The position numbers and the translations under genes were made by a program. This document shows positions 1 to 64,000 of a DNA stretch of 64,000 nt, in pieces. Under the pieces are notes generated by a model that saw only the letters and a list, made by a program, of their open reading frames with translations, searched no databases and was not told the DNA's origin. The stretch lies in assembly GCA_000004985.1 (NCBI GenBank), contig GG738853.1; one strand, written 5' to 3'. This stretch comes from Naegleria gruberi (taxonomy: Eukaryota). Positions within the stretch are counted from its first letter, which is position 1. Each line of letters begins with the position of its first letter.

Positions 1-3000
1 NNNNNNNNNNNNNNNNNNNNNNNNNNNNNNNNNNNNNNNNNNNNNNNNNNNNNNNNNNNNNNNNNNNNNNNNNNNNNNNNNNNNNNNNNNNNNNNNNNNN
101 NNNNNNNNNNNNNNNNNNNNNNNNNNNNNNNNNNNNNNNNNNNNNNNNNNNNNNNNNNNNNNNNNNNNNNNNNNNNNNNNNNNNNNNNNNNNNNNNNNNN
201 NNNNNNNNNNNNNNNNNNNNNNNNNNNNNNNNNNNNNNNNNNNNNNNNNNNNNNNNNNNNNNNNNNNNNNNNNNNNNNNNNNNNNNNNNNNNNNNNNNNN
301 NNNNNNNNNNNNNNNNNNNNNNNNNNNNNNNNNNNNNNNNNNNNNNNNNNNNNNNNNNNNNNNNNNNNNNNNNNNNNNNNNNNNNNNNNNNNNNNNNNNN
401 NNNNNNNNNNNNNNNNNNNNNNNNNNNNNNNNNNNNNNNNNNNNNNNNNNNNNNNNNNNNNNNNNNNNNNNNNNNNNNNNNNNNNNNNNNNNNNNNNNNN
501 NNNNNNNNNNNNNNNNNNNNNNNNNNNNNNNNNNNNNNNNNNNNNNNNNNNNNNNNNNNNNNNNNNNNNNNNNNNNNNNNNNNNNNNNNNNNNNNNNNNN
601 NNNNNNNNNNNNNNNNNNNNNNNNNNNNNNNNNNNNNNNNNNNNNNNNNNNNNNNNNNNNNNNNNNNNNNNNNNNNNNNNNNNNNNNNNNNNNNNNNNNN
701 NNNNNNNNNNNNNNNNNNNNNNNNNNNNNNNNNNNNNNNNNNNNNNNNNNNNNNNNNNNNNNNNNNNNNNNNNNNNNNNNNNNNNNNNNNNNNNNNNNNN
801 NNNNNNNNNNNNNNNNNNNNNNNNNNNNNNNNNNNNNNNNNNNNNNNNNNNNNNNNNNNNNNNNNNNNNNNNNNNNNNNNNNNNNNNNNNNNNNNNNNNN
901 NNNNNNNNNNNNNNNNNNNNNNNNNNNNNNNNNNNNNNNNNNNNNNNNNNNNNNNNNNNNNNNNNNNNNNNNNNNNNNNNNNNNNNNNNNNNNNNNNNNN
1001 NNNNNNNNNNNNNNNNNNNNNNNNNNNNNNNNNNNNNNNNNNNNNNNNNNNNNNNNNNNNNNNNNNNNNNNNNNNNNNNNNNNNNNNNNNNNNNNNNNNN
1101 NNNNNNNNNNNNNNNNNNNNNNNNNNNNNNNNNNNNNNNNNNNNNNNNNNNNNNNNNNNNNNNNNNNNNNNNNNNNNNNNNNNNNNNNNNNNNNNNNNNN
1201 NNNNNNNNNNNNNNNNNNNNNNNNNNNNNNNNNNNNNNNNNNNNNNNNNNNNNNNNNNNNNNNNNNNNNNNNNNNNNNNNNNNNNNNNNNNNNNNNNNNN
1301 NNNNNNNNNNNNNNNNNNNNNNNNNNNNNNNNNNNNNNNNNNNNNNNNNNNNNNNNNNNNNNNNNNNNNNNNNNNNNNNNNNNNNNNNNNNNNNNNNNNN
1401 NNNNNNNNNNNNNNNNNNNNNNNNNNNNNNNNNNNNNNNNNNNNNNNNNNNNNNNNNNNNNNNNNNNNNNNNNNNNNNNNNNNNNNNNNNNNNNNNNNNN
1501 NNNNNNNNNNNNNNNNNNNNNNNNNNNNNNNNNNNNNNNNNNNNNNNNNNNNNNNNNNNNNNNNNNNNNNNNNNNNNNNNNNNNNNNNNNNNNNNNNNNN
1601 NNNNNNNNNNNNNNNNNNNNNNNNNNNNNNNNNNNNNNNNNNNNNNNNNNNNNNNNNNNNNNNNNNNNNNNNNNNNNNNNNNNNNNNNNNNNNNNNNNNN
1701 NNNNNNNNNNNNNNNNNNNNNNNNNNNNNNNNNNNNNNNNNNNNNNNNNNNNNNNNNNNNNNNNNNNNNNNNNNNNNNNNNNNNNNNNNNNNNNNNNNNN
1801 NNNNNNNNNNNNNNNNNNNNNNNNNNNNNNNNNNNNNNNNNNNNNNNNNNNNNNNNNNNNNNNNNNNNNNNNNNNNNNNNNNNNNNNNNNNNNNNNNNNN
1901 NNNNNNNNNNNNNNNNNNNNNNNNNNNNNNNNNNNNNNNNNNNNNNNNNNNNNNNNNNNNNNNNNNNNNNNNNNNNNNNNNNNNNNNNNNNNNNNNNNNN
2001 NNNNNNNNNNNNNNNNNNNNNNNNNNNNNNNNNNNNNNNNNNNNNNNNNNNNNNNNNNNNNNNNNNNNNNNNNNNNNNNNNNNNNNNNNNNNNNNNNNNN
2101 NNNNNNNNNNNNNNNNNNNNNNNNNNNNNNNNNNNNNNNNNNNNNNNNNNNNNNNNNNNNNNNNNNNNNNNNNNNNNNNNNNNNNNNNNNNNNNNNNNNN
2201 NNNNNNNNNNNNNNNNNNNNNNNNNNNNNNNNNNNNNNNNNNNNNNNNNNNNNNNNNNNNNNNNNNNNNNNNNNNNNNNNNNNNNNNNNNNNNNNNNNNN
2301 NNNNNNNNNNNNNNNNNNNNNNNNNNNNNNNNNNNNNNNNNNNNNNNNNNNNNNNNNNNNNNNNNNNNNNNNNNNNNNNNNNNNNNNNNNNNNNNNNNNN
2401 NNNNNNNNNNNNNNNNNNNNNNNNNNNNNNNNNNNNNNNNNNNNNNNNNNNNNNNNNNNNNNNNNNNNNNNNNNNNNNNNNNNNNNNNNNNNNNNNNNNN
2501 NNNNNNNNNNNNNNNNNNNNNNNNNNNNNNNNNNNNNNNNNNNNNNNNNNNNNNNNNNNNNNNNNNNNNNNNNNNNNNNNNNNNNNNNNNNNNNNNNNNN
2601 NNNNNNNNNNNNNNNNNNNNNNNNNNNNNNNNNNNNNNNNNNNNNNNNNNNNNNNNNNNNNNNNNNNNNNNNNNNNNNNNNNNNNNNNNNNNNNNNNNNN
2701 NNNNNNNNNNNNNNNNNNNNNNNNNNNNNNNNNNNNNNNNNNNNNNNNNNNNNNNNNNNNNNNNNNNNNNNNNNNNNNNNNNNNNNNNNNNNNNNNNNNN
2801 NNNNNNNNNNNNNNNNNNNNNNNNNNNNNNNNNNNNNNNNNNNNNNNNNNNNNNNNNNNNNNNNNNNNNNNNNNNNNNNNNNNNNNNNNNNNNNNNNNNN
2901 NNNNNNNNNNNNNNNNNNNNNNNNNNNNNNNNNNNNNNNNNNNNNNNNNNNNNNNNNNNNNNNNNNNNNNNNNNNNNNNNNNNNNNNNNNNNNNNNNNNN

Positions 3001-6000
3001 NNNNNNNNNNNNNNNNNNNNNNNNNNNNNNNNNNNNNNNNNNNNNNNNNNNNNNNNNNNNNNNNNNNNNNNNNNNNNNNNNNNNNNNNNNNNNNNNNNNN
3101 NNNNNNNNNNNNNNNNNNNNNNNNNNNNNNNNNNNNNNNNNNNNNNNNNNNNNNNNNNNNNNNNNNNNNNNNNNNNNNNNNNNNNNNNNNNNNNNNNNNN
3201 NNNNNNNNNNNNNNNNNNNNNNNNNNNNNNNNNNNNNNNNNNNNNNNNNNNNNNNNNNNNNNNNNNNNNNNNNNNNNNNNNNNNNNNNNNNNNNNNNNNN
3301 NNNNNNNNNNNNNNNNNNNNNNNNNNNNNNNNNNNNNNNNNNNNNNNNNNNNNNNNNNNNNNNNNNNNNNNNNNNNNNNNNNNNNNNNNNNNNNNNNNNN
3401 NNNNNNNNNNNNNNNNNNNNNNNNNNNNNNNNNNNNNNNNNNNNNNNNNNNNNNNNNNNNNNNNNNNNNNNNNNNNNNNNNNNNNNNNNNNNNNNNNNNN
3501 NNNNNNNNNNNNNNNNNNNNNNNNNNNNNNNNNNNNNNNNNNNNNNNNNNNNNNNNNNNNNNNNNNNNNNNNNNNNNNNNNNNNNNNNNNNNNNNNNNNN
3601 NNNNNNNNNNNNNNNNNNNNNNNNNNNNNNNNNNNNNNNNNNNNNNNNNNNNNNNNNNNNNNNNNNNNNNNNNNNNNNNNNNNNNNNNNNNNNNNNNNNN
3701 NNNNNNNNNNNNNNNNNNNNNNNNNNNNNNNNNNNNNNNNNNNNNNNNNNNNNNNNNNNNNNNNNNNNNNNNNNNNNNNNNNNNNNNNNNNNNNNNNNNN
3801 NNNNNNNNNNNNNNNNNNNNNNNNNNNNNNNNNNNNNNNNNNNNNNNNNNNNNNNNNNNNNNNNNNNNNNNNNNNNNNNNNNNNNNNNNNNNNNNNNNNN
3901 NNNNNNNNNNNNNNNNNNNNNNNNNNNNNNNNNNNNNNNNNNNNNNNNNNNNNNNNNNNNNNNNNNNNNNNNNNNNNNNNNNNNNNNNNNNNNNNNNNNN
4001 NNNNNNNNNNNNNNNNNNNNNNNNNNNNNNNNNNNNNNNNNNNNNNNNNNNNNNNNNNNNNNNNNNNNNNNNNNNNNNNNNNNNNNNNNNNNNNNNNNNN
4101 NNNNNNNNNNNNNNNNNNNNNNNNNNNNNNNNNNNNNNNNNNNNNNNNNNNNNNNNNNNNNNNNNNNNNNNNNNNNNNNNNNNNNNNNNNNNNNNNNNNN
4201 NNNNNNNNNNNNNNNNNNNNNNNNNNNNNNNNNNNNNNNNNNNNNNNNNNNNNNNNNNNNNNNNNNNNNNNNNNNNNNNNNNNNNNNNNNNNNNNNNNNN
4301 NNNNNNNNNNNNNNNNNNNNNNNNNNNNNNNNNNNNNNNNNNNNNNNNNNNNNNNNNNNNNNNNNNNNNNNNNNNNNNNNNNNNNNNNNNNNNNNNNNNN
4401 NNNNNNNNNNNNNNNNNNNNNNNNNNNNNNNNNNNNNNNNNNNNNNNNNNNNNNNNNNNNNNNNNNNNNNNNNNNNNNNNNNNNNNNNNNNNNNNNNNNN
4501 NNNNNNNNNNNNNNNNNNNNNNNNNNNNNNNNNNNNNNNNNNNNNNNNNNNNNNNNNNNNNNNNNNNNNNNNNNNNNNNNNNNNNNNNNNNNNNNNNNNN
4601 NNNNNNNNNNNNNNNNNNNNNNNNNNNNNNNNNNNNNNNNNNNNNNNNNNNNNNNNNNNNNNNNNNNNNNNNNNNNNNNNNNNNNNNNNNNNNNNNNNNN
4701 NNNNNNNNNNNNNNNNNNNNNNNNNNNNNNNNNNNNNNNNNNNNNNNNNNNNNNNNNNNNNNNNNNNNNNNNNNNNNNNNNNNNNNNNNNNNNNNNNNNN
4801 NNNNNNNNNNNNNNNNNNNNNNNNNNNNNNNNNNNNNNNNNNNNNNNNNNNNNNNNNNNNNNNNNNNNNNNNNNNNNNNNNNNNNNNNNNNNNNNNNNNN
4901 NNNNNNNNNNNNNNNNNNNNNNNNNNNNNNNNNNNNNNNNNNNNNNNNNNNNNNNNNNNNNNNNNNNNNNNNNNNNNNNNNNNNNNNNNNNNNNNNNNNN
5001 NNNNNNNNNNNNNNNNNNNNNNNNNNNNNNNNNNNNNNNNNNNNNNNNNNNNNNNNNNNNNNNNNNNNNNNNNNNNNNNNNNNNNNNNNNNNNNNNNNNN
5101 NNNNNNNNNNNNNNNNNNNNNNNNNNNNNNNNNNNNNNNNNNNNNNNNNNNNNNNNNNNNNNNNNNNNNNNNNNNNNNNNNNNNNNNNNNNNNNNNNNNN
5201 NNNNNNNNNNNNNNNNNNNNNNNNNNNNNNNNNNNNNNNNNNNNNNNNNNNNNNNNNNNNNNNNNNNNNNNNNNNNNNNNNNNNNNNNNNNNNNNNNNNN
5301 NNNNNNNNNNNNNNNNNNNNNNNNNNNNNNNNNNNNNNNNNNNNNNNNNNNNNNNNNNNNNNNNNNNNNNNNNNNNNNNNNNNNNNNNNNNNNNNNNNNN
5401 NNNNNNNNNNNNNNNNNNNNNNNNNNNNNNNNNNNNNNNNNNNNNNNNNNNNNNNNNNNNNNNNNNNNNNNNNNNNNNNNNNNNNNNNNNNNNNNNNNNN
5501 NNNNNNNNNNNNNNNNNNNNNNNNNNNNNNNNNNNNNNNNNNNNNNNNNNNNNNNNNNNNNNNNNNNNNNNNNNNNNNNNNNNNNNNNNNNNNNNNNNNN
5601 NNNNNNNNNNNNNNNNNNNNNNNNNNNNNNNNNNNNNNNNNNNNNNNNNNNNNNNNNNNNNNNNNNNNNNNNNNNNNNNNNNNNNNNNNNNNNNNNNNNN
5701 NNNNNNNNNNNNNNNNNNNNNNNNNNNNNNNNNNNNNNNNNNNNNNNNNNNNNNNNNNNNNNNNNNNNNNNNNNNNNNNNNNNNNNNNNNNNNNNNNNNN
5801 NNNNNNNNNNNNNNNNNNNNNNNNNNNNNNNNNNNNNNNNNNNNNNNNNNNNNNNNNNNNNNNNNNNNNNNNNNNNNNNNNNNNNNNNNNNNNNNNNNNN
5901 NNNNNNNNNNNNNNNNNNNNNNNNNNNNNNNNNNNNNNNNNNNNNNNNNNNNNNNNNNNNNNNNNNNNNNNNNNNNNNNNNNNNNNNNNNNNNNNNNNNN

Positions 6001-9000
6001 NNNNNNNNNNNNNNNNNNNNNNNNNNNNNNNNNNNNNNNNNNNNNNNNNNNNNNNNNNNNNNNNNNNNNNNNNNNNNNNNNNNNNNNNNNNNNNNNNNNN
6101 NNNNNNNNNNNNNNNNNNNNNNNNNNNNNNNNNNNNNNNNNNNNNNNNNNNNNNNNNNNNNNNNNNNNNNNNNNNNNNNNNNNNNNNNNNNNNNNNNNNN
6201 NNNNNNNNNNNNNNNNNNNNNNNNNNNNNNNNNNNNNNNNNNNNNNNNNNNNNNNNNNNNNNNNNNNNNNNNNNNNNNNNNNNNNNNNNNNNNNNNNNNN
6301 NNNNNNNNNNNNNNNNNNNNNNNNNNNNNNNNNNNNNNNNNNNNNNNNNNNNNNNNNNNNNNNNNNNNNNNNNNNNNNNNNNNNNNNNNNNNNNNNNNNN
6401 NNNNNNNNNNNNNNNNNNNNNNNNNNNNNNNNNNNNNNNNNNNNNNNNNNNNNNNNNNNNNNNNNNNNNNNNNNNNNNNNNNNNNNNNNNNNNNNNNNNN
6501 NNNNNNNNNNNNNNNNNNNNNNNNNNNNNNNNNNNNNNNNNNNNNNNNNNNNNNNNNNNNNNNNNNNNNNNNNNNNNNNNNNNNNNNNNNNNNNNNNNNN
6601 NNNNNNNNNNNNNNNNNNNNNNNNNNNNNNNNNNNNNNNNNNNNNNNNNNNNNNNNNNNNNNNNNNNNNNNNNNNNNNNNNNNNNNNNNNNNNNNNNNNN
6701 NNNNNNNNNNNNNNNNNNNNNNNNNNNNNNNNNNNNNNNNNNNNNNNNNNNNNNNNNNNNNNNNNNNNNNNNNNNNNNNNNNNNNNNNNNNNNNNNNNNN
6801 NNNNNNNNNNNNNNNNNNNNNNNNNNNNNNNNNNNNNNNNNNNNNNNNNNNNNNNNNNNNNNNNNNNNNNNNNNNNNNNNNNNNNNNNNNNNNNNNNNNN
6901 NNNNNNNNNNNNNNNNNNNNNNNNNNNNNNNNNNNNNNNNNNNNNNNNNNNNNNNNNNNNNNNNNNNNNNNNNNNNNNNNNNNNNNNNNNNNNNNNNNNN
7001 NNNNNNNNNNNNNNNNNNNNNNNNNNNNNNNNNNNNNNNNNNNNNNNNNNNNNNNNNNNNNNNNNNNNNNNNNNNNNNNNNNNNNNNNNNNNNNNNNNNN
7101 NNNNNNNNNNNNNNNNNNNNNNNNNNNNNNNNNNNNNNNNNNNNNNNNNNNNNNNNNNNNNNNNNNNNNNNNNNNNNNNNNNNNNNNNNNNNNNNNNNNN
7201 NNNNNNNNNNNNNNNNNNNNNNNNNNNNNNNNNNNNNNNNNNNNNNNNNNNNNNNNNNNNNNNNNNNNNNNNNNNNNNNNNNNNNNNNNNNNNNNNNNNN
7301 NNNNNNNNNNNNNNNNNNNNNNNNNNNNNNNNNNNNNNNNNNNNNNNNNNNNNNNNNNNNNNNNNNNNNNNNNNNNNNNNNNNNNNNNNNNNNNNNNNNN
7401 NNNNNNNNNNNNNNNNNNNNNNNNNNNNNNNNNNNNNNNNNNNNNNNNNNNNNNNNNNNNNNNNNNNNNNNNNNNNNNNNNNNNNNNNNNNNNNNNNNNN
7501 NNNNNNNNNNNNNNNNNNNNNNNNNNNNNNNNNNNNNNNNNNNNNNNNNNNNNNNNNNNNNNNNNNNNNNNNNNNNNNNNNNNNNNNNNNNNNNNNNNNN
7601 NNNNNNNNNNNNNNNNNNNNNNNNNNNNNNNNNNNNNNNNNNNNNNNNNNNNNNNNNNNNNNNNNNNNNNNNNNNNNNNNNNNNNNNNNNNNNNNNNNNN
7701 NNNNNNNNNNNNNNNNNNNNNNNNNNNNNNNNNNNNNNNNNNNNNNNNNNNNNNNNNNNNNNNNNNNNNNNNNNNNNNNNNNNNNNNNNNNNNNNNNNNN
7801 NNNNNNNNNNNNNNNNNNNNNNNNNNNNNNNNNNNNNNNNNNNNNNNNNNNNNNNNNNNNNNNNNNNNNNNNNNNNNNNNNNNNNNNNNNNNNNNNNNNN
7901 NNNNNNNNNNNNNNNNNNNNNNNNNNNNNNNNNNNNNNNNNNNNNNNNNNNNNNNNNNNNNNNNNNNNNNNNNNNNNNNNNNNNNNNNNNNNNNNNNNNN
8001 NNNNNNNNNNNNNNNNNNNNNNNNNNNNNNNNNNNNNNNNNNNNNNNNNNNNNNNNNNNNNNNNNNNNNNNNNNNNNNNNNNNNNNNNNNNNNNNNNNNN
8101 NNNNNNNNNNNNNNNNNNNNNNNNNNNNNNNNNNNNNNNNNNNNNNNNNNNNNNNNNNNNNNNNNNNNNNNNNNNNNNNNNNNNNNNNNNNNNNNNNNNN
8201 NNNNNNNNNNNNNNNNNNNNNNNNNNNNNNNNNNNNNNNNNNNNNNNNNNNNNNNNNNNNNNNNNNNNNNNNNNNNNNNNNNNNNNNNNNNNNNNNNNNN
8301 NNNNNNNNNNNNNNNNNNNNNNNNNNNNNNNNNNNNNNNNNNNNNNNNNNNNNNNNNNNNNNNNNNNNNNNNNNNNNNNNNNNNNNNNNNNNNNNNNNNN
8401 NNNNNNNNNNNNNNNNNNNNNNNNNNNNNNNNNNNNNNNNNNNNNNNNNNNNNNNNNNNNNNNNNNNNNNNNNNNNNNNNNNNNNNNNNNNNNNNNNNNN
8501 NNNNNNNNNNNNNNNNNNNNNNNNNNNNNNNNNNNNNNNNNNNNNNNNNNNNNNNNNNNNNNNNNNNNNNNNNNNNNNNNNNNNNNNNNNNNNNNNNNNN
8601 NNNNNNNNNNNNNNNNNNNNNNNNNNNNNNNNNNNNNNNNNNNNNNNNNNNNNNNNNNNNNNNNNNNNNNNNNNNNNNNNNNNNNNNNNNNNNNNNNNNN
8701 NNNNNNNNNNNNNNNNNNNNNNNNNNNNNNNNNNNNNNNNNNNNNNNNNNNNNNNNNNNNNNNNNNNNNNNNNNNNNNNNNNNNNNNNNNNNNNNNNNNN
8801 NNNNNNNNNNNNNNNNNNNNNNNNNNNNNNNNNNNNNNNNNNNNNNNNNNNNNNNNNNNNNNNNNNNNNNNNNNNNNNNNNNNNNNNNNNNNNNNNNNNN
8901 NNNNNNNNNNNNNNNNNNNNNNNNNNNNNNNNNNNNNNNNNNNNNNNNNNNNNNNNNNNNNNNNNNNNNNNNNNNNNNNNNNNNNNNNNNNNNNNNNNNN

Positions 9001-12000
9001 NNNNNNNNNNNNNNNNNNNNNNNNNNNNNNNNNNNNNNNNNNNNNNNNNNNNNNNNNNNNNNNNNNNNNNNNNNNNNNNNNNNNNNNNNNNNNNNNNNNN
9101 NNNNNNNNNNNNNNNNNNNNNNNNNNNNNNNNNNNNNNNNNNNNNNNNNNNNNNNNNNNNNNNNNNNNNNNNNNNNNNNNNNNNNNNNNNNNNNNNNNNN
9201 NNNNNNNNNNNNNNNNNNNNNNNNNNNNNNNNNNNNNNNNNNNNNNNNNNNNNNNNNNNNNNNNNNNNNNNNNNNNNNNNNNNNNNNNNNNNNNNNNNNN
9301 NNNNNNNNNNNNNNNNNNNNNNNNNNNNNNNNNNNNNNNNNNNNNNNNNNNNNNNNNNNNNNNNNNNNNNNNNNNNNNNNNNNNNNNNNNNNNNNNNNNN
9401 NNNNNNNNNNNNNNNNNNNNNNNNNNNNNNNNNNNNNNNNNNNNNNNNNNNNNNNNNNNNNNNNNNNNNNNNNNNNNNNNNNNNNNNNNNNNNNNNNNNN
9501 NNNNNNNNNNNNNNNNNNNNNNNNNNNNNNNNNNNNNNNNNNNNNNNNNNNNNNNNNNNNNNNNNNNNNNNNNNNNNNNNNNNNNNNNNNNNNNNNNNNN
9601 NNNNNNNNNNNNNNNNNNNNNNNNNNNNNNNNNNNNNNNNNNNNNNNNNNNNNNNNNNNNNNNNNNNNNNNNNNNNNNNNNNNNNNNNNNNNNNNNNNNN
9701 NNNNNNNNNNNNNNNNNNNNNNNNNNNNNNNNNNNNNNNNNNNNNNNNNNNNNNNNNNNNNNNNNNNNNNNNNNNNNNNNNNNNNNNNNNNNNNNNNNNN
9801 NNNNNNNNNNNNNNNNNNNNNNNNNNNNNNNNNNNNNNNNNNNNNNNNNNNNNNNNNNNNNNNNNNNNNNNNNNNNNNNNNNNNNNNNNNNNNNNNNNNN
9901 NNNNNNNNNNNNNNNNNNNNNNNNNNNNNNNNNNNNNNNNNNNNNNNNNNNNNNNNNNNNNNNNNNNNNNNNNNNNNNNNNNNNNNNNNNNNNNNNNNNN
10001 NNNNNNNNNNNNNNNNNNNNNNNNNNNNNNNNNNNNNNNNNNNNNNNNNNNNNNNNNNNNNNNNNNNNNNNNNNNNNNNNNNNNNNNNNNNNNNNNNNNN
10101 NNNNNNNNNNNNNNNNNNNNNNNNNNNNNNNNNNNNNNNNNNNNNNNNNNNNNNNNNNNNNNNNNNNNNNNNNNNNNNNNNNNNNNNNNNNNNNNNNNNN
10201 NNNNNNNNNNNNNNNNNNNNNNNNNNNNNNNNNNNNNNNNNNNNNNNNNNNNNNNNNNNNNNNNNNNNNNNNNNNNNNNNNNNNNNNNNNNNNNNNNNNN
10301 NNNNNNNNNNNNNNNNNNNNNNNNNNNNNNNNNNNNNNNNNNNNNNNNNNNNNNNNNNNNNNNNNNNNNNNNNNNNNNNNNNNNNNNNNNNNNNNNNNNN
10401 NNNNNNNNNNNNNNNNNNNNNNNNNNNNNNNNNNNNNNNNNNNNNNNNNNNNNNNNNNNNNNNNNNNNNNNNNNNNNNNNNNNNNNNNNNNNNNNNNNNN
10501 NNNNNNNNNNNNNNNNNNNNNNNNNNNNNNNNNNNNNNNNNNNNNNNNNNNNNNNNNNNNNNNNNNNNNNNNNNNNNNNNNNNNNNNNNNNNNNNNNNNN
10601 NNNNNNNNNNNNNNNNNNNNNNNNNNNNNNNNNNNNNNNNNNNNNNNNNNNNNNNNNNNNNNNNNNNNNNNNNNNNNNNNNNNNNNNNNNNNNNNNNNNN
10701 NNNNNNNNNNNNNNNNNNNNNNNNNNNNNNNNNNNNNNNNNNNNNNNNNNNNNNNNNNNNNNNNNNNNNNNNNNNNNNNNNNNNNNNNNNNNNNNNNNNN
10801 NNNNNNNNNNNNNNNNNNNNNNNNNNNNNNNNNNNNNNNNNNNNNNNNNNNNNNNNNNNNNNNNNNNNNNNNNNNNNNNNNNNNNNNNNNNNNNNNNNNN
10901 NNNNNNNNNNNNNNNNNNNNNNNNNNNNNNNNNNNNNNNNNNNNNNNNNNNNNNNNNNNNNNNNNNNNNNNNNNNNNNNNNNNNNNNNNNNNNNNNNNNN
11001 NNNNNNNNNNNNNNNNNNNNNNNNNNNNNNNNNNNNNNNNNNNNNNNNNNNNNNNNNNNNNNNNNNNNNNNNNNNNNNNNNNNNNNNNNNNNNNNNNNNN
11101 NNNNNNNNNNNNNNNNNNNNNNNNNNNNNNNNNNNNNNNNNNNNNNNNNNNNNNNNNNNNNNNNNNNNNNNNNNNNNNNNNNNNNNNNNNNNNNNNNNNN
11201 NNNNNNNNNNNNNNNNNNNNNNNNNNNNNNNNNNNNNNNNNNNNNNNNNNNNNNNNNNNNNNNNNNNNNNNNNNNNNNNNNNNNNNNNNNNNNNNNNNNN
11301 NNNNNNNNNNNNNNNNNNNNNNNNNNNNNNNNNNNNNNNNNNNNNNNNNNNNNNNNNNNNNNNNNNNNNNNNNNNNNNNNNNNNNNNNNNNNNNNNNNNN
11401 NNNNNNNNNNNNNNNNNNNNNNNNNNNNNNNNNNNNNNNNNNNNNNNNNNNNNNNNNNNNNNNNNNNNNNNNNNNNNNNNNNNNNNNNNNNNNNNNNNNN
11501 NNNNNNNNNNNNNNNNNNNNNNNNNNNNNNNNNNNNNNNNNNNNNNNNNNNNNNNNNNNNNNNNNNNNNNNNNNNNNNNNNNNNNNNNNNNNNNNNNNNN
11601 NNNNNNNNNNNNNNNNNNNNNNNNNNNNNNNNNNNNNNNNNNNNNNNNNNNNNNNNNNNNNNNNNNNNNNNNNNNNNNNNNNNNNNNNNNNNNNNNNNNN
11701 NNNNNNNNNNNNNNNNNNNNNNNNNNNNNNNNNNNNNNNNNNNNNNNNNNNNNNNNNNNNNNNNNNNNNNNNNNNNNNNNNNNNNNNNNNNNNNNNNNNN
11801 NNNNNNNNNNNNNNNNNNNNNNNNNNNNNNNNNNNNNNNNNNNNNNNNNNNNNNNNNNNNNNNNNNNNNNNNNNNNNNNNNNNNNNNNNNNNNNNNNNNN
11901 NNNNNNNNNNNNNNNNNNNNNNNNNNNNNNNNNNNNNNNNNNNNNNNNNNNNNNNNNNNNNNNNNNNNNNNNNNNNNNNNNNNNNNNNNNNNNNNNNNNN

Positions 12001-15000
12001 NNNNNNNNNNNNNNNNNNNNNNNNNNNNNNNNNNNNNNNNNNNNNNNNNNNNNNNNNNNNNNNNNNNNNNNNNNNNNNNNNNNNNNNNNNNNNNNNNNNN
12101 NNNNNNNNNNNNNNNNNNNNNNNNNNNNNNNNNNNNNNNNNNNNNNNNNNNNNNNNNNNNNNNNNNNNNNNNNNNNNNNNNNNNNNNNNNNNNNNNNNNN
12201 NNNNNNNNNNNNNNNNNNNNNNNNNNNNNNNNNNNNNNNNNNNNNNNNNNNNNNNNNNNNNNNNNNNNNNNNNNNNNNNNNNNNNNNNNNNNNNNNNNNN
12301 NNNNNNNNNNNNNNNNNNNNNNNNNNNNNNNNNNNNNNNNNNNNNNNNNNNNNNNNNNNNNNNNNNNNNNNNNNNNNNNNNNNNNNNNNNNNNNNNNNNN
12401 NNNNNNNNNNNNNNNNNNNNNNNNNNNNNNNNNNNNNNNNNNNNNNNNNNNNNNNNNNNNNNNNNNNNNNNNNNNNNNNNNNNNNNNNNNNNNNNNNNNN
12501 NNNNNNNNNNNNNNNNNNNNNNNNNNNNNNNNNNNNNNNNNNNNNNNNNNNNNNNNNNNNNNNNNNNNNNNNNNNNNNNNNNNNNNNNNNNNNNNNNNNN
12601 NNNNNNNNNNNNNNNNNNNNNNNNNNNNNNNNNNNNNNNNNNNNNNNNNNNNNNNNNNNNNNNNNNNNNNNNNNNNNNNNNNNNNNNNNNNNNNNNNNNN
12701 NNNNNNNNNNNNNNNNNNNNNNNNNNNNNNNNNNNNNNNNNNNNNNNNNNNNNNNNNNNNNNNNNNNNNNNNNNNNNNNNNNNNNNNNNNNNNNNNNNNN
12801 NNNNNNNNNNNNNNNNNNNNNNNNNNNNNNNNNNNNNNNNNNNNNNNNNNNNNNNNNNNNNNNNNNNNNNNNNNNNNNNNNNNNNNNNNNNNNNNNNNNN
12901 NNNNNNNNNNNNNNNNNNNNNNNNNNNNNNNNNNNNNNNNNNNNNNNNNNNNNNNNNNNNNNNNNNNNNNNNNNNNNNNNNNNNNNNNNNNNNNNNNNNN
13001 NNNNNNNNNNNNNNNNNNNNNNNNNNNNNNNNNNNNNNNNNNNNNNNNNNNNNNNNNNNNNNNNNNNNNNNNNNNNNNNNNNNNNNNNNNNNNNNNNNNN
13101 NNNNNNNNNNNNNNNNNNNNNNNNNNNNNNNNNNNNNNNNNNNNNNNNNNNNNNNNNNNNNNNNNNNNNNNNNNNNNNNNNNNNNNNNNNNNNNNNNNNN
13201 NNNNNNNNNNNNNNNNNNNNNNNNNNNNNNNNNNNNNNNNNNNNNNNNNNNNNNNNNNNNNNNNNNNNNNNNNNNNNNNNNNNNNNNNNNNNNNNNNNNN
13301 NNNNNNNNNNNNNNNNNNNNNNNNNNNNNNNNNNNNNNNNNNNNNNNNNNNNNNNNNNNNNNNNNNNNNNNNNNNNNNNNNNNNNNNNNNNNNNNNNNNN
13401 NNNNNNNNNNNNNNNNNNNNNNNNNNNNNNNNNNNNNNNNNNNNNNNNNNNNNNNNNNNNNNNNNNNNNNNNNNNNNNNNNNNNNNNNNNNNNNNNNNNN
13501 NNNNNNNNNNNNNNNNNNNNNNNNNNNNNNNNNNNNNNNNNNNNNNNNNNNNNNNNNNNNNNNNNNNNNNNNNNNNNNNNNNNNNNNNNNNNNNNNNNNN
13601 NNNNNNNNNNNNNNNNNNNNNNNNNNNNNNNNNNNNNNNNNNNNNNNNNNNNNNNNNNNNNNNNNNNNNNNNNNNNNNNNNNNNNNNNNNNNNNNNNNNN
13701 NNNNNNNNNNNNNNNNNNNNNNNNNNNNNNNNNNNNNNNNNNNNNNNNNNNNNNNNNNNNNNNNNNNNNNNNNNNNNNNNNNNNNNNNNNNNNNNNNNNN
13801 NNNNNNNNNNNNNNNNNNNNNNNNNNNNNNNNNNNNNNNNNNNNNNNNNNNNNNNNNNNNNNNNNNNNNNNNNNNNNNNNNNNNNNNNNNNNNNNNNNNN
13901 NNNNNNNNNNNNNNNNNNNNNNNNNNNNNNNNNNNNNNNNNNNNNNNNNNNNNNNNNNNNNNNNNNNNNNNNNNNNNNNNNNNNNNNNNNNNNNNNNNNN
14001 NNNNNNNNNNNNNNNNNNNNNNNNNNNNNNNNNNNNNNNNNNNNNNNNNNNNNNNNNNNNNNNNNNNNNNNNNNNNNNNNNNNNNNNNNNNNNNNNNNNN
14101 NNNNNNNNNNNNNNNNNNNNNNNNNNNNNNNNNNNNNNNNNNNNNNNNNNNNNNNNNNNNNNNNNNNNNNNNNNNNNNNNNNNNNNNNNNNNNNNNNNNN
14201 NNNNNNNNNNNNNNNNNNNNNNNNNNNNNNNNNNNNNNNNNNNNNNNNNNNNNNNNNNNNNNNNNNNNNNNNNNNNNNNNNNNNNNNNNNNNNNNNNNNN
14301 NNNNNNNNNNNNNNNNNNNNNNNNNNNNNNNNNNNNNNNNNNNNNNNNNNNNNNNNNNNNNNNNNNNNNNNNNNNNNNNNNNNNNNNNNNNNNNNNNNNN
14401 NNNNNNNNNNNNNNNNNNNNNNNNNNNNNNNNNNNNNNNNNNNNNNNNNNNNNNNNNNNNNNNNNNNNNNNNNNNNNNNNNNNNNNNNNNNNNNNNNNNN
14501 NNNNNNNNNNNNNNNNNNNNNNNNNNNNNNNNNNNNNNNNNNNNNNNNNNNNNNNNNNNNNNNNNNNNNNNNNNNNNNNNNNNNNNNNNNNNNNNNNNNN
14601 NNNNNNNNNNNNNNNNNNNNNNNNNNNNNNNNNNNNNNNNNNNNNNNNNNNNNNNNNNNNNNNNNNNNNNNNNNNNNNNNNNNNNNNNNNNNNNNNNNNN
14701 NNNNNNNNNNNNNNNNNNNNNNNNNNNNNNNNNNNNNNNNNNNNNNNNNNNNNNNNNNNNNNNNNNNNNNNNNNNNNNNNNNNNNNNNNNNNNNNNNNNN
14801 NNNNNNNNNNNNNNNNNNNNNNNNNNNNNNNNNNNNNNNNNNNNNNNNNNNNNNNNNNNNNNNNNNNNNNNNNNNNNNNNNNNNNNNNNNNNNNNNNNNN
14901 NNNNNNNNNNNNNNNNNNNNNNNNNNNNNNNNNNNNNNNNNNNNNNNNNNNNNNNNNNNNNNNNNNNNNNNNNNNNNNNNNNNNNNNNNNNNNNNNNNNN

Positions 15001-18000
15001 NNNNNNNNNNNNNNNNNNNNNNNNNNNNNNNNNNNNNNNNNNNNNNNNNNNNNNNNNNNNNNNNNNNNNNNNNNNNNNNNNNNNNNNNNNNNNNNNNNNN
15101 NNNNNNNNNNNNNNNNNNNNNNNNNNNNNNNNNNNNNNNNNNNNNNNNNNNNNNNNNNNNNNNNNNNNNNNNNNNNNNNNNNNNNNNNNNNNNNNNNNNN
15201 NNNNNNNNNNNNNNNNNNNNNNNNNNNNNNNNNNNNNNNNNNNNNNNNNNNNNNNNNNNNNNNNNNNNNNNNNNNNNNNNNNNNNNNNNNNNNNNNNNNN
15301 NNNNNNNNNNNNNNNNNNNNNNNNNNNNNNNNNNNNNNNNNNNNNNNNNNNNNNNNNNNNNNNNNNNNNNNNNNNNNNNNNNNNNNNNNNNNNNNNNNNN
15401 NNNNNNNNNNNNNNNNNNNNNNNNNNNNNNNNNNNNNNNNNNNNNNNNNNNNNNNNNNNNNNNNNNNNNNNNNNNNNNNNNNNNNNNNNNNNNNNNNNNN
15501 NNNNNNNNNNNNNNNNNNNNNNNNNNNNNNNNNNNNNNNNNNNNNNNNNNNNNNNNNNNNNNNNNNNNNNNNNNNNNNNNNNNNNNNNNNNNNNNNNNNN
15601 NNNNNNNNNNNNNNNNNNNNNNNNNNNNNNNNNNNNNNNNNNNNNNNNNNNNNNNNNNNNNNNNNNNNNNNNNNNNNNNNNNNNNNNNNNNNNNNNNNNN
15701 NNNNNNNNNNNNNNNNNNNNNNNNNNNNNNNNNNNNNNNNNNNNNNNNNNNNNNNNNNNNNNNNNNNNNNNNNNNNNNNNNNNNNNNNNNNNNNNNNNNN
15801 NNNNNNNNNNNNNNNNNNNNNNNNNNNNNNNNNNNNNNNNNNNNNNNNNNNNNNNNNNNNNNNNNNNNNNNNNNNNNNNNNNNNNNNNNNNNNNNNNNNN
15901 NNNNNNNNNNNNNNNNNNNNNNNNNNNNNNNNNNNNNNNNNNNNNNNNNNNNNNNNNNNNNNNNNNNNNNNNNNNNNNNNNNNNNNNNNNNNNNNNNNNN
16001 NNNNNNNNNNNNNNNNNNNNNNNNNNNNNNNNNNNNNNNNNNNNNNNNNNNNNNNNNNNNNNNNNNNNNNNNNNNNNNNNNNNNNNNNNNNNNNNNNNNN
16101 NNNNNNNNNNNNNNNNNNNNNNNNNNNNNNNNNNNNNNNNNNNNNNNNNNNNNNNNNNNNNNNNNNNNNNNNNNNNNNNNNNNNNNNNNNNNNNNNNNNN
16201 NNNNNNNNNNNNNNNNNNNNNNNNNNNNNNNNNNNNNNNNNNNNNNNNNNNNNNNNNNNNNNNNNNNNNNNNNNNNNNNNNNNNNNNNNNNNNNNNNNNN
16301 NNNNNNNNNNNNNNNNNNNNNNNNNNNNNNNNNNNNNNNNNNNNNNNNNNNNNNNNNNNNNNNNNNNNNNNNNNNNNNNNNNNNNNNNNNNNNNNNNNNN
16401 NNNNNNNNNNNNNNNNNNNNNNNNNNNNNNNNNNNNNNNNNNNNNNNNNNNNNNNNNNNNNNNNNNNNNNNNNNNNNNNNNNNNNNNNNNNNNNNNNNNN
16501 NNNNNNNNNNNNNNNNNNNNNNNNNNNNNNNNNNNNNNNNNNNNNNNNNNNNNNNNNNNNNNNNNNNNNNNNNNNNNNNNNNNNNNNNNNNNNNNNNNNN
16601 NNNNNNNNNNNNNNNNNNNNNNNNNNNNNNNNNNNNNNNNNNNNNNNNNNNNNNNNNNNNNNNNNNNNNNNNNNNNNNNNNNNNNNNNNNNNNNNNNNNN
16701 NNNNNNNNNNNNNNNNNNNNNNNNNNNNNNNNNNNNNNNNNNNNNNNNNNNNNNNNNNNNNNNNNNNNNNNNNNNNNNNNNNNNNNNNNNNNNNNNNNNN
16801 NNNNNNNNNNNNNNNNNNNNNNNNNNNNNNNNNNNNNNNNNNNNNNNNNNNNNNNNNNNNNNNNNNNNNNNNNNNNNNNNNNNNNNNNNNNNNNNNNNNN
16901 NNNNNNNNNNNNNNNNNNNNNNNNNNNNNNNNNNNNNNNNNNNNNNNNNNNNNNNNNNNNNNNNNNNNNNNNNNNNNNNNNNNNNNNNNNNNNNNNNNNN
17001 NNNNNNNNNNNNNNNNNNNNNNNNNNNNNNNNNNNNNNNNNNNNNNNNNNNNNNNNNNNNNNNNNNNNNNNNNNNNNNNNNNNNNNNNNNNNNNNNNNNN
17101 NNNNNNNNNNNNNNNNNNNNNNNNNNNNNNNNNNNNNNNNNNNNNNNNNNNNNNNNNNNNNNNNNNNNNNNNNNNNNNNNNNNNNNNNNNNNNNNNNNNN
17201 NNNNNNNNNNNNNNNNNNNNNNNNNNNNNNNNNNNNNNNNNNNNNNNNNNNNNNNNNNNNNNNNNNNNNNNNNNNNNNNNNNNNNNNNNNNNNNNNNNNN
17301 NNNNNNNNNNNNNNNNNNNNNNNNNNNNNNNNNNNNNNNNNNNNNNNNNNNNNNNNNNNNNNNNNNNNNNNNNNNNNNNNNNNNNNNNNNNNNNNNNNNN
17401 NNNNNNNNNNNNNNNNNNNNNNNNNNNNNNNNNNNNNNNNNNNNNNNNNNNNNNNNNNNNNNNNNNNNNNNNNNNNNNNNNNNNNNNNNNNNNNNNNNNN
17501 NNNNNNNNNNNNNNNNNNNNNNNNNNNNNNNNNNNNNNNNNNNNNNNNNNNNNNNNNNNNNNNNNNNNNNNNNNNNNNNNNNNNNNNNNNNNNNNNNNNN
17601 NNNNNNNNNNNNNNNNNNNNNNNNNNNNNNNNNNNNNNNNNNNNNNNNNNNNNNNNNNNNNNNNNNNNNNNNNNNNNNNNNNNNNNNNNNNNNNNNNNNN
17701 NNNNNNNNNNNNNNNNNNNNNNNNNNNNNNNNNNNNNNNNNNNNNNNNNNNNNNNNNNNNNNNNNNNNNNNNNNNNNNNNNNNNNNNNNNNNNNNNNNNN
17801 NNNNNNNNNNNNNNNNNNNNNNNNNNNNNNNNNNNNNNNNNNNNNNNNNNNNNNNNNNNNNNNNNNNNNNNNNNNNNNNNNNNNNNNNNNNNNNNNNNNN
17901 NNNNNNNNNNNNNNNNNNNNNNNNNNNNNNNNNNNNNNNNNNNNNNNNNNNNNNNNNNNNNNNNNNNNNNNNNNNNNNNNNNNNNNNNNNNNNNNNNNNN

Positions 18001-21000
18001 NNNNNNNNNNNNNNNNNNNNNNNNNNNNNNNNNNNNNNNNNNNNNNNNNNNNNNNNNNNNNNNNNNNNNNNNNNNNNNNNNNNNNNNNNNNNNNNNNNNN
18101 NNNNNNNNNNNNNNNNNNNNNNNNNNNNNNNNNNNNNNNNNNNNNNNNNNNNNNNNNNNNNNNNNNNNNNNNNNNNNNNNNNNNNNNNNNNNNNNNNNNN
18201 NNNNNNNNNNNNNNNNNNNNNNNNNNNNNNNNNNNNNNNNNNNNNNNNNNNNNNNNNNNNNNNNNNNNNNNNNNNNNNNNNNNNNNNNNNNNNNNNNNNN
18301 NNNNNNNNNNNNNNNNNNNNNNNNNNNNNNNNNNNNNNNNNNNNNNNNNNNNNNNNNNNNNNNNNNNNNNNNNNNNNNNNNNNNNNNNNNNNNNNNNNNN
18401 NNNNNNNNNNNNNNNNNNNNNNNNNNNNNNNNNNNNNNNNNNNNNNNNNNNNNNNNNNNNNNNNNNNNNNNNNNNNNNNNNNNNNNNNNNNNNNNNNNNN
18501 NNNNNNNNNNNNNNNNNNNNNNNNNNNNNNNNNNNNNNNNNNNNNNNNNNNNNNNNNNNNNNNNNNNNNNNNNNNNNNNNNNNNNNNNNNNNNNNNNNNN
18601 NNNNNNNNNNNNNNNNNNNNNNNNNNNNNNNNNNNNNNNNNNNNNNNNNNNNNNNNNNNNNNNNNNNNNNNNNNNNNNNNNNNNNNNNNNNNNNNNNNNN
18701 NNNNNNNNNNNNNNNNNNNNNNNNNNNNNNNNNNNNNNNNNNNNNNNNNNNNNNNNNNNNNNNNNNNNNNNNNNNNNNNNNNNNNNNNNNNNNNNNNNNN
18801 NNNNNNNNNNNNNNNNNNNNNNNNNNNNNNNNNNNNNNNNNNNNNNNNNNNNNNNNNNNNNNNNNNNNNNNNNNNNNNNNNNNNNNNNNNNNNNNNNNNN
18901 NNNNNNNNNNNNNNNNNNNNNNNNNNNNNNNNNNNNNNNNNNNNNNNNNNNNNNNNNNNNNNNNNNNNNNNNNNNNNNNNNNNNNNNNNNNNNNNNNNNN
19001 NNNNNNNNNNNNNNNNNNNNNNNNNNNNNNNNNNNNNNNNNNNNNNNNNNNNNNNNNNNNNNNNNNNNNNNNNNNNNNNNNNNNNNNNNNNNNNNNNNNN
19101 NNNNNNNNNNNNNNNNNNNNNNNNNNNNNNNNNNNNNNNNNNNNNNNNNNNNNNNNNNNNNNNNNNNNNNNNNNNNNNNNNNNNNNNNNNNNNNNNNNNN
19201 NNNNNNNNNNNNNNNNNNNNNNNNNNNNNNNNNNNNNNNNNNNNNNNNNNNNNNNNNNNNNNNNNNNNNNNNNNNNNNNNNNNNNNNNNNNNNNNNNNNN
19301 NNNNNNNNNNNNNNNNNNNNNNNNNNNNNNNNNNNNNNNNNNNNNNNNNNNNNNNNNNNNNNNNNNNNNNNNNNNNNNNNNNNNNNNNNNNNNNNNNNNN
19401 NNNNNNNNNNNNNNNNNNNNNNNNNNNNNNNNNNNNNNNNNNNNNNNNNNNNNNNNNNNNNNNNNNNNNNNNNNNNNNNNNNNNNNNNNNNNNNNNNNNN
19501 NNNNNNNNNNNNNNNNNNNNNNNNNNNNNNNNNNNNNNNNNNNNNNNNNNNNNNNNNNNNNNNNNNNNNNNNNNNNNNNNNNNNNNNNNNNNNNNNNNNN
19601 NNNNNNNNNNNNNNNNNNNNNNNNNNNNNNNNNNNNNNNNNNNNNNNNNNNNNNNNNNNNNNNNNNNNNNNNNNNNNNNNNNNNNNNNNNNNNNNNNNNN
19701 NNNNNNNNNNNNNNNNNNNNNNNNNNNNNNNNNNNNNNNNNNNNNNNNNNNNNNNNNNNNNNNNNNNNNNNNNNNNNNNNNNNNNNNNNNNNNNNNNNNN
19801 NNNNNNNNNNNNNNNNNNNNNNNNNNNNNNNNNNNNNNNNNNNNNNNNNNNNNNNNNNNNNNNNNNNNNNNNNNNNNNNNNNNNNNNNNNNNNNNNNNNN
19901 NNNNNNNNNNNNNNNNNNNNNNNNNNNNNNNNNNNNNNNNNNNNNNNNNNNNNNNNNNNNNNNNNNNNNNNNNNNNNNNNNNNNNNNNNNNNNNNNNNNN
20001 NNNNNNNNNNNNNNNNNNNNNNNNNNNNNNNNNNNNNNNNNNNNNNNNNNNNNNNNNNNNNNNNNNNNNNNNNNNNNNNNNNNNNNNNNNNNNNNNNNNN
20101 NNNNNNNNNNNNNNNNNNNNNNNNNNNNNNNNNNNNNNNNNNNNNNNNNNNNNNNNNNNNNNNNNNNNNNNNNNNNNNNNNNNNNNNNNNNNNNNNNNNN
20201 NNNNNNNNNNNNNNNNNNNNNNNNNNNNNNNNNNNNNNNNNNNNNNNNNNNNNNNNNNNNNNNNNNNNNNNNNNNNNNNNNNNNNNNNNNNNNNNNNNNN
20301 NNNNNNNNNNNNNNNNNNNNNNNNNNNNNNNNNNNNNNNNNNNNNNNNNNNNNNNNNNNNNNNNNNNNNNNNNNNNNNNNNNNNNNNNNNNNNNNNNNNN
20401 NNNNNNNNNNNNNNNNNNNNNNNNNNNNNNNNNNNNNNNNNNNNNNNNNNNNNNNNNNNNNNNNNNNNNNNNNNNNNNNNNNNNNNNNNNNNNNNNNNNN
20501 NNNNNNNNNNNNNNNNNNNNNNNNNNNNNNNNNNNNNNNNNNNNNNNNNNNNNNNNNNNNNNNNNNNNNNNNNNNNNNNNNNNNNNNNNNNNNNNNNNNN
20601 NNNNNNNNNNNNNNNNNNNNNNNNNNNNNNNNNNNNNNNNNNNNNNNNNNNNNNNNNNNNNNNNNNNNNNNNNNNNNNNNNNNNNNNNNNNNNNNNNNNN
20701 NNNNNNNNNNNNNNNNNNNNNNNNNNNNNNNNNNNNNNNNNNNNNNNNNNNNNNNNNNNNNNNNNNNNNNNNNNNNNNNNNNNNNNNNNNNNNNNNNNNN
20801 NNNNNNNNNNNNNNNNNNNNNNNNNNNNNNNNNNNNNNNNNNNNNNNNNNNNNNNNNNNNNNNNNNNNNNNNNNNNNNNNNNNNNNNNNNNNNNNNNNNN
20901 NNNNNNNNNNNNNNNNNNNNNNNNNNNNNNNNNNNNNNNNNNNNNNNNNNNNNNNNNNNNNNNNNNNNNNNNNNNNNNNNNNNNNNNNNNNNNNNNNNNN

Positions 21001-24000
21001 NNNNNNNNNNNNNNNNNNNNNNNNNNNNNNNNNNNNNNNNNNNNNNNNNNNNNNNNNNNNNNNNNNNNNNNNNNNNNNNNNNNNNNNNNNNNNNNNNNNN
21101 NNNNNNNNNNNNNNNNNNNNNNNNNNNNNNNNNNNNNNNNNNNNNNNNNNNNNNNNNNNNNNNNNNNNNNNNNNNNNNNNNNNNNNNNNNNNNNNNNNNN
21201 NNNNNNNNNNNNNNNNNNNNNNNNNNNNNNNNNNNNNNNNNNNNNNNNNNNNNNNNNNNNNNNNNNNNNNNNNNNNNNNNNNNNNNNNNNNNNNNNNNNN
21301 NNNNNNNNNNNNNNNNNNNNNNNNNNNNNNNNNNNNNNNNNNNNNNNNNNNNNNNNNNNNNNNNNNNNNNNNNNNNNNNNNNNNNNNNNNNNNNNNNNNN
21401 NNNNNNNNNNNNNNNNNNNNNNNNNNNNNNNNNNNNNNNNNNNNNNNNNNNNNNNNNNNNNNNNNNNNNNNNNNNNNNNNNNNNNNNNNNNNNNNNNNNN
21501 NNNNNNNNNNNNNNNNNNNNNNNNNNNNNNNNNNNNNNNNNNNNNNNNNNNNNNNNNNNNNNNNNNNNNNNNNNNNNNNNNNNNNNNNNNNNNNNNNNNN
21601 NNNNNNNNNNNNNNNNNNNNNNNNNNNNNNNNNNNNNNNNNNNNNNNNNNNNNNNNNNNNNNNNNNNNNNNNNNNNNNNNNNNNNNNNNNNNNNNNNNNN
21701 NNNNNNNNNNNNNNNNNNNNNNNNNNNNNNNNNNNNNNNNNNNNNNNNNNNNNNNNNNNNNNNNNNNNNNNNNNNNNNNNNNNNNNNNNNNNNNNNNNNN
21801 NNNNNNNNNNNNNNNNNNNNNNNNNNNNNNNNNNNNNNNNNNNNNNNNNNNNNNNNNNNNNNNNNNNNNNNNNNNNNNNNNNNNNNNNNNNNNNNNNNNN
21901 NNNNNNNNNNNNNNNNNNNNNNNNNNNNNNNNNNNNNNNNNNNNNNNNNNNNNNNNNNNNNNNNNNNNNNNNNNNNNNNNNNNNNNNNNNNNNNNNNNNN
22001 NNNNNNNNNNNNNNNNNNNNNNNNNNNNNNNNNNNNNNNNNNNNNNNNNNNNNNNNNNNNNNNNNNNNNNNNNNNNNNNNNNNNNNNNNNNNNNNNNNNN
22101 NNNNNNNNNNNNNNNNNNNNNNNNNNNNNNNNNNNNNNNNNNNNNNNNNNNNNNNNNNNNNNNNNNNNNNNNNNNNNNNNNNNNNNNNNNNNNNNNNNNN
22201 NNNNNNNNNNNNNNNNNNNNNNNNNNNNNNNNNNNNNNNNNNNNNNNNNNNNNNNNNNNNNNNNNNNNNNNNNNNNNNNNNNNNNNNNNNNNNNNNNNNN
22301 NNNNNNNNNNNNNNNNNNNNNNNNNNNNNNNNNNNNNNNNNNNNNNNNNNNNNNNNNNNNNNNNNNNNNNNNNNNNNNNNNNNNNNNNNNNNNNNNNNNN
22401 NNNNNNNNNNNNNNNNNNNNNNNNNNNNNNNNNNNNNNNNNNNNNNNNNNNNNNNNNNNNNNNNNNNNNNNNNNNNNNNNNNNNNNNNNNNNNNNNNNNN
22501 NNNNNNNNNNNNNNNNNNNNNNNNNNNNNNNNNNNNNNNNNNNNNNNNNNNNNNNNNNNNNNNNNNNNNNNNNNNNNNNNNNNNNNNNNNNNNNNNNNNN
22601 NNNNNNNNNNNNNNNNNNNNNNNNNNNNNNNNNNNNNNNNNNNNNNNNNNNNNNNNNNNNNNNNNNNNNNNNNNNNNNNNNNNNNNNNNNNNNNNNNNNN
22701 NNNNNNNNNNNNNNNNNNNNNNNNNNNNNNNNNNNNNNNNNNNNNNNNNNNNNNNNNNNNNNNNNNNNNNNNNNNNNNNNNNNNNNNNNNNNNNNNNNNN
22801 NNNNNNNNNNNNNNNNNNNNNNNNNNNNNNNNNNNNNNNNNNNNNNNNNNNNNNNNNNNNNNNNNNNNNNNNNNNNNNNNNNNNNNNNNNNNNNNNNNNN
22901 NNNNNNNNNNNNNNNNNNNNNNNNNNNNNNNNNNNNNNNNNNNNNNNNNNNNNNNNNNNNNNNNNNNNNNNNNNNNNNNNNNNNNNNNNNNNNNNNNNNN
23001 NNNNNNNNNNNNNNNNNNNNNNNNNNNNNNNNNNNNNNNNNNNNNNNNNNNNNNNNNNNNNNNNNNNNNNNNNNNNNNNNNNNNNNNNNNNNNNNNNNNN
23101 NNNNNNNNNNNNNNNNNNNNNNNNNNNNNNNNNNNNNNNNNNNNNNNNNNNNNNNNNNNNNNNNNNNNNNNNNNNNNNNNNNNNNNNNNNNNNNNNNNNN
23201 NNNNNNNNNNNNNNNNNNNNNNNNNNNNNNNNNNNNNNNNNNNNNNNNNNNNNNNNNNNNNNNNNNNNNNNNNNNNNNNNNNNNNNNNNNNNNNNNNNNN
23301 NNNNNNNNNNNNNNNNNNNNNNNNNNNNNNNNNNNNNNNNNNNNNNNNNNNNNNNNNNNNNNNNNNNNNNNNNNNNNNNNNNNNNNNNNNNNNNNNNNNN
23401 NNNNNNNNNNNNNNNNNNNNNNNNNNNNNNNNNNNNNNNNNNNNNNNNNNNNNNNNNNNNNNNNNNNNNNNNNNNNNNNNNNNNNNNNNNNNNNNNNNNN
23501 NNNNNNNNNNNNNNNNNNNNNNNNNNNNNNNNNNNNNNNNNNNNNNNNNNNNNNNNNNNNNNNNNNNNNNNNNNNNNNNNNNNNNNNNNNNNNNNNNNNN
23601 NNNNNNNNNNNNNNNNNNNNNNNNNNNNNNNNNNNNNNNNNNNNNNNNNNNNNNNNNNNNNNNNNNNNNNNNNNNNNNNNNNNNNNNNNNNNNNNNNNNN
23701 NNNNNNNNNNNNNNNNNNNNNNNNNNNNNNNNNNNNNNNNNNNNNNNNNNNNNNNNNNNNNNNNNNNNNNNNNNNNNNNNNNNNNNNNNNNNNNNNNNNN
23801 NNNNNNNNNNNNNNNNNNNNNNNNNNNNNNNNNNNNNNNNNNNNNNNNNNNNNNNNNNNNNNNNNNNNNNNNNNNNNNNNNNNNNNNNNNNNNNNNNNNN
23901 NNNNNNNNNNNNNNNNNNNNNNNNNNNNNNNNNNNNNNNNNNNNNNNNNNNNNNNNNNNNNNNNNNNNNNNNNNNNNNNNNNNNNNNNNNNNNNNNNNNN

Positions 24001-27000
24001 NNNNNNNNNNNNNNNNNNNNNNNNNNNNNNNNNNNNNNNNNNNNNNNNNNNNNNNNNNNNNNNNNNNNNNNNNNNNNNNNNNNNNNNNNNNNNNNNNNNN
24101 NNNNNNNNNNNNNNNNNNNNNNNNNNNNNNNNNNNNNNNNNNNNNNNNNNNNNNNNNNNNNNNNNNNNNNNNNNNNNNNNNNNNNNNNNNNNNNNNNNNN
24201 NNNNNNNNNNNNNNNNNNNNNNNNNNNNNNNNNNNNNNNNNNNNNNNNNNNNNNNNNNNNNNNNNNNNNNNNNNNNNNNNNNNNNNNNNNNNNNNNNNNN
24301 NNNNNNNNNNNNNNNNNNNNNNNNNNNNNNNNNNNNNNNNNNNNNNNNNNNNNNNNNNNNNNNNNNNNNNNNNNNNNNNNNNNNNNNNNNNNNNNNNNNN
24401 NNNNNNNNNNNNNNNNNNNNNNNNNNNNNNNNNNNNNNNNNNNNNNNNNNNNNNNNNNNNNNNNNNNNNNNNNNNNNNNNNNNNNNNNNNNNNNNNNNNN
24501 NNNNNNNNNNNNNNNNNNNNNNNNNNNNNNNNNNNNNNNNNNNNNNNNNNNNNNNNNNNNNNNNNNNNNNNNNNNNNNNNNNNNNNNNNNNNNNNNNNNN
24601 NNNNNNNNNNNNNNNNNNNNNNNNNNNNNNNNNNNNNNNNNNNNNNNNNNNNNNNNNNNNNNNNNNNNNNNNNNNNNNNNNNNNNNNNNNNNNNNNNNNN
24701 NNNNNNNNNNNNNNNNNNNNNNNNNNNNNNNNNNNNNNNNNNNNNNNNNNNNNNNNNNNNNNNNNNNNNNNNNNNNNNNNNNNNNNNNNNNNNNNNNNNN
24801 NNNNNNNNNNNNNNNNNNNNNNNNNNNNNNNNNNNNNNNNNNNNNNNNNNNNNNNNNNNNNNNNNNNNNNNNNNNNNNNNNNNNNNNNNNNNNNNNNNNN
24901 NNNNNNNNNNNNNNNNNNNNNNNNNNNNNNNNNNNNNNNNNNNNNNNNNNNNNNNNNNNNNNNNNNNNNNNNNNNNNNNNNNNNNNNNNNNNNNNNNNNN
25001 NNNNNNNNNNNNNNNNNNNNNNNNNNNNNNNNNNNNNNNNNNNNNNNNNNNNNNNNNNNNNNNNNNNNNNNNNNNNNNNNNNNNNNNNNNNNNNNNNNNN
25101 NNNNNNNNNNNNNNNNNNNNNNNNNNNNNNNNNNNNNNNNNNNNNNNNNNNNNNNNNNNNNNNNNNNNNNNNNNNNNNNNNNNNNNNNNNNNNNNNNNNN
25201 NNNNNNNNNNNNNNNNNNNNNNNNNNNNNNNNNNNNNNNNNNNNNNNNNNNNNNNNNNNNNNNNNNNNNNNNNNNNNNNNNNNNNNNNNNNNNNNNNNNN
25301 NNNNNNNNNNNNNNNNNNNNNNNNNNNNNNNNNNNNNNNNNNNNNNNNNNNNNNNNNNNNNNNNNNNNNNNNNNNNNNNNNNNNNNNNNNNNNNNNNNNN
25401 NNNNNNNNNNNNNNNNNNNNNNNNNNNNNNNNNNNNNNNNNNNNNNNNNNNNNNNNNNNNNNNNNNNNNNNNNNNNNNNNNNNNNNNNNNNNNNNNNNNN
25501 NNNNNNNNNNNNNNNNNNNNNNNNNNNNNNNNNNNNNNNNNNNNNNNNNNNNNNNNNNNNNNNNNNNNNNNNNNNNNNNNNNNNNNNNNNNNNNNNNNNN
25601 NNNNNNNNNNNNNNNNNNNNNNNNNNNNNNNNNNNNNNNNNNNNNNNNNNNNNNNNNNNNNNNNNNNNNNNNNNNNNNNNNNNNNNNNNNNNNNNNNNNN
25701 NNNNNNNNNNNNNNNNNNNNNNNNNNNNNNNNNNNNNNNNNNNNNNNNNNNNNNNNNNNNNNNNNNNNNNNNNNNNNNNNNNNNNNNNNNNNNNNNNNNN
25801 NNNNNNNNNNNNNNNNNNNNNNNNNNNNNNNNNNNNNNNNNNNNNNNNNNNNNNNNNNNNNNNNNNNNNNNNNNNNNNNNNNNNNNNNNNNNNNNNNNNN
25901 NNNNNNNNNNNNNNNNNNNNNNNNNNNNNNNNNNNNNNNNNNNNNNNNNNNNNNNNNNNNNNNNNNNNNNNNNNNNNNNNNNNNNNNNNNNNNNNNNNNN
26001 NNNNNNNNNNNNNNNNNNNNNNNNNNNNNNNNNNNNNNNNNNNNNNNNNNNNNNNNNNNNNNNNNNNNNNNNNNNNNNNNNNNNNNNNNNNNNNNNNNNN
26101 NNNNNNNNNNNNNNNNNNNNNNNNNNNNNNNNNNNNNNNNNNNNNNNNNNNNNNNNNNNNNNNNNNNNNNNNNNNNNNNNNNNNNNNNNNNNNNNNNNNN
26201 NNNNNNNNNNNNNNNNNNNNNNNNNNNNNNNNNNNNNNNNNNNNNNNNNNNNNNNNNNNNNNNNNNNNNNNNNNNNNNNNNNNNNNNNNNNNNNNNNNNN
26301 NNNNNNNNNNNNNNNNNNNNNNNNNNNNNNNNNNNNNNNNNNNNNNNNNNNNNNNNNNNNNNNNNNNNNNNNNNNNNNNNNNNNNNNNNNNNNNNNNNNN
26401 NNNNNNNNNNNNNNNNNNNNNNNNNNNNNNNNNNNNNNNNNNNNNNNNNNNNNNNNNNNNNNNNNNNNNNNNNNNNNNNNNNNNNNNNNNNNNNNNNNNN
26501 NNNNNNNNNNNNNNNNNNNNNNNNNNNNNNNNNNNNNNNNNNNNNNNNNNNNNNNNNNNNNNNNNNNNNNNNNNNNNNNNNNNNNNNNNNNNNNNNNNNN
26601 NNNNNNNNNNNNNNNNNNNNNNNNNNNNNNNNNNNNNNNNNNNNNNNNNNNNNNNNNNNNNNNNNNNNNNNNNNNNNNNNNNNNNNNNNNNNNNNNNNNN
26701 NNNNNNNNNNNNNNNNNNNNNNNNNNNNNNNNNNNNNNNNNNNNNNNNNNNNNNNNNNNNNNNNNNNNNNNNNNNNNNNNNNNNNNNNNNNNNNNNNNNN
26801 NNNNNNNNNNNNNNNNNNNNNNNNNNNNNNNNNNNNNNNNNNNNNNNNNNNNNNNNNNNNNNNNNNNNNNNNNNNNNNNNNNNNNNNNNNNNNNNNNNNN
26901 NNNNNNNNNNNNNNNNNNNNNNNNNNNNNNNNNNNNNNNNNNNNNNNNNNNNNNNNNNNNNNNNNNNNNNNNNNNNNNNNNNNNNNNNNNNNNNNNNNNN

Positions 27001-30000
27001 NNNNNNNNNNNNNNNNNNNNNNNNNNNNNNNNNNNNNNNNNNNNNNNNNNNNNNNNNNNNNNNNNNNNNNNNNNNNNNNNNNNNNNNNNNNNNNNNNNNN
27101 NNNNNNNNNNNNNNNNNNNNNNNNNNNNNNNNNNNNNNNNNNNNNNNNNNNNNNNNNNNNNNNNNNNNNNNNNNNNNNNNNNNNNNNNNNNNNNNNNNNN
27201 NNNNNNNNNNNNNNNNNNNNNNNNNNNNNNNNNNNNNNNNNNNNNNNNNNNNNNNNNNNNNNNNNNNNNNNNNNNNNNNNNNNNNNNNNNNNNNNNNNNN
27301 NNNNNNNNNNNNNNNNNNNNNNNNNNNNNNNNNNNNNNNNNNNNNNNNNNNNNNNNNNNNNNNNNNNNNNNNNNNNNNNNNNNNNNNNNNNNNNNNNNNN
27401 NNNNNNNNNNNNNNNNNNNNNNNNNNNNNNNNNNNNNNNNNNNNNNNNNNNNNNNNNNNNNNNNNNNNNNNNNNNNNNNNNNNNNNNNNNNNNNNNNNNN
27501 NNNNNNNNNNNNNNNNNNNNNNNNNNNNNNNNNNNNNNNNNNNNNNNNNNNNNNNNNNNNNNNNNNNNNNNNNNNNNNNNNNNNNNNNNNNNNNNNNNNN
27601 NNNNNNNNNNNNNNNNNNNNNNNNNNNNNNNNNNNNNNNNNNNNNNNNNNNNNNNNNNNNNNNNNNNNNNNNNNNNNNNNNNNNNNNNNNNNNNNNNNNN
27701 NNNNNNNNNNNNNNNNNNNNNNNNNNNNNNNNNNNNNNNNNNNNNNNNNNNNNNNNNNNNNNNNNNNNNNNNNNNNNNNNNNNNNNNNNNNNNNNNNNNN
27801 NNNNNNNNNNNNNNNNNNNNNNNNNNNNNNNNNNNNNNNNNNNNNNNNNNNNNNNNNNNNNNNNNNNNNNNNNNNNNNNNNNNNNNNNNNNNNNNNNNNN
27901 NNNNNNNNNNNNNNNNNNNNNNNNNNNNNNNNNNNNNNNNNNNNNNNNNNNNNNNNNNNNNNNNNNNNNNNNNNNNNNNNNNNNNNNNNNNNNNNNNNNN
28001 NNNNNNNNNNNNNNNNNNNNNNNNNNNNNNNNNNNNNNNNNNNNNNNNNNNNNNNNNNNNNNNNNNNNNNNNNNNNNNNNNNNNNNNNNNNNNNNNNNNN
28101 NNNNNNNNNNNNNNNNNNNNNNNNNNNNNNNNNNNNNNNNNNNNNNNNNNNNNNNNNNNNNNNNNNNNNNNNNNNNNNNNNNNNNNNNNNNNNNNNNNNN
28201 NNNNNNNNNNNNNNNNNNNNNNNNNNNNNNNNNNNNNNNNNNNNNNNNNNNNNNNNNNNNNNNNNNNNNNNNNNNNNNNNNNNNNNNNNNNNNNNNNNNN
28301 NNNNNNNNNNNNNNNNNNNNNNNNNNNNNNNNNNNNNNNNNNNNNNNNNNNNNNNNNNNNNNNNNNNNNNNNNNNNNNNNNNNNNNNNNNNNNNNNNNNN
28401 NNNNNNNNNNNNNNNNNNNNNNNNNNNNNNNNNNNNNNNNNNNNNNNNNNNNNNNNNNNNNNNNNNNNNNNNNNNNNNNNNNNNNNNNNNNNNNNNNNNN
28501 NNNNNNNNNNNNNNNNNNNNNNNNNNNNNNNNNNNNNNNNNNNNNNNNNNNNNNNNNNNNNNNNNNNNNNNNNNNNNNNNNNNNNNNNNNNNNNNNNNNN
28601 NNNNNNNNNNNNNNNNNNNNNNNNNNNNNNNNNNNNNNNNNNNNNNNNNNNNNNNNNNNNNNNNNNNNNNNNNNNNNNNNNNNNNNNNNNNNNNNNNNNN
28701 NNNNNNNNNNNNNNNNNNNNNNNNNNNNNNNNNNNNNNNNNNNNNNNNNNNNNNNNNNNNNNNNNNNNNNNNNNNNNNNNNNNNNNNNNNNNNNNNNNNN
28801 NNNNNNNNNNNNNNNNNNNNNNNNNNNNNNNNNNNNNNNNNNNNNNNNNNNNNNNNNNNNNNNNNNNNNNNNNNNNNNNNNNNNNNNNNNNNNNNNNNNN
28901 NNNNNNNNNNNNNNNNNNNNNNNNNNNNNNNNNNNNNNNNNNNNNNNNNNNNNNNNNNNNNNNNNNNNNNNNNNNNNNNNNNNNNNNNNNNNNNNNNNNN
29001 NNNNNNNNNNNNNNNNNNNNNNNNNNNNNNNNNNNNNNNNNNNNNNNNNNNNNNNNNNNNNNNNNNNNNNNNNNNNNNNNNNNNNNNNNNNNNNNNNNNN
29101 NNNNNNNNNNNNNNNNNNNNNNNNNNNNNNNNNNNNNNNNNNNNNNNNNNNNNNNNNNNNNNNNNNNNNNNNNNNNNNNNNNNNNNNNNNNNNNNNNNNN
29201 NNNNNNNNNNNNNNNNNNNNNNNNNNNNNNNNNNNNNNNNNNNNNNNNNNNNNNNNNNNNNNNNNNNNNNNNNNNNNNNNNNNNNNNNNNNNNNNNNNNN
29301 NNNNNNNNNNNNNNNNNNNNNNNNNNNNNNNNNNNNNNNNNNNNNNNNNNNNNNNNNNNNNNNNNNNNNNNNNNNNNNNNNNNNNNNNNNNNNNNNNNNN
29401 NNNNNNNNNNNNNNNNNNNNNNNNNNNNNNNNNNNNNNNNNNNNNNNNNNNNNNNNNNNNNNNNNNNNNNNNNNNNNNNNNNNNNNNNNNNNNNNNNNNN
29501 NNNNNNNNNNNNNNNNNNNNNNNNNNNNNNNNNNNNNNNNNNNNNNNNNNNNNNNNNNNNNNNNNNNNNNNNNNNNNNNNNNNNNNNNNNNNNNNNNNNN
29601 NNNNNNNNNNNNNNNNNNNNNNNNNNNNNNNNNNNNNNNNNNNNNNNNNNNNNNNNNNNNNNNNNNNNNNNNNNNNNNNNNNNNNNNNNNNNNNNNNNNN
29701 NNNNNNNNNNNNNNNNNNNNNNNNNNNNNNNNNNNNNNNNNNNNNNNNNNNNNNNNNNNNNNNNNNNNNNNNNNNNNNNNNNNNNNNNNNNNNNNNNNNN
29801 NNNNNNNNNNNNNNNNNNNNNNNNNNNNNNNNNNNNNNNNNNNNNNNNNNNNNNNNNNNNNNNNNNNNNNNNNNNNNNNNNNNNNNNNNNNNNNNNNNNN
29901 NNNNNNNNNNNNNNNNNNNNNNNNNNNNNNNNNNNNNNNNNNNNNNNNNNNNNNNNNNNNNNNNNNNNNNNNNNNNNNNNNNNNNNNNNNNNNNNNNNNN

Positions 30001-33000
30001 NNNNNNNNNNNNNNNNNNNNNNNNNNNNNNNNNNNNNNNNNNNNNNNNNNNNNNNNNNNNNNNNNNNNNNNNNNNNNNNNNNNNNNNNNNNNNNNNNNNN
30101 NNNNNNNNNNNNNNNNNNNNNNNNNNNNNNNNNNNNNNNNNNNNNNNNNNNNNNNNNNNNNNNNNNNNNNNNNNNNNNNNNNNNNNNNNNNNNNNNNNNN
30201 NNNNNNNNNNNNNNNNNNNNNNNNNNNNNNNNNNNNNNNNNNNNNNNNNNNNNNNNNNNNNNNNNNNNNNNNNNNNNNNNNNNNNNNNNNNNNNNNNNNN
30301 NNNNNNNNNNNNNNNNNNNNNNNNNNNNNNNNNNNNNNNNNNNNNNNNNNNNNNNNNNNNNNNNNNNNNNNNNNNNNNNNNNNNNNNNNNNNNNNNNNNN
30401 NNNNNNNNNNNNNNNNNNNNNNNNNNNNNNNNNNNNNNNNNNNNNNNNNNNNNNNNNNNNNNNNNNNNNNNNNNNNNNNNNNNNNNNNNNNNNNNNNNNN
30501 NNNNNNNNNNNNNNNNNNNNNNNNNNNNNNNNNNNNNNNNNNNNNNNNNNNNNNNNNNNNNNNNNNNNNNNNNNNNNNNNNNNNNNNNNNNNNNNNNNNN
30601 NNNNNNNNNNNNNNNNNNNNNNNNNNNNNNNNNNNNNNNNNNNNNNNNNNNNNNNNNNNNNNNNNNNNNNNNNNNNNNNNNNNNNNNNNNNNNNNNNNNN
30701 NNNNNNNNNNNNNNNNNNNNNNNNNNNNNNNNNNNNNNNNNNNNNNNNNNNNNNNNNNNNNNNNNNNNNNNNNNNNNNNNNNNNNNNNNNNNNNNNNNNN
30801 NNNNNNNNNNNNNNNNNNNNNNNNNNNNNNNNNNNNNNNNNNNNNNNNNNNNNNNNNNNNNNNNNNNNNNNNNNNNNNNNNNNNNNNNNNNNNNNNNNNN
30901 NNNNNNNNNNNNNNNNNNNNNNNNNNNNNNNNNNNNNNNNNNNNNNNNNNNNNNNNNNNNNNNNNNNNNNNNNNNNNNNNNNNNNNNNNNNNNNNNNNNN
31001 NNNNNNNNNNNNNNNNNNNNNNNNNNNNNNNNNNNNNNNNNNNNNNNNNNNNNNNNNNNNNNNNNNNNNNNNNNNNNNNNNNNNNNNNNNNNNNNNNNNN
31101 NNNNNNNNNNNNNNNNNNNNNNNNNNNNNNNNNNNNNNNNNNNNNNNNNNNNNNNNNNNNNNNNNNNNNNNNNNNNNNNNNNNNNNNNNNNNNNNNNNNN
31201 NNNNNNNNNNNNNNNNNNNNNNNNNNNNNNNNNNNNNNNNNNNNNNNNNNNNNNNNNNNNNNNNNNNNNNNNNNNNNNNNNNNNNNNNNNNNNNNNNNNN
31301 NNNNNNNNNNNNNNNNNNNNNNNNNNNNNNNNNNNNNNNNNNNNNNNNNNNNNNNNNNNNNNNNNNNNNNNNNNNNNNNNNNNNNNNNNNNNNNNNNNNN
31401 NNNNNNNNNNNNNNNNNNNNNNNNNNNNNNNNNNNNNNNNNNNNNNNNNNNNNNNNNNNNNNNNNNNNNNNNNNNNNNNNNNNNNNNNNNNNNNNNNNNN
31501 NNNNNNNNNNNNNNNNNNNNNNNNNNNNNNNNNNNNNNNNNNNNNNNNNNNNNNNNNNNNNNNNNNNNNNNNNNNNNNNNNNNNNNNNNNNNNNNNNNNN
31601 NNNNNNNNNNNNNNNNNNNNNNNNNNNNNNNNNNNNNNNNNNNNNNNNNNNNNNNNNNNNNNNNNNNNNNNNNNNNNNNNNNNNNNNNNNNNNNNNNNNN
31701 NNNNNNNNNNNNNNNNNNNNNNNNNNNNNNNNNNNNNNNNNNNNNNNNNNNNNNNNNNNNNNNNNNNNNNNNNNNNNNNNNNNNNNNNNNNNNNNNNNNN
31801 NNNNNNNNNNNNNNNNNNNNNNNNNNNNNNNNNNNNNNNNNNNNNNNNNNNNNNNNNNNNNNNNNNNNNNNNNNNNNNNNNNNNNNNNNNNNNNNNNNNN
31901 NNNNNNNNNNNNNNNNNNNNNNNNNNNNNNNNNNNNNNNNNNNNNNNNNNNNNNNNNNNNNNNNNNNNNNNNNNNNNNNNNNNNNNNNNNNNNNNNNNNN
32001 NNNNNNNNNNNNNNNNNNNNNNNNNNNNNNNNNNNNNNNNNNNNNNNNNNNNNNNNNNNNNNNNNNNNNNNNNNNNNNNNNNNNNNNNNNNNNNNNNNNN
32101 NNNNNNNNNNNNNNNNNNNNNNNNNNNNNNNNNNNNNNNNNNNNNNNNNNNNNNNNNNNNNNNNNNNNNNNNNNNNNNNNNNNNNNNNNNNNNNNNNNNN
32201 NNNNNNNNNNNNNNNNNNNNNNNNNNNNNNNNNNNNNNNNNNNNNNNNNNNNNNNNNNNNNNNNNNNNNNNNNNNNNNNNNNNNNNNNNNNNNNNNNNNN
32301 NNNNNNNNNNNNNNNNNNNNNNNNNNNNNNNNNNNNNNNNNNNNNNNNNNNNNNNNNNNNNNNNNNNNNNNNNNNNNNNNNNNNNNNNNNNNNNNNNNNN
32401 NNNNNNNNNNNNNNNNNNNNNNNNNNNNNNNNNNNNNNNNNNNNNNNNNNNNNNNNNNNNNNNNNNNNNNNNNNNNNNNNNNNNNNNNNNNNNNNNNNNN
32501 NNNNNNNNNNNNNNNNNNNNNNNNNNNNNNNNNNNNNNNNNNNNNNNNNNNNNNNNNNNNNNNNNNNNNNNNNNNNNNNNNNNNNNNNNNNNNNNNNNNN
32601 NNNNNNNNNNNNNNNNNNNNNNNNNNNNNNNNNNNNNNNNNNNNNNNNNNNNNNNNNNNNNNNNNNNNNNNNNNNNNNNNNNNNNNNNNNNNNNNNNNNN
32701 NNNNNNNNNNNNNNNNNNNNNNNNNNNNNNNNNNNNNNNNNNNNNNNNNNNNNNNNNNNNNNNNNNNNNNNNNNNNNNNNNNNNNNNNNNNNNNNNNNNN
32801 NNNNNNNNNNNNNNNNNNNNNNNNNNNNNNNNNNNNNNNNNNNNNNNNNNNNNNNNNNNNNNNNNNNNNNNNNNNNNNNNNNNNNNNNNNNNNNNNNNNN
32901 NNNNNNNNNNNNNNNNNNNNNNNNNNNNNNNNNNNNNNNNNNNNNNNNNNNNNNNNNNNNNNNNNNNNNNNNNNNNNNNNNNNNNNNNNNNNNNNNNNNN

Positions 33001-33348
33001 NNNNNNNNNNNNNNNNNNNNNNNNNNNNNNNNNNNNNNNNNNNNNNNNNNNNNNNNNNNNNNNNNNNNNNNNNNNNNNNNNNNNNNNNNNNNNNNNNNNN
33101 NNNNNNNNNNNNNNNNNNNNNNNNNNNNNNNNNNNNNNNNNNNNNNNNNNNNNNNNNNNNNNNNNNNNNNNNNNNNNNNNNNNNNNNNNNNNNNNNNNNN
33201 NNNNNNNNNNNNNNNNNNNNNNNNNNNNNNNNNNNNNNNNNNNNNNNNNNNNNNNNNNNNNNNNNNNNNNNNNNNNNNNNNNNNNNNNNNNNNNNNNNNN
33301 NNNNNNNNNNNNNNNNNNNNNNNNNNNNNNNNNNNNNNNNNNNNNNNN
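1..33348. other. Assembly gap (run of N)
   Basis: Uninterrupted 'n' characters. Real sequence begins at 33349. Confidence 0.99.
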
Positions 33349-33473
33349 AAGATTTGTATCTTCTATTGAATATCACAATTACTGTATCTGAAGATTTGAG
33401 ATAAATCCCAGTATCATTTGAATTCCAGGCATCGGTTGGCATGTCCACAAGTTTCAATTTGAAGAATGCGTCC

Positions 33474-34817
33474 TCATTCGTATTGTGTATTCCTAATAGA
33501 TGCATCACTTGAAAAGTTTTTCCCATAAATTGAGATGTAATCCTCAGGAAATTGATTTTTTCTAAAAGTTTGTAAAATGCATGGATGAACAGCTCGTTCC
33601 GAACATCCAACAATGGTCATTCTACATGTCTGAAGAGTTTCCTCACTCTGAATTCCTTGTAGCAATTGGTGTTTGTAAGTGTCATTGTCAAAATAATGTT
33701 GATTATCAGAATTTTCTGATGGACTCAATGTGAGATTCCTTAAAGAGTGATGTTTCAATAAGTTTTTCAGGGAATTCTTCTTTTTCAATGATGTATTATA
33801 TTGGGATGGATCGTAAAATTCATGAATATGCACATGTTCCAATGAAAATGGTTTAATTTCTCTCAAAAATTCCGAACAAATTGAAATGACACACTTCCTT
33901 ATCGAATAATCTTCTCCCAACTCGAAGAAACCCTCATAATCACTTCCAACAATAGATTCAACAACTGTTGGGACATTCACATCACCAGCAACTGCTGTAT
34001 TATTCCTATAATTTGGAGGTATCGAATTTACCTTATTCGACAAACTATTCGAATGTTTTACAATTAATTCCTCACTTAAAATTCCCTCAAAATATTGAAT
34101 CCTCCTCCTCACTCTCACAATAAACTCCTGTAAAACTCCTTGCATGATAAGAGCTTGATGTTGAACTGAATTTAAACCTTTCGAATTTCGATTATTCATT
34201 TCCAATATTCTCCTATTCGTTAGTTGATTAAGGAAGGGTATCGTATTTTGTAATTGGTGCCTCCACATACTATCATTAGGTTCAATTATATGAAAAATGT
34301 AGGATTGAAAAAGTTTGCAACTCGATGAAAATTGAAGAATGTCTGGAAGGCAAAGAAATGGAAAAATTAAATCGAATATTAATTCGAAAGGGAGTTGTTT
34401 GAAAGTCTTGTGGTTGATTTCTAGGGAGGATTGAATGTAGAGGTGAGAAATGGGCCGTTTCGTATTTGATGATGAAGTGTTGGTAGAACTATTCGAATCG
34501 GAAGAACGAAAGTCATGTTCATGATTGTTTTGAGGAGTTGGTGCAGAGAAAGCCTTGAATTTAGTTAGATGATTAGTTCGGACACATTTAATATCATCAC
34601 CATGGTCTTCATCAGTTTCCAATATTATATCTGAAAGTGGTTGAATTTGTTTCTTGAAAATGTTTCTTTCGGCTGTTTTACTAACGGTCTGCAAGATTTT
34701 GTTATCTGTTTTAATCGCTGATGATGTTGATGGTTCAGACAATTTACCATTGACCTTTCGAATAGGAAGTTGTGTCATTTTGTTCGAAAAGTTTATTGGT
34801 GATTTGTCCATTTGCAT
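33474..34817 (-). CDS. F-box-like protein (hypothetical)
   Basis: Open frame of 457 aa in the ORF track, ending in TGA at 33474. The first in-frame ATG is at 34817 (MQMDK...). An internal motif LPFELIFDLIFPFLCLPDILQFSSSCKLFQ resembles an F-box. The C-terminal part matches no domain I recognise. The 3' end could continue into the gap by splicing. Confidence 0.5.
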   Translation of the reverse strand: MQMDKSPINFSNKMTQLPIRKVNGKLSEPSTSSAIKTDNKILQTVSKTAERNIFKKQIQPLSDIILETDEDHGDDIKCVRTNHLTKFKAFSAPTPQNNHEHDFRSSDSNSSTNTSSSNTKRPISHLYIQSSLEINHKTFKQLPFELIFDLIFPFLCLPDILQFSSSCKLFQSYIFHIIEPNDSMWRHQLQNTIPFLNQLTNRRILEMNNRNSKGLNSVQHQALIMQGVLQEFIVRVRRRIQYFEGILSEELIVKHSNSLSNKVNSIPPNYRNNTAVAGDVNVPTVVESIVGSDYEGFFELGEDYSIRKCVISICSEFLREIKPFSLEHVHIHEFYDPSQYNTSLKKKNSLKNLLKHHSLRNLTLSPSENSDNQHYFDNDTYKHQLLQGIQSEETLQTCRMTIVGCSERAVHPCILQTFRKNQFPEDYISIYGKNFSSDASIRNTQYE

Positions 34818-34989
34818 CTCGTATTGACAGCTGTTATAATTTCTCAAATTGTCATCTCCAACACTTTCTATTCGAAATGCCTCAACACTTTCACATCCTA
34901 AACTTTTTGTAAACTTTCTTCTTTACAAAATAATATTATTGAATGAAATACAAAAATCAAATTTCTCAATAATAATAATACAAAAAAAA

Positions 34990-37116
34990 ATGCAAAACTC
35001 AAACACAGGCGACACCACATCAACCTCTCATACAACGCTGCCGCAGCCACCATCAAAAAATTCGGAATTTTCCTTCCTCACCAATTCCGATGGTTATTCA
35101 TCAATAGAAGATGAAGAACAATTTTCCAAATTAAAACCAAAACGATATGGTGGAGAGTTGGATGAGGGACATGCCTTTTACTTCTCCGATATGATTGATA
35201 TTATGTCGAAGGAGAAGGATTTGAATAGAAAGTTTTATCGGATGAGAGTTTTGTTGCACGGGAGTAGGGAGAAGAAGGAACGACCATTGTTTCAGCATGA
35301 ATCTGATGTGGTATTGTCGTGGACTTCATCATTGAGGGCTTCGGAGGTGATGTATCGATCAGTGCAAGCTTTTGGCACTGGATTGGAACGTGATTTGCAG
35401 AAATTGGTTGAGTTTGGACTTGTGAATCACTTGTTGATATTTATTACACATGGATATAGATTTAGATTTTGGGATGAGGGAGCTCCTACGAGAGATGATG
35501 TTTCAGTAGATCATTTCCTATATGAACCACGCAATTTTCAAGATATGTCGCTTCACTATCCAATGTATGCTGCAGAAACATTATTGTTAATTCTTAAACA
35601 CTCGGACTGGAATACCTTTTTGGCAATTATGGAACGATACTTTTCTAGTAAGCAAAATGGACCTAGAAGTAGTAAATTAATTAATGATGGAAAGCACACC
35701 ATTATGAATGGTGTCGGTGTATTTTACAAATCATTGAAATATGGATTGGCAGGAATGAAGGAAACTATACTCGTCATTCTCAAAACCATTCACACTCGAT
35801 GCAAAACATTCCAAAAGAATATACTCTACAATACTAAATTCCCACTCATTGAAGCATTGTTTGAATGCATCGATTCTCTGACGCCAGAGAATCTCTGCAA
35901 AGAACTCAGCACTCTTCCAGGTGAAGCTCAAAAGAGGCATTTTGGTAACAGGTTTGACCCTACTACAGAAAGTGGAAAAATTGTAATAGGGTATTGGACA
36001 GAAAATGTTAGAGATTCAATTGTTGATGTTATTGGAATCTTTTTAAATGAAGCCAAGAAAAATGGCAATAGAAAAATGTATTTGGATCCAAAGTATGTCT
36101 TTCCGTGGACTGAGGAAGAAATCAAGGTCAAGCCAGACAGAGCAAACTATAACAAAATATTGCACCGAATGACAGATCTGATTTATCAAAAGCCACTCAC
36201 TGAATTGAAAGTGATACAATATCATTATTGGTTACCTGGAATGTTTTCAAACATGCTATTTGAGAAGGAAGTTTGTGACAGCTCTAATTCCTTGGAACAA
36301 GTGATTGACATTGATTATCAATTATTGGACTTTATTTCAGGAGAGGATGAAATGTTGGACAAGTTGTTTGGCTTTATGAAGAGATTGTATCATGATCCAA
36401 TGTACAAATTGTCAAACTTTCTCGAGTCAACACGTCGCTTTTTGATTGCTCACGATGGAACTGATCATCCATTCGAAATTACACATAATAAGTTCAGACA
36501 TTTGATGGAAATGATAGAGTTATCAATGGTGGATTTACTTTCTTGGATTACATGCAATTCTTTAACAGCTTACAAATGTGTACAATATGATAATCACATT
36601 CTAATGGAGGATTTTCTTAAGCAAGATAACAACTTTACGGAATATTTAAATATGGATGTATTTTCAAAACCTGCTCTTTCATTCCATTCAATACTAGATG
36701 AAACAGAAGGCTACTATTCTATGGGAAGGAATACATGCATTCTCTCCATCATACACAACATGTTCATTGCCGCTCCTGAGCATGCCAATAGGCTGCCGGA
36801 TATACATAACTTGCTGCTTAAAGGTGTAATCGAAAATAAGGATCTGATTAATACTTGTTTTGTGAGTGGCATTAAGAATTATCAAATTGGATTACATGCT
36901 TATATAAGTTTATTTAGAGTGTTTGGAGAGTTAATGGAAGAGTTTGTTGGAAAGGCACAAGTCGATCAACAAAGAGCCATACTTTCTAGTAACATTGGTG
37001 AAATGTGTTTGAGAATTGATAAACATGATCTTGCCGAAAAGTATCTGAAATACTCCCTCAAATATGATCCAAATAACGAAAAGACAAAGAGAAGACTTGA
37101 TAGAGTAAAGAAATAA
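34990..37116 (+). CDS. Hypothetical protein with C-terminal TPR-like helix pair
   Basis: Long open frame (track entry 34849..37116). The first in-frame ATG, at 34990, follows an A-run (caaaaaaaaATG), the same start context seen at other genes here. It terminates in TAA. The C-terminus (LAEKYLKYSLKYDPNNEKTKRRL) is TPR-like. Confidence 0.55.
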   Translation: MQNSNTGDTTSTSHTTLPQPPSKNSEFSFLTNSDGYSSIEDEEQFSKLKPKRYGGELDEGHAFYFSDMIDIMSKEKDLNRKFYRMRVLLHGSREKKERPLFQHESDVVLSWTSSLRASEVMYRSVQAFGTGLERDLQKLVEFGLVNHLLIFITHGYRFRFWDEGAPTRDDVSVDHFLYEPRNFQDMSLHYPMYAAETLLLILKHSDWNTFLAIMERYFSSKQNGPRSSKLINDGKHTIMNGVGVFYKSLKYGLAGMKETILVILKTIHTRCKTFQKNILYNTKFPLIEALFECIDSLTPENLCKELSTLPGEAQKRHFGNRFDPTTESGKIVIGYWTENVRDSIVDVIGIFLNEAKKNGNRKMYLDPKYVFPWTEEEIKVKPDRANYNKILHRMTDLIYQKPLTELKVIQYHYWLPGMFSNMLFEKEVCDSSNSLEQVIDIDYQLLDFISGEDEMLDKLFGFMKRLYHDPMYKLSNFLESTRRFLIAHDGTDHPFEITHNKFRHLMEMIELSMVDLLSWITCNSLTAYKCVQYDNHILMEDFLKQDNNFTEYLNMDVFSKPALSFHSILDETEGYYSMGRNTCILSIIHNMFIAAPEHANRLPDIHNLLLKGVIENKDLINTCFVSGIKNYQIGLHAYISLFRVFGELMEEFVGKAQVDQQRAILSSNIGEMCLRIDKHDLAEKYLKYSLKYDPNNEKTKRRLDRVKK

Positions 37117-37227
37117 AATGAAATGTGTATAATGTTCACAATAAATTCATAGCTGCCATCTATCGTACTTCAAAAGCTGTAAAGGAAAGAAATAAAACTG
37201 TAATGTCTTCCTTCTAATAAAAACTAT

Positions 37228-38496
37228 TTAATGCCAAGATTGATTTAAAATCATAAGCAACAAATCTTGATAATTCCAACCAATTTCTCTAGCAGCAATT
37301 GCAGATAAACTGTCTTGATTGTCTCTATTATCTCTTCCAGGTCCTGTCATGTTTGGTTTCATATTCAAATCAAACATTTTAAACTCAACAGAGTCTGAAG
37401 TTTGGTGAGATCGACAGTCAATTCTAATTGGAGCCTTAGCTTGAACAAGCTCAGCAGCTTTTTCACATGCTTTAATTATCTTTTGGATGGCTTCATCTGA
37501 ATCAAAATCCTTCAATACTACACTATTATTTACAACTGCCACAATACCATTGTATGGAGCAACACCATTTTGATGGTTGAATCTTTTTACAGGTGGAAGA
37601 GCCCAATGATTTGAAAATTCCATTTCTTGAATATCGTACATTATATAATTTCCTGGTGGCATGACAGTCAGTGTCAATTCATCACCATTTAAAAATTCCT
37701 CAACTATAAAATAATAGCCATATTTTGGAACTGGTTTGTTATTCACTTGAATGGTTTGGTTGATTAATTGAGTTGACTTTTCTACAAAACTGTCAAAATT
37801 ATCAACCTTTTCAACTCCTTCACTTCCTCTTCCTCTCACAGGTTTAATAATGAGTGGAAATTCAATACCGTTCTCCCTCAAAGATTCCTCAGATAATTCC
37901 TCCAAAATTTTAATACCTTCCTTATAAAATCCAAGTAATTTCATTTCTTCCAACTTTTCCCTCGTAGAGACAATCAATGAATTAGCAACTGGTAAATTCT
38001 CCTTCTTTAACATTTGATTCGTATCAAACTTGTCATCAAATTGTTGAACCAACTTTGGATGTTGTCCAACAAATTCCACTCCTCTCAAATCCAAACCACA
38101 CCACTCACTCACTTCACATTGACTCTCCACTTGTTTCTGTTGAGCTCTGATCAAATCATGCAACGGATGCTCCTCAAACAATACAGTATTTGCCCAAATC
38201 ACCTTTGCACCCTTCTTCAAACACTCCTCAATACCTTCCTTTGAATCGGGAAAAACCCACTCCAAATCATCCCACAATTTAGCATCATCCACACTCATCA
38301 TCCTAATCAACATATCATGAAGATGCAACATGCCTCTTTGTGGTGTTACAATGGTTCGATTTGCCGCCAATAAATTAAAGGCAATATCAGCGCCCGAATC
38401 CTTGTACCCACCTGGTTTGCACGGCTTGAGAATACCATCAATGGTCGGAGGTTGAATGGCTTGATAGAGAATGGCAATGGGTTGATGTCTTTTCAT
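37228..38496 (-). CDS. ATP-grasp fold enzyme (substrate unknown)
   Basis: 422-aa ORF whose ATG follows an A-run (aaaaaaaATG on the minus strand). The central motif IIKPVRGRGSEGVEKV, together with downstream E/N-rich strands, is typical of the nucleotide-binding core of ATP-grasp ligases. Stop is TAA. Confidence 0.5.
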   Translation of the reverse strand: MKRHQPIAILYQAIQPPTIDGILKPCKPGGYKDSGADIAFNLLAANRTIVTPQRGMLHLHDMLIRMMSVDDAKLWDDLEWVFPDSKEGIEECLKKGAKVIWANTVLFEEHPLHDLIRAQQKQVESQCEVSEWCGLDLRGVEFVGQHPKLVQQFDDKFDTNQMLKKENLPVANSLIVSTREKLEEMKLLGFYKEGIKILEELSEESLRENGIEFPLIIKPVRGRGSEGVEKVDNFDSFVEKSTQLINQTIQVNNKPVPKYGYYFIVEEFLNGDELTLTVMPPGNYIMYDIQEMEFSNHWALPPVKRFNHQNGVAPYNGIVAVVNNSVVLKDFDSDEAIQKIIKACEKAAELVQAKAPIRIDCRSHQTSDSVEFKMFDLNMKPNMTGPGRDNRDNQDSLSAIAAREIGWNYQDLLLMILNQSWH

Positions 38497-39007
38497 TTTT
38501 TTTTAAAAAGAAATAAAAATTTGAAAAAGTTATTTTGCAATTGGAAACAATTGAATTATTGGAATCAATACGAAAGATATGGTTTCGAATTTCGAAGAAT
38601 AAATTGGATAAAGAAGTTATTCGAAAGGTAAGTGATATTAAGTTGAATGGTGTAATTGATGTTTGTAAAATTGTTTTTTGTAACTTGGGTTCGATTTAAC
38701 GGTTATCTTTATGACAAGCAAATACCGCCAGTCAAATGTCAAACACTACCATTAAAAAAAATGAGGCCTCATGCCGTGGCCTCTTCATCGAGTCTCTCCA
38801 CACGACCTATGGTTAGAAAGATAGTTTCCGATATTGAAAACTTTCTCATCGAAGGTTTGTGTTTTAAAATTCACAAGAAAATTAATTTTCCCGCTTCTTT
38901 TTGAAATCTTTGAAAAAACGGAAAAAAATTTGAAAAAACCAAAAATCTTCATCATTTGTTTTTATTCATTTAAATAATTATTATTATTATATTACTATAA
39001 CAACAAA

Positions 39008-39082
39008 ATGTCGGAATTTTGCTGGAAATACTCTCGGAATGGATCATATAATCGAATGAAAATTTTGGAAAATTCATGATGA
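39008..39082 (+). other. Short upstream ORF (24 codons) ahead of the giant ORF, or a remnant of its first exon
   Basis: ATG at 39008 (aacaaaATGtcg) opens a 24-codon frame ending in TGA. It lies in a different frame from the downstream 2221-aa ORF. Confidence 0.3.
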
Positions 39083-39113
39083 TATCAAAATAGTTGAGAA
39101 AAGTAAAGACCAA

Positions 39114-42100
39114 GTGATTCCGGTCATTCCCATCACAGCCTCCTACTATCGAGATAAGGTTTCCTACTTTAAAGAACAATTGAGAAAGCAGAGATTGTAT
39201 TCCAATCAGACAGCCACTCTCCTTCCTTCAGCTAGTAATTTTGCAGATGATTCATCCTCATCCTTCCAACAACAACAACATTCAACAACTACCTCTCCCT
39301 TCAATCCATCAACAAAGAGATTTATAGGAGGGAATGCATCACCGAATAATGGACCAGTTACCATCACAAAGAAAGGAACTGATAATTCTGTAAATAGTGA
39401 TTTGGATTATTTCGATGATAAGTGGAGTCTCTACAGAGAGTACATTACTCTCCAGAAACAAATTGAGGAAGTTCAACAGGATTCGGATTTGAATTATATT
39501 GAAATGAGAAGGAGAGTCGATTTGGCTCAAGTTTTCAGAGAACATGGAGAATTTTCTGAAGCTTTTATTCAATTAGAACTTGTGGAACAGTCGGCTCAAC
39601 AGAAGGCAGAGAGTGGTGAATTTGATCCAAAAGTTGAGTTGTTACATGCCAAATGTCTGTTTTTACTTTCAATTGTTTTGAAACAAAAGAATAGATCAGA
39701 TGATGCAACAGAATATTTGGAATCTTCAAAGGAAAGAACTGATTACTTGCTCAAAGTAATTTCTCCAGCAAATACTCACAAGGATCAGTGTACTAATTTT
39801 GTTTTCAAATCGGCTCGTTTACTGCTCTCTGAAATTTCCCTGTACAGCTCTGAGGATTTAATTTCACAACAACAAAAGAACTTTCAAGCCCTTCCATTGG
39901 GTCAAAAACTCACCATCAATGAAGAAGCAAATATTGAAAAGATTTTGAGTGAATATCTCATACCTGGCTTGCAGAATGTGAAAATTGTGAGTGGCTCCCA
40001 GAAGGTTACAGTTTCCAATTTGGAAGTTTTCAGAAATTTGTGTTACTACTCTGCTGTTTGTATGATGATGTTGAGGGAAAACAAACTTTCCAAACAGTTA
40101 CTCTCTGTCGCAGAGAATACCTCTCCACTCAAATCAAATGGAAAGAATCACAATAGAAGTGATAGTGACATTTATCTGGAAGCCAATGTGGAAATTGATA
40201 AGAAAATTACTAAACTAGCCATCGATATCAAAATTGCAGAGGAAAAGATGGAAAAGGAAAAGCAAGCATCAACCTCTCAAAAGCACACCTCAAAGAATCA
40301 CAAATTTAAGGATGATAGTGATGAAAGCGACGATGATGCTTGGGATGATTTTGTGCCAACAGGAGCTCTCTCTGGCTTGGCTAAACTAATTCTAGGAGAT
40401 AACAGTGAAGAGGAAGACGCAGATGAAGATCCAATCAGTACTGACATCTTCCCTTCCAAATACAGACTTTTCAAGTCTAGAATTTATAAGGAGGAAGACG
40501 ACAAGTTACCTCAATGTATTTTAACAGACTCGCTGGTGAATCCAATTGGAGTGTCTCCCATGTCACCAGCTTGCAGTAATACATTTAGTAATAGAGAGGA
40601 ATTTAAAAAGTGGATACAACTCTTGAATGCAATTCCAACCAATCCAAATCCTTACACACAAAACATTCCAGTAACAATTTTCGGATATAGTCTTAATGAT
40701 CGATTGCAAATGAATGGTAATCAATTGTGCAGTCTCTACGATAAGCTGATACAGAGCGAGGCATTTACCTCAAAATGGATCAAAGTGTATTTTGAGCTGT
40801 GCACTCGGTTGTACAATGTCAGCTCGATGGAAATGATGATTTCACAACAACAAACAGAAGTTTCTCAACAGGCTCTCTCACTCCAACAAAAATGTGCACA
40901 AATGCTGTTGAACTATTTCAACTTGTTAAAGCAACACAAAACCAAGCATTCTTCAATGTCTTCATCTATTATTTCTGCATCCATGTCTAATATAGATTCG
41001 AATCCAGATATCATGAGCAAATTGAATGATATTTCAGACAAGTTGGTCGAAAAGAAAGCCTTCCTTTTCACAGTAAGTATGGAAATGTTTGCCATTGCAG
41101 GTAGACTCTTCCATCCAGAAGAAGAGGAAATTGGATTTATTGTAGGTGTGTTGAAGGAATGGTTTGGTTCTCAGATAATGTACATTCAATTGGCCAAACT
41201 TCAAGCAACCATCCGATTCCACATGAGATTATTCCGATATGATTGCATGATGCCAATGAAGGAAGAAATTAGAAAAGTCTACGATGAATTACTTAATTTA
41301 TTCGATAATATTGAATCTGCTGAATCATTACCAACTGCCGAGAGTCCACAACCTAATGCTGTCAACCACAGATCATCTGCAAGAAATAATCAAGCTTACA
41401 GTATTGAAAAGCACTATTCTCCAAATCTTTCCACAGTTGCTGCCAAGGTCATTATTCTGTTCCACAGATATCACAACTTTTGGATCACATCTCTGAGAAG
41501 AGGTTCTGCAGATGATGAATGGGCCTACATGCCAGAGCTACCAAAGCACAAACTCTTATCAGATAAGGAAAGATTTTCACTCCTCCTAAGAAAGTATTAT
41601 CCAAAGATTCCTCTCTGTCATACGAAAGCAGAAGTTGCCTATACTGTTGGAAGTTACTGGTTGAGACAACCTAAATCTAAGGATGATAGACAATTGGCAG
41701 AGTGTGTTCTCTTTGAATGTATATATCTGTATTATAAGTTGAGTCAGAGCGTTCAATCTTTTGGTTTTTCATTCATGATTACCAATGATGCTCTAAAGGC
41801 ATTGAAGAAATTTTCAGAGGTTCTCTATGCCAATGACAAGTACGAGTACTCCTCCCTGTGCTATGAAGTCTATGTGAACAATTACAAATTGTTGAGAGGA
41901 CGACACGATTATCAGTTCATTGACGATCTCACATCCGTAACAACGAAACACAATGACTACAAGCACTCTGTCAAGTATTATGAAATTCTCTACGAAAAGG
42001 CAAAGGAAGAAAAGAAGATTCCACAAATTGCCAGACTATCAACAAAATTGGCCAATCTTTATATGGAAAAGGGTGAAGTATTGGAAGCAGAGAGAATTAA

Positions 42101-45100
42101 ATTGGAATCGATTGACTATGCCAAGAGATATGGTACATTGATGGACTATAAGACGGATCTTGAAATTGAGCTGGGCACCTTACTGTTGCAGGGAGGTAAA
42201 TTTGAGAAGTGTATTGCTGTACTTTATAGTGTAGCACAAGAACAGGCCAACAAGAGACACATTGTCTATGAAATTCTATCGAGAGCCTACCTCAAGAAAC
42301 GTTGGTTTGCCGAGTGTGAAGATTCTCTCACAGAAATAGCCAATGTATTGGTAAACTTTTATATTCAATTGAACCAACAACAAGAAATGAGAATTTTGGA
42401 AACTGTGAGCAAGTACTACTTTAAACGTAGCATGTTTGGATATGCACTCGAGTGTGTAAATATTGCCCTCTATAGATGTTCAGGAACATTTGCTGTTCTT
42501 GCCAATCTATTCAAGCTTAAGGGAAAGATTCTGAAATCAATTTGTCAGTACAGCACTCGTCTCTCCTTCCCATGTTCTATTAGTGAATCTACGGAGGAAG
42601 AATTACATCAGCTTGTCACCCAAATAGAACAAACTCCTTCCAATAGAAATAATCTCTATGAAGGTATCAATGAAAATGATTGTTCCTTTGTTTTCAGCAA
42701 GAGGCCAACTTACTACTGCGTTGCACAACTGTTACAGGATTGCATCGACTGTTTCACAAAAGCTGCTGGATACTATGAAGCTTGTTCAAATCAAATTGGA
42801 GAGGCCAAGGTTAATTTGCTAATTTCTGAAACTCTACTTGATTATTTGTTTGTTCCTGTTGCTCTTCTTGGAAAGGATCCAGAGCCATATATCAAGCTCA
42901 AAGAACAGAGTGAGGAAAATAGAAAGAAGAATGCTGATCCTCAACACAGCCAATTCAAACCTATTACACCATTGGACTATCTCGATTTGAATCACATATT
43001 TGCAAACTATATTGAAGCTGCATTGGAAACTTCAGTGGCTGCATGTGATGTCTTTTTGTGCATGAATTCGTATATCACTTCTGCCGAGTGTAAATATTTG
43101 CAAGGCAAAATTTCAAGTGCCAAGAGTTTTTGGTGTGAATGTAGAGATGTTCTTTTCACTCTTTTCATTGATAGTGACTCACATGTGATATTGTCATCTG
43201 GTACTCCACTTGGTGTTATTGAAAAGCTCATGATTATTGTAAAGAGAATGGTTCGTCTCTTGTTCTGCTTTGAACCTGAATTTGTCAATCAACATTTAGG
43301 AATTTTTGATGTATACTATGTAATTGATATTCAATATGAACAGGCAGCTAAAAGATTGCCAACATTTGATGCTGAAAGTGAATACGTCGATAAGGATCAG
43401 CAACATCCATTATCCCTCGAGTATTATAACAATTACTTCTACTCAAATTTGGATAAGATTATTGGAAATAATAAGCAATTATCAGAGGCAGATAAGCAAC
43501 TTCTCATCAAGAACAAACTCTTTGAAATTTTACAAAAGAGAGTGACTGCCACTTCTTCAACCTATTTAACACCTTCACTACCTTCTTCCTTCTCTTCTTC
43601 ATCTCTGAGTACATTGACTACACTTAGAAAGGGTACTCTAAAGAAGTCAGCCTCCATTTCATCCAGCTCAAGTAATGATAAATCAAGCGAAGGATCATTG
43701 GGAAGTGCCACAATTTCACAATTCCTAGATGTTCCAACAACAACACACAAGAAGAGCTCACCATCAGAATTTATCAAACCAAACATGACTCAACTCAAGC
43801 AAAAGATTTTGGAAAGAGTTTTCGGATGTATCTTGACTATGAAGCAAGACAGTAAAAAGTATTCGAATGAAATTCACGACAGACTTAAGGCCAGAAATCA
43901 AGAATGTATGAGAAGATTGTACAATTTAATGAATGCCATCAGAGAGAGTGGAATTTCTATCTCCAAACACAAGAAGGGTAAGAAAGGTGCCTCTACCATT
44001 AATTTCTCAAATGAAGCTCCTTTGAGTCCACTCTTTGCAAAATCTCCACATATTGTCTCGCCAAAACAACGTGAAAGATCCATGTCTGTTGATGCTGGAA
44101 ACACTGGAGGTACTCTGATGACAATGGACTTGCTTCCAGGAGATGTAGAATTGATGGAAATGCTTATCAGAACTGTAAATCTCCAAAAGGGAACAAAATT
44201 GAAAGGAACCATTCAACAAACTATGAATATTCACCTCATCTTGGAAAGAAACATTGCAAGGTATACATCCATTTCACCAGATATTAATTGCCTTGAGGAA
44301 AATTTCAAACTCGTCCAAAAGATGAAACTGTTGGACCAATTGGTCTATGTCTTTTATATTGACAGTGTTTTGATTTTCTACATTCCTAAAGAAGGTAGAA
44401 AGGTTGTCATACCTTTTGGTGGAAGAGATCACGCAATATTGGATGATAAAATTAGAAATGTTATCGATCTCAATGAAAGCCCGGCTACTCCAAGACGAGG
44501 TCAAAACGATTCTGTGGAATTCCTCTCCAATAAGGTATCCAATTGGAGTACAAAAGATTTAGGAAAGGACTTGACTCTCATTGACGATTACTTACTCACT
44601 TTGATAACCAGGAGTGCTCGAGAAAAGAAAACTAAAAAGTTTACTCACGAAGATATTGTCAAGGGATTGAGCAAGGTTCTGAATGCCCAATCAGTATTCT
44701 CATACAAGCCAGACCTTGCTAAATACGAAGAATTCAAAAAGAGTATTTCACTGCTGAACTTTTCCTTCAAACAATTATACACTCAAAAAACAGGAACAAT
44801 CTCAGGTACTTTATCATCAACATTTGGTCGTAAAAAATCTATTGGCTCAATACCAAAACTCGATCAATTACCAACCTTTGATGATCATATTATTCTTCTC
44901 TGTAATAGTTTCCTGAATGTAATACCTTGGGAGCTTCTGTTTGAAGTTAGCTTGACGAGAGTGAATGCTATTCAGTACTTTATTGGAAGAATCAAGAAGA
45001 AGAAATCCAGTGAAGCCAAGATTAGTAGATTCATTGCTTTCTACTCTGAAGATGAAGCCAAATTCATTTTGCCTGCAGAACAAGAAAGAAAGGAATGGAT

Positions 45101-45779
45101 TTTCGAAGATATTCAATGTAAGCTCAACTTTAGAAGATCAAAAACTGCTGGAAGAATTCACAAAGATTTACAAGATATTCCGTTCCACACACCAATCATT
45201 AAGAATGGAAAGAAACCAACCAAGAGTAGCTACAAGAAAAAGTATGAATTTGTTTCATTTATTGAACTTTCCTCGATTGTCAATGCCCAAAACTCAAATC
45301 TGATACGTACCCTCCAAGAAAAGGTTGGCAAAGATGAATTCCCAGTCTTCCTTTTCACATGGTCCGATTTGGCAAACCTCTCCAATATTATTCACTTCAT
45401 CTTTTTGTACATTCCTGATTGCTCTCTGTTATTTGTTCCAGAAATGGATATGAAGAAGTGTGTGAAATATCTCATGATGTTATTGGAAACCTACTTGCCC
45501 CAATTATGCTCATCATCTCCAAAAACTCTCAGTGTTCCAATGATGAATGGTGGTGACAGTACTACACCATCAACACCAAATGGTGAATCAACCAATTCAT
45601 CATCCATTCCACCAGAAAGAAGAAACCTTCACAAATTCTTACTCTTTGCCACCAAACTTCTGAAGGATGAATTCGAAATCCCAACAGCTCTCTTCTTCCC
45701 TCCATCTCTCTATACCAAACCAACTAAAAAGAAACCAAGTGCTTCTTCCTCCTTCTTTGATGTTTCTCCGAGAAGGTAA
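39114..45779 (+). CDS. Very large protein of helical repeats, S-rich linker and C-terminal globular domain (separase-like?)
   Basis: Uninterrupted 2221-codon frame ending in TAA. The N-terminal ~1500 aa read as amphipathic helical repeats. A Ser-rich disordered segment follows (LPSSFSSSSLSTLTTLRK...SSSSSNDKSS). The C-terminal domain contains ...HIILLCNSFLNVIPWELLFEVSLTRVNAIQYF..., which resembles the LPWE(S) segment that precedes the separase protease domain. I could not find the catalytic GHG / GCSS motifs. The track start (39114) is a GTG, and there is no in-frame ATG until about codon 125, so the true 5' end is unresolved. Confidence 0.6.
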   Translation: MIPVIPITASYYRDKVSYFKEQLRKQRLYSNQTATLLPSASNFADDSSSSFQQQQHSTTTSPFNPSTKRFIGGNASPNNGPVTITKKGTDNSVNSDLDYFDDKWSLYREYITLQKQIEEVQQDSDLNYIEMRRRVDLAQVFREHGEFSEAFIQLELVEQSAQQKAESGEFDPKVELLHAKCLFLLSIVLKQKNRSDDATEYLESSKERTDYLLKVISPANTHKDQCTNFVFKSARLLLSEISLYSSEDLISQQQKNFQALPLGQKLTINEEANIEKILSEYLIPGLQNVKIVSGSQKVTVSNLEVFRNLCYYSAVCMMMLRENKLSKQLLSVAENTSPLKSNGKNHNRSDSDIYLEANVEIDKKITKLAIDIKIAEEKMEKEKQASTSQKHTSKNHKFKDDSDESDDDAWDDFVPTGALSGLAKLILGDNSEEEDADEDPISTDIFPSKYRLFKSRIYKEEDDKLPQCILTDSLVNPIGVSPMSPACSNTFSNREEFKKWIQLLNAIPTNPNPYTQNIPVTIFGYSLNDRLQMNGNQLCSLYDKLIQSEAFTSKWIKVYFELCTRLYNVSSMEMMISQQQTEVSQQALSLQQKCAQMLLNYFNLLKQHKTKHSSMSSSIISASMSNIDSNPDIMSKLNDISDKLVEKKAFLFTVSMEMFAIAGRLFHPEEEEIGFIVGVLKEWFGSQIMYIQLAKLQATIRFHMRLFRYDCMMPMKEEIRKVYDELLNLFDNIESAESLPTAESPQPNAVNHRSSARNNQAYSIEKHYSPNLSTVAAKVIILFHRYHNFWITSLRRGSADDEWAYMPELPKHKLLSDKERFSLLLRKYYPKIPLCHTKAEVAYTVGSYWLRQPKSKDDRQLAECVLFECIYLYYKLSQSVQSFGFSFMITNDALKALKKFSEVLYANDKYEYSSLCYEVYVNNYKLLRGRHDYQFIDDLTSVTTKHNDYKHSVKYYEILYEKAKEEKKIPQIARLSTKLANLYMEKGEVLEAERIKLESIDYAKRYGTLMDYKTDLEIELGTLLLQGGKFEKCIAVLYSVAQEQANKRHIVYEILSRAYLKKRWFAECEDSLTEIANVLVNFYIQLNQQQEMRILETVSKYYFKRSMFGYALECVNIALYRCSGTFAVLANLFKLKGKILKSICQYSTRLSFPCSISESTEEELHQLVTQIEQTPSNRNNLYEGINENDCSFVFSKRPTYYCVAQLLQDCIDCFTKAAGYYEACSNQIGEAKVNLLISETLLDYLFVPVALLGKDPEPYIKLKEQSEENRKKNADPQHSQFKPITPLDYLDLNHIFANYIEAALETSVAACDVFLCMNSYITSAECKYLQGKISSAKSFWCECRDVLFTLFIDSDSHVILSSGTPLGVIEKLMIIVKRMVRLLFCFEPEFVNQHLGIFDVYYVIDIQYEQAAKRLPTFDAESEYVDKDQQHPLSLEYYNNYFYSNLDKIIGNNKQLSEADKQLLIKNKLFEILQKRVTATSSTYLTPSLPSSFSSSSLSTLTTLRKGTLKKSASISSSSSNDKSSEGSLGSATISQFLDVPTTTHKKSSPSEFIKPNMTQLKQKILERVFGCILTMKQDSKKYSNEIHDRLKARNQECMRRLYNLMNAIRESGISISKHKKGKKGASTINFSNEAPLSPLFAKSPHIVSPKQRERSMSVDAGNTGGTLMTMDLLPGDVELMEMLIRTVNLQKGTKLKGTIQQTMNIHLILERNIARYTSISPDINCLEENFKLVQKMKLLDQLVYVFYIDSVLIFYIPKEGRKVVIPFGGRDHAILDDKIRNVIDLNESPATPRRGQNDSVEFLSNKVSNWSTKDLGKDLTLIDDYLLTLITRSAREKKTKKFTHEDIVKGLSKVLNAQSVFSYKPDLAKYEEFKKSISLLNFSFKQLYTQKTGTISGTLSSTFGRKKSIGSIPKLDQLPTFDDHIILLCNSFLNVIPWELLFEVSLTRVNAIQYFIGRIKKKKSSEAKISRFIAFYSEDEAKFILPAEQERKEWIFEDIQCKLNFRRSKTAGRIHKDLQDIPFHTPIIKNGKKPTKSSYKKKYEFVSFIELSSIVNAQNSNLIRTLQEKVGKDEFPVFLFTWSDLANLSNIIHFIFLYIPDCSLLFVPEMDMKKCVKYLMMLLETYLPQLCSSSPKTLSVPMMNGGDSTTPSTPNGESTNSSSIPPERRNLHKFLLFATKLLKDEFEIPTALFFPPSLYTKPTKKKPSASSSFFDVSPRR

Positions 45780-45973
45780 AAATACATTCACATTTCAATG
45801 AATCTTTGCATTTTCATTTTGGTACTTTCCACATACATGCTTTTCAATCAATTATCATTATTTCACCATTTTCACCCATATCAATTTGATTGGTATTCAA
45901 TAAATCTTTGTATTCGATTCCATCATGGATTGCGCCAAAATTGATTTGATGATGAAACCTTAATCAAAAAAAA

Positions 45974-48900
45974 ATGCTCAAACATCATACCAGGCGATTT
46001 ATTCTCTCTCGTTGCTCAACGACGGAGAAGATGAATTTGTTATTTAAAATTAGCAATAGTAGTAGTGGATCTTTGTCATCTTGCTGTTCCGTATCATCTG
46101 ATGTGATGAAAAAGTTTAATCATGATGGAAAGTTGTCGGAAAGAACAAGTGGAATGATGAATTTTAGTACAATGCTGTCGAGTCAATTGGCCAAATCGAT
46201 TGAACAACAATATCAAAAAAAGACTCCTATTGAACATGTTTTGGAAAGACCGGATACCTATGTAGGAAGTACGGAGAGGATGAAAAAGAAGTTATTCTGC
46301 TTGGATTCTGTTAATAATATCAAATTGAAGGAAGTTGATTTTATACCTGCATTGTATAGAATTATTGATGAAATTTTGGTCAATGCTGTGGATAACCATC
46401 ATAGAAAAGGAACACATACTAATGAACTGAGAGTCACAATTGATGAAGCAAAAAATTGGATTCACATCCGAAATAATGGCAAGTCAGTTCCAGTGGAAAT
46501 GCACAAGATTGAGAAAATTTACGTCCCTGAATTGGTATTTGGTAACTTGTTGACTGGTTCTAATTTTGATGACAATGAAGTTAAATTCACAGGAGGTAGA
46601 AATGGATACGGAGCAAAATTAGCAAATATTTTCAGTACAGATTTTACTATTGAAATTATGGATCACAAAGGTACACACTATATTCAAAATTGGAAGAAGA
46701 ATATGAGTCAAATTTCAACACCTACCATTGTGGAAAACAAACAAAAAACAGAACCATACATTCAAGTTTCATTCCATCCTGATTTTAAGAAATTCCAAAG
46801 TACTGGACTAAACAAGGAATTGAACATGATCGATTTACTCAAGAGAAGAATTTATGATCTTTCAGCTTGTAATCCAAAGTTGAATGTTTATCTGAATGAC
46901 AAGAAAGTTGAAGTTGATAATTTCAAAGAATATGTGAAATTATTCTATCAAAATAACAGCTCTGGAGAGCATCCAGAAAAGATGTTTGTTCACAAGCATA
47001 TTTGTGATGGATGGGAAATTGCCATAGGAGCATCAGTTGGAGAGGAATTTAATCAAATTAGTTTTGTAAATAGTATTGCCACAGTTCAAGGAGGATCTCA
47101 TGTGAATTTTGTTCTCAACCAACTTTCCACAAAAATCAGCGAATATATTGCCAAGACTTATACAGACCTCCAATTAACAATCTCCCCATATATGGTTAGA
47201 AATCATATCACTCTATTTATTAATTCTCTTATTGAAAATCCTACTTTTGACAGTCAAACTAAGGAAACCCTGACAACCAAGTCTATTTCATTTGCCCAAA
47301 AAGTGGTCATTTCCAATGATTTAATCAACAGTATTGCTAATCATACCCCAATAATTGACAATATTATTGCCTTTGCAAATTATAAGCAATCATCAGCTAG
47401 TTCTAAAAAGTTCAAGAAGAGAGAATCAAAATTATTGATTCCAAAATTGGATGATGCCAACTTGGCCGGAACTAATAGATCTATGGAATGTGTCTTGATT
47501 CTTACAGAAGGTGATTCTGCCAAAGCATTGGCTATTTCTGGTCTCTCTGTTGTTGGAAGAGATAGATTTGGAGTCTTTCCACTCAAAGGTAAATTATTGA
47601 ATGTGAGAGAAGCATCTGCTGACCAAATTAGAGATAATCAGGAAATTCAAAACCTCAAAAAGATTCTTGGTCTCGATGACGTTTCCAAAACTGATTCTTT
47701 CGAAGAATTGACCAAAAGATTGAGATATGGTAAAGTCATGCTAATGTGTGATCAAGATCACGATGGTTCCCACATTAAGGGTTTGCTACTCAATATGATT
47801 CACTTCTTTTATCCTGAATTGTTGAGAAATAATTTTGTGGATGAATTCATTACACCAATCATTAAGGTATCAAAAGGATCTGATGTTAAAAGCTTCTTCT
47901 CCATTCCTGAATTCCAAAATTGGTGGACCAAAGTGCCAGAAAATGAAAAGAATAGATGGAATCAAAAGTATTACAAGGGTCTGGGTACCAATTCTTCAAA
48001 GGAAGCCAAAGATTACTTCTCCAATCTGAAACGACACGTCATTGCACTGCAATATGATGACGATAGTGAACCTAATATTGAATTGGCCTTCTCCAAAGAT
48101 TTGGCAAATGCCAGAAAGTCATGGGTAGCTTCTCTTAAGGATGGAACTTTCCTCGATACAACAAATGGCAAGGTGACCATAACTGACTTTATTAATAATG
48201 AACTTATTCTCTTCTCGAATCAAAACAATATCAGATCTATTCCATCTATTGTGGATGGACTCAAACCAAGTCAACGTAAGATTCTCTTTGCTTGTCTCAA
48301 GAGAGATCTCAAAGATGAAATCAAGGTAGCTCAATTGGCTGGTTATGTCAGCGAGCACAGTGCCTATCATCATGGTGAACAATCTCTGTACGGAACCATT
48401 ACAAGCATGGCCCAAGACTTTGTTGGAGCCAATAATATTCCATTACTGTATCCAAGTGGTCAGTTTGGTACTCGTCTACAAGGCGGTGATGATGCTGCCA
48501 GTGCCAGATATATCTATACTAGATTGAACAAGCTTACACGATTGATTTTCCTCAAGGAAGATGATCAAATTTTGGACTATCAAGAAGAGGATGGTATGAT
48601 TATTGAACCAAAGTTTTATCTTCCAATTATTCCAATGTTGCTTGTCAATGGAGCAGAAGGTATGGGAACTGGTTGGTCTACATCTATTCCATCTTTTAAT
48701 CCAATTGATTTGATTGATTCTTTGAATATTCTTCTTGATAGTAATGCAGAAAATATTGGAAATGTGAAATTACCATCACTTGATATGTGGGCCAGAGGAT
48801 TCAAGGGTAAAATTGAAATGAATGATTCTGGAAAGTTTATCTCCAAAGGTATTTTCAAAATGAAATCTAGAGGTGATTCAATTGAATTTGACATTTCAGA

Positions 48901-49579
48901 ACTTCCAATTGGTGAATGGACAGAAAATTATAAATCACACCTCCAATCGTTGGTAAAGAAGGGTTTAATCAAATCCAAGATTACTGAAAGAAATACTGAA
49001 AATAGTGTAGGATTTACAATTGCAATCAATGATCCTGATGAATTCTCTGAATCACAATTGAAAAAGTTGAAATTAGAGAAATCCTTCTCTCTTTCCAATA
49101 TGACTGTATTCTCTGAAAATTTCGATATTATTCAATTCAGCAATGTGAATGATATTATCAAACAATTCTACTTGGTCCGATTGTCCTACTATCATCAAAG
49201 AAAGAGCCACTTGATGAAACAATTGGAAAAACAAATTAGAATATTATCCAACAAGGTTAAATTCTTGAATTTTATCACTTCCAATGAATCCAATTTGAAT
49301 ACTTTCATCAAGACAAAGAAGGAAAATATTCCTAGCTTCCTCACCAATGTAGTTGGCATTGTGGTTGATCCAACAACAATAGAACAATCCTTCAATTACC
49401 TCACCGATATGAACATTCTCAGCTTGACTCACGAACACAAGGATAGAATTAACAAACAATTAGAGTCTGCCCAACAAGAATTGCAACAAGTCAGCTCCGA
49501 TGATCCAAAGCTAATGTGGAAGAGAGATTTGAAGAGGTTGAGAGATGAACTGACCAAGAGTGAAAACTGGGTCGTTTAA
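45974..49579 (+). CDS. TOP2: DNA topoisomerase II (type IIA), core-only form with N-terminal extension
   Basis: 1201 aa. GHKL ATPase motifs: EILVNAVDN and GGRNGYGAKLANIFS. TOPRIM motifs: LTEGDSAKALAISGL and PLKGKLLNVREAS. Also QDHDGSHIKGL, YKGLGT and the DNA-gate motif DGLKPSQRKILFA. It aligns collinearly with eukaryotic Top2 but ends (TAA) where the conserved core ends. About 75 residues precede the conserved LERPDTYVGS start. The ATG is in an A-run context (tcaaaaaaaaATG). Confidence 0.93.
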   Translation: MLKHHTRRFILSRCSTTEKMNLLFKISNSSSGSLSSCCSVSSDVMKKFNHDGKLSERTSGMMNFSTMLSSQLAKSIEQQYQKKTPIEHVLERPDTYVGSTERMKKKLFCLDSVNNIKLKEVDFIPALYRIIDEILVNAVDNHHRKGTHTNELRVTIDEAKNWIHIRNNGKSVPVEMHKIEKIYVPELVFGNLLTGSNFDDNEVKFTGGRNGYGAKLANIFSTDFTIEIMDHKGTHYIQNWKKNMSQISTPTIVENKQKTEPYIQVSFHPDFKKFQSTGLNKELNMIDLLKRRIYDLSACNPKLNVYLNDKKVEVDNFKEYVKLFYQNNSSGEHPEKMFVHKHICDGWEIAIGASVGEEFNQISFVNSIATVQGGSHVNFVLNQLSTKISEYIAKTYTDLQLTISPYMVRNHITLFINSLIENPTFDSQTKETLTTKSISFAQKVVISNDLINSIANHTPIIDNIIAFANYKQSSASSKKFKKRESKLLIPKLDDANLAGTNRSMECVLILTEGDSAKALAISGLSVVGRDRFGVFPLKGKLLNVREASADQIRDNQEIQNLKKILGLDDVSKTDSFEELTKRLRYGKVMLMCDQDHDGSHIKGLLLNMIHFFYPELLRNNFVDEFITPIIKVSKGSDVKSFFSIPEFQNWWTKVPENEKNRWNQKYYKGLGTNSSKEAKDYFSNLKRHVIALQYDDDSEPNIELAFSKDLANARKSWVASLKDGTFLDTTNGKVTITDFINNELILFSNQNNIRSIPSIVDGLKPSQRKILFACLKRDLKDEIKVAQLAGYVSEHSAYHHGEQSLYGTITSMAQDFVGANNIPLLYPSGQFGTRLQGGDDAASARYIYTRLNKLTRLIFLKEDDQILDYQEEDGMIIEPKFYLPIIPMLLVNGAEGMGTGWSTSIPSFNPIDLIDSLNILLDSNAENIGNVKLPSLDMWARGFKGKIEMNDSGKFISKGIFKMKSRGDSIEFDISELPIGEWTENYKSHLQSLVKKGLIKSKITERNTENSVGFTIAINDPDEFSESQLKKLKLEKSFSLSNMTVFSENFDIIQFSNVNDIIKQFYLVRLSYYHQRKSHLMKQLEKQIRILSNKVKFLNFITSNESNLNTFIKTKKENIPSFLTNVVGIVVDPTTIEQSFNYLTDMNILSLTHEHKDRINKQLESAQQELQQVSSDDPKLMWKRDLKRLRDELTKSENWVV

Positions 49580-49914
49580 ATTTTGTTAATAAATTAAATT
49601 ACTTTAAATCCAATTGTAATAATATTAACTGAGAAGAAGAATCAACAGTTGATGTGAAAGACAAAAGATTTGTTTCATCTTAATGATTCCATTTTTTTAA
49701 TTAACTTTCTTCATCAATTCGAATATCACATGTAAGCCAATACTAATATTAATTAATTTTCGAAATTTAATGGTTTTATTTTGAAACTAGGTTGTGTACT
49801 AGATTTAGATTTACAAATTTGTACAAAATTTGGTATTTTAGGGGGTTGTGTGGAAGTGTGTTAAATAATTTAGGTTAGTTGTTGGGATTTGGAGGAGTAT
49901 GTAGATCAAGCCAT

Positions 49915-50832
49915 TTACTTCTTGGTCTTCTTCTTCTTTGATTCGGTTTCTTCCTTATCTTCCTTTTCCTTTTCTTCTTCTTCCTTATCTTCCTTTTCTT
50001 CACCTTCCTTTTCATCAGCCTTTCTCTTCTTACCACCCTTCTTCTTCTTATGTCTTTGACCTGGCTTCAATGGTTTAGTAGTAGTTTCATCACCAGCCAA
50101 GAACTTGAGAATTCTCTTACACATAATCTTCTTGCTACCAGTCTTCTTCAAACCATTTTGCTTGGCAAATTCGACGAGTTCTTCAGCATAGAATTGATAC
50201 AAATCTTCAAAAGTGATACCTTCCTTGATCTTGGTAATATCATTCTTTTCTCTTTCTTCCTTTTCTGGAGTATTAGCTTCAAGGTAATGTGGATATGATT
50301 GACCGATAATTCTATTAACACAAGCCTTCTTGGTACCAGACTTTGAGATCTTCAAAGCATCACAGACATCATTGATGAATTCCTTAGCCATAGCAGTGAA
50401 ACCGAGCTTCAAACCAGTGATCAAGAGTTCTTCCATAACAGCATCAGCCTTTTCTTCCTTTGATGAATCTTCTTCCATACCCAAAGCAGCTAAGAATTTA
50501 GTCAACAATTCAAGAGAACATTCTTGGAAGTATTTAGCCTTATCCTTTTGCTTGGAAAAGTGAGACTTGAATGACTTGGCCAACTTTTGCTTAGATTCAG
50601 ATTCAACCTTCTTGTCCATTTCTTCCAAAGCCATCTTCAAAGCGTCCTTTTCCAATTCCTTGATGAAGGTGGATTCACCCTTCTTTTGAGCATGTTCGAG
50701 AATGGCTTCAACAGCGACCTTCTTGTTGGTCTTCTTTCCCTTGATGTCGTTACCATCCATATATTCCTTGAGGAGATTGAGTGGAATTTCTTCGAGGAGA
50801 GTTTCAATTTCTTTTGGTTCAGAGTCAGACAT
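49915..50832 (-). CDS. K/E-rich nuclear protein with tandem DEK-C-like modules (putative chromatin protein)
   Basis: 305-aa ORF, stop TAA. It repeats ~45-aa modules of the form (T/S)KKxCVNRI / GSKKIMCKRILKFLAG, each preceded by an acidic helix, similar to DEK C-terminal domains. The tail is KKKKGGKKRKADEKEGEEKEDKEEEEKEKEDKEE. Confidence 0.45.
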   Translation of the reverse strand: MSDSEPKEIETLLEEIPLNLLKEYMDGNDIKGKKTNKKVAVEAILEHAQKKGESTFIKELEKDALKMALEEMDKKVESESKQKLAKSFKSHFSKQKDKAKYFQECSLELLTKFLAALGMEEDSSKEEKADAVMEELLITGLKLGFTAMAKEFINDVCDALKISKSGTKKACVNRIIGQSYPHYLEANTPEKEEREKNDITKIKEGITFEDLYQFYAEELVEFAKQNGLKKTGSKKIMCKRILKFLAGDETTTKPLKPGQRHKKKKGGKKRKADEKEGEEKEDKEEEEKEKEDKEETESKKKKTKK

Positions 50833-50933
50833 TTTTGATTGTTGATTTTGTGTTTTTTTTTGTTGTGATTTTAAAAAAGTTCTGAAGAGTTTTATATCAA
50901 AAAGCGGAACAAGGAGCTTGCTGTACTTTGCAA

Positions 50934-51076
50934 GCGTAACCGAATAAATAACGGTATTTCATGATAAATTTGTACTTTCCCAGCCGTTACGCTTCATTTT
51001 ATCCAGAGTGCAGAGGAAGAAGCAAAGAGAACCAATCAATGCATTGTTAAATTGGCGGGCAAAATATTTGTAACGG
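50934..51076. promoter_or_regulatory. Cluster of Myb-type YAACNG motifs plus a 7-bp inverted repeat in the promoter of the DEK-C-like gene
   Basis: TAACCG at 50937, TAACGG at 50949, CCGTTA at 50984 on the opposite strand, and TAACGG at 51071. GCGTAAC at 50934..50940 is the inverse of GTTACGC at 50986..50992. The cluster lies 100-250 bp upstream of the ATG at 50832 (minus strand). Confidence 0.3.
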
Positions 51077-51713
51077 TTTTGAGAAAGTCAACTTGAGTGC
51101 AGCTAAGCGGATTGGTAGAAATTTTTTATGGACTTTACAATAAAGATGTAATTTTTCAGAATAGGTAAAGAGACAGAACCAAGTAATAGGATCATCATCA
51201 AGATGTTTGTTAGTATGGCAAATGTTGTTTTTCTTGATCAACGTTTGTTTGTTGCTGTGGAGAATTTTATCAAAGTTTAATCATCACGAATTTTATTGTG
51301 CAATATTTGTTTATTTATTTCTTCTGTGATGACTTTTATACAACAGCCACTAAACACTCATCATTACATACCTCTATACTATCTATTTATTGATCGCTTG
51401 TGATGATTGGTATTCTATTCATCCAACTATAAATTCCATCTTTAAAATGTAGGTGATGATGAAGCCTTTCCGCTGCCAGCAAAAGCAGAGAAAGAAACCG
51501 TAGATTATTCTGGAGCGGAATTGATGATTAGAAGGAAAAAGAAAGTTATGGATTCATCGCATATGATTATTAGCTGCATTCGCAATGATATATTGTTGGT
51601 TGTATGATGTGTTTTGAAAAGGAATCAATTCATGTTAATTCTGTAGATATTTATTGCATATTACGAAATTCTTATTTGACTAATCAGATAGAAGGCAATG
51701 TATTTGATTTATA

Positions 51714-53108
51714 TTAATGACAAACTCTTGGCTGAAAACTTGATAAGTTTCTACAGTCAAATGTCTTTACGTTTGTGTTCATCATAAAAATCGAGCTCTT
51801 TAACAAGGTATCACCAGCATCAGTAAAGTCATTGTAGGAAAGATCCAATGTCTTTAGAGCTGGGAAGGACAATTTGGCAAATGCTTTGATTCCAACATCT
51901 CCAATTAAATTTAAGCCAATCTCGAGAACTTCTAATCTAAAAAGATTTGAGCCTGTTTCATCATTTTCACTGGCGAGTCCTAATAACCCAGTGTCACAAA
52001 TTGCTGGCTTATTGGCATGTAAATTCAATCTTCTTAAATTTTGCAAATATTCTGATTGACCCAAAGCACAGGCACCTTCTGGTCCAATGACATTGTTTTG
52101 CAAGCCAAGAGAGGTCAAGTTTTTGATGAATGGATTATTGGCAAGAGTTTTGGCTCCAGCTTGATCAATTCCACATGAACCAAGTTTGAGAGATTTGATA
52201 TGTTTCAATATTTCACTTCCAACTAGGGCATTTCCTGCAGTGGAACCAATTTCATTTGAAGAAATATCCAATTTGGTCAAATTCTTTACATATTCAGTAT
52301 TAACTAGAGCTAGAGCACCTTCCTCTCCAATATAATTATATTCTACATTCAAAAGTTGTAAATCAGCCATATTTGGTGAATTTGCAATAGCAATCAATCC
52401 TTCATTTCCAATTCTTCCAGAGAATATTTCCAATTTTTTCAATTTGAATGCATTAACAATAGCTTTGGCTCCTTCGGCACCTATCTCACAATAACCCAGG
52501 TTAAGTTCTGTTAGATTTTTCATATTTGGACTGGAGCAAATGGATAATACACCTTCACTTGAGAAATTATTTGCATATACATCCAAAACTTTCAATTGTT
52601 TCAAATTCTCTGATTGGGCAATTAACATGAGTCCTTTATCTTTGATGCTATTTCCTCTTGCTTTCAAAACCTCTAAACTTGGTAAAGAGGATGAAATAAT
52701 TGACATGCTCTTATCATCTAGCTGATTGTAATTAATATTGAGCTCTTTCAATTTTGCAGAATATAATCCAGTAGTAATTCCACTAATATCACCTCCTTTC
52801 AATTGTGAATTATTAATGGTAATGGACTGTATAAAGCAATATTTCAACATGCCATTCGAAGTTTTGGATTTTAAATCTTTGGTAGAGGAAGCCCAAATTT
52901 GTGTCTTCAAACCACAAAACTGCAAAATAATAACTCGCCACTGCCGACACACTTTTGAATAACTTTTGATAAAGTCTTGAAACTCAGCTTCGGAATTGAT
53001 GAAGGAAAATATATGGAGACAAATATCGTTGGAAAATTTGTCATTCGTTGATACGGCCAAGTCTGATAAATCGGTGTGAGCGAGTTCTCTAGTTTGTTGT
53101 GATCCCAT
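51714..53108 (-). CDS. F-box-like protein with RI-type leucine-rich repeats
   Basis: The open frame runs to 53192, but the ATG at 53108 has the A-run context (cctcaaaaaaATG) and is followed by an F-box-like motif (DICLHIFSFINSEAEFQDFIKSYSKVCRQWR). At least 10 repeats of ~28 aa follow, of the form LxxLxLxxNxIGxEGAxAL (ribonuclease-inhibitor/NLR type). Stop is TAA. Confidence 0.75.
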   Translation of the reverse strand: MGSQQTRELAHTDLSDLAVSTNDKFSNDICLHIFSFINSEAEFQDFIKSYSKVCRQWRVIILQFCGLKTQIWASSTKDLKSKTSNGMLKYCFIQSITINNSQLKGGDISGITTGLYSAKLKELNINYNQLDDKSMSIISSSLPSLEVLKARGNSIKDKGLMLIAQSENLKQLKVLDVYANNFSSEGVLSICSSPNMKNLTELNLGYCEIGAEGAKAIVNAFKLKKLEIFSGRIGNEGLIAIANSPNMADLQLLNVEYNYIGEEGALALVNTEYVKNLTKLDISSNEIGSTAGNALVGSEILKHIKSLKLGSCGIDQAGAKTLANNPFIKNLTSLGLQNNVIGPEGACALGQSEYLQNLRRLNLHANKPAICDTGLLGLASENDETGSNLFRLEVLEIGLNLIGDVGIKAFAKLSFPALKTLDLSYNDFTDAGDTLLKSSIFMMNTNVKTFDCRNLSSFQPRVCH

Positions 53109-53282
53109 TTTTTTGAGGTTCTTTGTTATTGGCTTCAGATGATTGACATTTTGTAATCTTATACCAAGTTCGAAAAAAAGAACAAAATTCATCAGGACTT
53201 ATTGAGCAAGACAACAAAAACAAAACACATCCTTGCCAAACAGCTGAATACTGATATGGTTAAATATTTAAGATAAATGTAA

Positions 53283-53354
53283 GGGACCATGGTCTAGTGG
53301 TATGATTCTCGCTTTGGGTGCGAGAGGCCGTGGGTTCGATTCCCACTGGTCCCC
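53283..53354 (+). tRNA. tRNA-Pro (anticodon TGG)
   Basis: GGGACCATGGTCTAGTGGTATGATTCTCGCTTTGGGTGCGAGAGGCCGTGGGTTCGATTCCCACTGGTCCC. The 7-bp acceptor stem pairs GGGACCA with TGGTCCC. The anticodon loop TTTGGGT gives UGG. The T-loop is GGTTCGATTCC, and it closely matches eukaryotic tRNA-Pro. A TTTCCTTTT run follows the gene. Confidence 0.92.
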
Positions 53355-53807
53355 TTTCCTTTTAGTTGTTTTCCTCAAATTGTTTTTAAAGTGTTAAACA
53401 TATGTATGAATTGGTATTATTTTAATCTTTATTTAATTTGAACGACTACCTCAAAAACAAGACGCCATTTCATATGAAGCATGTTTGCTCCAATTACTCG
53501 TAACATCATAGATATTCATTGCTGCTACCAATTCGTCTTCATACAGAAATCCTGAACAAGAGAAGCATGCTCGTGGTGATTATCGTGATGCAGAGAATAA
53601 CAATGAATGGTTGTTTTGTCTCAATCTTTTTTGGTTTTTTTGAAATGAGTGGACATTTTAGGTCAGTGTTATCTTAATTGATTATCTTTATGGAACCTTG
53701 ATAGAATTGAACCAAAATTTCACCATAGAAACTATACATTCTATGAACAATAAGTATATGAGAATGATCATCATATCAAAACGATTAAGGGAGAAAGAGA
53801 CAAAATT

Positions 53808-53888
53808 TGCAGAAGGTGGGATTTGAACCCACGAAGCTTGCGCAGTAGAACTTGAGTCTACCCCCTTTGACCACTCGGGAACCCCTGC
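53808..53888 (-). tRNA. tRNA-Leu (anticodon CAA), class II with long variable arm
   Basis: Reverse complement reads GCAGGGGTTCCCGAGTGGTCAAAGGGGGTAGACTCAAGTTCTACTGCGCAAGCTTCGTGGGTTCAAATCCCACCTTCTGC. The anticodon stem GTAGA/TCTAC encloses the loop CTCAAGT, giving CAA. The T-loop is GGTTCAAATCC. The acceptor stem has two G-U pairs. A T-run follows the 3' end. Confidence 0.88.
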
Positions 53889-54591
53889 TTCACATTTAGA
53901 ATAACAACTGGTTTTTCACATTGAAATAGACTAAAAACTCATTTATCTTATTTTTTCTAATTAGAAAGGTTTTCAGTGCCTTCAACTGGAAACATGCTTC
54001 GCTGTAGGTTTCCTCGTTCATAGATGATTGCTGCATTCCTTACCAGCCATGGTTTGTGAATGGGGGATTTGTGAACATGCAGATTGGTACCTTAAACTTT
54101 TTATTAATTAATAGAAAAATCACGCCTTTTAGGCAAAATGAAAGATTCCAACCTTTTATAATCACTATTAACATTCTGTAGATTGTGTAGAGAGCATGAT
54201 AATTCAACATTTAGTTATCTTCATGCACTGTATTGGAGTATTAAAGAATAACTTACTGAACCAACAATCAATAGATTCGTTACTCACTGCTCATACATAA
54301 AGACTGTAGCAAGATTGTCACCATATTCCTAGCAGGCTTCCTGTCCATTAAAACTAAAAGAATATCAACAACTACTGTTTTCAAAATGATATTGGTTCAG
54401 ATTATCGTTTCCTTATTCAATATTAAGTTTTTCTTAAAATTGCTACTTCCAAATCATGCTACATGCCTCTTTTCGATTAAGCCAGTACTATTTCTTATTA
54501 AGCCACTCAACCAAATGCAACCTTTTAACCATTTGGTTTATCAATCATGATTTATTTGTTATTAAAATGCTTATTTTCTTAGTGATGTCAA

Positions 54592-55410
54592 TTATTTCAT
54601 TTCACTTATGTATTTAACTCCTTCATCACCACTTTGACTGTAACCAATATCAAGTGATGTTAATTGCTTCATTTTGCTAATGTATTTGTATCCTTCACCA
54701 CTAATTTCATTGGCAGAAATATCAAGTGATGTTAATTGTTTCATTTCACTTATGTATTTGGCTCCTTTATCACCAATTTGATTATTAGCAATATCGAGTG
54801 ATGTTAATTGTTTCATTTCACTTATGAATTTAACTCCTTCATCACCACTTTGATTGCTACCAATATTAAGTGATGTTAACTGTTTCATTTCACTTATGTA
54901 TTTAGCTCCTTCACCACTAATTTCATTGGCAGAAATATCAAGTGATGTTAATTGTTTCATTTCACTTATGTATTTGGCTCCTTCATCACCAATTTGGATT
55001 ATCACCAATATCGAGTGAGGTTAATTGTTTCATTTCACTTATGTATTTAACTCCTTTATCACCAATTTCATTGTAACCAATATTAAGCGATATCAATTGT
55101 TTCATTTCACTTATATATTTGGCTTCTTCATCACTAATTCGATTTACACCAATATTAAGTGATGTTAATTGTTTCATTTCACTTAGGTATTTGACACCTT
55201 CATTGCTAATTTCATTGTCATAAATATTGAGTGATGTTAATTGTTTCATTTCACTTATGTATTTGGCTCCTTTATCACCAATTTCATTTTCAGAAATGTT
55301 AAGTGATAGTAATTGTTTCATTTCACTTATATATTTAACTCCTTCTACACAAATTTGATTATTAGTAATATTGAGTGATGTTAATTGTTTCATTTCACTT
55401 ATAAATTTGG
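54592..55410. repeat. 72-bp tandem repeat array (~11 units) encoding the LRR units
   Basis: The motif ttaattgtttcatttcacttatgtatttggctcc...tcaccaattt recurs with a 72-bp period (for example ttcacttatg at 54601, 54673, 54745 ...) and with very high unit identity. Confidence 0.85.
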
Positions 55411-55777
55411 TCTGGTTGGTTTTTACTAAAGAGGCAAGCAACCAACGATAAACTTTAACCTTAACAATACTATTCAGGAATTGACTTTTCATGAATAATT
55501 CAACTCGTTTCTCTGTAAATTTTTTTTTAAATTGAATACCAAGTTTTGAGCGTTCCTTGATCACATTAAAGAATTGTTTTGAAATTAAAGAACAATTATT
55601 TAAAATAAACCACGAATCATCAAGCATGGAAATTATTTCAAAACAAACATCATCTGAAAATATTTCTTGTTGAAGTTTCACACTTTTTGATTTCTCTTCC
55701 ATAATATTGTTAATGAATATTTCCTCCGAATTAATGAATTGATGATTTTCTAAATCTTGTCGATTTCGTTTTCTCAT
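54592..55777 (-). pseudogene. F-box-like / LRR protein gene carrying a frameshift in its repeat array
   Basis: Track ORFs 54986..55777 and 54592..55008 overlap in frames that differ by +1. ATG 55777 has the A-run context. The N-terminus has an F-box-like motif (DDVCFEIISMLDDSWFILNNCSLISKQFF), followed by 24-aa LRRs (ISEMKQLTSLNIxxNEIxDxGxKY). At ~55000 the unit reads aatccaaatt-ggtgat where the other units read gaaattagtggtgaa, a 2-nt loss. This is either a genuine pseudogene or an assembly error in the repeat. Confidence 0.65.
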
Positions 55778-55872
55778 TTTTTTATAAATATCATAAATTT
55801 ATGTGCAGAGTAATGTTGAGCTGATGTTATGATTATTTTCTTATTCAACATTCAGTTATTAAGGAAAGAAAT

Positions 55873-55990
55873 GGCTACGGCCATATCACGATGAATGCAC
55901 CTCATCCCGTCCGATTTGAGAAGTTAAGCATCGTAGAGCCACATCAGTACTGAGGTTGGAGACAACTTGGGAACCTGTGGTGCTGTAGTC
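55873..55990 (+). rRNA. 5S ribosomal RNA gene (copy 1)
   Basis: GGCTACGGCCATATCACGATGAATGCACC...GGGAACCTGTGGTGCTGTAGTC (118 nt) matches the eukaryotic 5S consensus at the conserved helices, including the internal Pol III control region around GAAGTTAAGC. The Pol III terminator TTTTT follows immediately. Confidence 0.93.
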
Positions 55991-56245
55991 TTTTTATCTT
56001 TATGGAGAGAATATTAGTTTGTAATTTTCAGAATAACATGATGGTGTTAATATTTCCTTTATTTTTAAATATTAAGGAAATGCCCATGAAAATACCATGA
56101 TTCATGGACAAGGATTTGATCTTGTGCTCTGGTCAACGGATTTGAAGCATGACTGAAATTAGAAAAGACTTTAAGGGTAACCTGTTCATGCTTAATAATA
56201 AAAAACGAAATCAATTAATGGACATGAATGGGAAACCTGGCATTC

Positions 56246-57179
56246 TCAAAAGATGCTCTTTCTATGAATGATATTGAATCCACTCTCTTCATATTCCTCT
56301 AAGGTTATACGCATCGATGGGAAGGTTGATAATTGGGAGAAAATACTACCACCAAGCCACGCAGTGTACTTTCTATCTGGTGGTGCTATTATTCGAATGT
56401 TCATTGAAGAATGAGATAATTCCCTCAATTCATTATCCAATCGTTCTACTATTCCATTGAACAATGTCGATCCTCCTGAAAGAATAATATTCGAATACAA
56501 TTCCTTTCTAATATCTAAATCCGACTTTCTAATAGAAGTGAAAATATTTTCATGAATTCCACCAACTTCCATTCCAATAAGATTTGGTTGAAATAATATC
56601 TCACTAGTTTTGTATCTTTCACTTCCAAGTGCAATTATATTTCCATCCGGTAATTCATATGAAATTTCTGATATTGTTTCTTCCAAAAAATTACTAGCAA
56701 CACAACCAGCGAAGCCTGGACCGAGGGGAAACCCTTGACCCGGGACGAGCCAGCTGTTTTTCAATATTGATTACCCGCATTAAGCGGGAAACCCTCGCAA
56801 GAGGAACCCCATACCTCAGAGACCCAAACGATTCATTCGTTTAGGCTCGAATCGAGTTCATAATGGCAAACGGATGGATAGCCAGTAGGTGGTGCAAACC
56901 AACGAACGCTTAATTAAATATATAATCCCATATCTTTTCCATGTGATCAAAGTCAGTAATCAAACCACGATCAATTGGATATTTGAAAACATTCACACCT
57001 CTCCTTCCCAATGCAATATCTCCAACGAATGTGTCAATGGAGCCCATTCCAACCATGATGGTGGATACTTTTTGTCATCCAGTAACTGTGGGAAAGACCA
57101 CACATGGAGCATCATCAATAAAACCAGCTTTCATGAGAGAGGAACCATTATCAATGATGAGAGGTGGATGTTCAGACAT
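56246..57179 (-). pseudogene. Actin pseudogene (nonsense codon; central third replaced by GC-rich block)
   Basis: Minus-strand translation from ATG 57179 reads MSEHPPLIIDNGSSLMKAGFIDDAPCVVFPTVTG*QKVSTIMVGMGSIDTFVGDIALGRRGVNVFKYPIDRGLITDFDHMEKIWDYIFN*. This aligns with actin residues ~1-92. TGA replaces the Arg of the VGRPRH segment with no change in length. The C-terminal ORF 56246..~56700 reads SYELPDGNIIALGSERYKTSEILFQPNLIGMEVGGIHE...IIAPPDRKYTAWLGGSIFSQLSTFPSMRITLEEYEESGFNIIHRKSIF*, matching actin ~239-375. About 145 residues (actin 93-238) are missing. They are replaced by ~200 bp at 56700..56905 of ~50-60% GC. Confidence 0.8.
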
Positions 57180-57301
57180 TTTTTTTTTGTAAACTTAGTG
57201 TTATATGGTTGGTTCATGCAACAACATGGTGAGTTAAGGGCGAACAAATACTGACAACAAAACCTAATTAAAACCTTGAAGCTGACTGATGTAAAAGGAA
57301 A

Positions 57302-57374
57302 CGCCCACCGTGGGGGTCGAACCCACGACCACAAGGTTAAGAGCCTTGCGCTCTACCGACTGAGCTAGACGGGC
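57302..57374 (-). tRNA. tRNA-Lys (anticodon CTT)
   Basis: Reverse complement reads GCCCGTCTAGCTCAGTCGGTAGAGCGCAAGGCTCTTAACCTTGTGGTCGTGGGTTCGACCCCCACGGTGGGCG. The anticodon loop CTCTTAA gives CUU. It is nearly identical to metazoan and fungal tRNA-Lys(CUU). A T-rich run follows the 3' end. Confidence 0.92.
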
Positions 57375-57445
57375 TACATTGCTTAATAAATCGTTTCCTT
57401 AATAACGATTTCTATGGTAAAATTCAAGTTTACTATTGATTAATT

Positions 57446-58932
57446 TCAATGTTCTGCGATTCTACAATAATCAGATTTTGATACATCAACTGCAATTCCT
57501 ATTTTGTTGAATTCCTCTTCAATTTGTTGAATCACGATATCCCTATTCGGATTATTTTCAAGTTGAATATTATTATATCTCAAATCAACAAATTCTAACA
57601 ATGTGAATTCTTTTCTCTGTAATTGGATTTGCTCTGCAATAAATAGTGCATCATTTTCTGTTGTTGAACCTGATAATGATAAATCCAATACGCGAACTCT
57701 TTTTGCAATATTTGATTTCATAATAAGTGGTAAGAGTTGCGGAATATTATAAGTATTTCTCAGACCAAAATATTCTAATGTTGGATACTTTCCATTCTCT
57801 GATTCTGAAAGCAGTTCTGTTAAATTTTTTTCTGTAATATCATTTGTAATGTGACAGGTCGATCATTTTACTTCTTATTTGACAGGGTGACCCTAACCAT
57901 AATTCTAAATGTTTCAATTGTGGGAATGAGCAGTTAAGAATTGATTGTAACATGGAATTTTCCATTGCTCCTGTTCTTATAATTAATACTTTCAAGTTGT
58001 TCAATTTAACTGGCTCTTGAAAATCACAATATCCAGCTAGATAGAGAAATTTAAGATTTTTGAAATATTTTAGTATTGAGATAGAAGTATAACAGGAATT
58101 TCGTACATAATCATTGGTTGACTTGGTATTTTCTACATAAAATTTTTTCAAACTTGAAAGAAGAAGAATAAACTAACCTCGTATGGAAATAATATTATCC
58201 AACTCAATTGGTTCGTAAGCTTCCTGTTGTTCTATTATATAATTATTAAACGATTCATGAAAGTAATTAGAACTTGGATAGCTCAACGATAATTCTTCAA
58301 AAGTTTTCAATTTTTCAATAATGTCCTGTGTTTCCTTGACCAATTCAACTGCTGGTCTCATTTTCCCATCTCCTAGTTGTGCACTTTTCAATTCATTTTT
58401 AAAGAATTTTAATATATCCAATCTGTCTTTGATAATCTTTTTGATAATATTCAACAGTACTTGTTTTTCATTCTTAATACTAGTGCTGCGTTGATTCATT
58501 TTCTTAATTGATTCTTGCCACTTTTTTCTAATGCATTCCAATTTTTCATCTGTCATTCTCCCAGATTGCAAAAGCATTCTCACAATTACTGGATAACTCA
58601 TTATTTGCTGAACTGAAAGATACACAATTAAATAGTACTGGTAGTTGCACTGATGATAATGCAATTCTCTTATTAATAAATAAATCGTTATACATATTAA
58701 TAAAAAGAAATCTATTATTTGCAATCTTTCCATAATATTCCTTATTCAATAATAAACAACTTGTAATTGTTTTGTAATCCAAATACTGAAAAACAATATA
58801 ACAAATAATATCGGAGGAGAGATTTTTAAATGAAATGTTTGTAGGAGAGAGGAGAGCAAAATCGGGACAATTCTCGCTCCAATCATCACCACGATCAAAC
58901 GTATCATTGTGCTGATGATGGTGATTAAACAT
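57446..58932 (-). CDS. F-box-like protein with C-terminal LRR-like region (multi-exon; re-joins four track ORFs)
   Basis: ATG 58932 is in an A-run context (caaaaatcaaaaaaaATG). The N-terminus has an F-box-like motif (SDIICYIVFQYLDYKTITSCLLLNKEY). Track ORFs 58546..58932, 58173..58733, 57840..58151 and 57446..57721 are co-oriented, and consecutive pairs are joined by short GT..AG introns that restore the frame. One is a 40-nt intron, GTAAAA...TTACAG at 57832..57871. Another is a ~43-nt intron around 58608..58650 (GTGCAA...TTCAG, or alternatively a 31-nt GTACTA...TTCAG). The C-terminal exon has LRR-like LDLSLSG...LRYNNIQLENN. Stop is TGA at 57446. Confidence 0.6.
57832..57871 (-). other. Spliceosomal intron (40 nt, GTAAAA...TTACAG)
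   Basis: Removing it joins ...LWLGSPCQIR to KKNLTELLSESENGKYPTLEYFGLRNTYNIPQLLPLIMKSNIAKR... in one frame. Its length is 1 mod 3, which accounts for the +1 frame offset between the two track ORFs. Confidence 0.6.
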
Positions 58933-59073
58933 TTTTTTTGATTTTTGTAAAATTTGCTGAATTGGATTTCATAGCCTTAGAAACTCAAGTGTTGGTCATG
59001 TGAGCATCTAAGGTTTCAATTGGTTTTTAGAACTTGGAATTGGGCTGATATTTCACATTTTGAGGTAATGAAT

Positions 59074-59191
59074 GGCTACGGCCATATCACGATGAATGCA
59101 CCTCATCCCGTCCGATTTGAGAAGTTAAGCATCGTCGAGCCACATCAGTACTGAGGTTGGAGACAACTTGGGAACCTGTGGTGCTGTAGTC
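59074..59191 (+). rRNA. 5S ribosomal RNA gene (copy 2)
   Basis: 118 nt, identical to copy 1 except for one substitution (atcgtCgagcc here versus atcgtAgagcc). It has the same downstream TTTTTATCTTTAT, but different upstream flanks. Confidence 0.93.
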
Positions 59192-59376
59192 TTTTTATCT
59201 TTATCTTTTGTTGACCGATTTCCATCTCAGCACTTTCAATATTTCCTTCCTCAATCCTTTGTAATGCTTGGGTTTTGTGGGTTTGAGCTTTCAAAGTCAA
59301 TTTTGTAATCGCACTTAAAGTTCACAAATGTTTTGAATGTTGAAGTTTGACAACACACAAAGCCAAGTACTAAAAA

Positions 59377-60819
59377 ATGCATATACTTTCCCTCTCGTTG
59401 GATATTTGGCAATTTTGTATTTTTGAATATTGGCTTGGTCCCATTAGTGAAGTGAAATTAGATTCGAATGAAAATATTCTAAAATTTAAACATTTTTTTT
59501 ATCCAAAAATAGTGAATGGTTTGGATTTGGAAACAATTAGAGCAGTTCATAAATTGTGTCATGTTACTAGTAAAAAATCTAGTCACTTATTCATGATTGA
59601 AATGCACGATTTTTGGAAAAAAGTTTCAAATGTATTAGAAATGGTCGTTTATTGGAAACGATATCAAACTTTTGAGGGATTTTCCTTAGCAGTTGGAGAC
59701 ATTACTGTTGATGAGTCAGTTGCCCAAGTTAAAATGCAAAAGCTCATTGAGGCAACTGAAATGAATTCCAACAGAGAATATAACCAAATTATTGACCCTT
59801 CCATGTGTGAAAAAAATTCCTACTACTTTGGTGTGGACTTGGATCTCATACCGAATGATTTTACTGACGGAGAAGTGAACACGTTATTTGAGGAAAGAGT
59901 TCAGAAATTAATGGTATCTGAATCTAAATTTGAAAAGATAAGAGCCATCACTCAATTGGAACCATACGACTTGTTTTTACATAAGGCATTGATCTTGGCG
60001 CTTGATATGGTTTCTTACTTTGATAGTGAGAGACACATGAGTTACAGTACTTATAATTGCTATGACACATTTGAAAAGTGTTGTCTCATTTCGAAAGGTT
60101 TATTTACGAGAAACATGTCGGATCGTTCTCTTGGTCTATTAATTGACTTGGAGAATGAAAGGGAGGAAACTGTGAATCTCTTTGAAAAATTAGAGCCGAT
60201 TTATGTGGCCATTTCAATTCATATCACTCCAGATCATTATCAACACTTTACAGCACCCAAACATGCTCAATTTTTATGTCTTGCTTTTGCACACTTTTTG
60301 AATGAAACACCATGTCCCTATGAAAATTTCCTTGAAGGTCAGGAATTTCCAAATGTTCGTGATTTAACCATCAAGATGCCACCAATTGAAAATAACTATT
60401 ATTTCAAAATTGACACCAAGCAAGTGGAGAAGAACATTCTTTCCTCAATAACGAGGAAGAGATTTCCAAAGTTATTAAGAATTTCAATACAAGGATGTTC
60501 CAGAATAGATAATCTTTTAGAATTGGAAATATTTTCAGAGTTGATGTATGTGGAAATTATTCCACAGAAAATGGGAGACGATTACAATTATATTCTCAAT
60601 TGGTCTGAAAGAAGAGTTCACAATTTTATTAATCATCAATTTATTGAGAAGGATTCTTCATTGATTCACCAATTGGTTGTCCATGCAAATATTGTTAGGA
60701 ATAGTGCTGATGCCAATTATGACAGCATTAAGGAATTTTATGACATGAGTAGAGGAAAATTTGTGCCGTGCATTTCACGTTCCTCAATTAATGAATATTA
60801 TGATAGATGTTATGAATAA
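59377..60819 (+). CDS. Hypothetical protein, F-box-like N-terminus and LRR-like C-terminus
   Basis: 480-aa ORF. The ATG is in an A-run context (ctaaaaaATG), and the stop is TAA. The N-terminus reads LSLDIWQFCIFEYW. The C-terminus reads FPKLLRISIQGCSRIDNLLELEIFSELMYVEII, reminiscent of FBXL-type LRRs. I recognise no other domain. Confidence 0.6.
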   Translation: MHILSLSLDIWQFCIFEYWLGPISEVKLDSNENILKFKHFFYPKIVNGLDLETIRAVHKLCHVTSKKSSHLFMIEMHDFWKKVSNVLEMVVYWKRYQTFEGFSLAVGDITVDESVAQVKMQKLIEATEMNSNREYNQIIDPSMCEKNSYYFGVDLDLIPNDFTDGEVNTLFEERVQKLMVSESKFEKIRAITQLEPYDLFLHKALILALDMVSYFDSERHMSYSTYNCYDTFEKCCLISKGLFTRNMSDRSLGLLIDLENEREETVNLFEKLEPIYVAISIHITPDHYQHFTAPKHAQFLCLAFAHFLNETPCPYENFLEGQEFPNVRDLTIKMPPIENNYYFKIDTKQVEKNILSSITRKRFPKLLRISIQGCSRIDNLLELEIFSELMYVEIIPQKMGDDYNYILNWSERRVHNFINHQFIEKDSSLIHQLVVHANIVRNSADANYDSIKEFYDMSRGKFVPCISRSSINEYYDRCYE

Positions 60820-60915
60820 ACATTTTGTAAACTTGGTTATTGAGCTTGAATTCTTGCTGATTTCAATCGTCAAAGGACTTTGCTTATAAAGTAGATATAA
60901 AGTATTATGATGTAT

Positions 60916-62462
60916 TTACAATTTTTGATGTTGTTGAACATGATAGAAAGTATCATGCTTTTCCTTATTGGTAGCATCAGGAGTGTGTAAAAATTCGACT
61001 AATCTTTTAGATTTAGCTTGTACCTTATAAGCTCTCTTCACCATTTCTGGTTCAAAGATTTTCAATAGAGATGCAAAGTTCAAATCTCCATTGCTTAATA
61101 ATTGTTCCTCCATTAATTCGACCAATAATTGCACATCATTGAGGGCATTGTTCATTCCTTGTCCTTTGAAAGGTGCCATAGCGTGCATGGCATCACCTAA
61201 AATGGTAGTATTAGAGAATTTGGTATGTGGTAGTGTTTGCAGCTTGGTTGATTCGTGAAGAAGACCTCCTCTCATCAATTCTACAGGTGTTTGTGATAAA
61301 AAGTATGGAATTGGGTGATCCCAATGTGAAATCTTTTCCTTGGCATATTCCAATAAATTTGACTTTTCAATCAAGATATTTGTCTTGAAATGTTCCATTT
61401 CAGTGGAATCTTTTTCAAGAGGAAAGGTTAGTAGCCACATGGATTCATCCTTTGTGAATGGTTTTACAAATAATCTAGAGTGTCCATCCAATACTTGAAA
61501 AACAGTGTCCAATGTCATTTTCCTAAGCACTTCATCTCCAGTCACATTGGCAATGCCATTAATCATGGCAACTCCAGTATAGGTAGCACATCCAAATCCC
61601 TCTCCACTTCCAAATGCATTAGTTTCTTGTCCATCAGTGTCAAGTTTCATTTCTCTATTCCAACATTAAATTATCAATGTAATGACGATCAATTAAATTC
61701 TGCTAAAATCTCTTACCTTCTCACAGCAGACATTAATCCATCACATCCAAGAAGAATATCAAAATCCCTCTCCTCTCCATCCTCAAATTCAACAGTTACA
61801 ATTCCATCATGTTCTCTAAAATGTTTCAAATCCTTATTCCAATATATTTTACCATCATGTTCCAAATATTCATCCAGGAATATCCTTCTCAATTCTTGTC
61901 TTGGTAGAGGAGTATTCATTCTCCTGGTATTCTTCTTCTTAACTCCGGACATGTATTTCAATTCACCTCCCTTAATCATTGAAAAAGTGAAATTTGCACT
62001 AATGATACACTGAGCCTTCTCTCTCACCTTCTTTTCCAATCCAAGTTTCCTCAACGACTCAAATCCATTCTCTTGAATGGTGAGAGCATATCCCTGAGCC
62101 CTCGAATCAAACGAAACATCCCTCTCAAAGATTGCATGTTCAATATGAAAATCCTTCAATTTTGCATTCAATTGATTAAAAGAAACTCCTCTTTTGTATT
62201 TCCAATCAAATTCAATGGATTTAATTTAAATAATAATATTAAATATTTAACATTAAAATTCATTCCGATAAATAAATTAAATATTCGTAATGATGATGAT
62301 CGTTAAATGATGATGAAGAAAAATTGAAGATATTTACAGTGCTAAACCAGCAATTCCCGATCCAATAATTGCAATACGAATAATCTTTTTATTCGTCAAA
62401 TTGTTCATGAAGTCTGAGGAAACATCAACAGCTGATGATGATGGTTGTGGGTTCGGCAACAT
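60916..62462 (-). CDS. FAD-dependent aromatic-ring monooxygenase (salicylate hydroxylase/UbiH class), at least 3 exons
   Basis: Exon 1 starts at ATG 62462 (A-run context) and encodes ...KKIIRIAIIGSGIAGLAL, a GxGxxG dinucleotide-binding motif. Exon 2 (about 61717..62171) ends in the LLGCDGLMSAVRR motif, the DG/GADG signature. Exon 3 (60916..61654) contains ILGDAMHAMAPFKGQGMNNALND, the GDAxH..P..GQG.N signature. The intron at 61655..61716 is 62 nt and perfectly canonical: AG|GTAAGA...AATAG. The intron at ~62172..62337 is an ~88% AT block beginning GTAAAT. Confidence 0.8.
61655..61716 (-). other. Spliceosomal intron (62 nt, GTAAGA...TAG)
   Basis: The TAA 'stop' of track ORF 61713..62171 lies inside the 5' splice site GTAAGA. 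Splicing joins ...GLMSAVR | R-E-MKLDTDGQETN... in frame. Confidence 0.8.
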
Positions 62463-62535
62463 TTTTTTACAATTTGAAATTGCACAAATTTCAACATCAA
62501 ATTGTAAAGTAATTGTAAATGGAATAATATATTAT

Positions 62536-63766
62536 TTACATTAGGAGACAGTTTTCATCCTTTCCAAGTTTCTCAATCTTCATTCTCTTGTAATAAATCT
62601 TTAAAACTTCAGTAAAAATTTGATTAATGTTAGTTCCATCTTTGGAACTACATTCGATATATCCAGAAATTAAGGGATACTTGCTGAGAAAGGATGAAAT
62701 TTCCTCAGAACTCACAGCATAGGTCCTATCGACATTCCTCAAATTTTCATACCTATTACTATTCAATTGCTGTTGCTGTTCCTGTATTCTTGGACTCACC
62801 AAAGTTTCAGTTAAGATTCGAGGTTTGTTATCAAAAGTTCTTGTTGGATGTGGAGGTCTCAAAAGTGATCCAGAATTTGGACTATTTGAAGAGGAATTGG
62901 TTTGTAAACTTCCAGTACTTGAGCTACGTTGACGAGTGTGAGATTTCTTGGTTTCGTTTTTAAGTTGTTGAATGAGGGAAGTTTCGTCTTGATCAACTAA
63001 TGAACTTTCAGAATTTGAAGTGGAAATTGATACTTGTGGTGAGCTTGGTGTTTGATTTTTGGGTATCGGATAAGGCAACTTGATACCTCCTTTGAAAACA
63101 GTCGAATATTCCTTTTCACTTTCTTCTTGTTTAATTCGTTTCTGAACTAAACTGCTATTACTAGAAATTCCTTGAGAAAGAGGTAAAAATTCAATCTTTG
63201 GATTTTCACTTGGAGTTGAAATGACAGAATTTTGTTTGACACTTATTTTTCTCTTGACATCTCTTTGAATACTTTTCAAATCATTTCCACTGACTGATTT
63301 TGAATTTTCACATTCGAAACTATCTGATTTTGTTCCTACCAGGAAAACTACCTTCTCATTTAATGGTAATCCTTTAATGGAATTTAATTGTCGAATATAT
63401 TTTACCAAATCGAGGAAACTTTGACGATCATCGAGTGCAAAACACAACAAGTAAATATCCGCAACCTTTTCGAATTGTGAATTAACATGTTCAAAATCAT
63501 CCAATCCAATCGTATCATAGAATAATAATTTAATACTGTATCCATCATATTTATCTAATAATATTCGAAACCTTTCTAATATCACAAAATTACTTACACA
63601 CCACATAACTTCCTGTATATTGCCTGGGTACATATTCTTCATTAAATTCACTCGTTCTGAATTTAATAATTAAACTCGTCTTGCCAACAGTTGAGTTTCC
63701 GACAAGACAAACAGAAACCGTTGGTGCATTCGAAAGCGAAAGATTGGACGAAGGGGTGAAACTCAT
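62536..63766 (-). CDS. Ras-superfamily small GTPase with C-terminal CAAX box (CLLM) and a long internal low-complexity insert; 2 exons
   Basis: Exon 1 starts at ATG 63766 and encodes MSFTPSSNLSLSNAPTVSVCLVGNSTVGKTSLIIKFRTSEFNEEYVPRQYTGSYVV. This contains the P-loop (GNSTVGKT) and switch I. The 43-nt intron at 63555..63597 (GTAAGT...TATTAG) joins it to YKYDGYSIKLLFYDTIGLDDFEH (G3) ... VVFLVGTKSD (G4) ... ECSSKDGTNINQIF (G5) ... CLLM*. It is homologous throughout to Ras/Rho-type GTPases. Confidence 0.8.
63555..63597 (-). other. Spliceosomal intron (43 nt, GTAAGT...TATTAG)
   Basis: It links the P-loop exon (track ORF 63663..63848 region) to the main GTPase ORF 62536..63651. Its length is 1 mod 3, which restores the frame. 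Confidence 0.7.
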
Positions 63767-64000
63767 ATTTTTTTATAAATTGGAAAATAAACAATATCGA
63801 AATGCTCTGATATCCAATCGTCTTAACAGTTGATTTACTTTGGCCCACTTTAGAATAAAAATGGAAATATTTGCCTCCTCCGAGACGAAATTGTCTTTTT
63901 GCTTTACAGTAAAAATTATCAATTTTTGTAAATTATTGTAGAAATCAGTAAGAATGCATTTTATCCGAAAGATTCACAATCTTATTTGTGTACTTGATGA

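Follow-up and report, generated by a model that had tools for sequence, protein, structure and literature searches.

The window analysed is a stretch of 64,000 nucleotides from a scaffold of 695,587 bp of Naegleria gruberi NEG-M. Positions 1-33348 consist entirely of N, and the real DNA (33349-64000) has a G + C content of approximately 34%. Open reading frames were present at all five positions at which the original prediction had placed F-box/LRR genes; these are designated G1 to G5 (Table 1). The dense cluster of about 27 kb that had been proposed was only partly recovered: four genes (G2-G5) lie within 9.1 kb (51714-60819), but G1 is located some 17 kb away and is separated from this group by six unrelated genes. 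The interspersed Pol III genes were confirmed and number five, namely three tRNA genes and two 5S rRNA genes.

Table 1. Position of the genes and other features in the window
Feature	Position	Strand	Remarks
G1	33474..34817	-	Exact match to XP_002680556 (NAEGRDRAFT_46850), 447 aa
G1 F-box-like segment LPFELIFDLIFPFLCLPDILQFSSSCKLF...	34263..34394	-	Internal, aa 142-185
G2	51714..53108	-	Intact ORF, 464 aa; F-box-like N-terminus, then RI/GALA-type LRRs
G2 F-box-like segment FSNDICLHIFSFINSEAEFQDFIKSYSKVCRQWRVI	52917..53036	-	PF12937
tRNA-Pro (TGG)	53283..53354	+	ARAGORN; Rfam 62.4 bits
tRNA-Leu (CAA)	53808..53888	-	ARAGORN; Rfam
72-bp tandem array encoding the G3 LRRs	54581..55409	-	TRF: 11.5 copies, 81% matches
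G3	54592..55777	-	F-box-like N-terminus, then 12 near-identical 24-aa LRRs; +1 frameshift
G3 F-box-like segment IFSDDVCFEIISMLDDSWFILNNCSLISKQFFNVI	55541..55663	-	PF12937
5S rRNA	55873..55991	+	Rfam RF00001, 106.5 bits; 96 bp upstream of, and divergent from, the G3 start codon
tRNA-Lys (CTT)	57302..57374	-	ARAGORN; Rfam; 72 bp beyond the G4 stop codon
G4	57446..58932	-	F-box-like N-terminus, helical middle, 2ra8-type LRR C-terminus; frame broken three times
G4 LRR-like C-terminal region (FPQLKHLELWLG..., YPTLEYFGLRN..., RVLDLSLSG...)	57473..58064	-	Profile match to 2ra8_A
G4 candidate intron, 40 nt (GTAAAA...ACAG)	57832..57871	-	Mends second frame shift
G4 candidate intron, 45 nt (GT..AG)	58133..58177	-	Encloses in-frame TAG
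G4 candidate interval, 43 nt (GT..AG)	58608..58650	-	Mends first shift; ambiguous, one of several
G4 F-box-like segment LSSDIICYIVFQYLDYKTITSCLLLNKEYYGKIANNRFLF	58702..58821	-	Via orthologue P0016
Second 5S rRNA	59074..59192	+	Rfam; flanked by the start codons of G4 and G5, which are divergent
G5	59377..60819	+	480-aa ORF; NCBI model P0008 begins at Met76
G5 N-terminal motif LSLDIWQFCIFEYWLG, ~30-aa insertion, LDLETIRAVHKLC...	59392..59604	+	Possible split F-box
G5 LRR solenoid	60094..60816	+	About aa 240-480

In the current annotation G1 and G3 are each listed as 'predicted protein' and the G5 model is truncated. An annotated model of G2 was not found, and no record was returned when contigs encoding P0007 and P0008 were looked up to find gene models near the locus. 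For G2, an alternative upstream ATG is possible at 53192.

To identify domains, the proteins were compared with 24,736 Pfam models, on which number the E-values are based. PF12937 (F-box-like) was the top or only family for G1, G2, G3 and, in the case of G4, for its N. lovaniensis orthologue P0016. The G2 segment scored 24.0 bits (E = 3.4e-5), 0.3 bits short of the gathering score of 24.3, and had a weaker second match to PF00646 (F-box, E = 0.058). The segments of G1 (14.9 bits, E = 0.024) and G3 (13.0 bits, E = 0.092) matched no other family, and that of P0016, which UniRef names 'F-box domain-containing protein', scored 13.2 bits (E = 0.078) over profile positions 1-45 of 47. No Pfam match was obtained with full-length G1 or with G4's own N-terminal segment, and none of the five genes reached the gathering threshold for PF12937 (24.3 bits) or PF00646. 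Read as targeted single-model tests, these E-values correspond to p-values of about 1e-9 to 4e-6. None of the controls, which were two antisense ORFs and eight other proteins from the window, matched an F-box family at E ≤ 10. In the members, the segment occupies the same relative place, N-terminal to the repeat region.

Comparison with solved structures gave a mixed picture. In a phmmer search of the PDB with the G1 segment, the top seven matches were all Skp2 F-boxes (E = 0.0096-0.22). A profile of G3, G4 and P0016 found the FBXW8 F-box on top (E = 0.34) and beta-TrCP at E = 1.2, with 14-3-3 proteins intermixed, and the G2 segment had no F-box match in the PDB. In G2-G4, helix 1 does not begin with the canonical LP dipeptide, and comparison of the N-termini by hhalign gave low probabilities (0.5-10%). 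When all five N-termini were aligned with MAFFT, G2 was misplaced, and these alignments were left unused. At the sequence level, the F-box-like signatures of G1-G4 were shown to be weak but specific. An N-terminal F-box-like motif had been claimed for all five proteins; it was found in register in G1-G4, whereas G5 is without demonstrated F-box homology. The domain search supports most members by a specific signature, but by sub-threshold scores throughout.

That one and the same Pfam family came first, or was the only match, in four independent sequences, at a constant place and in 0 of 10 control ORFs, argues against a chance neighbourhood of unrelated LRR and unknown proteins, in which an amphipathic N-terminal helix would merely look like an F-box and would have no role with Skp1 or SCF. 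The restriction of the G1 matches in the PDB to Skp2 F-boxes and the order of F-box followed by LRRs, which is the canonical FBXL architecture, point the same way. Such a neighbourhood would fit the sub-threshold Pfam scores, the low profile-profile probabilities, the PDB profile searches with G3/G4 and G5, which were not significant, and the lack of mutual homology outside G2/G3, and we regard it as quite improbable. With a probability of roughly 60%, we favour a lineage-specific N. gruberi cluster of at least four genes (G1-G4) encoding divergent F-box-like proteins. Within it, G2, G3 and G4 appear to have the classic FBXL architecture, an N-terminal F-box and then a C-terminal LRR solenoid. 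An F-box-like signature is present in four or five of the 13 genes in the window. If 2% of the 15,708 genes of N. gruberi (PMC8296547) are assumed to encode F-box proteins, the probability of at least four among 13 is about 1e-4 and about 0.12 such windows are expected genome-wide, both values being conditional on the assumed rate.

As predicted, most members carry LRRs: these were detected in four of the five (G2-G5), and no LRR was found in G1. They are of two types, RI/GALA-like in G2 and G3 and 2ra8-like in G4 and G5. The G2 repeats matched LRR_6 of Pfam in 8 stretches (E = 1.2e-37), and their closest solved relatives are the GALA protein 9j7j (E = 1e-18), LegL1 (4xa9, E = 3.6e-8) and RanGAP. 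Those of G3 also matched LRR_6 (E = 1e-23 to 1e-27). For G4 only weak Pfam matches to LRR_4 and LRR_At5g56370 were obtained, whereas a profile of G4 and P0016 matched 2ra8_A in the PDB (E = 7.2e-8). This entry, which also ranked first among the LRR matches in the search with the G5 model, is an uncharacterised protein of Bacteroides fragilis (Q64V53); it differs from the genes described here in being bacterial, in lacking an F-box-like N-terminus and in having no known function.

The description of the genes as one family of paralogues did not hold. Clear kinship exists only between G2 and G3 (E of about 1e-13 to 1e-15, through the LRRs), and for G1 and G5 no similarity to any other member was seen. 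Weak N-terminal similarity links G3 to G4/P0016 (E = 2e-4 to 3e-3 in a database of seven sequences), and hhalign of the LRR regions of G4 and G5 gave a probability of 14% (P = 0.002). The members are at most 33% identical, in line with the view that they are quite divergent and not simple tandem duplicates, and are therefore too divergent for meaningful estimates at synonymous sites. Since several different subfamilies are represented, the locus is an adaptor-gene neighbourhood and not a tandem array of recent duplicates.

Synteny, which had been proposed as a check, showed that the corresponding region of N. lovaniensis holds the G4 orthologue alone. The close relatives of G5 are specific to N. 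gruberi and are located on other scaffolds, and homologues of G1 were not detectable among 5.8 billion proteins. Judged from these sequence comparisons, evolution of the genes looks fast and lineage-specific. In this respect the proposal of fast evolution was supported, but the genes do not form one family.

Two of the five genes had been considered disrupted. For G3 this is correct, and the disruption is beyond explanation by splicing. In the array encoding its LRRs, the GAAATGAA motif recurs every 72 nt except for one interval of 73 nt and one of 144 nt. The latter contains a unit with a variant motif; the former is a single 73-nt unit in which an extra C near 54996 shifts the frame. In addition, the last unit has TAA at 54592-54594 where the other units have CAA. 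The annotated product (XP_002680560, 263 aa) stops at the frameshift; this first part of the gene is still open and encodes five to six LRRs.

For G4 the disruption is uncertain, as its interruptions can be bridged by GT-AG intervals. The sole relative of G4 in the databases is P0016 (33% identity, 96% coverage), and in tblastn with P0016 as query the G4 locus aligned in three frames. The candidate intron at 58133..58177 coincides in position with an intron of 60 nt in P0016. Over the junction created by removal of 57832..57871, the spliced product aligns with P0016. There are 22 candidate intervals for the first shift, all with weak 5' splice sites. Removal of three GT-AG intervals of 40-45 nt yields a full-length product that aligns with P0016 from end to end. 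Rather than a pseudogene, G4 may be an intact gene with three introns. Our searches brought up no N. gruberi protein encoded here, and exact look-up of 8 spliced candidates and 2 ORF fragments gave nothing.

The frameshift and stop codon within the G3 repeats, the three breaks in the G4 frame together with the missing N. gruberi protein, and the end of the G1 ORF at a point where weak GTPase-like similarity goes on in another frame could also be taken as signs of a graveyard made up largely of two pseudogenes (G3 and G4) and a decaying orphan (G1), at a Pol III-rich, gene-poor or recombination-prone spot that gathers dead adaptor genes. We consider this unlikely, as G2 and G5 have long intact ORFs, the N-terminal 263 aa of G3 are open and annotated, and all interruptions of G4 are spliceable, one of them at a conserved intron position. 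Naegleria introns as small as 30 bp have been accepted (PMC8296547).

G5 is an LRR protein that may or may not be a fifth F-box member. It belongs to a family whose members have a helical domain at the N-terminus and an LRR solenoid at the C-terminus; the family is confined to Heterolobosea (N. gruberi, N. fowleri, N. lovaniensis and Willaertia magna) and corresponds to no Pfam family. At E ≤ 0.001, 31 proteins were found, 3 of which are plant NLR-type LRR proteins and not members; some members carry BRCT or other inserted domains. An AF2 model of G5 based on 32 sequences had a pLDDT of 88.5 and a pTM of 0.90, and superseded an AlphaFold run with eight close paralogues only (pLDDT 54), for which Foldseek returned meaningless TIM barrels (TM of about 0.16).

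No Pfam F-box match was obtained with G5 and G5-type sequences. PDB searches with profiles of the family N-terminus, with the insertion kept or removed, gave spurious matches (thioredoxin, NlpI, LRRTM) and at best helix 1 of FBXL2 (E = 0.35), and the predicted structure returned no match to an F-box fold. The true cluster could consist of G2-G4 with or without G1, the G5 family being a non-F-box family with a distinct, undescribed helical N-terminal domain of about 240 aa. The position of G5 beside G4 would then be either fortuitous or the result of an ancient duplication, with only the 2ra8-like type of LRR still common to the two diverged copies. We give this serious weight, at somewhat under even odds. 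Against it, the motif LPxEL..I..FLxG is conserved in 19 members and in register with helix 1 of the F-box. Furthermore, 7 of 10 distant family N-termini, with the insertion deleted, matched F-box or F-box-like alone (E = 4e-4 to 0.34), one of them over both halves (E = 4e-4), and a fragment from N. fowleri that belongs to the family is named 'F-box domain-containing protein' in UniRef. The helices H8-20, H51-63 and H66-75 predicted in the G5 model would be compatible with H1-H3 plus an inserted helix.

Tentatively, and rather less likely than not, the G5 family may be an undescribed one with a split F-box, in which a variable insertion of 20-60 residues separates helix 1 from helices 2 and 3 (IPPfENIKtL...K...), followed by a conserved helical domain of about 150 residues and a 2ra8-type LRR solenoid. 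Should it bind Skp1, it would represent a new structural subclass of SCF adaptors; should it not, its N-terminal domain would be a new fold. A confident predicted structure gives evidence that G5 and about 30 relatives are LRR proteins.

F-box/LRR adaptors determine which cell proteins get destroyed, and the way in which F-box proteins dock on the SCF complex and select substrates is well established. By analogy, the N-terminal helical module of about 40 residues would dock on the Skp1 subunit of an SCF ubiquitin ligase (Skp1-Cul1-Rbx1), and substrates for ubiquitylation would be chosen by the surface of the LRRs. Quick turnover of the family is suggested by the fresh frameshift in the homogenised 72-bp array of G3, the lack of relatives of G1 and the retention of only G4 in N. 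lovaniensis. SCF function, Skp1 binding and birth-and-death dynamics are what we infer for this locus; cullin-family genes have been reported in Naegleria (PMC9928731).

The genes differ from known FBXL-type proteins (Skp2, FBXL2/3/5/17, KDM2A/B, TIR1, MAX2, Dia2) in that the F-box scores are below the family thresholds, the LP dipeptide is lacking in G2-G4, and the LRRs are RI/GALA-like or 2ra8-like instead of cysteine-containing. Orthology of G1-G5 to any named FBXL protein was not found. In GALA proteins an F-box is joined to LRRs of 24 residues. The G2 LRRs, closest to 9j7j, and the 24-residue LRRs of G3 resemble those of the LRR effectors GALA of Ralstonia and LegL1 of Legionella, but these are bacterial, whereas the N. 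gruberi genes are chromosomal and eukaryotic.

Fast-evolving, clustered F-box gene families are well known in plants and nematodes. The locus resembles these clusters (FBA/FBD/LRR) in its local clustering, its high divergence, the occurrence of pseudogenised members, and presence or absence that varies with the lineage. However, most genes in the plant and nematode clusters arose by recent tandem duplication within one subfamily, whereas at least four subfamilies are present here and only G2 and G3 are demonstrably related. Our literature searches yielded no description of fast-evolving adaptor-gene clusters in Heterolobosea and no usable census of F-box or LRR families in Naegleria. Four of the genes, and possibly all five, look like fast-diverging F-box/LRR-type adaptor genes in a local cluster that is real but of an ordinary kind. 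The original prediction is in part confirmed, and its interpretation in part supported. The cluster leaves current understanding unchallenged; the gains are modest and consist of functional hints for five poorly annotated or unannotated N. gruberi genes and a defined set of candidates with which the turnover of SCF adaptors could be studied in a deep-branching eukaryote.

At the end of the G1 ORF, the weak GTPase-like similarity has a degenerate P-loop and a broken frame. A Rho-GTPase domain at the C-terminus was considered and is not claimed: the matches were sub-threshold (RhoA, E = 0.051; Roc, E = 0.02) and the joined segment had no match in the PDB. The combination of an F-box-like segment with weak Rho/Roc-like C-terminal similarity recalls TbFRP of Euglenozoa (FYVE, F-box and Ras-like GTPase), but G1 lacks a FYVE domain and its GTPase similarity is degraded as described. 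No FRP orthologue has been reported in N. gruberi (PMC3593210).

All Pol III genes scored well above the Rfam gathering thresholds (GA), with 48.7-66.4 bits for the three tRNAs (GA 29) and 105-106.5 bits for the two 5S genes (GA 38). A large segmental duplication comprising a 5S gene and an F-box gene was ruled out, as the repeated DNA around the two 5S genes is limited to a 153-nt copy that is 95% identical.

More than half of the window (1-33348) is all N. The real sequence (33349-64000) has a G + C content of about 34% and contains 13 protein-coding genes in 30.6 kb (see the table below); several of the ORFs were identified by exact-sequence look-up as annotated Naegleria gruberi NEG-M proteins. 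The original prediction described five genes, G1 to G5, as a dense cluster of approximately 27 kb of F-box-like paralogues, most with LRRs. This observation is largely real. The reading as F-box-like, LRR-bearing, fast-evolving genes was borne out in outline, and the locus adds one more example to a type of gene cluster already known. Four of the genes lie within 9.1 kb, and G1 is located about 17 kb away.

Features of the window (protein-coding genes in the order of the gene list) and PF12937 matches of 60-residue N-terminal segments (E-values scaled to 24,736 models)
Feature	Position	Strand	PF12937 match	Remark
G1	33474-34817	-	14.9 bits, E=0.024
755-aa ORF	34849-37116	+		no Pfam domain above threshold; sub-threshold TPR matches at most
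ATP-grasp protein gene
2221-aa ORF	39114-45779	+		no Pfam domain above threshold; sub-threshold TPR matches at most
Topoisomerase II gene
SAP-domain protein gene
G2	51714-53108	-	24.0 bits (gathering score 24.3), E=3.4e-5
tRNA-Pro	53283-53354	+
tRNA-Leu	53808-53888	-
G3	54592-55777	-	13.0 bits, E=0.092
5S rRNA gene, first	55873-55991	+
Actin-like gene	56246-57056	-		divergent; split by at least one intron
tRNA-Lys	57302-57374	-
G4	57446-58932	-	not found
5S rRNA gene, second	59074-59192	+
G5	59377-60819	+	not found
FAD-monooxygenase gene				with introns
Ras-like GTPase gene				last in list

With full-length proteins, the sole F-box-like match in Pfam was that of G2, below threshold. With N-terminal segments, the F-box-like family PF12937 ranked first for G2, and G1 and G3 matched no other family; all these scores were sub-threshold, and G2 showed a weaker second match to the F-box family PF00646 (E=0.058). 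An F-box in all five genes was not recovered, as G4 itself and G5 were unmatched. P0016, the N. lovaniensis orthologue of G4, which UniRef calls an 'F-box domain-containing protein', matched PF12937 sub-threshold at profile positions 1-45 of 47 (13.2 bits, E=0.078). When PF12937 is taken as a single pre-stated hypothesis, p is ~1e-9 to 4e-6. As controls, eight other proteins of the window and two antisense ORFs gave no F-box match at E<=10. Among PDB sequences, all top seven matches of the G1 segment were the Skp2 F-box (best E=0.0096); the G2 segment alone found no match, and the top match of a three-sequence profile of G3, G4 and P0016 was the FBXW8 F-box, but with an E of 0.34 and mixed with 14-3-3 proteins. 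In hhalign comparisons among the N-termini the helix-1 motif was in register every time, with low probability. It is probable, though not proven, that G1 to G4 bear a divergent F-box-like module; from knowledge of the family, docking to Skp1 and substrate selection by the LRRs would be expected.

G5 is an LRR protein and an F-box candidate only; its inclusion as an F-box member was overstated, and PDB searches with G5-family profiles were negative. None of its eight close relatives contains a Pfam domain; all but one (an ENA sequence) are annotated as N. gruberi, on other scaffolds. An exhaustive profile search yielded 31 proteins, and the ten looked up were from N. gruberi, N. lovaniensis, N. 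fowleri or Willaertia magna, or were ENA sequences. Nineteen members have a common N-terminus, LPxEL..I..FLxG, followed by 20-60 variable residues and IPPfENIKtL...K. Once this insertion had been removed, seven of ten distant members matched F-box or F-box-like and no other family (E 4e-4 to 0.34); the three Naegleria G5-type sequences had no such match. UniRef gives the name 'F-box domain-containing protein' to one family fragment from N. fowleri. AlphaFold modelling of G5 with a 32-sequence alignment gave pLDDT 88.5 and pTM 0.90, and Foldseek found no match for this model. Profile positions 324-369 represent one LRR unit, since the LRR arrays of plant NLRs (P0036, P0038) match there 10-14 times. 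The structural definition of this family is the most original by-product of the analysis. The NCBI model of G5 (P0008, 405 aa) begins at Met76, omitting 75 residues (window 59377-59601) which are conserved in the paralogues P0013, P0011 and P0021; a similar truncation seems to affect several of the paralogue models. The 720-aa model P0011 (N. gruberi, other scaffold) carries an RNase H C-terminal fragment at its N-terminus, upstream of the G5-like part (Pfam E=3e-4), and may reflect a gene model fused to what is left of a retroelement. P0028, an N. gruberi member of the G5 family, has an inserted BRCT domain that separates its N-terminal domain from its LRRs.

Contrary to the original claim of paralogy, the five genes are not one paralogous family, because all-against-all BLASTP related only G2 to G3 (via the LRRs) and otherwise showed a resemblance of the G3 N-terminus to that of G4/P0016; G1 and G5 matched no other member. 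The window and the syntenic N. lovaniensis region (L001) share just two genes, the one for the FAD-monooxygenase and G4 (as its orthologue P0016), so that G4 is all that L001 keeps of G1 to G5. Between these two, an ESCO1/2-type acetyltransferase gene (L001 8687-9655, minus strand) fills the slot of G5 and the 5S gene. No other F-box or LRR gene was found 10 kb to either side, and no tRNA or 5S gene in L001. Four or five of the 13 genes in the window bear the signature, which would be unexpected even at an assumed F-box share of 2% of 15,708 genes (P ~1e-4, ~0.12 such windows genome-wide, conditional on this family size).

LRR_6 matches were strong in both G2 and G3. Among solved structures, the G2 LRRs are closest to effector-type bacterial LRR proteins, namely a GALA protein (9j7j, E=1e-18) and LegL1 of Legionella. 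It is often discussed that amoebae and their bacteria exchange eukaryote-like domains, and the likeness is compatible with this.

Two of the five genes had been called disrupted, which holds for G3. Its LRRs, of 24 residues each, are encoded by 11.5 copies of a tandemly repeated 72-bp unit; the spacing is 72 nt except for a single 73-nt unit, where an extra C near 54996 causes a frameshift, and one interval of 144 nt in the series of motifs is explained by a unit whose motif is variant. The final unit has TAA where CAA is expected. Beyond the shift, 138 more codons encoding near-identical LRRs are open in the other frame, indicating that the lesion is recent, or an assembly error. For G4, pseudogene status was overstated. 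Its one relative among 5.8 billion proteins is P0016 (33% identity, 96% coverage), whose alignment to the locus spans three frames and one in-frame TAG. This TAG lies inside a 45-nt GT..AG interval at the exact position of a 60-nt N. lovaniensis intron. The second shift can be bridged by a 40-nt GTAAAA..ACAG interval, the first by several candidates, all weak; a minimum Naegleria intron length of 30 bp was set in PMC8296547. The candidate spliced product and P0016 align over their entire lengths. The searches made yielded no N. gruberi protein from the locus, and on sequence alone G4 may be either an intact gene or a pseudogene.

The interspersed Pol III genes were confirmed: three tRNA and two 5S rRNA genes, all inside 6 kb (53283-59192), occupy five of the six intergenic spaces in the stretch that runs from the upstream side of G2 to G5. 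Both 5S genes are found 96-185 bp upstream of the start codon of an F-box-like gene. The two 5S copies have 153 nt in common (95% identity) and nothing beyond, which rules out a larger duplication carrying them. The divergent actin-like gene sits mid-way in the cluster.

G1 has no LRR and no detectable homologue was found. The real sequence starts 125 bp from this gene, which may therefore lack its 3' end or downstream exons. Its last ~75 residues (TIVGCSERAVHPCILQTFRKNQFPEDY...; region 33349-33640, minus strand) show a weak similarity to Rho GTPase N-termini (RhoA E=0.051), which seems to run beyond the annotated stop, in a different frame (EDAFFKLKLVDMPTDAW...), up to the sequence edge. The sole match of the joined segment was Pfam Roc (E=0.02). 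Judged from these matches, the tail may be degenerate and GTPase-like, or the similarity may be due to chance; in the former case, G1 may recall the F-box and GTPase architecture of TbFRP, a Euglenozoa protein with FYVE, F-box and Ras-like GTPase domains.

Follow-up and report, generated by a model that had tools for sequence, protein, structure and literature searches.

In a 64,000-nt stretch of Naegleria gruberi DNA (the window), one open reading frame encodes a DNA topoisomerase II that ends with its catalytic core and begins with a basic extension, which raises the question of whether the enzyme serves the chromosomes or the mitochondrial genome. An earlier note, made from the sequence alone, had proposed it as a candidate organellar Top2. 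A second TOP2 gene, published proteomics, the N-terminal extension and the placement of the protein among mitochondrial-type enzymes all support that proposal, and we conclude that the ORF is very probably the nuclear gene for the mitochondrial DNA topoisomerase II of N. gruberi.

A complete type IIA core that lacks a C-terminal tail

The ORF (45974..49579, plus strand) runs uninterrupted from an ATG start to a TAA stop, and its 1201 codons specify 1201 amino acids. All five Top2 core domains were found with Pfam, in canonical order and above the curated cut-offs (HATPase_c, residues 126-235; DNA_gyraseB, 316-479; Toprim, 507-619; TOPRIM_C, 625-752; DNA_topoisoIV, 754-1186). Using phmmer against the PDB, we obtained 923 bits for human TOP2B and TOP2A and 917 bits for yeast Top2. 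Residues 46-1077 of human TOP2B are collinear with the short Top2 from query residue 71 on, which, together with the five domains, bears out the collinearity with nuclear Top2 claimed earlier. The expected motifs are in place: EILVNAVDN (133-141), GGRNGYGAKL (207-216), QTK (428-430), EGDSA (512-516), DQDHDG (593-598) and R845-Y846. In an alignment of 14 sequences the catalytic motifs from residue 236 onwards are invariant, and the N-terminal motifs are nearly so, three sequences having no such region. Thus, the short Top2 is a member of the eukaryotic type IIA DNA topoisomerases with its catalytic residues intact, and its sequence predicts ATP-dependent strand passage (decatenation, relaxation).

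At its C-terminal end (...MWKRDLKRLRDELTKSENWVV) the protein extends 15 residues beyond the last conserved W..DL motif. The stop codon is followed by just 335 bp of intergenic sequence and then by a convergent gene (49915-50832, minus strand), which leaves too little space for a hidden C-terminal exon, and we rejected this possibility. The tail noted as missing is therefore absent from the gene itself.

Table 1. Features of the short TOP2 locus (positions within the window)
Feature	Position	Strand	Remark
In-frame TGA stop	45953..45955	+	7 codons upstream of Met1
Start-codon context CTTAATCAAAAAAAA	45959..45973	+	AATCAAAAAA-ATGCT context also at the matching N. fowleri Met
Short (mitochondrial-type) DNA topoisomerase II CDS	45974..49579	+	complete; 1201 codons + TAA; intronless
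N-terminal extension, residues 1-74, proposed mitochondrial presequence	45974..46195	+	basic, Ser/Thr-rich; missing from public model
Candidate processing site, residues 61-66 MMNFST	46154..46171	+	putative cleavage
Met67, start of public model XP_002680410.1 (1135 aa)	46172..46174	+	without A-run context
GHKL ATPase domain (HATPase_c)	46349..46678	+	N-box EILVNAVDN 46370-46396; GGRNGYGAKL 46592-46621
Transducer domain (DNA_gyraseB)	46919..47410	+	QTK loop 47255-47263
Toprim + TOPRIM_C	47492..48229	+	EGDSA 47507-47521; DQDHDG 47750-47767
Breakage-reunion domain (DNA_topoisoIV)	48233..49531	+	catalytic Tyr846 in SARYIYT, 48509-48511
Pro823 in NNIPLL, clade-diagnostic	48440..48442	+	Asn in 87% of nuclear Top2s and 24/25 giant-virus Topo IIs
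Leftover C-terminus, 15 residues (KRLRDELTKSENWVV) + stop codon	49532..49579	+	no regulatory/nuclear-localisation tail

A second, longer TOP2 gene in N. gruberi

An organellar role for the short enzyme had led to the prediction of a longer TOP2 elsewhere in the genome, and N. gruberi does contain one. This protein, P0241 (XP_002682923.1), is 1457 aa long, starts MPPKKKAPAAAPKRKRK with a lysine-rich N-terminus, and carries a K/E/D-rich tail of 297 aa (55 K and 57 E). When a 399-residue fragment of the long Top2 was used as the query, only matches of similar length were returned and the full-length protein was missed; it was recovered with a chimeric query that joined this fragment, from a paper supplement, to the remainder of the Andalucia nuclear Top2. 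Orthologues of the long TOP2 are present in N. fowleri, N. lovaniensis and Willaertia. The two N. gruberi genes presumably lie on different scaffolds (longest recorded contig of 695,587 bp for the short gene and 1,001,995 bp for the long one), and their products are 44% identical over ~1160 aligned positions.

The core domains and catalytic residues of the short Top2 are the same as those of P0241 and of nuclear Top2s generally (human TOP2A/B, yeast Top2). However, the long N. gruberi Top2, unlike the short one, has a lysine-rich and acidic N-terminus, and its charged tail contains repeated KPKRGRKPA motifs. In addition, nuclear-type Top2s have I188 and N823 and are without two small insertions, whereas the short Top2 has V188, P823 and both insertions.

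The short Top2 fractionates with mitochondrial DNA proteins

In a published organelle-fractionation proteome of N. gruberi, obtained by label-free proteomics on an OptiPrep gradient, XP_002680410.1, the public model of the short Top2, is in the mitochondrial cluster (PMC8134430, Supplementary Data 2, Sheet 1). It was grouped there with the mtDNA-maintenance proteins (functional category 1), with 20 unique peptides and 27.7% coverage from a search database without residues 1-66 (PMC8134430). Towards the mitochondria-richest fraction its log2 LFQ values were undetected/23.4/26.1, a profile matched by Twinkle (undetected/23.5/25.8) and organellar Pol I (23.6/25.3/27.5) (PMC8134430). The long, nuclear-type Top2 is also in the cluster, more weakly (9 peptides; 23.1/23.3/24.5), as is a DNA ligase 3-like protein (PMC8134430). 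These two indicate that the cluster contains nuclear contaminants, and thus membership alone is no proof. The short Top2 is in mitochondria according to this fractionation, which includes some nuclear contaminants in its cluster and is not microscopy.

Such leakage gives some room to a reading in which the short Top2 is itself a nuclear or nucleolar protein, either a tail-less nuclear enzyme or one dedicated to extrachromosomal circular rDNA plasmids, with the basic N-terminus as a nuclear or nucleolar signal. Naegleria rDNA is kept on circular plasmids, and tail-less or short-tailed nuclear Top2s occur in microsporidia and ciliates. Nevertheless, we regard a nuclear role as very improbable, given that a complete nuclear-type TOP2 with lysine-rich termini is already present and that, along the gradient, the short Top2 follows the mtDNA replisome proteins and rises more steeply than the long Top2. 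Furthermore, the short Top2 shares a clade with the annotated Andalucia mitochondrial enzyme and grouped with the Naegleria long copy in 0/50 replicates, and its N-terminus, in contrast to that of the long copy, resembles N. gruberi presequences in composition (see below).

With the truncated model that starts at Met67, the authors' predictors found no targeting signal (TargetP mitochondrial 10; PMC8134430). We attribute the resulting 'nuclear/other' call to the model, which lacks the 66 codons that carry the proposed import signal.

The N-terminal extension and the start codon

In the short Top2, 74 residues precede KSIEQQYQKK, in agreement with the ~75 given in the earlier note. The public model, XP_002680410.1, is identical in sequence but starts at Met67. 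An in-frame TGA lies upstream of Met1, and therefore Met1 is the earliest possible in-frame start. Its ATG follows an A-run (CAAAAAAAA-ATG), a context that we found at none of the internal Mets 20, 45, 61, 62 and 67. As had been claimed, the same context is seen at other genes: at least four consecutive A residues directly precede the first ATG in 6 of the 13 long ORFs in the window. Positions 1-33348 of the window are all N.

An open frame of ~65 to 93 codons precedes the core in N. gruberi, in N. fowleri (read through a one-base A-run shift) and in a metagenome contig, L002. At local base composition, the probability of a 66-codon open extension arising by chance is ~0.008, or <1% per species. 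N. gruberi and N. fowleri have in common both the opening ML[KR]..H..[KR]R and the start context given in Table 1, and the public model of the N. fowleri orthologue is likewise wrong. An N-terminus split by an intron in N. gruberi was rejected, since the ORF is continuous.

The extension contains 11 K/R, 3 H and 22 S/T versus 4 acidic residues (E18, D43, D51, E56); the statement that it has none is correct for the first 17 residues and incorrect for the extension as a whole. Starting from Met1, the first 30 residues have a net charge of +5, with the first acidic residue at 18, and resemble the N-termini of 15 N. gruberi mitochondrial proteins. For residues 2-30, a home-made composition score gave +6.3 from Met1, -9.1 for a Met67 start and -14.9 for the long Top2. 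The references were 15 N. gruberi mitochondrial presequences (leave-one-out median ~+5; 99th percentile of background windows, 6.4), and as controls we used unpadded ones and background windows, setting aside three alanine-padded negatives because padding flatters them. Amphipathicity is weak: over the first 40 residues the hydrophobic moment is 0.45, near the bottom of the range seen in the positive set. At the candidate processing site, the spacing from F-S/T to KSIE is the same as that of KRF-TV in N. fowleri, with RSF-ST in contig L002 one residue further out; the N. gruberi motif is without the arginine found in both relatives.

Alternatively, Met67 could be the correct start, in which case the 66 upstream codons would be 5' UTR and the protein, having no cleavable presequence, would either use an internal mitochondrial signal or not be mitochondrial. 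In favour of Met67, it is the start chosen by the public model and carries an A at position -3, the N-termini of microsporidian nuclear Top2s lie just 7-9 residues ahead of the same conserved motif, and residues 1-66 are covered by neither peptide nor transcript, the proteomic database being without them. We consider this start unlikely in light of the open upstream frame in three related sequences, the conservation of the Met1 context and first residues in N. fowleri, and the basic, hydroxyl-rich extensions of other members of its clade. Moreover, a protein starting at Met67 has a non-mitochondrial score, although the enzyme is enriched together with mitochondria. We infer that translation starts at Met1 rather than at the annotated Met67. 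The open frame in three heterolobosean sequences, the conserved ATG context and the composition support the earlier view that the extension is genuine and presequence-like.

A clade of mitochondrial-type Top2s

Neighbour-joining trees built on simple corrected distances split 14 tail-less, N-extended Top2s from 45 nuclear Top2s in 100/100 bootstraps. Among the 14 are the Andalucia enzyme annotated as 'mitochondrial DNA topoisomerase II' and five amoebozoan sequences, two of them from dictyostelids. Placement in a phylogeny had been suggested as a check, and it put the short Top2 with the annotated Andalucia enzyme and the tail-less dictyostelid homologues, apart from the nuclear Top2s. The split was retained in 50/50 replicates with 25 giant-virus outgroups and in 34/40 when 146 further cluster representatives were added, the latter figure meaning that the clade of known members excludes every nuclear reference. 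The exact 33-member clade was not upheld (1/40), as a few borderline sequences drift in and out. The profile search had been seeded with the annotated 1135-aa model as its first row. The mean distance among mitochondrial-type Top2s is 1.06 and that to nuclear Top2s 1.11, which carries a long-branch risk, and in NJ trees from the slowest third of sites alone clade support vanishes.

Discrete features also mark the clade: V188, R291, N300, T796, P823, D915 and E1035, together with insertions of 1 aa at 457 and 2 aa at 577-578. N. gruberi has six of the seven residues (S for T at 796) and both insertions. The tail after W..DL is at most 50 residues in 29/31 members, compared with 15 in N. gruberi, and nearly all full-length members have a basic, hydroxyl-rich N-terminal extension of 27-345 residues. 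The sources are Heterolobosea, Jakobida, Amoebozoa (dictyostelids, Protostelium, Planoprotostelium, Cavostelium, Vermistella), stramenopiles (oomycetes, labyrinthulid) and the choanoflagellate Stephanoeca. Among the named matches and ten further clade members that were looked up, none was a kinetoplastid.

With giant-virus enzymes as the outgroup, the clade branches outside the nuclear Top2 radiation. Giant-virus Topo IIs are tail-less too (1074-1242 aa; 38-44% identical to the mitochondrial-type alignment), and 13/50 bootstrap replicates unite the mitochondrial-type clade with viral sequences and leave nuclear Top2s outside. A giant-virus-derived Topo II, present as an endogenous viral element in the Naegleria genome, is nonetheless hardly credible. 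No viral sequence (0/25) falls inside the clade, and the viruses are without V188 and P823, two residues that count as derived when giant-virus Topo II is the reference. GC near the short TOP2 is ~34%, the same as in neighbouring genes, and the flanking genes are ordinary cellular ones encoding a SAP-domain protein and LRR proteins. The short Top2 is an expressed protein, detected in mitochondria-enriched fractions, and both TOP2 and its downstream neighbour (75% identity) are conserved in the heterolobosean contig L002. A direct comparison of the downstream neighbour with N. fowleri showed no similarity; synteny with that species was rejected, conservation of this gene being confined to L002.

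Comparison with known mitochondrial topoisomerases

That trypanosomes have a dedicated mitochondrial Top2 is textbook knowledge. The trypanosomatid mitochondrial topoisomerase II (Tb927.9.5590 in T. brucei) is encoded apart from the nuclear Top2s and is needed for the topology and segregation of the mitochondrial genome (PMC10719067, PMC6514783). Trypanosomatids are thus another discobid lineage with a dedicated mitochondrial type II enzyme. The substrate of the trypanosomatid enzyme, however, is the catenated kinetoplast network, which Naegleria does not have.

For Dictyostelium discoideum, a mitochondrially localised DNA topoisomerase II was reported by Komori et al. 1997 (pmid 9177484), as cited in PMC2196008. 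The dictyostelid homologues in our data set, P0075 and P0111 (Acytostelium/Heterostelium), which do not include the D. discoideum protein itself, are 44-46% identical to the Naegleria short Top2. They are nuclear-encoded eukaryotic-type Top2s that exist beside a separate nuclear Top2, and they fell in the same clade as the short Top2 in all trees. Their N-terminal extensions (95-97 residues) are unrelated in sequence to the 74 residues of Naegleria, and their tails are 38-47 residues long. The earlier note had claimed a tail-less architecture of ~1200-1300 aa for dictyostelids and kinetoplastids; our comparison confirms it for the dictyostelid homologues only.

The Andalucia godoyi enzyme (P0021, 1186 aa), also from a discobid, is 46% identical to the Naegleria short Top2 and has a 36-residue arginine-rich extension and a 33-residue tail; a separate nuclear Top2 of 1514 aa is present in that genome. 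P0021 and the heterolobosean short Top2s form a discobid group with 69% bootstrap, within a clade supported at 100%. The mitochondrial location of P0021 is an in-silico assignment (PMC7050145), whereas that of the Naegleria protein is backed by fractionation proteomics.

Proposed role and implications

Naegleria has a circular-mapping mitochondrial genome. We propose that translation would start at Met1 (45974) and that the first ~60-70 residues would act as a matrix-targeting presequence, probably cut off after import. The mature homodimer would be a normal ATP-dependent type IIA enzyme, with its GHKL gate, Toprim/Mg2+ site and Tyr846. As family knowledge suggests, it would transiently cut both strands of one duplex, move a second duplex through the gap and so decatenate and relax mtDNA during replication and segregation. 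The absence of the C-terminal domain, which in nuclear Top2s carries nuclear-localisation and regulatory sites, may keep the enzyme from the nucleus, while the chromosomes would be served by the separate long Top2, P0241. Met1 use, presequence cleavage and the exact substrate role are the inferred parts of this scheme.

The Naegleria gene gives an anchor to a group of dedicated mitochondrial Top2s that is found in five or more major lineages of eukaryotes, which bears on the ancestral mtDNA replication machinery. It is possible, although we put this forward only tentatively, that the clade is an old, widely scattered mitochondrial TOP2 paralogue and that LECA already had a dedicated mitochondrial Top2 followed by many later losses, which would include, for example, animals, fungi and plants. 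In the literature we found no paper that discusses a mitochondrial Top2 of Naegleria or a clade of such enzymes across eukaryotes; a LECA mitochondrial Top2 is not stated in the searchable reviews of mitochondrial topoisomerases, and a 2022 paper that deals with a viral origin for eukaryotic Topo IIA leaves mitochondrial paralogues unmentioned. Current understanding is not overturned, as such enzymes are known in trypanosomes and reported in Dictyostelium. For Naegleria, the gene model is corrected by 66 added codons that carry the proposed import signal, and the two TOP2 genes of N. gruberi can be assigned to its two genomes. In drug work on the pathogen N. fowleri, topoisomerase II poisons would have two distinct targets.

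A complete type IIA core without a C-terminal tail

Reading of the short Top2 frame, which runs for 1201 codons from an ATG to a TAA, reproduced exactly the coordinates that the earlier note had assigned to it. The N run that opens the window, an assembly gap or padding, takes up over half of its length; bases are present only from 33349 to 64000, with a G+C content of ~34% in this non-N part. A Pfam search found the type IIA topoisomerase core complete, with its domains in canonical order. In comparisons with solved structures, residues 46-1077 of human TOP2B were collinear with the protein from its residue 71 onward (923 bits), and TOP2A and yeast Top2 aligned in the same way, which bears out the collinearity with nuclear Top2 that had been noticed. 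The catalytic motifs (N-box, G-loop, QTK loop, EGDSA, DQDHDG, and R845-Y846) are all intact, and we regard both gene structure and motif integrity as established. The stop lies 15 residues past the conserved W..DL motif. Because only 335 bp then remain before a convergent gene begins, the C-terminal tail is genuinely missing, as had been claimed.

Positions of the short Top2, its domains, and other features of the window and of two related loci
Feature	Sequence	Position	Strand	Remark
N run	window	1-33348		all N
Gene	window	34849-37116	+	A-run before likely start
Gene	window	37228-38496	-	A-run before likely start
Upstream neighbour	window	39114-45779	+	unbroken ORF
Short Top2	window	45974-49579	+	
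HATPase_c	short Top2	residues 126-235		Pfam
DNA_gyraseB	short Top2	residues 316-479		Pfam
Toprim	short Top2	residues 507-619		Pfam
TOPRIM_C	short Top2	residues 625-752		Pfam
DNA_topoisoIV	short Top2	residues 754-1186		Pfam
SAP-domain protein gene	window	49915-50832	-	A-run before likely start
LRR_6-type protein gene	window	51714-53192	-	
LRR_6-type protein gene	window	54986-55777	-	A-run before likely start
Gene	window	59377-60819	+	A-run before likely start
Region of the one-base shift, N. fowleri	L001	5631-5990		93-codon upstream ORF and A7 run
A7 run, N. fowleri	L001	~5897-5903		separates 93-codon ORF from main ORF
Short Top2, first frame	L002	2-700		
Short Top2, second frame	L002	643-3636		

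Start codon and N-terminal extension

The closest database match, N. gruberi 'DNA topoisomerase II' (XP_002680410.1 / D2V5K5), is 100% identical and only 1135 aa long, because the public model begins at Met67. An in-frame TGA lies 7 codons 5' of Met1, which is the first in-frame ATG thereafter. The context of Met1, CAAAAAAAA-ATG, contains the A-run that had been noted at the start codon; at least 4 consecutive A immediately precede the first ATG in 6 of the 13 long ORFs of the window, and none of the internal Mets checked for such a context (20, 45, 61, 62, and 67) has one.

From Met1, 74 residues stand before KSIEQQYQKK. The lack of acidic residues given in the earlier note holds for the first 17 residues but not for the whole extension, where 11 K/R and 22 S/T are found vs 4 D/E. 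In N. fowleri, the conserved KSIE..YQRKTP..RPDTYVGS start is missing from the annotated orthologue (P0002, 1095 aa). At its locus (L001, VFQX01000060.1), an upstream ORF of 93 codons reaches the conserved core, the two being offset by one base within an A7 run; read with A8 in place of A7, the locus gives ...TSLEKKSIESIYQRKTP. The shift is probably a homopolymer error of that assembly, which would explain why this public model is also truncated. The internal Met16 of N. fowleri has the context AATCAAAAAATGCT vs AATCAAAAAAAAATGCT in N. gruberi, and the proteins of the two species begin MLRSFHSKRV... and MLKHHTRRFI.... At least 65 open codons also lie 5' of the core in L002, a heterolobosean-like metagenome contig (JGI 3300002220) whose protein is 63-65% identical. 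In this contig, which comes from a relative of Naegleria, the short Top2 is in two overlapping frames, broken inside the ATPase domain by either a frameshift or a small intron. At this base composition, a stop-free run of 65-78 codons would arise by chance in <1% in each case.

Little sequence is common to the three extensions, as is usual for presequences. They have in common an F-[ST]-[TV] motif (MNF-ST, KRF-TV, and RSF-ST), whose spacing to KS[IV]E is equal in N. gruberi and N. fowleri and one residue longer in L002, and which we take as a candidate processing site.

As a reference, we took 15 N. gruberi proteins with canonical mitochondrial functions from the published mitochondrial proteome and compared their N-termini with the extension. 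Residues 1-30 from Met1 contain 6 K/R, 1 D/E, and 8 S/T, with the first acidic residue at 18, and all four values fall inside the range of this positive set. The composition log-odds score was +6.3 for the Met1 N-terminus (leave-one-out median of the positives near +5; 99th percentile of background windows 6.4), -9.1 for the Met67 start, and -14.9 for the long Top2. The maximal hydrophobic moment of the Met1 N-terminus, 0.45, is at the low end. Judged by composition, the comparison supports a presequence, though not conclusively.

A second, long Top2

Supplementary Data 2 of Horvathova et al. 2021 (PMC8134430) contains, besides the short Top2, another N. gruberi 'DNA topoisomerase II', XP_002682923.1 (167 kDa), which starts MPPKKKAPAAAPKRKRKEESDDE. 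Using a chimeric query, we recovered it at full length (P0241, 1457 aa), so the second, longer TOP2 that had been predicted is present, and the absence that the earlier note named as refuting its reading does not apply. Its core extends to residue 1160, and the 297 residues after it form a tail that has 55 K and 57 E and carries the motif KPKRGRKPA repeatedly. The long and short proteins are 44% identical, and the longest contig recorded for P0241 is not the same size as that of the short gene. Long orthologues are found in N. lovaniensis (1469 aa), N. fowleri (1460 aa), and Willaertia (1466 aa). We regard the existence of the paralogue as established.

Cofractionation with mitochondria

In previous work, OptiPrep fractions enriched in mitochondria were quantified and clustered with 376 marker proteins (PMC8134430). 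XP_002680410.1 is one of the 946 proteins classed there as putatively mitochondrial and falls into functional category 1, together with Twinkle, organellar Pol I, MGM101, SSB, and a DNA ligase (PMC8134430). It was detected with 20 unique peptides (27.7% coverage), and its log2 intensity rose from undetected to 23.4 to 26.1 toward the densest, mitochondria-richest fraction (PMC8134430), a profile that resembles those of Twinkle and Pol I. Mitochondrial fractionation of the short Top2 is already in a published supplementary table, where it is undiscussed. The authors' predictors returned nuclear/other for the Met67 model (PMC8134430); the 66 residues missing from that model would explain this.

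Cluster membership alone is no proof of mitochondrial location, because the long Top2 is in the same cluster, more weakly (9 peptides; 23.1/23.3/24.5; PMC8134430). A DNA ligase 3-like protein is likewise in the 'mitochondrial' cluster with weak enrichment (PMC8134430). The presence of these two proteins could reflect nuclear contamination of the fraction; alternatively, a small share of the nuclear enzyme could reside in mitochondria.

A clade of tail-less Top2s

We aligned 59 Top2s, without kinetoplastid TOP2mt, and built neighbour-joining trees by simple distance methods. Two architectures were observed. In nuclear Top2s, the N-terminus is acidic or lysine-rich and the tail comprises 60-600 residues; in a second group, the N-terminal extension is basic and hydroxyl-rich, with 27-345 residues, and the tail has 11-47 residues, except in Thraustotheca (198 residues). 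This second group of 14 sequences contains the Naegleria short Top2, L002, two other environmental or EukProt sequences, the Andalucia 'mitochondrial DNA topoisomerase II', Acytostelium, Heterostelium, Planoprotostelium, Protostelium, Cavostelium, Thraustotheca, an Albugo assembly protein, and one MetaClust sequence. It stood apart from all 45 nuclear Top2s in 100/100 bootstraps. Support was 99% for the heterolobosean group with its two nearest relatives and 69% with Andalucia added, and the short and long Naegleria copies grouped in 0/50 replicates. In these trees, where both copies were placed as the earlier note had proposed, the short one belongs to the clade of the Andalucia enzyme annotated as mitochondrial and the long one does not, and we regard this clade membership as shown.

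When 1.84 billion cluster representatives were searched with a profile, ~17 further members were added; the ones that can be named belong to a labyrinthulid cluster (Mucochytrium), the amoebozoan Vermistella, and the choanoflagellate Stephanoeca. With this broad sampling, the known-member clade excluded every nuclear reference in 34/40 replicates; when 25 giant-virus Topo IIs served as outgroup, the mitochondrial-type clade was recovered in 50/50 replicates and the nuclear clade alone in 32/50.

Mean distances are about equal within the clade (1.06) and between clades (1.11). The slowest third of sites carries no signal for the clade, so long-branch attraction may still contribute to the grouping. 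Diagnostic characters of the clade include V188, R291, P823, E1035, and insertions at 457 and 577-578. Of the 7 diagnostic residues, 6 are present in the N. gruberi short Top2, as are both insertions. V188 and P823 are derived, since I188 and N823 are common to viruses and nuclear Top2s, and such shared derived characters argue against long-branch attraction.

Tail-less, presequence-bearing members occur in a choanoflagellate (P0414, Stephanoeca diplocostata) and a labyrinthulid cluster (P0360, Mucochytrium quahogii), and further members come from several amoebozoans and oomycetes, among them Vermistella antarctica (P0410), Thraustotheca (P0097), and the Albugo assembly (P0004). The clade is spread far wider than the usually cited trypanosome and Dictyostelium cases.

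Proposed role and neighbouring genes

On the account with the most support, a nuclear-encoded precursor would be translated from Met1 and imported via its N-terminal presequence, which would probably be cut near residues 57-66. The homodimeric, ATP-dependent type IIA topoisomerase would then decatenate and relax mitochondrial DNA, with the nucleus served by the long paralogue. Trypanosomatids are an established case of dedicated mitochondrial Top2s (PMC10719067, PMC6514783); for Dictyostelium such an enzyme has been reported (Komori et al. 1997, as cited in PMC2196008), and for Andalucia it has been predicted (PMC7050145). The Naegleria short Top2 joins these enzymes as a well-supported case. 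We are highly confident that the observation on the short Top2 is confirmed and its mitochondrial interpretation supported. What is new here is the corrected start, the pairing with the gene for the nuclear Top2, and the evidence for one widely distributed clade. An ancient pan-eukaryotic mitochondrial TOP2 paralogue is a tentative reading that we stop just short of favouring, and is the part that deserves follow-up.

The local gene order around the short Top2 is kept in L002, where the downstream gene matches the SAP-domain protein of the window at 75% identity, and is not kept in N. fowleri. The upstream neighbour has ~2100-2200 codons, with its first ATG at open-frame codon 131, and a Pfam search of this ORF gave zero matches. 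Runs of 4-8 A stand immediately before the likely start codons of many window genes and look like a usable signal for re-annotating Naegleria gene models. Two leucine-rich-repeat proteins of LRR_6 type are encoded near each other 3' of the Top2 gene.

Follow-up and report, generated by a model that had tools for sequence, protein, structure and literature searches.

The window analysed here, a 64-kb stretch of Naegleria gruberi DNA, carries two 5S rRNA genes in the same orientation (+) at a distance of 3,201 bp, and the DNA between and upstream of them holds three tRNA genes and three damaged protein-coding genes (Table 1). Positions 1-33348 of the window are a single run of N, which the preliminary description of this DNA had passed over.

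Table 1. Features at and around the two 5S rRNA genes, in window coordinates
Feature	Position	Strand	Basis or remark
tRNA-Pro(UGG)	53283..53354	+	ARAGORN and Rfam
tRNA-Leu(CAA)	53808..53888	-	ARAGORN and Rfam; convergent with tRNA-Pro, 453 nt away
LRR gene, frameshifted	54592..55777	-	Pfam LRR_6, LRR_8 and LRR_4 match both ORFs
Proximal 5' flank of copy a	55851..55872	+	15 of 22 positions match 59052-59073, the stretch before copy b
5S rRNA copy a (A at position 63)	55873..55991	+	Rfam RF00001, 106.5 bits
3' flank of copy a, TTTTTATCTTTAT	55991..56003	+	same in both copies, divergence after
Actin relic, C-terminal piece (residues about 225-375, natural stop)	56246..56705	-	Pfam Actin, 8e-49
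Filler in actin relic, 210 bp, GC about 50%	56706..56915	.	ends set by paralog alignment
Actin relic, N-terminal piece (residues about 1-90)	56916..57179	-	Pfam Actin, 2.2e-15
tRNA-Lys(CUU), between 5S copies	57302..57374	-	ARAGORN; Rfam RF00005, 66.4 bits
Frame-broken gene, Naegleria-specific family	57446..58932	-	four stop-free runs in three frames
5S rRNA copy b (C at position 63)	59074..59192	+	Rfam RF00001, 105.4 bits
3' flank of copy b, TTTTTATCTTTAT	59192..59204	+	same in both copies, divergence after
ORF adjoining copy b	59377-60819		100% identical to N. gruberi predicted protein

The 5S pair and its neighbours

Both 5S copies match the RF00001 model from 1 to 120 and are not truncated (gathering score, 38). 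The helices of the three-way junction were observed to be intact in each, and both are full-length. The single difference between them is A versus C at position 63, which the Rfam alignment places in an unpaired 2-nt bulge of helix II. The Rfam match and direct sequence comparison thus agree with the preliminary description of a near-identical direct pair differing at one base; its length of 118 nt ended one T short, the Rfam length being 119 nt. No further 5S fragments were found elsewhere in the 64-kb window.

The tRNA genes, one for lysine between the 5S copies and those for proline and leucine upstream, had been recognised before, and ARAGORN and Rfam are concordant on them. The 3' flanks of tRNA-Lys (tttccttttac) and tRNA-Pro (tttccttttag) have 10 nt in common. 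Together with the 5S pair this places five Pol III genes (three tRNA, two 5S) within 5,910 bp, where approximately 0.17 are expected from the 924 tDNAs of N. gruberi (PMC2888827) and 279 5S genes in about 41 Mb. The earlier reading of the region as a Pol III islet is therefore upheld for this locus. All three Pol II genes inside the cluster are damaged, and the ten or so genes surrounding it are intact.

A frameshifted LRR gene had been reported upstream of the pair, and we located its lesions. One is a 1-nt insertion, seen as an additional C in the coding strand and as GG at 54996-54997 in the + strand; the other is a premature TAA, at 54592-54594, that falls within a repeat unit. Comparison of the repeat units gives GATAATCCAAATTGG in place of the expected GATAATCAAATTGG, and EMK*LTSL in place of EMKQLTSL.

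The actin gene between the 5S copies is decayed, as previously described, and survives as two pieces. The N-terminal piece is 51% identical to residues 8-90 of human ACTB (tblastn) and is interrupted in frame by a TGA (57075-57077) at a position where paralogs encode Arg; the piece was aligned with NAEGRDRAFT_44350. The C-terminal piece matches PDB actins at 1.7e-77 (56% identity over residues 237-374 by tblastn), and is represented at NCBI by a 145-aa entry, 'predicted protein, partial [Naegleria gruberi]', at 100% identity. The uninterrupted frame of approximately 375 residues over four subdomains that characterises a functional actin (PF00022) is absent from this locus; in the paralog alignment about 128 actin codons are replaced by a 210-bp filler.

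We evaluated several identities for this filler. Its predicted fold has a z-score of -3.15 on the + strand and -1.79 on the - strand, and Rfam 15 returned no match at E<=5 (8 kb searched) or at E<=10 (281 nt). No match was obtained in any sequence collection searched, and the searches gave no support for a known RNA, a tRNA-like or 5S-derived SINE, a coding fragment, or plasmid, phage, bacterial or viral DNA. We also considered a minus-strand Pol III RNA, with a TATA-like box upstream and a T6 end, and dropped this reading because the T6 run corresponds to actin codons (AAT TTT TTG) in the paralog alignment.

The remaining Pol II gene had been described as a multi-intron F-box gene. It is a real gene, but it is frame-broken and has no Pfam F-box, and the same is true of its paralogs with respect to the domain: the conceptual 452-aa product had no Pfam match of any kind at E<=0.01, and three paralogs and a 143-aa N-terminal model had no F-box match at E<=1. 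Its N-terminal motif appears F-box-like by eye alone. The four stop-free runs span 190, 138, 128 and 110 codons; in 2000 shuffles the longest was 126. With paralogs P0131-P0133, identity is 41-43% for the 186-aa second ORF and 33-35% for the whole conceptual protein. Between LFINKR and ELHYHQC the reading frame shifts and about 30 residues are missing, and the NCBI model at this position covers only a 142-aa fragment (NAEGRDRAFT_64118). A reading of the locus as an intact gene, with mini-introns of 43, 45 and 40 nt, is ruled out by the paralogs at the 43-nt intron, since its removal would lose HYHQCNYQYY, which matches their conserved HYHFC.DY motif; this segment is readable only after a frame change. 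The 45-nt and 40-nt introns are possible, and a confirmed intron in a neighbouring gene measures 62 nt. We found no paralogy with the ORF adjoining copy b (BLASTP E = 0.3). The predicted protein identical to that ORF is encoded on an N. gruberi contig of 695,587 bp, to which the actin piece and the 142-aa model also belong. Versions of the frame-broken gene at 96-98% identity occur on small scaffolds of the same assembly; NAEGRDRAFT_76662 is present on a pair of contigs measuring at most 33.9 kb, and a 14-kb contig carries NAEGRDRAFT_76395.

Flanking sequence and transcription signals of the 5S copies

Ungapped extension in a repeat search gave a 153-nt repeat of 95% identity around each 5S gene. 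On the 3' side, positions +1 to +10 past the gene are identical between the copies (10/10) and the next stretch falls to 3/10. Overall, 12-13 of the 13 bases of 3' flank agree, and the common 13-nt flank of the preliminary description, TTTTTATCTTTAT, was recovered from both copies. On the 5' side, the flanks are unrelated, as had been stated, beyond about -22; within -22 to -1, which the preliminary description did not single out, 15/22 positions agree. Identity of at least 14/22 was reached by random 22-mer pairs drawn from the window at a frequency of 6.6e-4, a figure to be read with the fact that the 22-nt span was picked after the repeat extension was known. Beyond -22 and beyond +13 identity is at background, and no long-flank homology of the kind left by segmental duplication was observed. 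Because the DNA between and around the copies is unrelated and single-copy, no recent 3.2-kb duplication is indicated. The view that these are dispersed copies rather than a segmental duplication therefore stands, with homology confined to approximately 153 bp around each gene.

N. gruberi 5S genes are reported to contain an internal control region and to be terminated by T-runs, and TFIIIA was not found in this organism in the same work (PMC3369914). In both copies, box A (AGTTAAGC) at position 50 fits the consensus used there, while the strict box C consensus is without a match, the corresponding segment being TGAGGTTGGAGACAACTTGG. A T-run, TCTTTTTATCTTTAT, lies directly 3' of both copies, as expected of a Pol III terminator. 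Two short T-runs follow all five local Pol III genes, and those in TTTTTATCTTTAT are probably a terminator and its back-up. The -22 to -1 pattern and the 3' motif TTTTATCTTTAT might be family-wide signals, an upstream element and a terminator respectively, or, if confined to this pair, marks of a local cassette duplication or conversion. An upstream TATA box has been stated to be conserved at the 5S genes (PMC3369914); no common TATA element was found in copies a and b and the metagenomic locus L009.

This locus came from a metagenome scan in which a 37-mer of the 5S gene had no match and a 23-mer matched 19 loci, of which only L009 is Naegleria-like; the remaining loci, at 72-77% identity, are 5S genes from unrelated eukaryotes. 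The L009 gene is identical at 117/119 positions, has C at position 63 as copy b does, and stands in unrelated flanks beside different genes. It lacks the 5' and 3' flank identities common to copies a and b, and within -22 to -1 only 6/22 positions are alike in all three (counted by eye). L009 probably belongs to a species other than N. gruberi, so its flanks tell little about those of N. gruberi. A second metagenome contig, carrying a 68%-identical relative of the ORF adjoining copy b, contains no 5S and no tRNA gene.

Distribution of 5S genes in the genome

The preliminary description had proposed counting 5S copies across the assembly. Such a catalogue exists: Table S1 of PMC3369914 has entries for 279 putative 5S genes, spread over 117 scaffolds of N. 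gruberi, and this pair has been in it since 2012, as scaffold_9 entries 151876 (copy a) and 155077 (copy b), whose gap of 3201 equals that in the window. We parsed the spacing of all entries from these published coordinates, using a cluster cut-off of 6 kb or less, and obtained 207 singletons, 30 pairs and 4 triplets. The only gap below 1 kb involves a partial 5S copy; the others are 1.1 kb or more and irregular. On scaffolds 1-100, which hold 226 full-length copies, 34 gaps measure 6 kb or less, and no gap is shorter than 1 kb. The 279 entries take in partial hits and probably redundant haplotype scaffolds (scaffolds 248 and 382, for example, have one copy each at identical coordinates), and we put the full-length copies at roughly 260.

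No tandem array was found among the 279 coordinates, and the family consists of single genes and of pairs or triplets loosely spaced at 1-6 kb. In all, 38 gaps measure 6 kb or less, against approximately 11 under random placement (about 3.4-fold; Poisson P = 2e-10). A tandem array elsewhere, with these two as the sole dispersed copies, would have weakened the earlier interpretation; Table S1 shows scattered copies and no regular array, so this scenario does not apply. Dispersed 5S copies, this pair included, are the norm in the N. gruberi genome, and the idea that the arrangement seen here is unusual for the organism is not supported.

Origin of the pair and comparison with known systems

These data make it very probable that the pair represents two independent members, probably functional, of the large scattered 5S family of N. 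gruberi. Each copy would act as a self-contained Pol III unit, with an internal control region (a match to box A and a segment resembling box C) inside the 119-nt gene, and with transcription ending in the first T-run or else the second. The near identity of the copies would mirror uniformity of the whole family, maintained by purifying selection on the RNA and possibly by gene conversion. The pair lies in a local cluster of Pol III genes, interleaved with three damaged Pol II genes.

The flank identities could also reflect local copying, in which a cassette of approximately 150 bp (about -22 to +13) passed by insertion or gene conversion from one site into the other; this would make one copy a young duplicate. 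The 153-nt repeat, agreement above chance on both sides of the gene, the differing flanks of L009 and the genome-wide excess of close 5S pairs (38 versus approximately 11) are all consistent with this. We nevertheless consider it rather unlikely. The upstream 22 nt are 68% identical and the gene 99%, so that a young cassette fits poorly unless it in truth extends no further than the gene; the 3' motif resembles a functional double T-run that is present at tRNA genes too; and L009, as a probable other species, is a weak guide. An artefact of assembly, in which a mis-joined or partly collapsed repeat gave rise to both copies, is highly improbable. It could draw on the 33,348-base N run at the window start and on the presence, on small scaffolds, of 96-98% identical versions of the frame-broken gene, but the intervening 3.2 kb is unique and contains recognisable genes, the junctions on each side of both copies are unique, and more than 30 comparable pairs with kb spacing are found elsewhere. 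Furthermore, the copies differ by one base, and a collapse would leave one copy rather than two.

A separate question, raised by the hotspot idea of the preliminary description, is whether the cluster itself damaged its neighbours. By analogy with the literature on tDNA clusters, which are tied to fork pausing, instability and retroelement integration (PMC2888827), it is plausible that a fragile or insertion-prone site, through replication-transcription conflicts or targeted insertions, might have given rise to the deletions, frameshifts and filler DNA of the three Pol II genes. Within 53.9-59.0 kb all three (LRR gene, actin relic and family gene) are damaged, while the large genes on either side are intact ORFs. 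This is a single locus looked at after the fact, and searches at the lesions revealed no transposon, target-site duplication or repeat. The frameshift and stop could be errors of a draft assembly, and reverse causality is at least as likely, with new Pol III copies surviving in DNA that was already dispensable. On balance we regard damage by the cluster as unlikely. We also consider improbable a scenario in which the cluster is a break-prone spot, the GC-rich, strongly folding filler is either DNA captured during break repair (for example from the high-copy rDNA plasmid) or an undescribed structured ncRNA gene, and close 5S pairs arise by preferential insertion near Pol III genes.

The pair is a routine example of N. 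gruberi 5S organisation and of minor significance in itself. The double T-run 3' flanks of the Pol III genes in the window offer a hint on Pol III termination in a deep-branching eukaryote, and the occurrence of five Pol III genes beside three decayed Pol II genes and a filler provides a concrete hypothesis for the genome as a whole.

The classical tandem 5S rDNA of animals, plants and Trypanosoma cruzi involves the same gene and the same polymerase. In contrast to such arrays, there is no constant-length head-to-tail unit here and the spacers are unrelated. Entamoeba tRNA arrays also carry a 5S gene, so that 5S and tRNA genes co-locate there as they do here; those arrays are long and tandem with short tandem repeats between the genes (PMC2652664), whereas this locus lacks a repeated unit and has unique Pol II genes in between. 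At 453 nt, tRNA-Pro and tRNA-Leu are 'clustered' by the 1000-nt rule of PMC2888827, which describes tDNA clusters as dynamic, unstable regions and does not treat 5S genes.

The catalogue of PMC3369914 concerns the same organism and the same genes, and does not discuss their flanks or their neighbours (tRNA genes and pseudogenes). Its Table 1 scores the 5S genes as 'tandem', whereas by its own coordinates most copies are isolated and the spacing is irregular, at 1.1 kb or more; the loose kb-scale clustering without arrays found in our re-analysis corrects this label. In Y. lipolytica, 48/108 5S copies directly follow a tRNA gene to which they are fused, and are transcribed with it as dicistrons, independently of TFIIIA. 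There is no such fusion here, as no tRNA gene lies within 1.3 kb of either copy and the nearest is 1.3-1.7 kb away on the opposite strand. The overall layout is nevertheless similar: Y. lipolytica (109 copies) and S. pombe (30) likewise have scattered single 5S genes, transcribed by Pol III and separate from the rDNA unit. The large rRNA genes of N. gruberi reside on an extrachromosomal plasmid (PMC12482156).

5S gene pair and its family

Two near-identical 5S rRNA genes on the same strand, differing at one base, had been reported in the preliminary description, and Rfam and sequence comparison confirmed both (see table). Each copy is 119 nt long, and the start of copy a lies 3,201 bp from that of copy b. 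The sole difference between them, A versus C at position 63, falls in a 2-nt unpaired bulge of helix II in the Rfam alignment, so that pairing is unaffected. Besides these copies, no further 5S fragments were found in the window.

The 13-nt 3′ flank said to be shared, TTTTATCTTTAT, is indeed common to both genes and identity ends there, with 10/10 positions matching at +1..+10 and 3/10 over the next ten. The claim that the 5′ flanks are unrelated holds beyond about −22, where identity is at background, but not for the immediate flank: at −22..−1 (55851-55872 versus 59052-59073) 15/22 positions are identical (TTCA..T.TT.AGG.AA..AAT). Random 22-mer pairs within the window reach at least 14/22 at a frequency of 6.6e-4, a figure limited by the choice of the 22-nt span after the repeat-tool extension had been seen. 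The similarity represents either an N. gruberi-specific upstream element or a trace of local copying. Within 55700-59400 no other repeats were found beyond short chance matches.

The N. gruberi assembly has been searched for 5S genes previously, and 279 putative copies are listed with scaffold coordinates (PMC3369914, Table S1). Two of its scaffold_9 entries, 151876 and 155077, are spaced by exactly 3,201 bp and are both offset from our coordinates by an identical 96,003, indicating that the pair was already catalogued in 2012. Parsing this table supplied the genome-wide count: 279 copies, partial hits included, spread over 117 scaffolds. A single adjacent gap, one next to a partial hit, falls below 1 kb; the others are irregular, with a median of ~34 kb. 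When copies are linked at ≤6 kb, 207 are singletons and the others form 30 pairs and 4 triplets. The smallest spacing among full-length hits is 1.1 kb, and the 226 full-length copies on scaffolds 1-100 have 34 gaps ≤6 kb and none <1 kb. According to its genome paper, N. gruberi reportedly has a genome of ~41 Mb; for 279 points placed at random on 41 Mb, ~11 gaps ≤6 kb are expected against 38 observed (Poisson P = 2e-10; maximum of 23 in 5000 trials). Genomes in the genus range from 27 to 54 Mb (PMC12482156). Given that scaffolds 248 and 382 carry one copy each at identical coordinates, the list probably contains redundant haplotype scaffolds that inflate the count.

This spacing analysis establishes that the N. 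gruberi 5S family is dispersed, that it contains no tandem arrays, contrary to the "tandem: Y" entry in Table 1 of PMC3369914, and that loose kb-scale pairs are a recurrent feature. The original reading of the copies as dispersed rather than duplicated was right, as the repeat is confined to the genes and their near flanks and the family is scattered. The pair is a routine, previously listed example of this family, located inside a small Pol III cluster.

A metagenome scan with a 23-mer from the 5S gene returned 19 contigs. In one (L009; 1,964 bp, 36% G+C), the 5S gene matches copy a at 117/119 positions, with C at position 63 as in copy b. Neither its flanks nor the ORFs around it are related to those of either window copy, and it lacks their −22..−1 pattern; its 3′ flank, tttatattgtagttttatg, is unlike theirs, yet again has two T-runs. 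The rest come from unrelated eukaryotes, with 5S genes at 72-77% identity. Some of these (L004-L008, L010-L017; VFQM/VFQO contigs) come from another AT-rich eukaryote in one metagenome, with many dispersed 5S copies at 72-77% identity to Naegleria, unrelated flanks and similar T-run flanks (ttttact...). In contigs of GC-richer eukaryotes, whose 5S is only 73-74% identical to Naegleria, 5S is packed with U1, U5, SRP RNA, U2, U6 and U4 in 2.3 kb (L020, 1-2328), lies together with U3, U6 and U5 (L018, 660-1730) or adjoins U6 (L002 and L003).

Features of the Pol III gene cluster and adjoining sequence
Feature	Position	Strand	Description
tRNA-Pro(UGG)	53283-53354	+	Rfam; typed by ARAGORN
tRNA-Pro 3′ flank	53355-53365		tttccttttag
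tRNA-Leu 3′ flank	53790-53807		aattttgtctctttc
tRNA-Leu(CAA)	53808-53888	-	Rfam; typed by ARAGORN
LRR gene	54592-55777	-	extra base and premature TAA
5S rRNA, copy a	55873-55991	+	Rfam, full-length, 106.5 bits (gathering score 38)
Copy a 3′ flank	55991-56003		ttttatctttat
Actin relic, residues ~225-375	56246-56705	-	56% identical to human beta-actin
Filler in actin relic	56706-56915		210 bp
Actin relic, residues ~1-90	56916-57179	-	51% identical to human beta-actin
tRNA-Lys 3′ flank	57291-57301		tttccttttac
tRNA-Lys(CUU)	57302-57374	-	Rfam; typed by ARAGORN
"F-box" gene	57446-58932	-	four stop-free runs, three frames
5S rRNA, copy b	59074-59192	+	Rfam, full-length, 105.4 bits (gathering score 38)
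Copy b 3′ flank	59192-59204		ttttatctttat

Damaged Pol II genes inside the cluster

The decayed actin gene described between the 5S copies is genuinely a pseudogene. Its two pieces occupy different frames and share 82-89% identity with NAEGRDRAFT_44350, an N. gruberi paralog; ~128 codons are absent between ...DYIFN and GCVASNF..., and a TGA at 57075-57077 stands where Arg occurs in P0009, the closest paralog, and in P0012 (both database proteins). NCBI annotates the C-terminal 145 aa alone, as a partial protein (P0011). The filler replacing the middle of the relic is about 50% G+C against a background of roughly 33%. Its + strand folds with z = −3.15 (1/200 shuffles folds equally well) into hairpins capped by GAAA, GCAA and UUCA loops, and its − strand with z = −1.79; GGGAAACCCT is present twice, 60 nt apart. 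Rfam returned nothing for the filler, even with the cutoff relaxed to E≤10; all its frames lack a long ORF, and it showed no similarity to tRNA or 5S genes, to the rest of the window, to the metagenome loci or to the plasmid and phage collections searched; exact-pattern scans of prokaryotic genome and viral collections gave no match either. We rejected a − strand Pol III gene ending in T6, as that T-run is actin coding sequence.

The LRR gene is frameshifted, as first described, by an extra base within a repeat unit (GATAATCCAAATTGG versus the expected GATAATCAAATTGG; + strand 54996-54997), and a later repeat unit carries a CAA-to-TAA change. It is possible that these single-base lesions are sequencing errors.

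The gene labelled "F-box" proved to be fragmented, and its label is unsupported: no Pfam F-box domain was found in the gene or its paralogs. Its stop-free runs span 190, 138, 128 and 110 codons (shuffle maximum 126). In a full-library HMMER search its second ORF had three relatives of 300-351 aa (41-43% identical); P0131, the sole one looked up, is an N. gruberi protein. Relative to these the gene is without ~30 residues, and a frame change falls exactly between LFINKR and ELHYHQC, where paralogs read ...EHYHFC.DY.... At each of the remaining two frame breaks a GT..AG segment (45 and 40 nt) could serve as a bridge; the neighbouring monooxygenase gene has a confirmed 62-nt intron. The NCBI model covers a 142-aa piece alone (NAEGRDRAFT_64118, 100% identical).

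From these lesions, each of the three Pol II genes lying within the cluster is damaged, and the flanking genes are intact. Intact flanking ORFs include 2221, 1201, 755, 492 and 480 aa; the 1201-aa ORF, the longest after the 2221-aa one, looks by eye like a type II topoisomerase. The 480-aa ORF (59377-60819) is 100% identical to an N. gruberi predicted protein on a 695,587-bp contig, which also carries P0011 and NAEGRDRAFT_64118, both at 100% identity. It is a member of a multi-copy family specific to N. gruberi, in which no Pfam domain was found. Its relatives comprise six more N. gruberi proteins (39-69% identical) and one metagenome protein, and the NCBI model begins 75 codons downstream of the ORF's first ATG. 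Positions 1-33348 of the window are a single N run (scaffold gap or padding), leaving 30.65 kb of real sequence (33349-64000) at 29-39% G+C. The long intron-poor genes and this G+C content are consistent with Naegleria, whose genomes have 33-37% G+C (PMC12482156).

Pol III clustering and its possible causes

The tRNA-Lys(CUU) gene between the 5S copies and the tRNA-Pro and tRNA-Leu genes upstream were all recovered. Downstream of every one of the five Pol III genes lie two short T-runs, and an identical 10-nt flank, TTTCCTTTTA, follows tRNA-Pro and tRNA-Lys, two unrelated tRNAs. Read most simply from these five genes, the double T-run may be a Naegleria Pol III terminator that is either bipartite or backed by a second, fail-safe T-run, which would explain the shared 13 nt of the 5S copies without duplication.

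The proposed Pol III-gene-rich islet is real locally: the stretch running from tRNA-Pro through copy b (5,910 bp) holds five Pol III genes against 0.17 expected (Poisson P = 1e-6; random placement would yield ~0.008 such windows across the genome), calculated from 924 tDNAs (PMC2888827) and 279 5S genes in ~41 Mb.

An assembly artefact behind the 5S pair is unlikely, as neither the spacer nor any of the four junctions is repeated, a one-base difference separates the copies and >30 comparable pairs occur elsewhere in the genome (Table S1). At 96-98% identity, versions of the 57446-58932 gene occur as annotated models on small scaffolds (14-34 kb) of the same N. gruberi assembly: NAEGRDRAFT_76662, present on two contigs, and NAEGRDRAFT_76395. 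They probably represent alternative haplotypes of the locus; otherwise they would stem from a very recent duplication. The frame problem recurs in them, as shown by P0134, where the first frame reads through.

By analogy, a recombination or insertion hotspot would be a plausible reading of the cluster; no transposon, target-site duplication or repeat was found at the Pol II gene lesions. The reverse causality, in which new Pol III copies may persist where DNA is already dispensable, fits equally well. The cluster itself is unsurprising. Clusters of tDNAs are common in eukaryotes and have been described as unstable regions, linked to paused replication forks and the insertion of retroelements (PMC2888827).

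Follow-up and report, generated by a model that had tools for sequence, protein, structure and literature searches.

A chromosomal actin-like gene of Naegleria gruberi has lost the central part of its coding sequence, and in its place stands a short block of GC-rich DNA that folds into hairpins. Where did this block come from, and how did it come to lie within an actin gene? The window (the whole stretch of DNA that was analysed, 64,000 nt in length) consists of N at positions 1-33348, more than half of its length, and the analysable sequence is that of positions 33349-64000, about 30.6 kb with a GC content of 34.4%. A preliminary description made from the letters of the window had read the locus as a pseudogene and had listed captured organellar or foreign DNA, a degenerate SINE and a fragment of a structured RNA gene as candidate origins of the block.

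The actin-like pseudogene and its lesions

The locus is a pseudogene of a divergent actin-like paralogue of N. gruberi. Its recognisable actin portions, and the nonsense codon in the first of them, are placed as follows, with P0001 and P0002 denoting the two paralogues introduced below.

57179-56913, minus strand: N-terminal part of the pseudogene, with its ATG at 57179; equivalent to P0001 aa 1-92, the last residues being ...EKIWDYIFN
57077-57075, minus strand: in-frame TGA, placed by the codon listing and the paralogue alignments
56707-56246, minus strand: C-terminal part of the pseudogene; equivalent to P0002 aa 217-368 plus a stop codon at 56248-56246

When the window was searched by tblastn, human beta-actin aa 8-90 was matched at 57161-56916 (frame -3, 51% identity) and aa 237-374 at 56668-56255 (frame -1, 56% identity); the two matches (E = 2e-51 and 3e-23) are co-linear, lie on one strand and flank the block on either side. 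With human beta-actin and the N. gruberi paralogues as queries, the segments run from 57179 to 56913 in frame -3 and from 56707 to 56249 in frame -1. These searches confirm the earlier claim of two co-linear actin portions on the minus strand. They also agree with it in giving the N-terminal part as aa 1-92, and correct it in the C-terminal part, where homology begins at about aa 217 and not at aa 239.

The closest relatives were found by a search of a protein collection, and are two near-full-length N. gruberi paralogues, NAEGRDRAFT_44350 (P0001, 345 aa, 88% identity) and NAEGRDRAFT_29917 (P0002, 368 aa, 76% identity); the N. gruberi actins matched in the protein search carry the Pfam domain PF00022. 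By tblastn, the N-terminal part has 79% identity to P0001 aa 1-92 and 72% to P0002 aa 4-90, and the C-terminal part has 77% to P0002 aa 217-366 (equivalent to 56707-56258) and 88% to P0001 aa 221-345. The C-terminal part opens with the motif GCVASNFLEE, as against GYVASNFVEE in the paralogue, and from EETISE... onward it is 100% identical to P0003, which in the NCBI annotation is a 'predicted protein, partial' of N. gruberi.

Between the two parts, no actin core was found in any of the six frames by tblastn with human beta-actin, P0001, P0002 and P0119. An inverted or scrambled actin core within the block was also considered and rejected, as six-frame tblastn with P0001, P0002 and P0119 gave no significant similarity. 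Since the match of the C-terminal part sets in at about aa 217, the missing core amounts to aa 93-216, or ~124 codons and ~372 nt by paralogue alignment; the absence of the centre had been correctly recognised, and its size is reduced from the ~440 nt first proposed. The N- and C-terminal parts are in addition offset by 1 nt in frame. The TGA aligns with Arg36 of P0001 (TVTGRQKVST there, TVTG-stop-QKVST here), which corresponds to the first Arg of VGRPRH in beta-actin. An in-frame TGA at this arginine position had been reported as a CGA to TGA change: the codon and its position stand, and its ancestry may equally have been AGA, since the gene uses both of these Arg codons and P0002 has Gln at the site.

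The actin frame is thus disabled three times over, by the TGA, by the disappearance of aa 93-216 from all six frames and by the 1-nt offset, and is left without a full-length product. The pseudogene reading, which had been based on the missing central domain and the nonsense codon at the Arg position, is therefore upheld. Both halves remain open apart from the single TGA, which indicates that the pseudogene is young. P0001 itself was observed to be without 23 residues (SNF...GSE) straight after 'TGCVA', around aa 216-221, at a place equivalent to about 56695-56624 in the window and adjoining the position of the left junction of the block. This gap could be a predicted intron that masks a lesion, or it could be a true deletion, and this actin subfamily may be undergoing wider decay.

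The surroundings of the locus contain several small RNA genes.

55873-55991, plus strand: 5S rRNA gene (Rfam)
59074-59192, plus strand: 5S rRNA gene (Rfam)
57302-57374, minus strand: tRNA-Lys(CTT) gene (Rfam/ARAGORN)
53283-53354, plus strand: tRNA-Pro(TGG) gene (Rfam/ARAGORN)
53808-53888, minus strand: tRNA-Leu(CAA) gene (Rfam/ARAGORN)

The 5S genes are 3201 bp apart, each within a 153-nt repeat of which the copies are 95% identical, and together with the tRNA genes they make up a small Pol III cluster around the pseudogene. Adjoining one 5S gene is a 263-aa ORF (54986-55777, minus strand), in which 24-residue leucine-rich repeats (ISEMKQLTSLNI...) are encoded by 72-nt units; ten such units, 60-83% identical, stand in tandem at 54509-55457.

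The GC-rich block is a piece of Naegleria rDNA spacer

The block is 206 nt in length with a GC content of 52%, and is the most GC-rich 200-nt stretch of positions 33349-64000, standing about 4 sd above the mean (34.4%, sd 4.3%). The GC-rich character given to it in the preliminary description is borne out; its limits, which had been placed at 56700..56905, are moved to 56706-56911. Three hairpins could be located in it.

56774-56788, plus strand: hairpin CCCGC-AUUAA-GCGGG, one of several spacer hairpins
about 56720-56737, plus strand: GAAA-capped hairpin of the minimum free energy (MFE) fold
about 56791-56802, plus strand: GCAA-capped hairpin of the MFE fold

The first of these is the perfect hairpin (CCCGC-ATTAA-GCGGG in the DNA) to which attention had already been drawn. 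The repeated word GGGAAACCC was likewise found, at 56726 and 56786, as was the ORF that reads through the block as junk (MKNSWLVPGQGFPLGPGFAGCVAS...), which has a TTG start. Folding of the block and a comparison with Rfam had both been put forward as checks. The fold revealed a modest excess of stability, with z-scores of -3.0 on the plus strand and -2.1 on the minus strand, and the plus-strand MFE fold contains three GNRA-capped stems (GAAA, GCAA and GCAA), a count that 6 of 20000 shuffles reach; the three stems suggest a structured RNA in the plus sense. No Rfam family was found in the block, either by a scan of the window at the gathering thresholds or by a scan of 56600-57000 on both strands at E <= 10, in which a match to snR39 (E = 2.7) was judged to be spurious.

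A number of other identities could be set aside. A spliceosomal intron is rejected: on the gene strand the block starts with TAAGCG and lacks GT...AG, and its removal would bring aa 92 and aa 217 together in different frames. Nor could an intron restore a full actin, as 124 codons are absent, and the earlier verdict that an intron is impossible is shared here. The B-box-like GATTCGAGCC is not part of a tRNA-like element or SINE, for ARAGORN detects no tRNA within it or around it in the block, and the block is single copy in the window, where no second copy was found. An origin from bacteria, plasmids or E. coli was rejected too, there being no E. coli match and only chance plasmid matches of about 40 bits. 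A 23-mer match to L009, a Thermodesulfobacteriota metagenome-assembled genome, is also due to chance, as it does not extend past the seed.

The source was recognised through environmental DNA. The exact 21-mer GCGGGAAACCCTCGCAAGAGG from the block is present in eight metagenome contigs, and blastn covers the whole block with identities of 99% to L005 and L006, 93-95% to L001, L002 and L003, and 85-86% to L004, L007 and L008. The identical run is unbroken over the full length of the block in L006, and L005 is likewise 100% identical.

56706-56911, plus strand (rRNA sense; antisense to actin): captured rDNA fragment, 206/206 nt identical to L006 749-954

These contigs are eukaryotic rDNA units, in which Rfam identifies SSU, 5.8S and LSU rRNA genes. 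In six of these eight contigs Rfam places the SSU rRNA on the strand of the block, with its start exactly 50 nt beyond it; L003 and L005, the remaining two, end 11 nt before the 18S start. Counted from the 5' end of 18S, the block thus spans -255 to -50, and from this position and its conservation it is presumed to lie in the 5' external transcribed spacer (5'ETS). All eight environmental copies (8/8) having an rDNA context, and the window holding one copy, a dispersed repeat is rejected. The 14.4-kb contig L005 matches the window over the block and nowhere else.

Naegleria-genus ITS primers match the 3' end of 18S and the 5' end of 28S perfectly in L004, L005, L007 and L008, which are all four of the contigs that span the ITS. 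A GIR1 branching (lariat-capping) ribozyme, which scores about 202 bits, is found in the SSU gene of L001 (1326-1534), L002 (8337-8533) and L005 (14046-14242), and is the mark of a twin-ribozyme group I intron. On these grounds the contigs are placed in the genus Naegleria. The block is, in short, a 206-nt piece of the spacer that lies upstream of 18S in the Naegleria rDNA unit. Two of the origins listed at the outset, capture of foreign or organellar DNA and a fragment of a structured RNA gene, are combined in this answer, and the SINE is dropped.

Several further features of the environmental units were observed. The SSU genes of L004, L007 and L008 are ~2.02 kb in length and uninterrupted. 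L005 is an apparent near-complete circular unit of 14.4 kb, which breaks off within the 5' part of 18S, just before the group I intron. Over 400 nt of SSU and group I intron, L005 (14035-14434) and L002 (8145-8544) are 100% identical, yet they are ~6% apart in the spacer upstream of 18S, a discordance that points to a mixture of strains, or to chimeric contigs, among the environmental sequences. In the spacer, conservation across species starts abruptly near -255 to -245 of 18S (for example at about L006 745, and also in L002 and L007), and the region upstream of that point is variable, CAGCC-rich and made up of hairpin-forming repeats. The conserved ~250 nt, with its GNRA-capped stems, may be a functional domain for pre-rRNA processing.

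The structure of the block was also considered in the light of these relatives. RNAalifold over the rDNA contigs gave 69 pairs, nearly all of them invariant and one with a compensatory change; as the stems are kept almost wholly by invariance, they are a plausible pre-rRNA spacer structure that covariation leaves unproven. The block's hairpins and GNRA loops, like its high GC content, are best read as inherited from the pre-rRNA spacer and not as having evolved at the actin locus. It might still be proposed that the block is a functional element in its own right, either as a self-standing gene for a structured non-coding RNA or by regulating the processing of pre-rRNA in antisense, as part of the pseudogene transcript, and its three GNRA-capped plus-strand hairpins, fold z-scores and Pol III neighbours (tRNA-Lys and 5S) could be cited to that effect. 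Descent from the rDNA spacer, however, explains all of the structure, and there is no Rfam family to which the block belongs. No promoter of its own was identified in the block, the plus-strand T5 run at 56756-56760 could terminate Pol III, and a single chromosomal copy would be negligible beside some 4000 plasmid copies; we regard such a function as extremely improbable.

The probable donor plasmid and a proposed route into the gene

In Naegleria, rDNA has been found only on a circular extrachromosomal element (CERE) of ~14 kb, which is nucleolar and present at about 3000-5000 copies per cell, and it has been stated that there are 'no rRNA genes in the nuclear DNA' (PMC5805870, PMC10586121, PMC11008152). 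Since no chromosomal rDNA is reported in Naegleria, the donor must be the plasmid, and unequal exchange within an rDNA array offers no explanation. The earlier remark that nothing else in the window accounts for the block also holds, the donor lying outside the chromosomes. The element of N. gruberi EGB is 14,007 bp in length, with an rDNA region of 5,855 bp. By its published length this region appears too short to hold a 1.3-kb SSU intron, so that the intron-bearing L005 would come from a close relative and not from NEG-M itself. We infer that the donor was the CERE of the cell or strain in which the insertion took place, the perfect match being known from environmental contigs.

In the literature searched, including a term search of the Naegleria pangenome paper, no report of a CERE-derived insertion in Naegleria chromosomes was found. 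Whether this is the first documented case of CERE sequence integrated in a Naegleria chromosome is, in our estimation, a matter of even odds. If it is, the nucleolar plasmid leaks into chromosomes via break repair, against the textbook absence of rDNA from nuclear DNA, and CERE-derived insertions could act as dated fossils of the evolution of this element.

The two ends of the insert differ in character.

56694-56709, no strand assigned: left junction, with CCAG microhomology at 56706-56709 and a 12-nt homeologous patch at 56694-56705
56912, no strand assigned: right junction, where one A separates the final rDNA base (56911) from AAT (N92, 56913-56915)

At the left junction, identity to rDNA starts at 56706, and the 4 nt CCAG (56706-56709) fit both the rDNA and actin Thr-Gly codons, the latter being deduced from the residues of the paralogues. 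In the patch alongside (56694-56705, actin GCVAS codons) 9 of 12 nt match the rDNA, with a binomial P of 4e-4 at p = 0.25 and of 6e-3 at p = 0.35; that the patch stems from actin is backed by the paralogue residues GCVA and VASNF. The left join was evidently formed where the two sequences chanced to resemble each other, as is indicated by the CCAG and the 9/12 homeology. The right junction is blunt, with a microhomology of 0-1 nt when the window was compared base by base with L006. Neither a target-site duplication nor terminal repeats nor poly(A) accompany the insert, and its flanks are free of inverted and direct repeats. It is bordered by the actin codons N92 and G217, the bases past it on either side are actin coding sequence, and ~372 nt of target are lost between them.

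These features point to fragment capture at a break, which we infer to have left a scar without function. In the sequence of events proposed, a double-strand break or collapsed fork would have arisen inside the chromosomal actin-like gene and would have been mended by end joining, at the cost of ~372 nt of the coding region (aa 93-216). A 206-nt fragment of CERE spacer (-255 to -50) would have been taken up as filler in the antisense orientation to actin, its left end joined through the 4-nt microhomology within the short homeologous patch and its right end joined bluntly, and the TGA would be a separate disabling mutation. That a plasmid-spacer fragment was captured by end joining at a break in a recently duplicated actin paralogue, as a functionless scar, is given a probability of roughly 85%. 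Over its 206 nt the insert shows 0 differences, although the spacer is 5-15% divergent between Naegleria lineages, and this argues for a recent event. A precedent exists in yeast, where breaks capture pieces of mtDNA (22-492 bp), Ty cDNA, rDNA and 2-micron DNA, largely by NHEJ (PMC11372161).

Replication could have produced a similar outcome. In a template switch of the MMBIR/FoSTeS type, a stalled or broken fork would prime on the plasmid at CCAG, copy 206 nt and return ~372 nt further along the gene, so that a single step would give both the deletion and the templated insertion without need of a free DNA fragment. Deletion and insertion are indeed co-linear, and the left junction, with its 16-nt homeologous patch and 4-nt perfect microhomology, suits synthesis primed by annealing. 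The 0-1 nt of microhomology at the right junction would, however, be unusual for a second switch, and comparable insertions in yeast are Pol32-independent and NHEJ-dependent, although this does not settle the matter (PMC11372161). We consider a template switch unlikely, if a serious candidate.

RNA could also have been the intermediate. An excised 5'ETS fragment would have been reverse-transcribed or have served as repair template; its 5' end would be set by the start of transcription or by an early cleavage, and its 3' end by an A0-like site some 50 nt ahead of 18S. The left end of the block (-255) does lie within about 10 nt of the point where conservation of the spacer begins, the whole fragment is inside the presumed transcribed spacer, and uptake of Ty cDNA at breaks is known in yeast (PMC11372161). 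Against this, the insert carries neither poly(A) nor another hallmark of retroposition, microhomology explains the left end equally well, and the ~4000 copies of the plasmid suffice as a source of donor DNA. In a bolder version, the insert may be a reverse-transcribed 5'ETS processing fragment, the ends of which mark the pre-rRNA start and the A0-like site; no mapped Naegleria pre-rRNA start was found in the literature searched. On balance, capture by way of RNA appears improbable.

The junctions also bear on the possibility that a chimeric clone or a misjoin placed rDNA in a chromosomal scaffold. At ~4000 copies per cell CERE is a large share of total DNA, its reads are plentiful in shotgun libraries, and a very long stretch of N adjoins the sequence analysed. 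The 206-nt insert nevertheless has parts of one gene on either side of it, co-oriented and in their proper order, and two chimeric joins would thus be needed; the microhomology and homeology of the left junction are typical of repair in the cell, and one chimeric clone would presumably lose to a multi-fold consensus. An artefact of assembly or cloning, of which a misassembly join had been named as a concern at the outset, is therefore very improbable.

Capture of plasmid spacer at a break accounts for an odd GC-rich, hairpin-rich island without recourse to a new RNA gene or a mobile element. The rule that Naegleria chromosomes contain no rDNA is qualified by it: they have no rRNA genes, yet they have at least one 206-nt spacer fragment. 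By this reading, a nucleolar plasmid of ~4000 copies is able to supply the filler for breaks in chromosomes, in the way that mtDNA gives rise to nuclear mitochondrial insertions (NUMTs), and the junctions would offer a first sequence-level view of end-joining repair in a heterolobosean. For annotators, it follows that CERE-derived sequence should be masked and that the locus should be labelled a pseudogene, not a 'partial predicted protein'.

Comparison with known systems

As a gene remnant, the locus resembles the unprocessed (duplicated) pseudogenes of cytoskeletal genes, in that it is a recent paralogue (88% and 76% amino acid identity to two near-full-length N. gruberi genes) and combines a nonsense codon with an internal deletion and a frame shift. 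It departs from them in that the deletion is filled with foreign DNA and is no plain loss. As a piece of rDNA, it is comparable to the 'orphons' or dispersed rDNA fragments, being an isolated and non-functional piece of an rRNA unit away from the rDNA. Orphons, however, are known from hosts with chromosomal rDNA arrays, whereas Naegleria is reported to be without chromosomal rDNA. Dictyostelium and Tetrahymena have extrachromosomal rDNA alongside chromosomal rDNA-derived sequence, in the form of complete master copies or chromosome-end structures that maintain the rDNA; the Naegleria insert is unlike these, as it consists of just 206 nt of spacer within a dead gene.

The closest parallels are found in NUMTs, their plastid counterparts (NUPTs) and the fragments captured at yeast breaks (PMC11372161). 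In common with these, a short fragment of high-copy extrachromosomal DNA has been inserted, the 206 nt falling within the range of 22-492 bp, and the junctions have 0-4 nt of microhomology together with loss of target sequence, and bear no target-site duplication or transposon hallmark. The donor here differs in being a circular nucleolar rDNA plasmid and not an organelle genome or a retroelement, and one of the two junctions lies in an unusually long homeologous patch. Unlike the yeast captures, moreover, the Naegleria insert arose in a natural genome, where no break was induced, and has become fixed in the equivalent of a germline.
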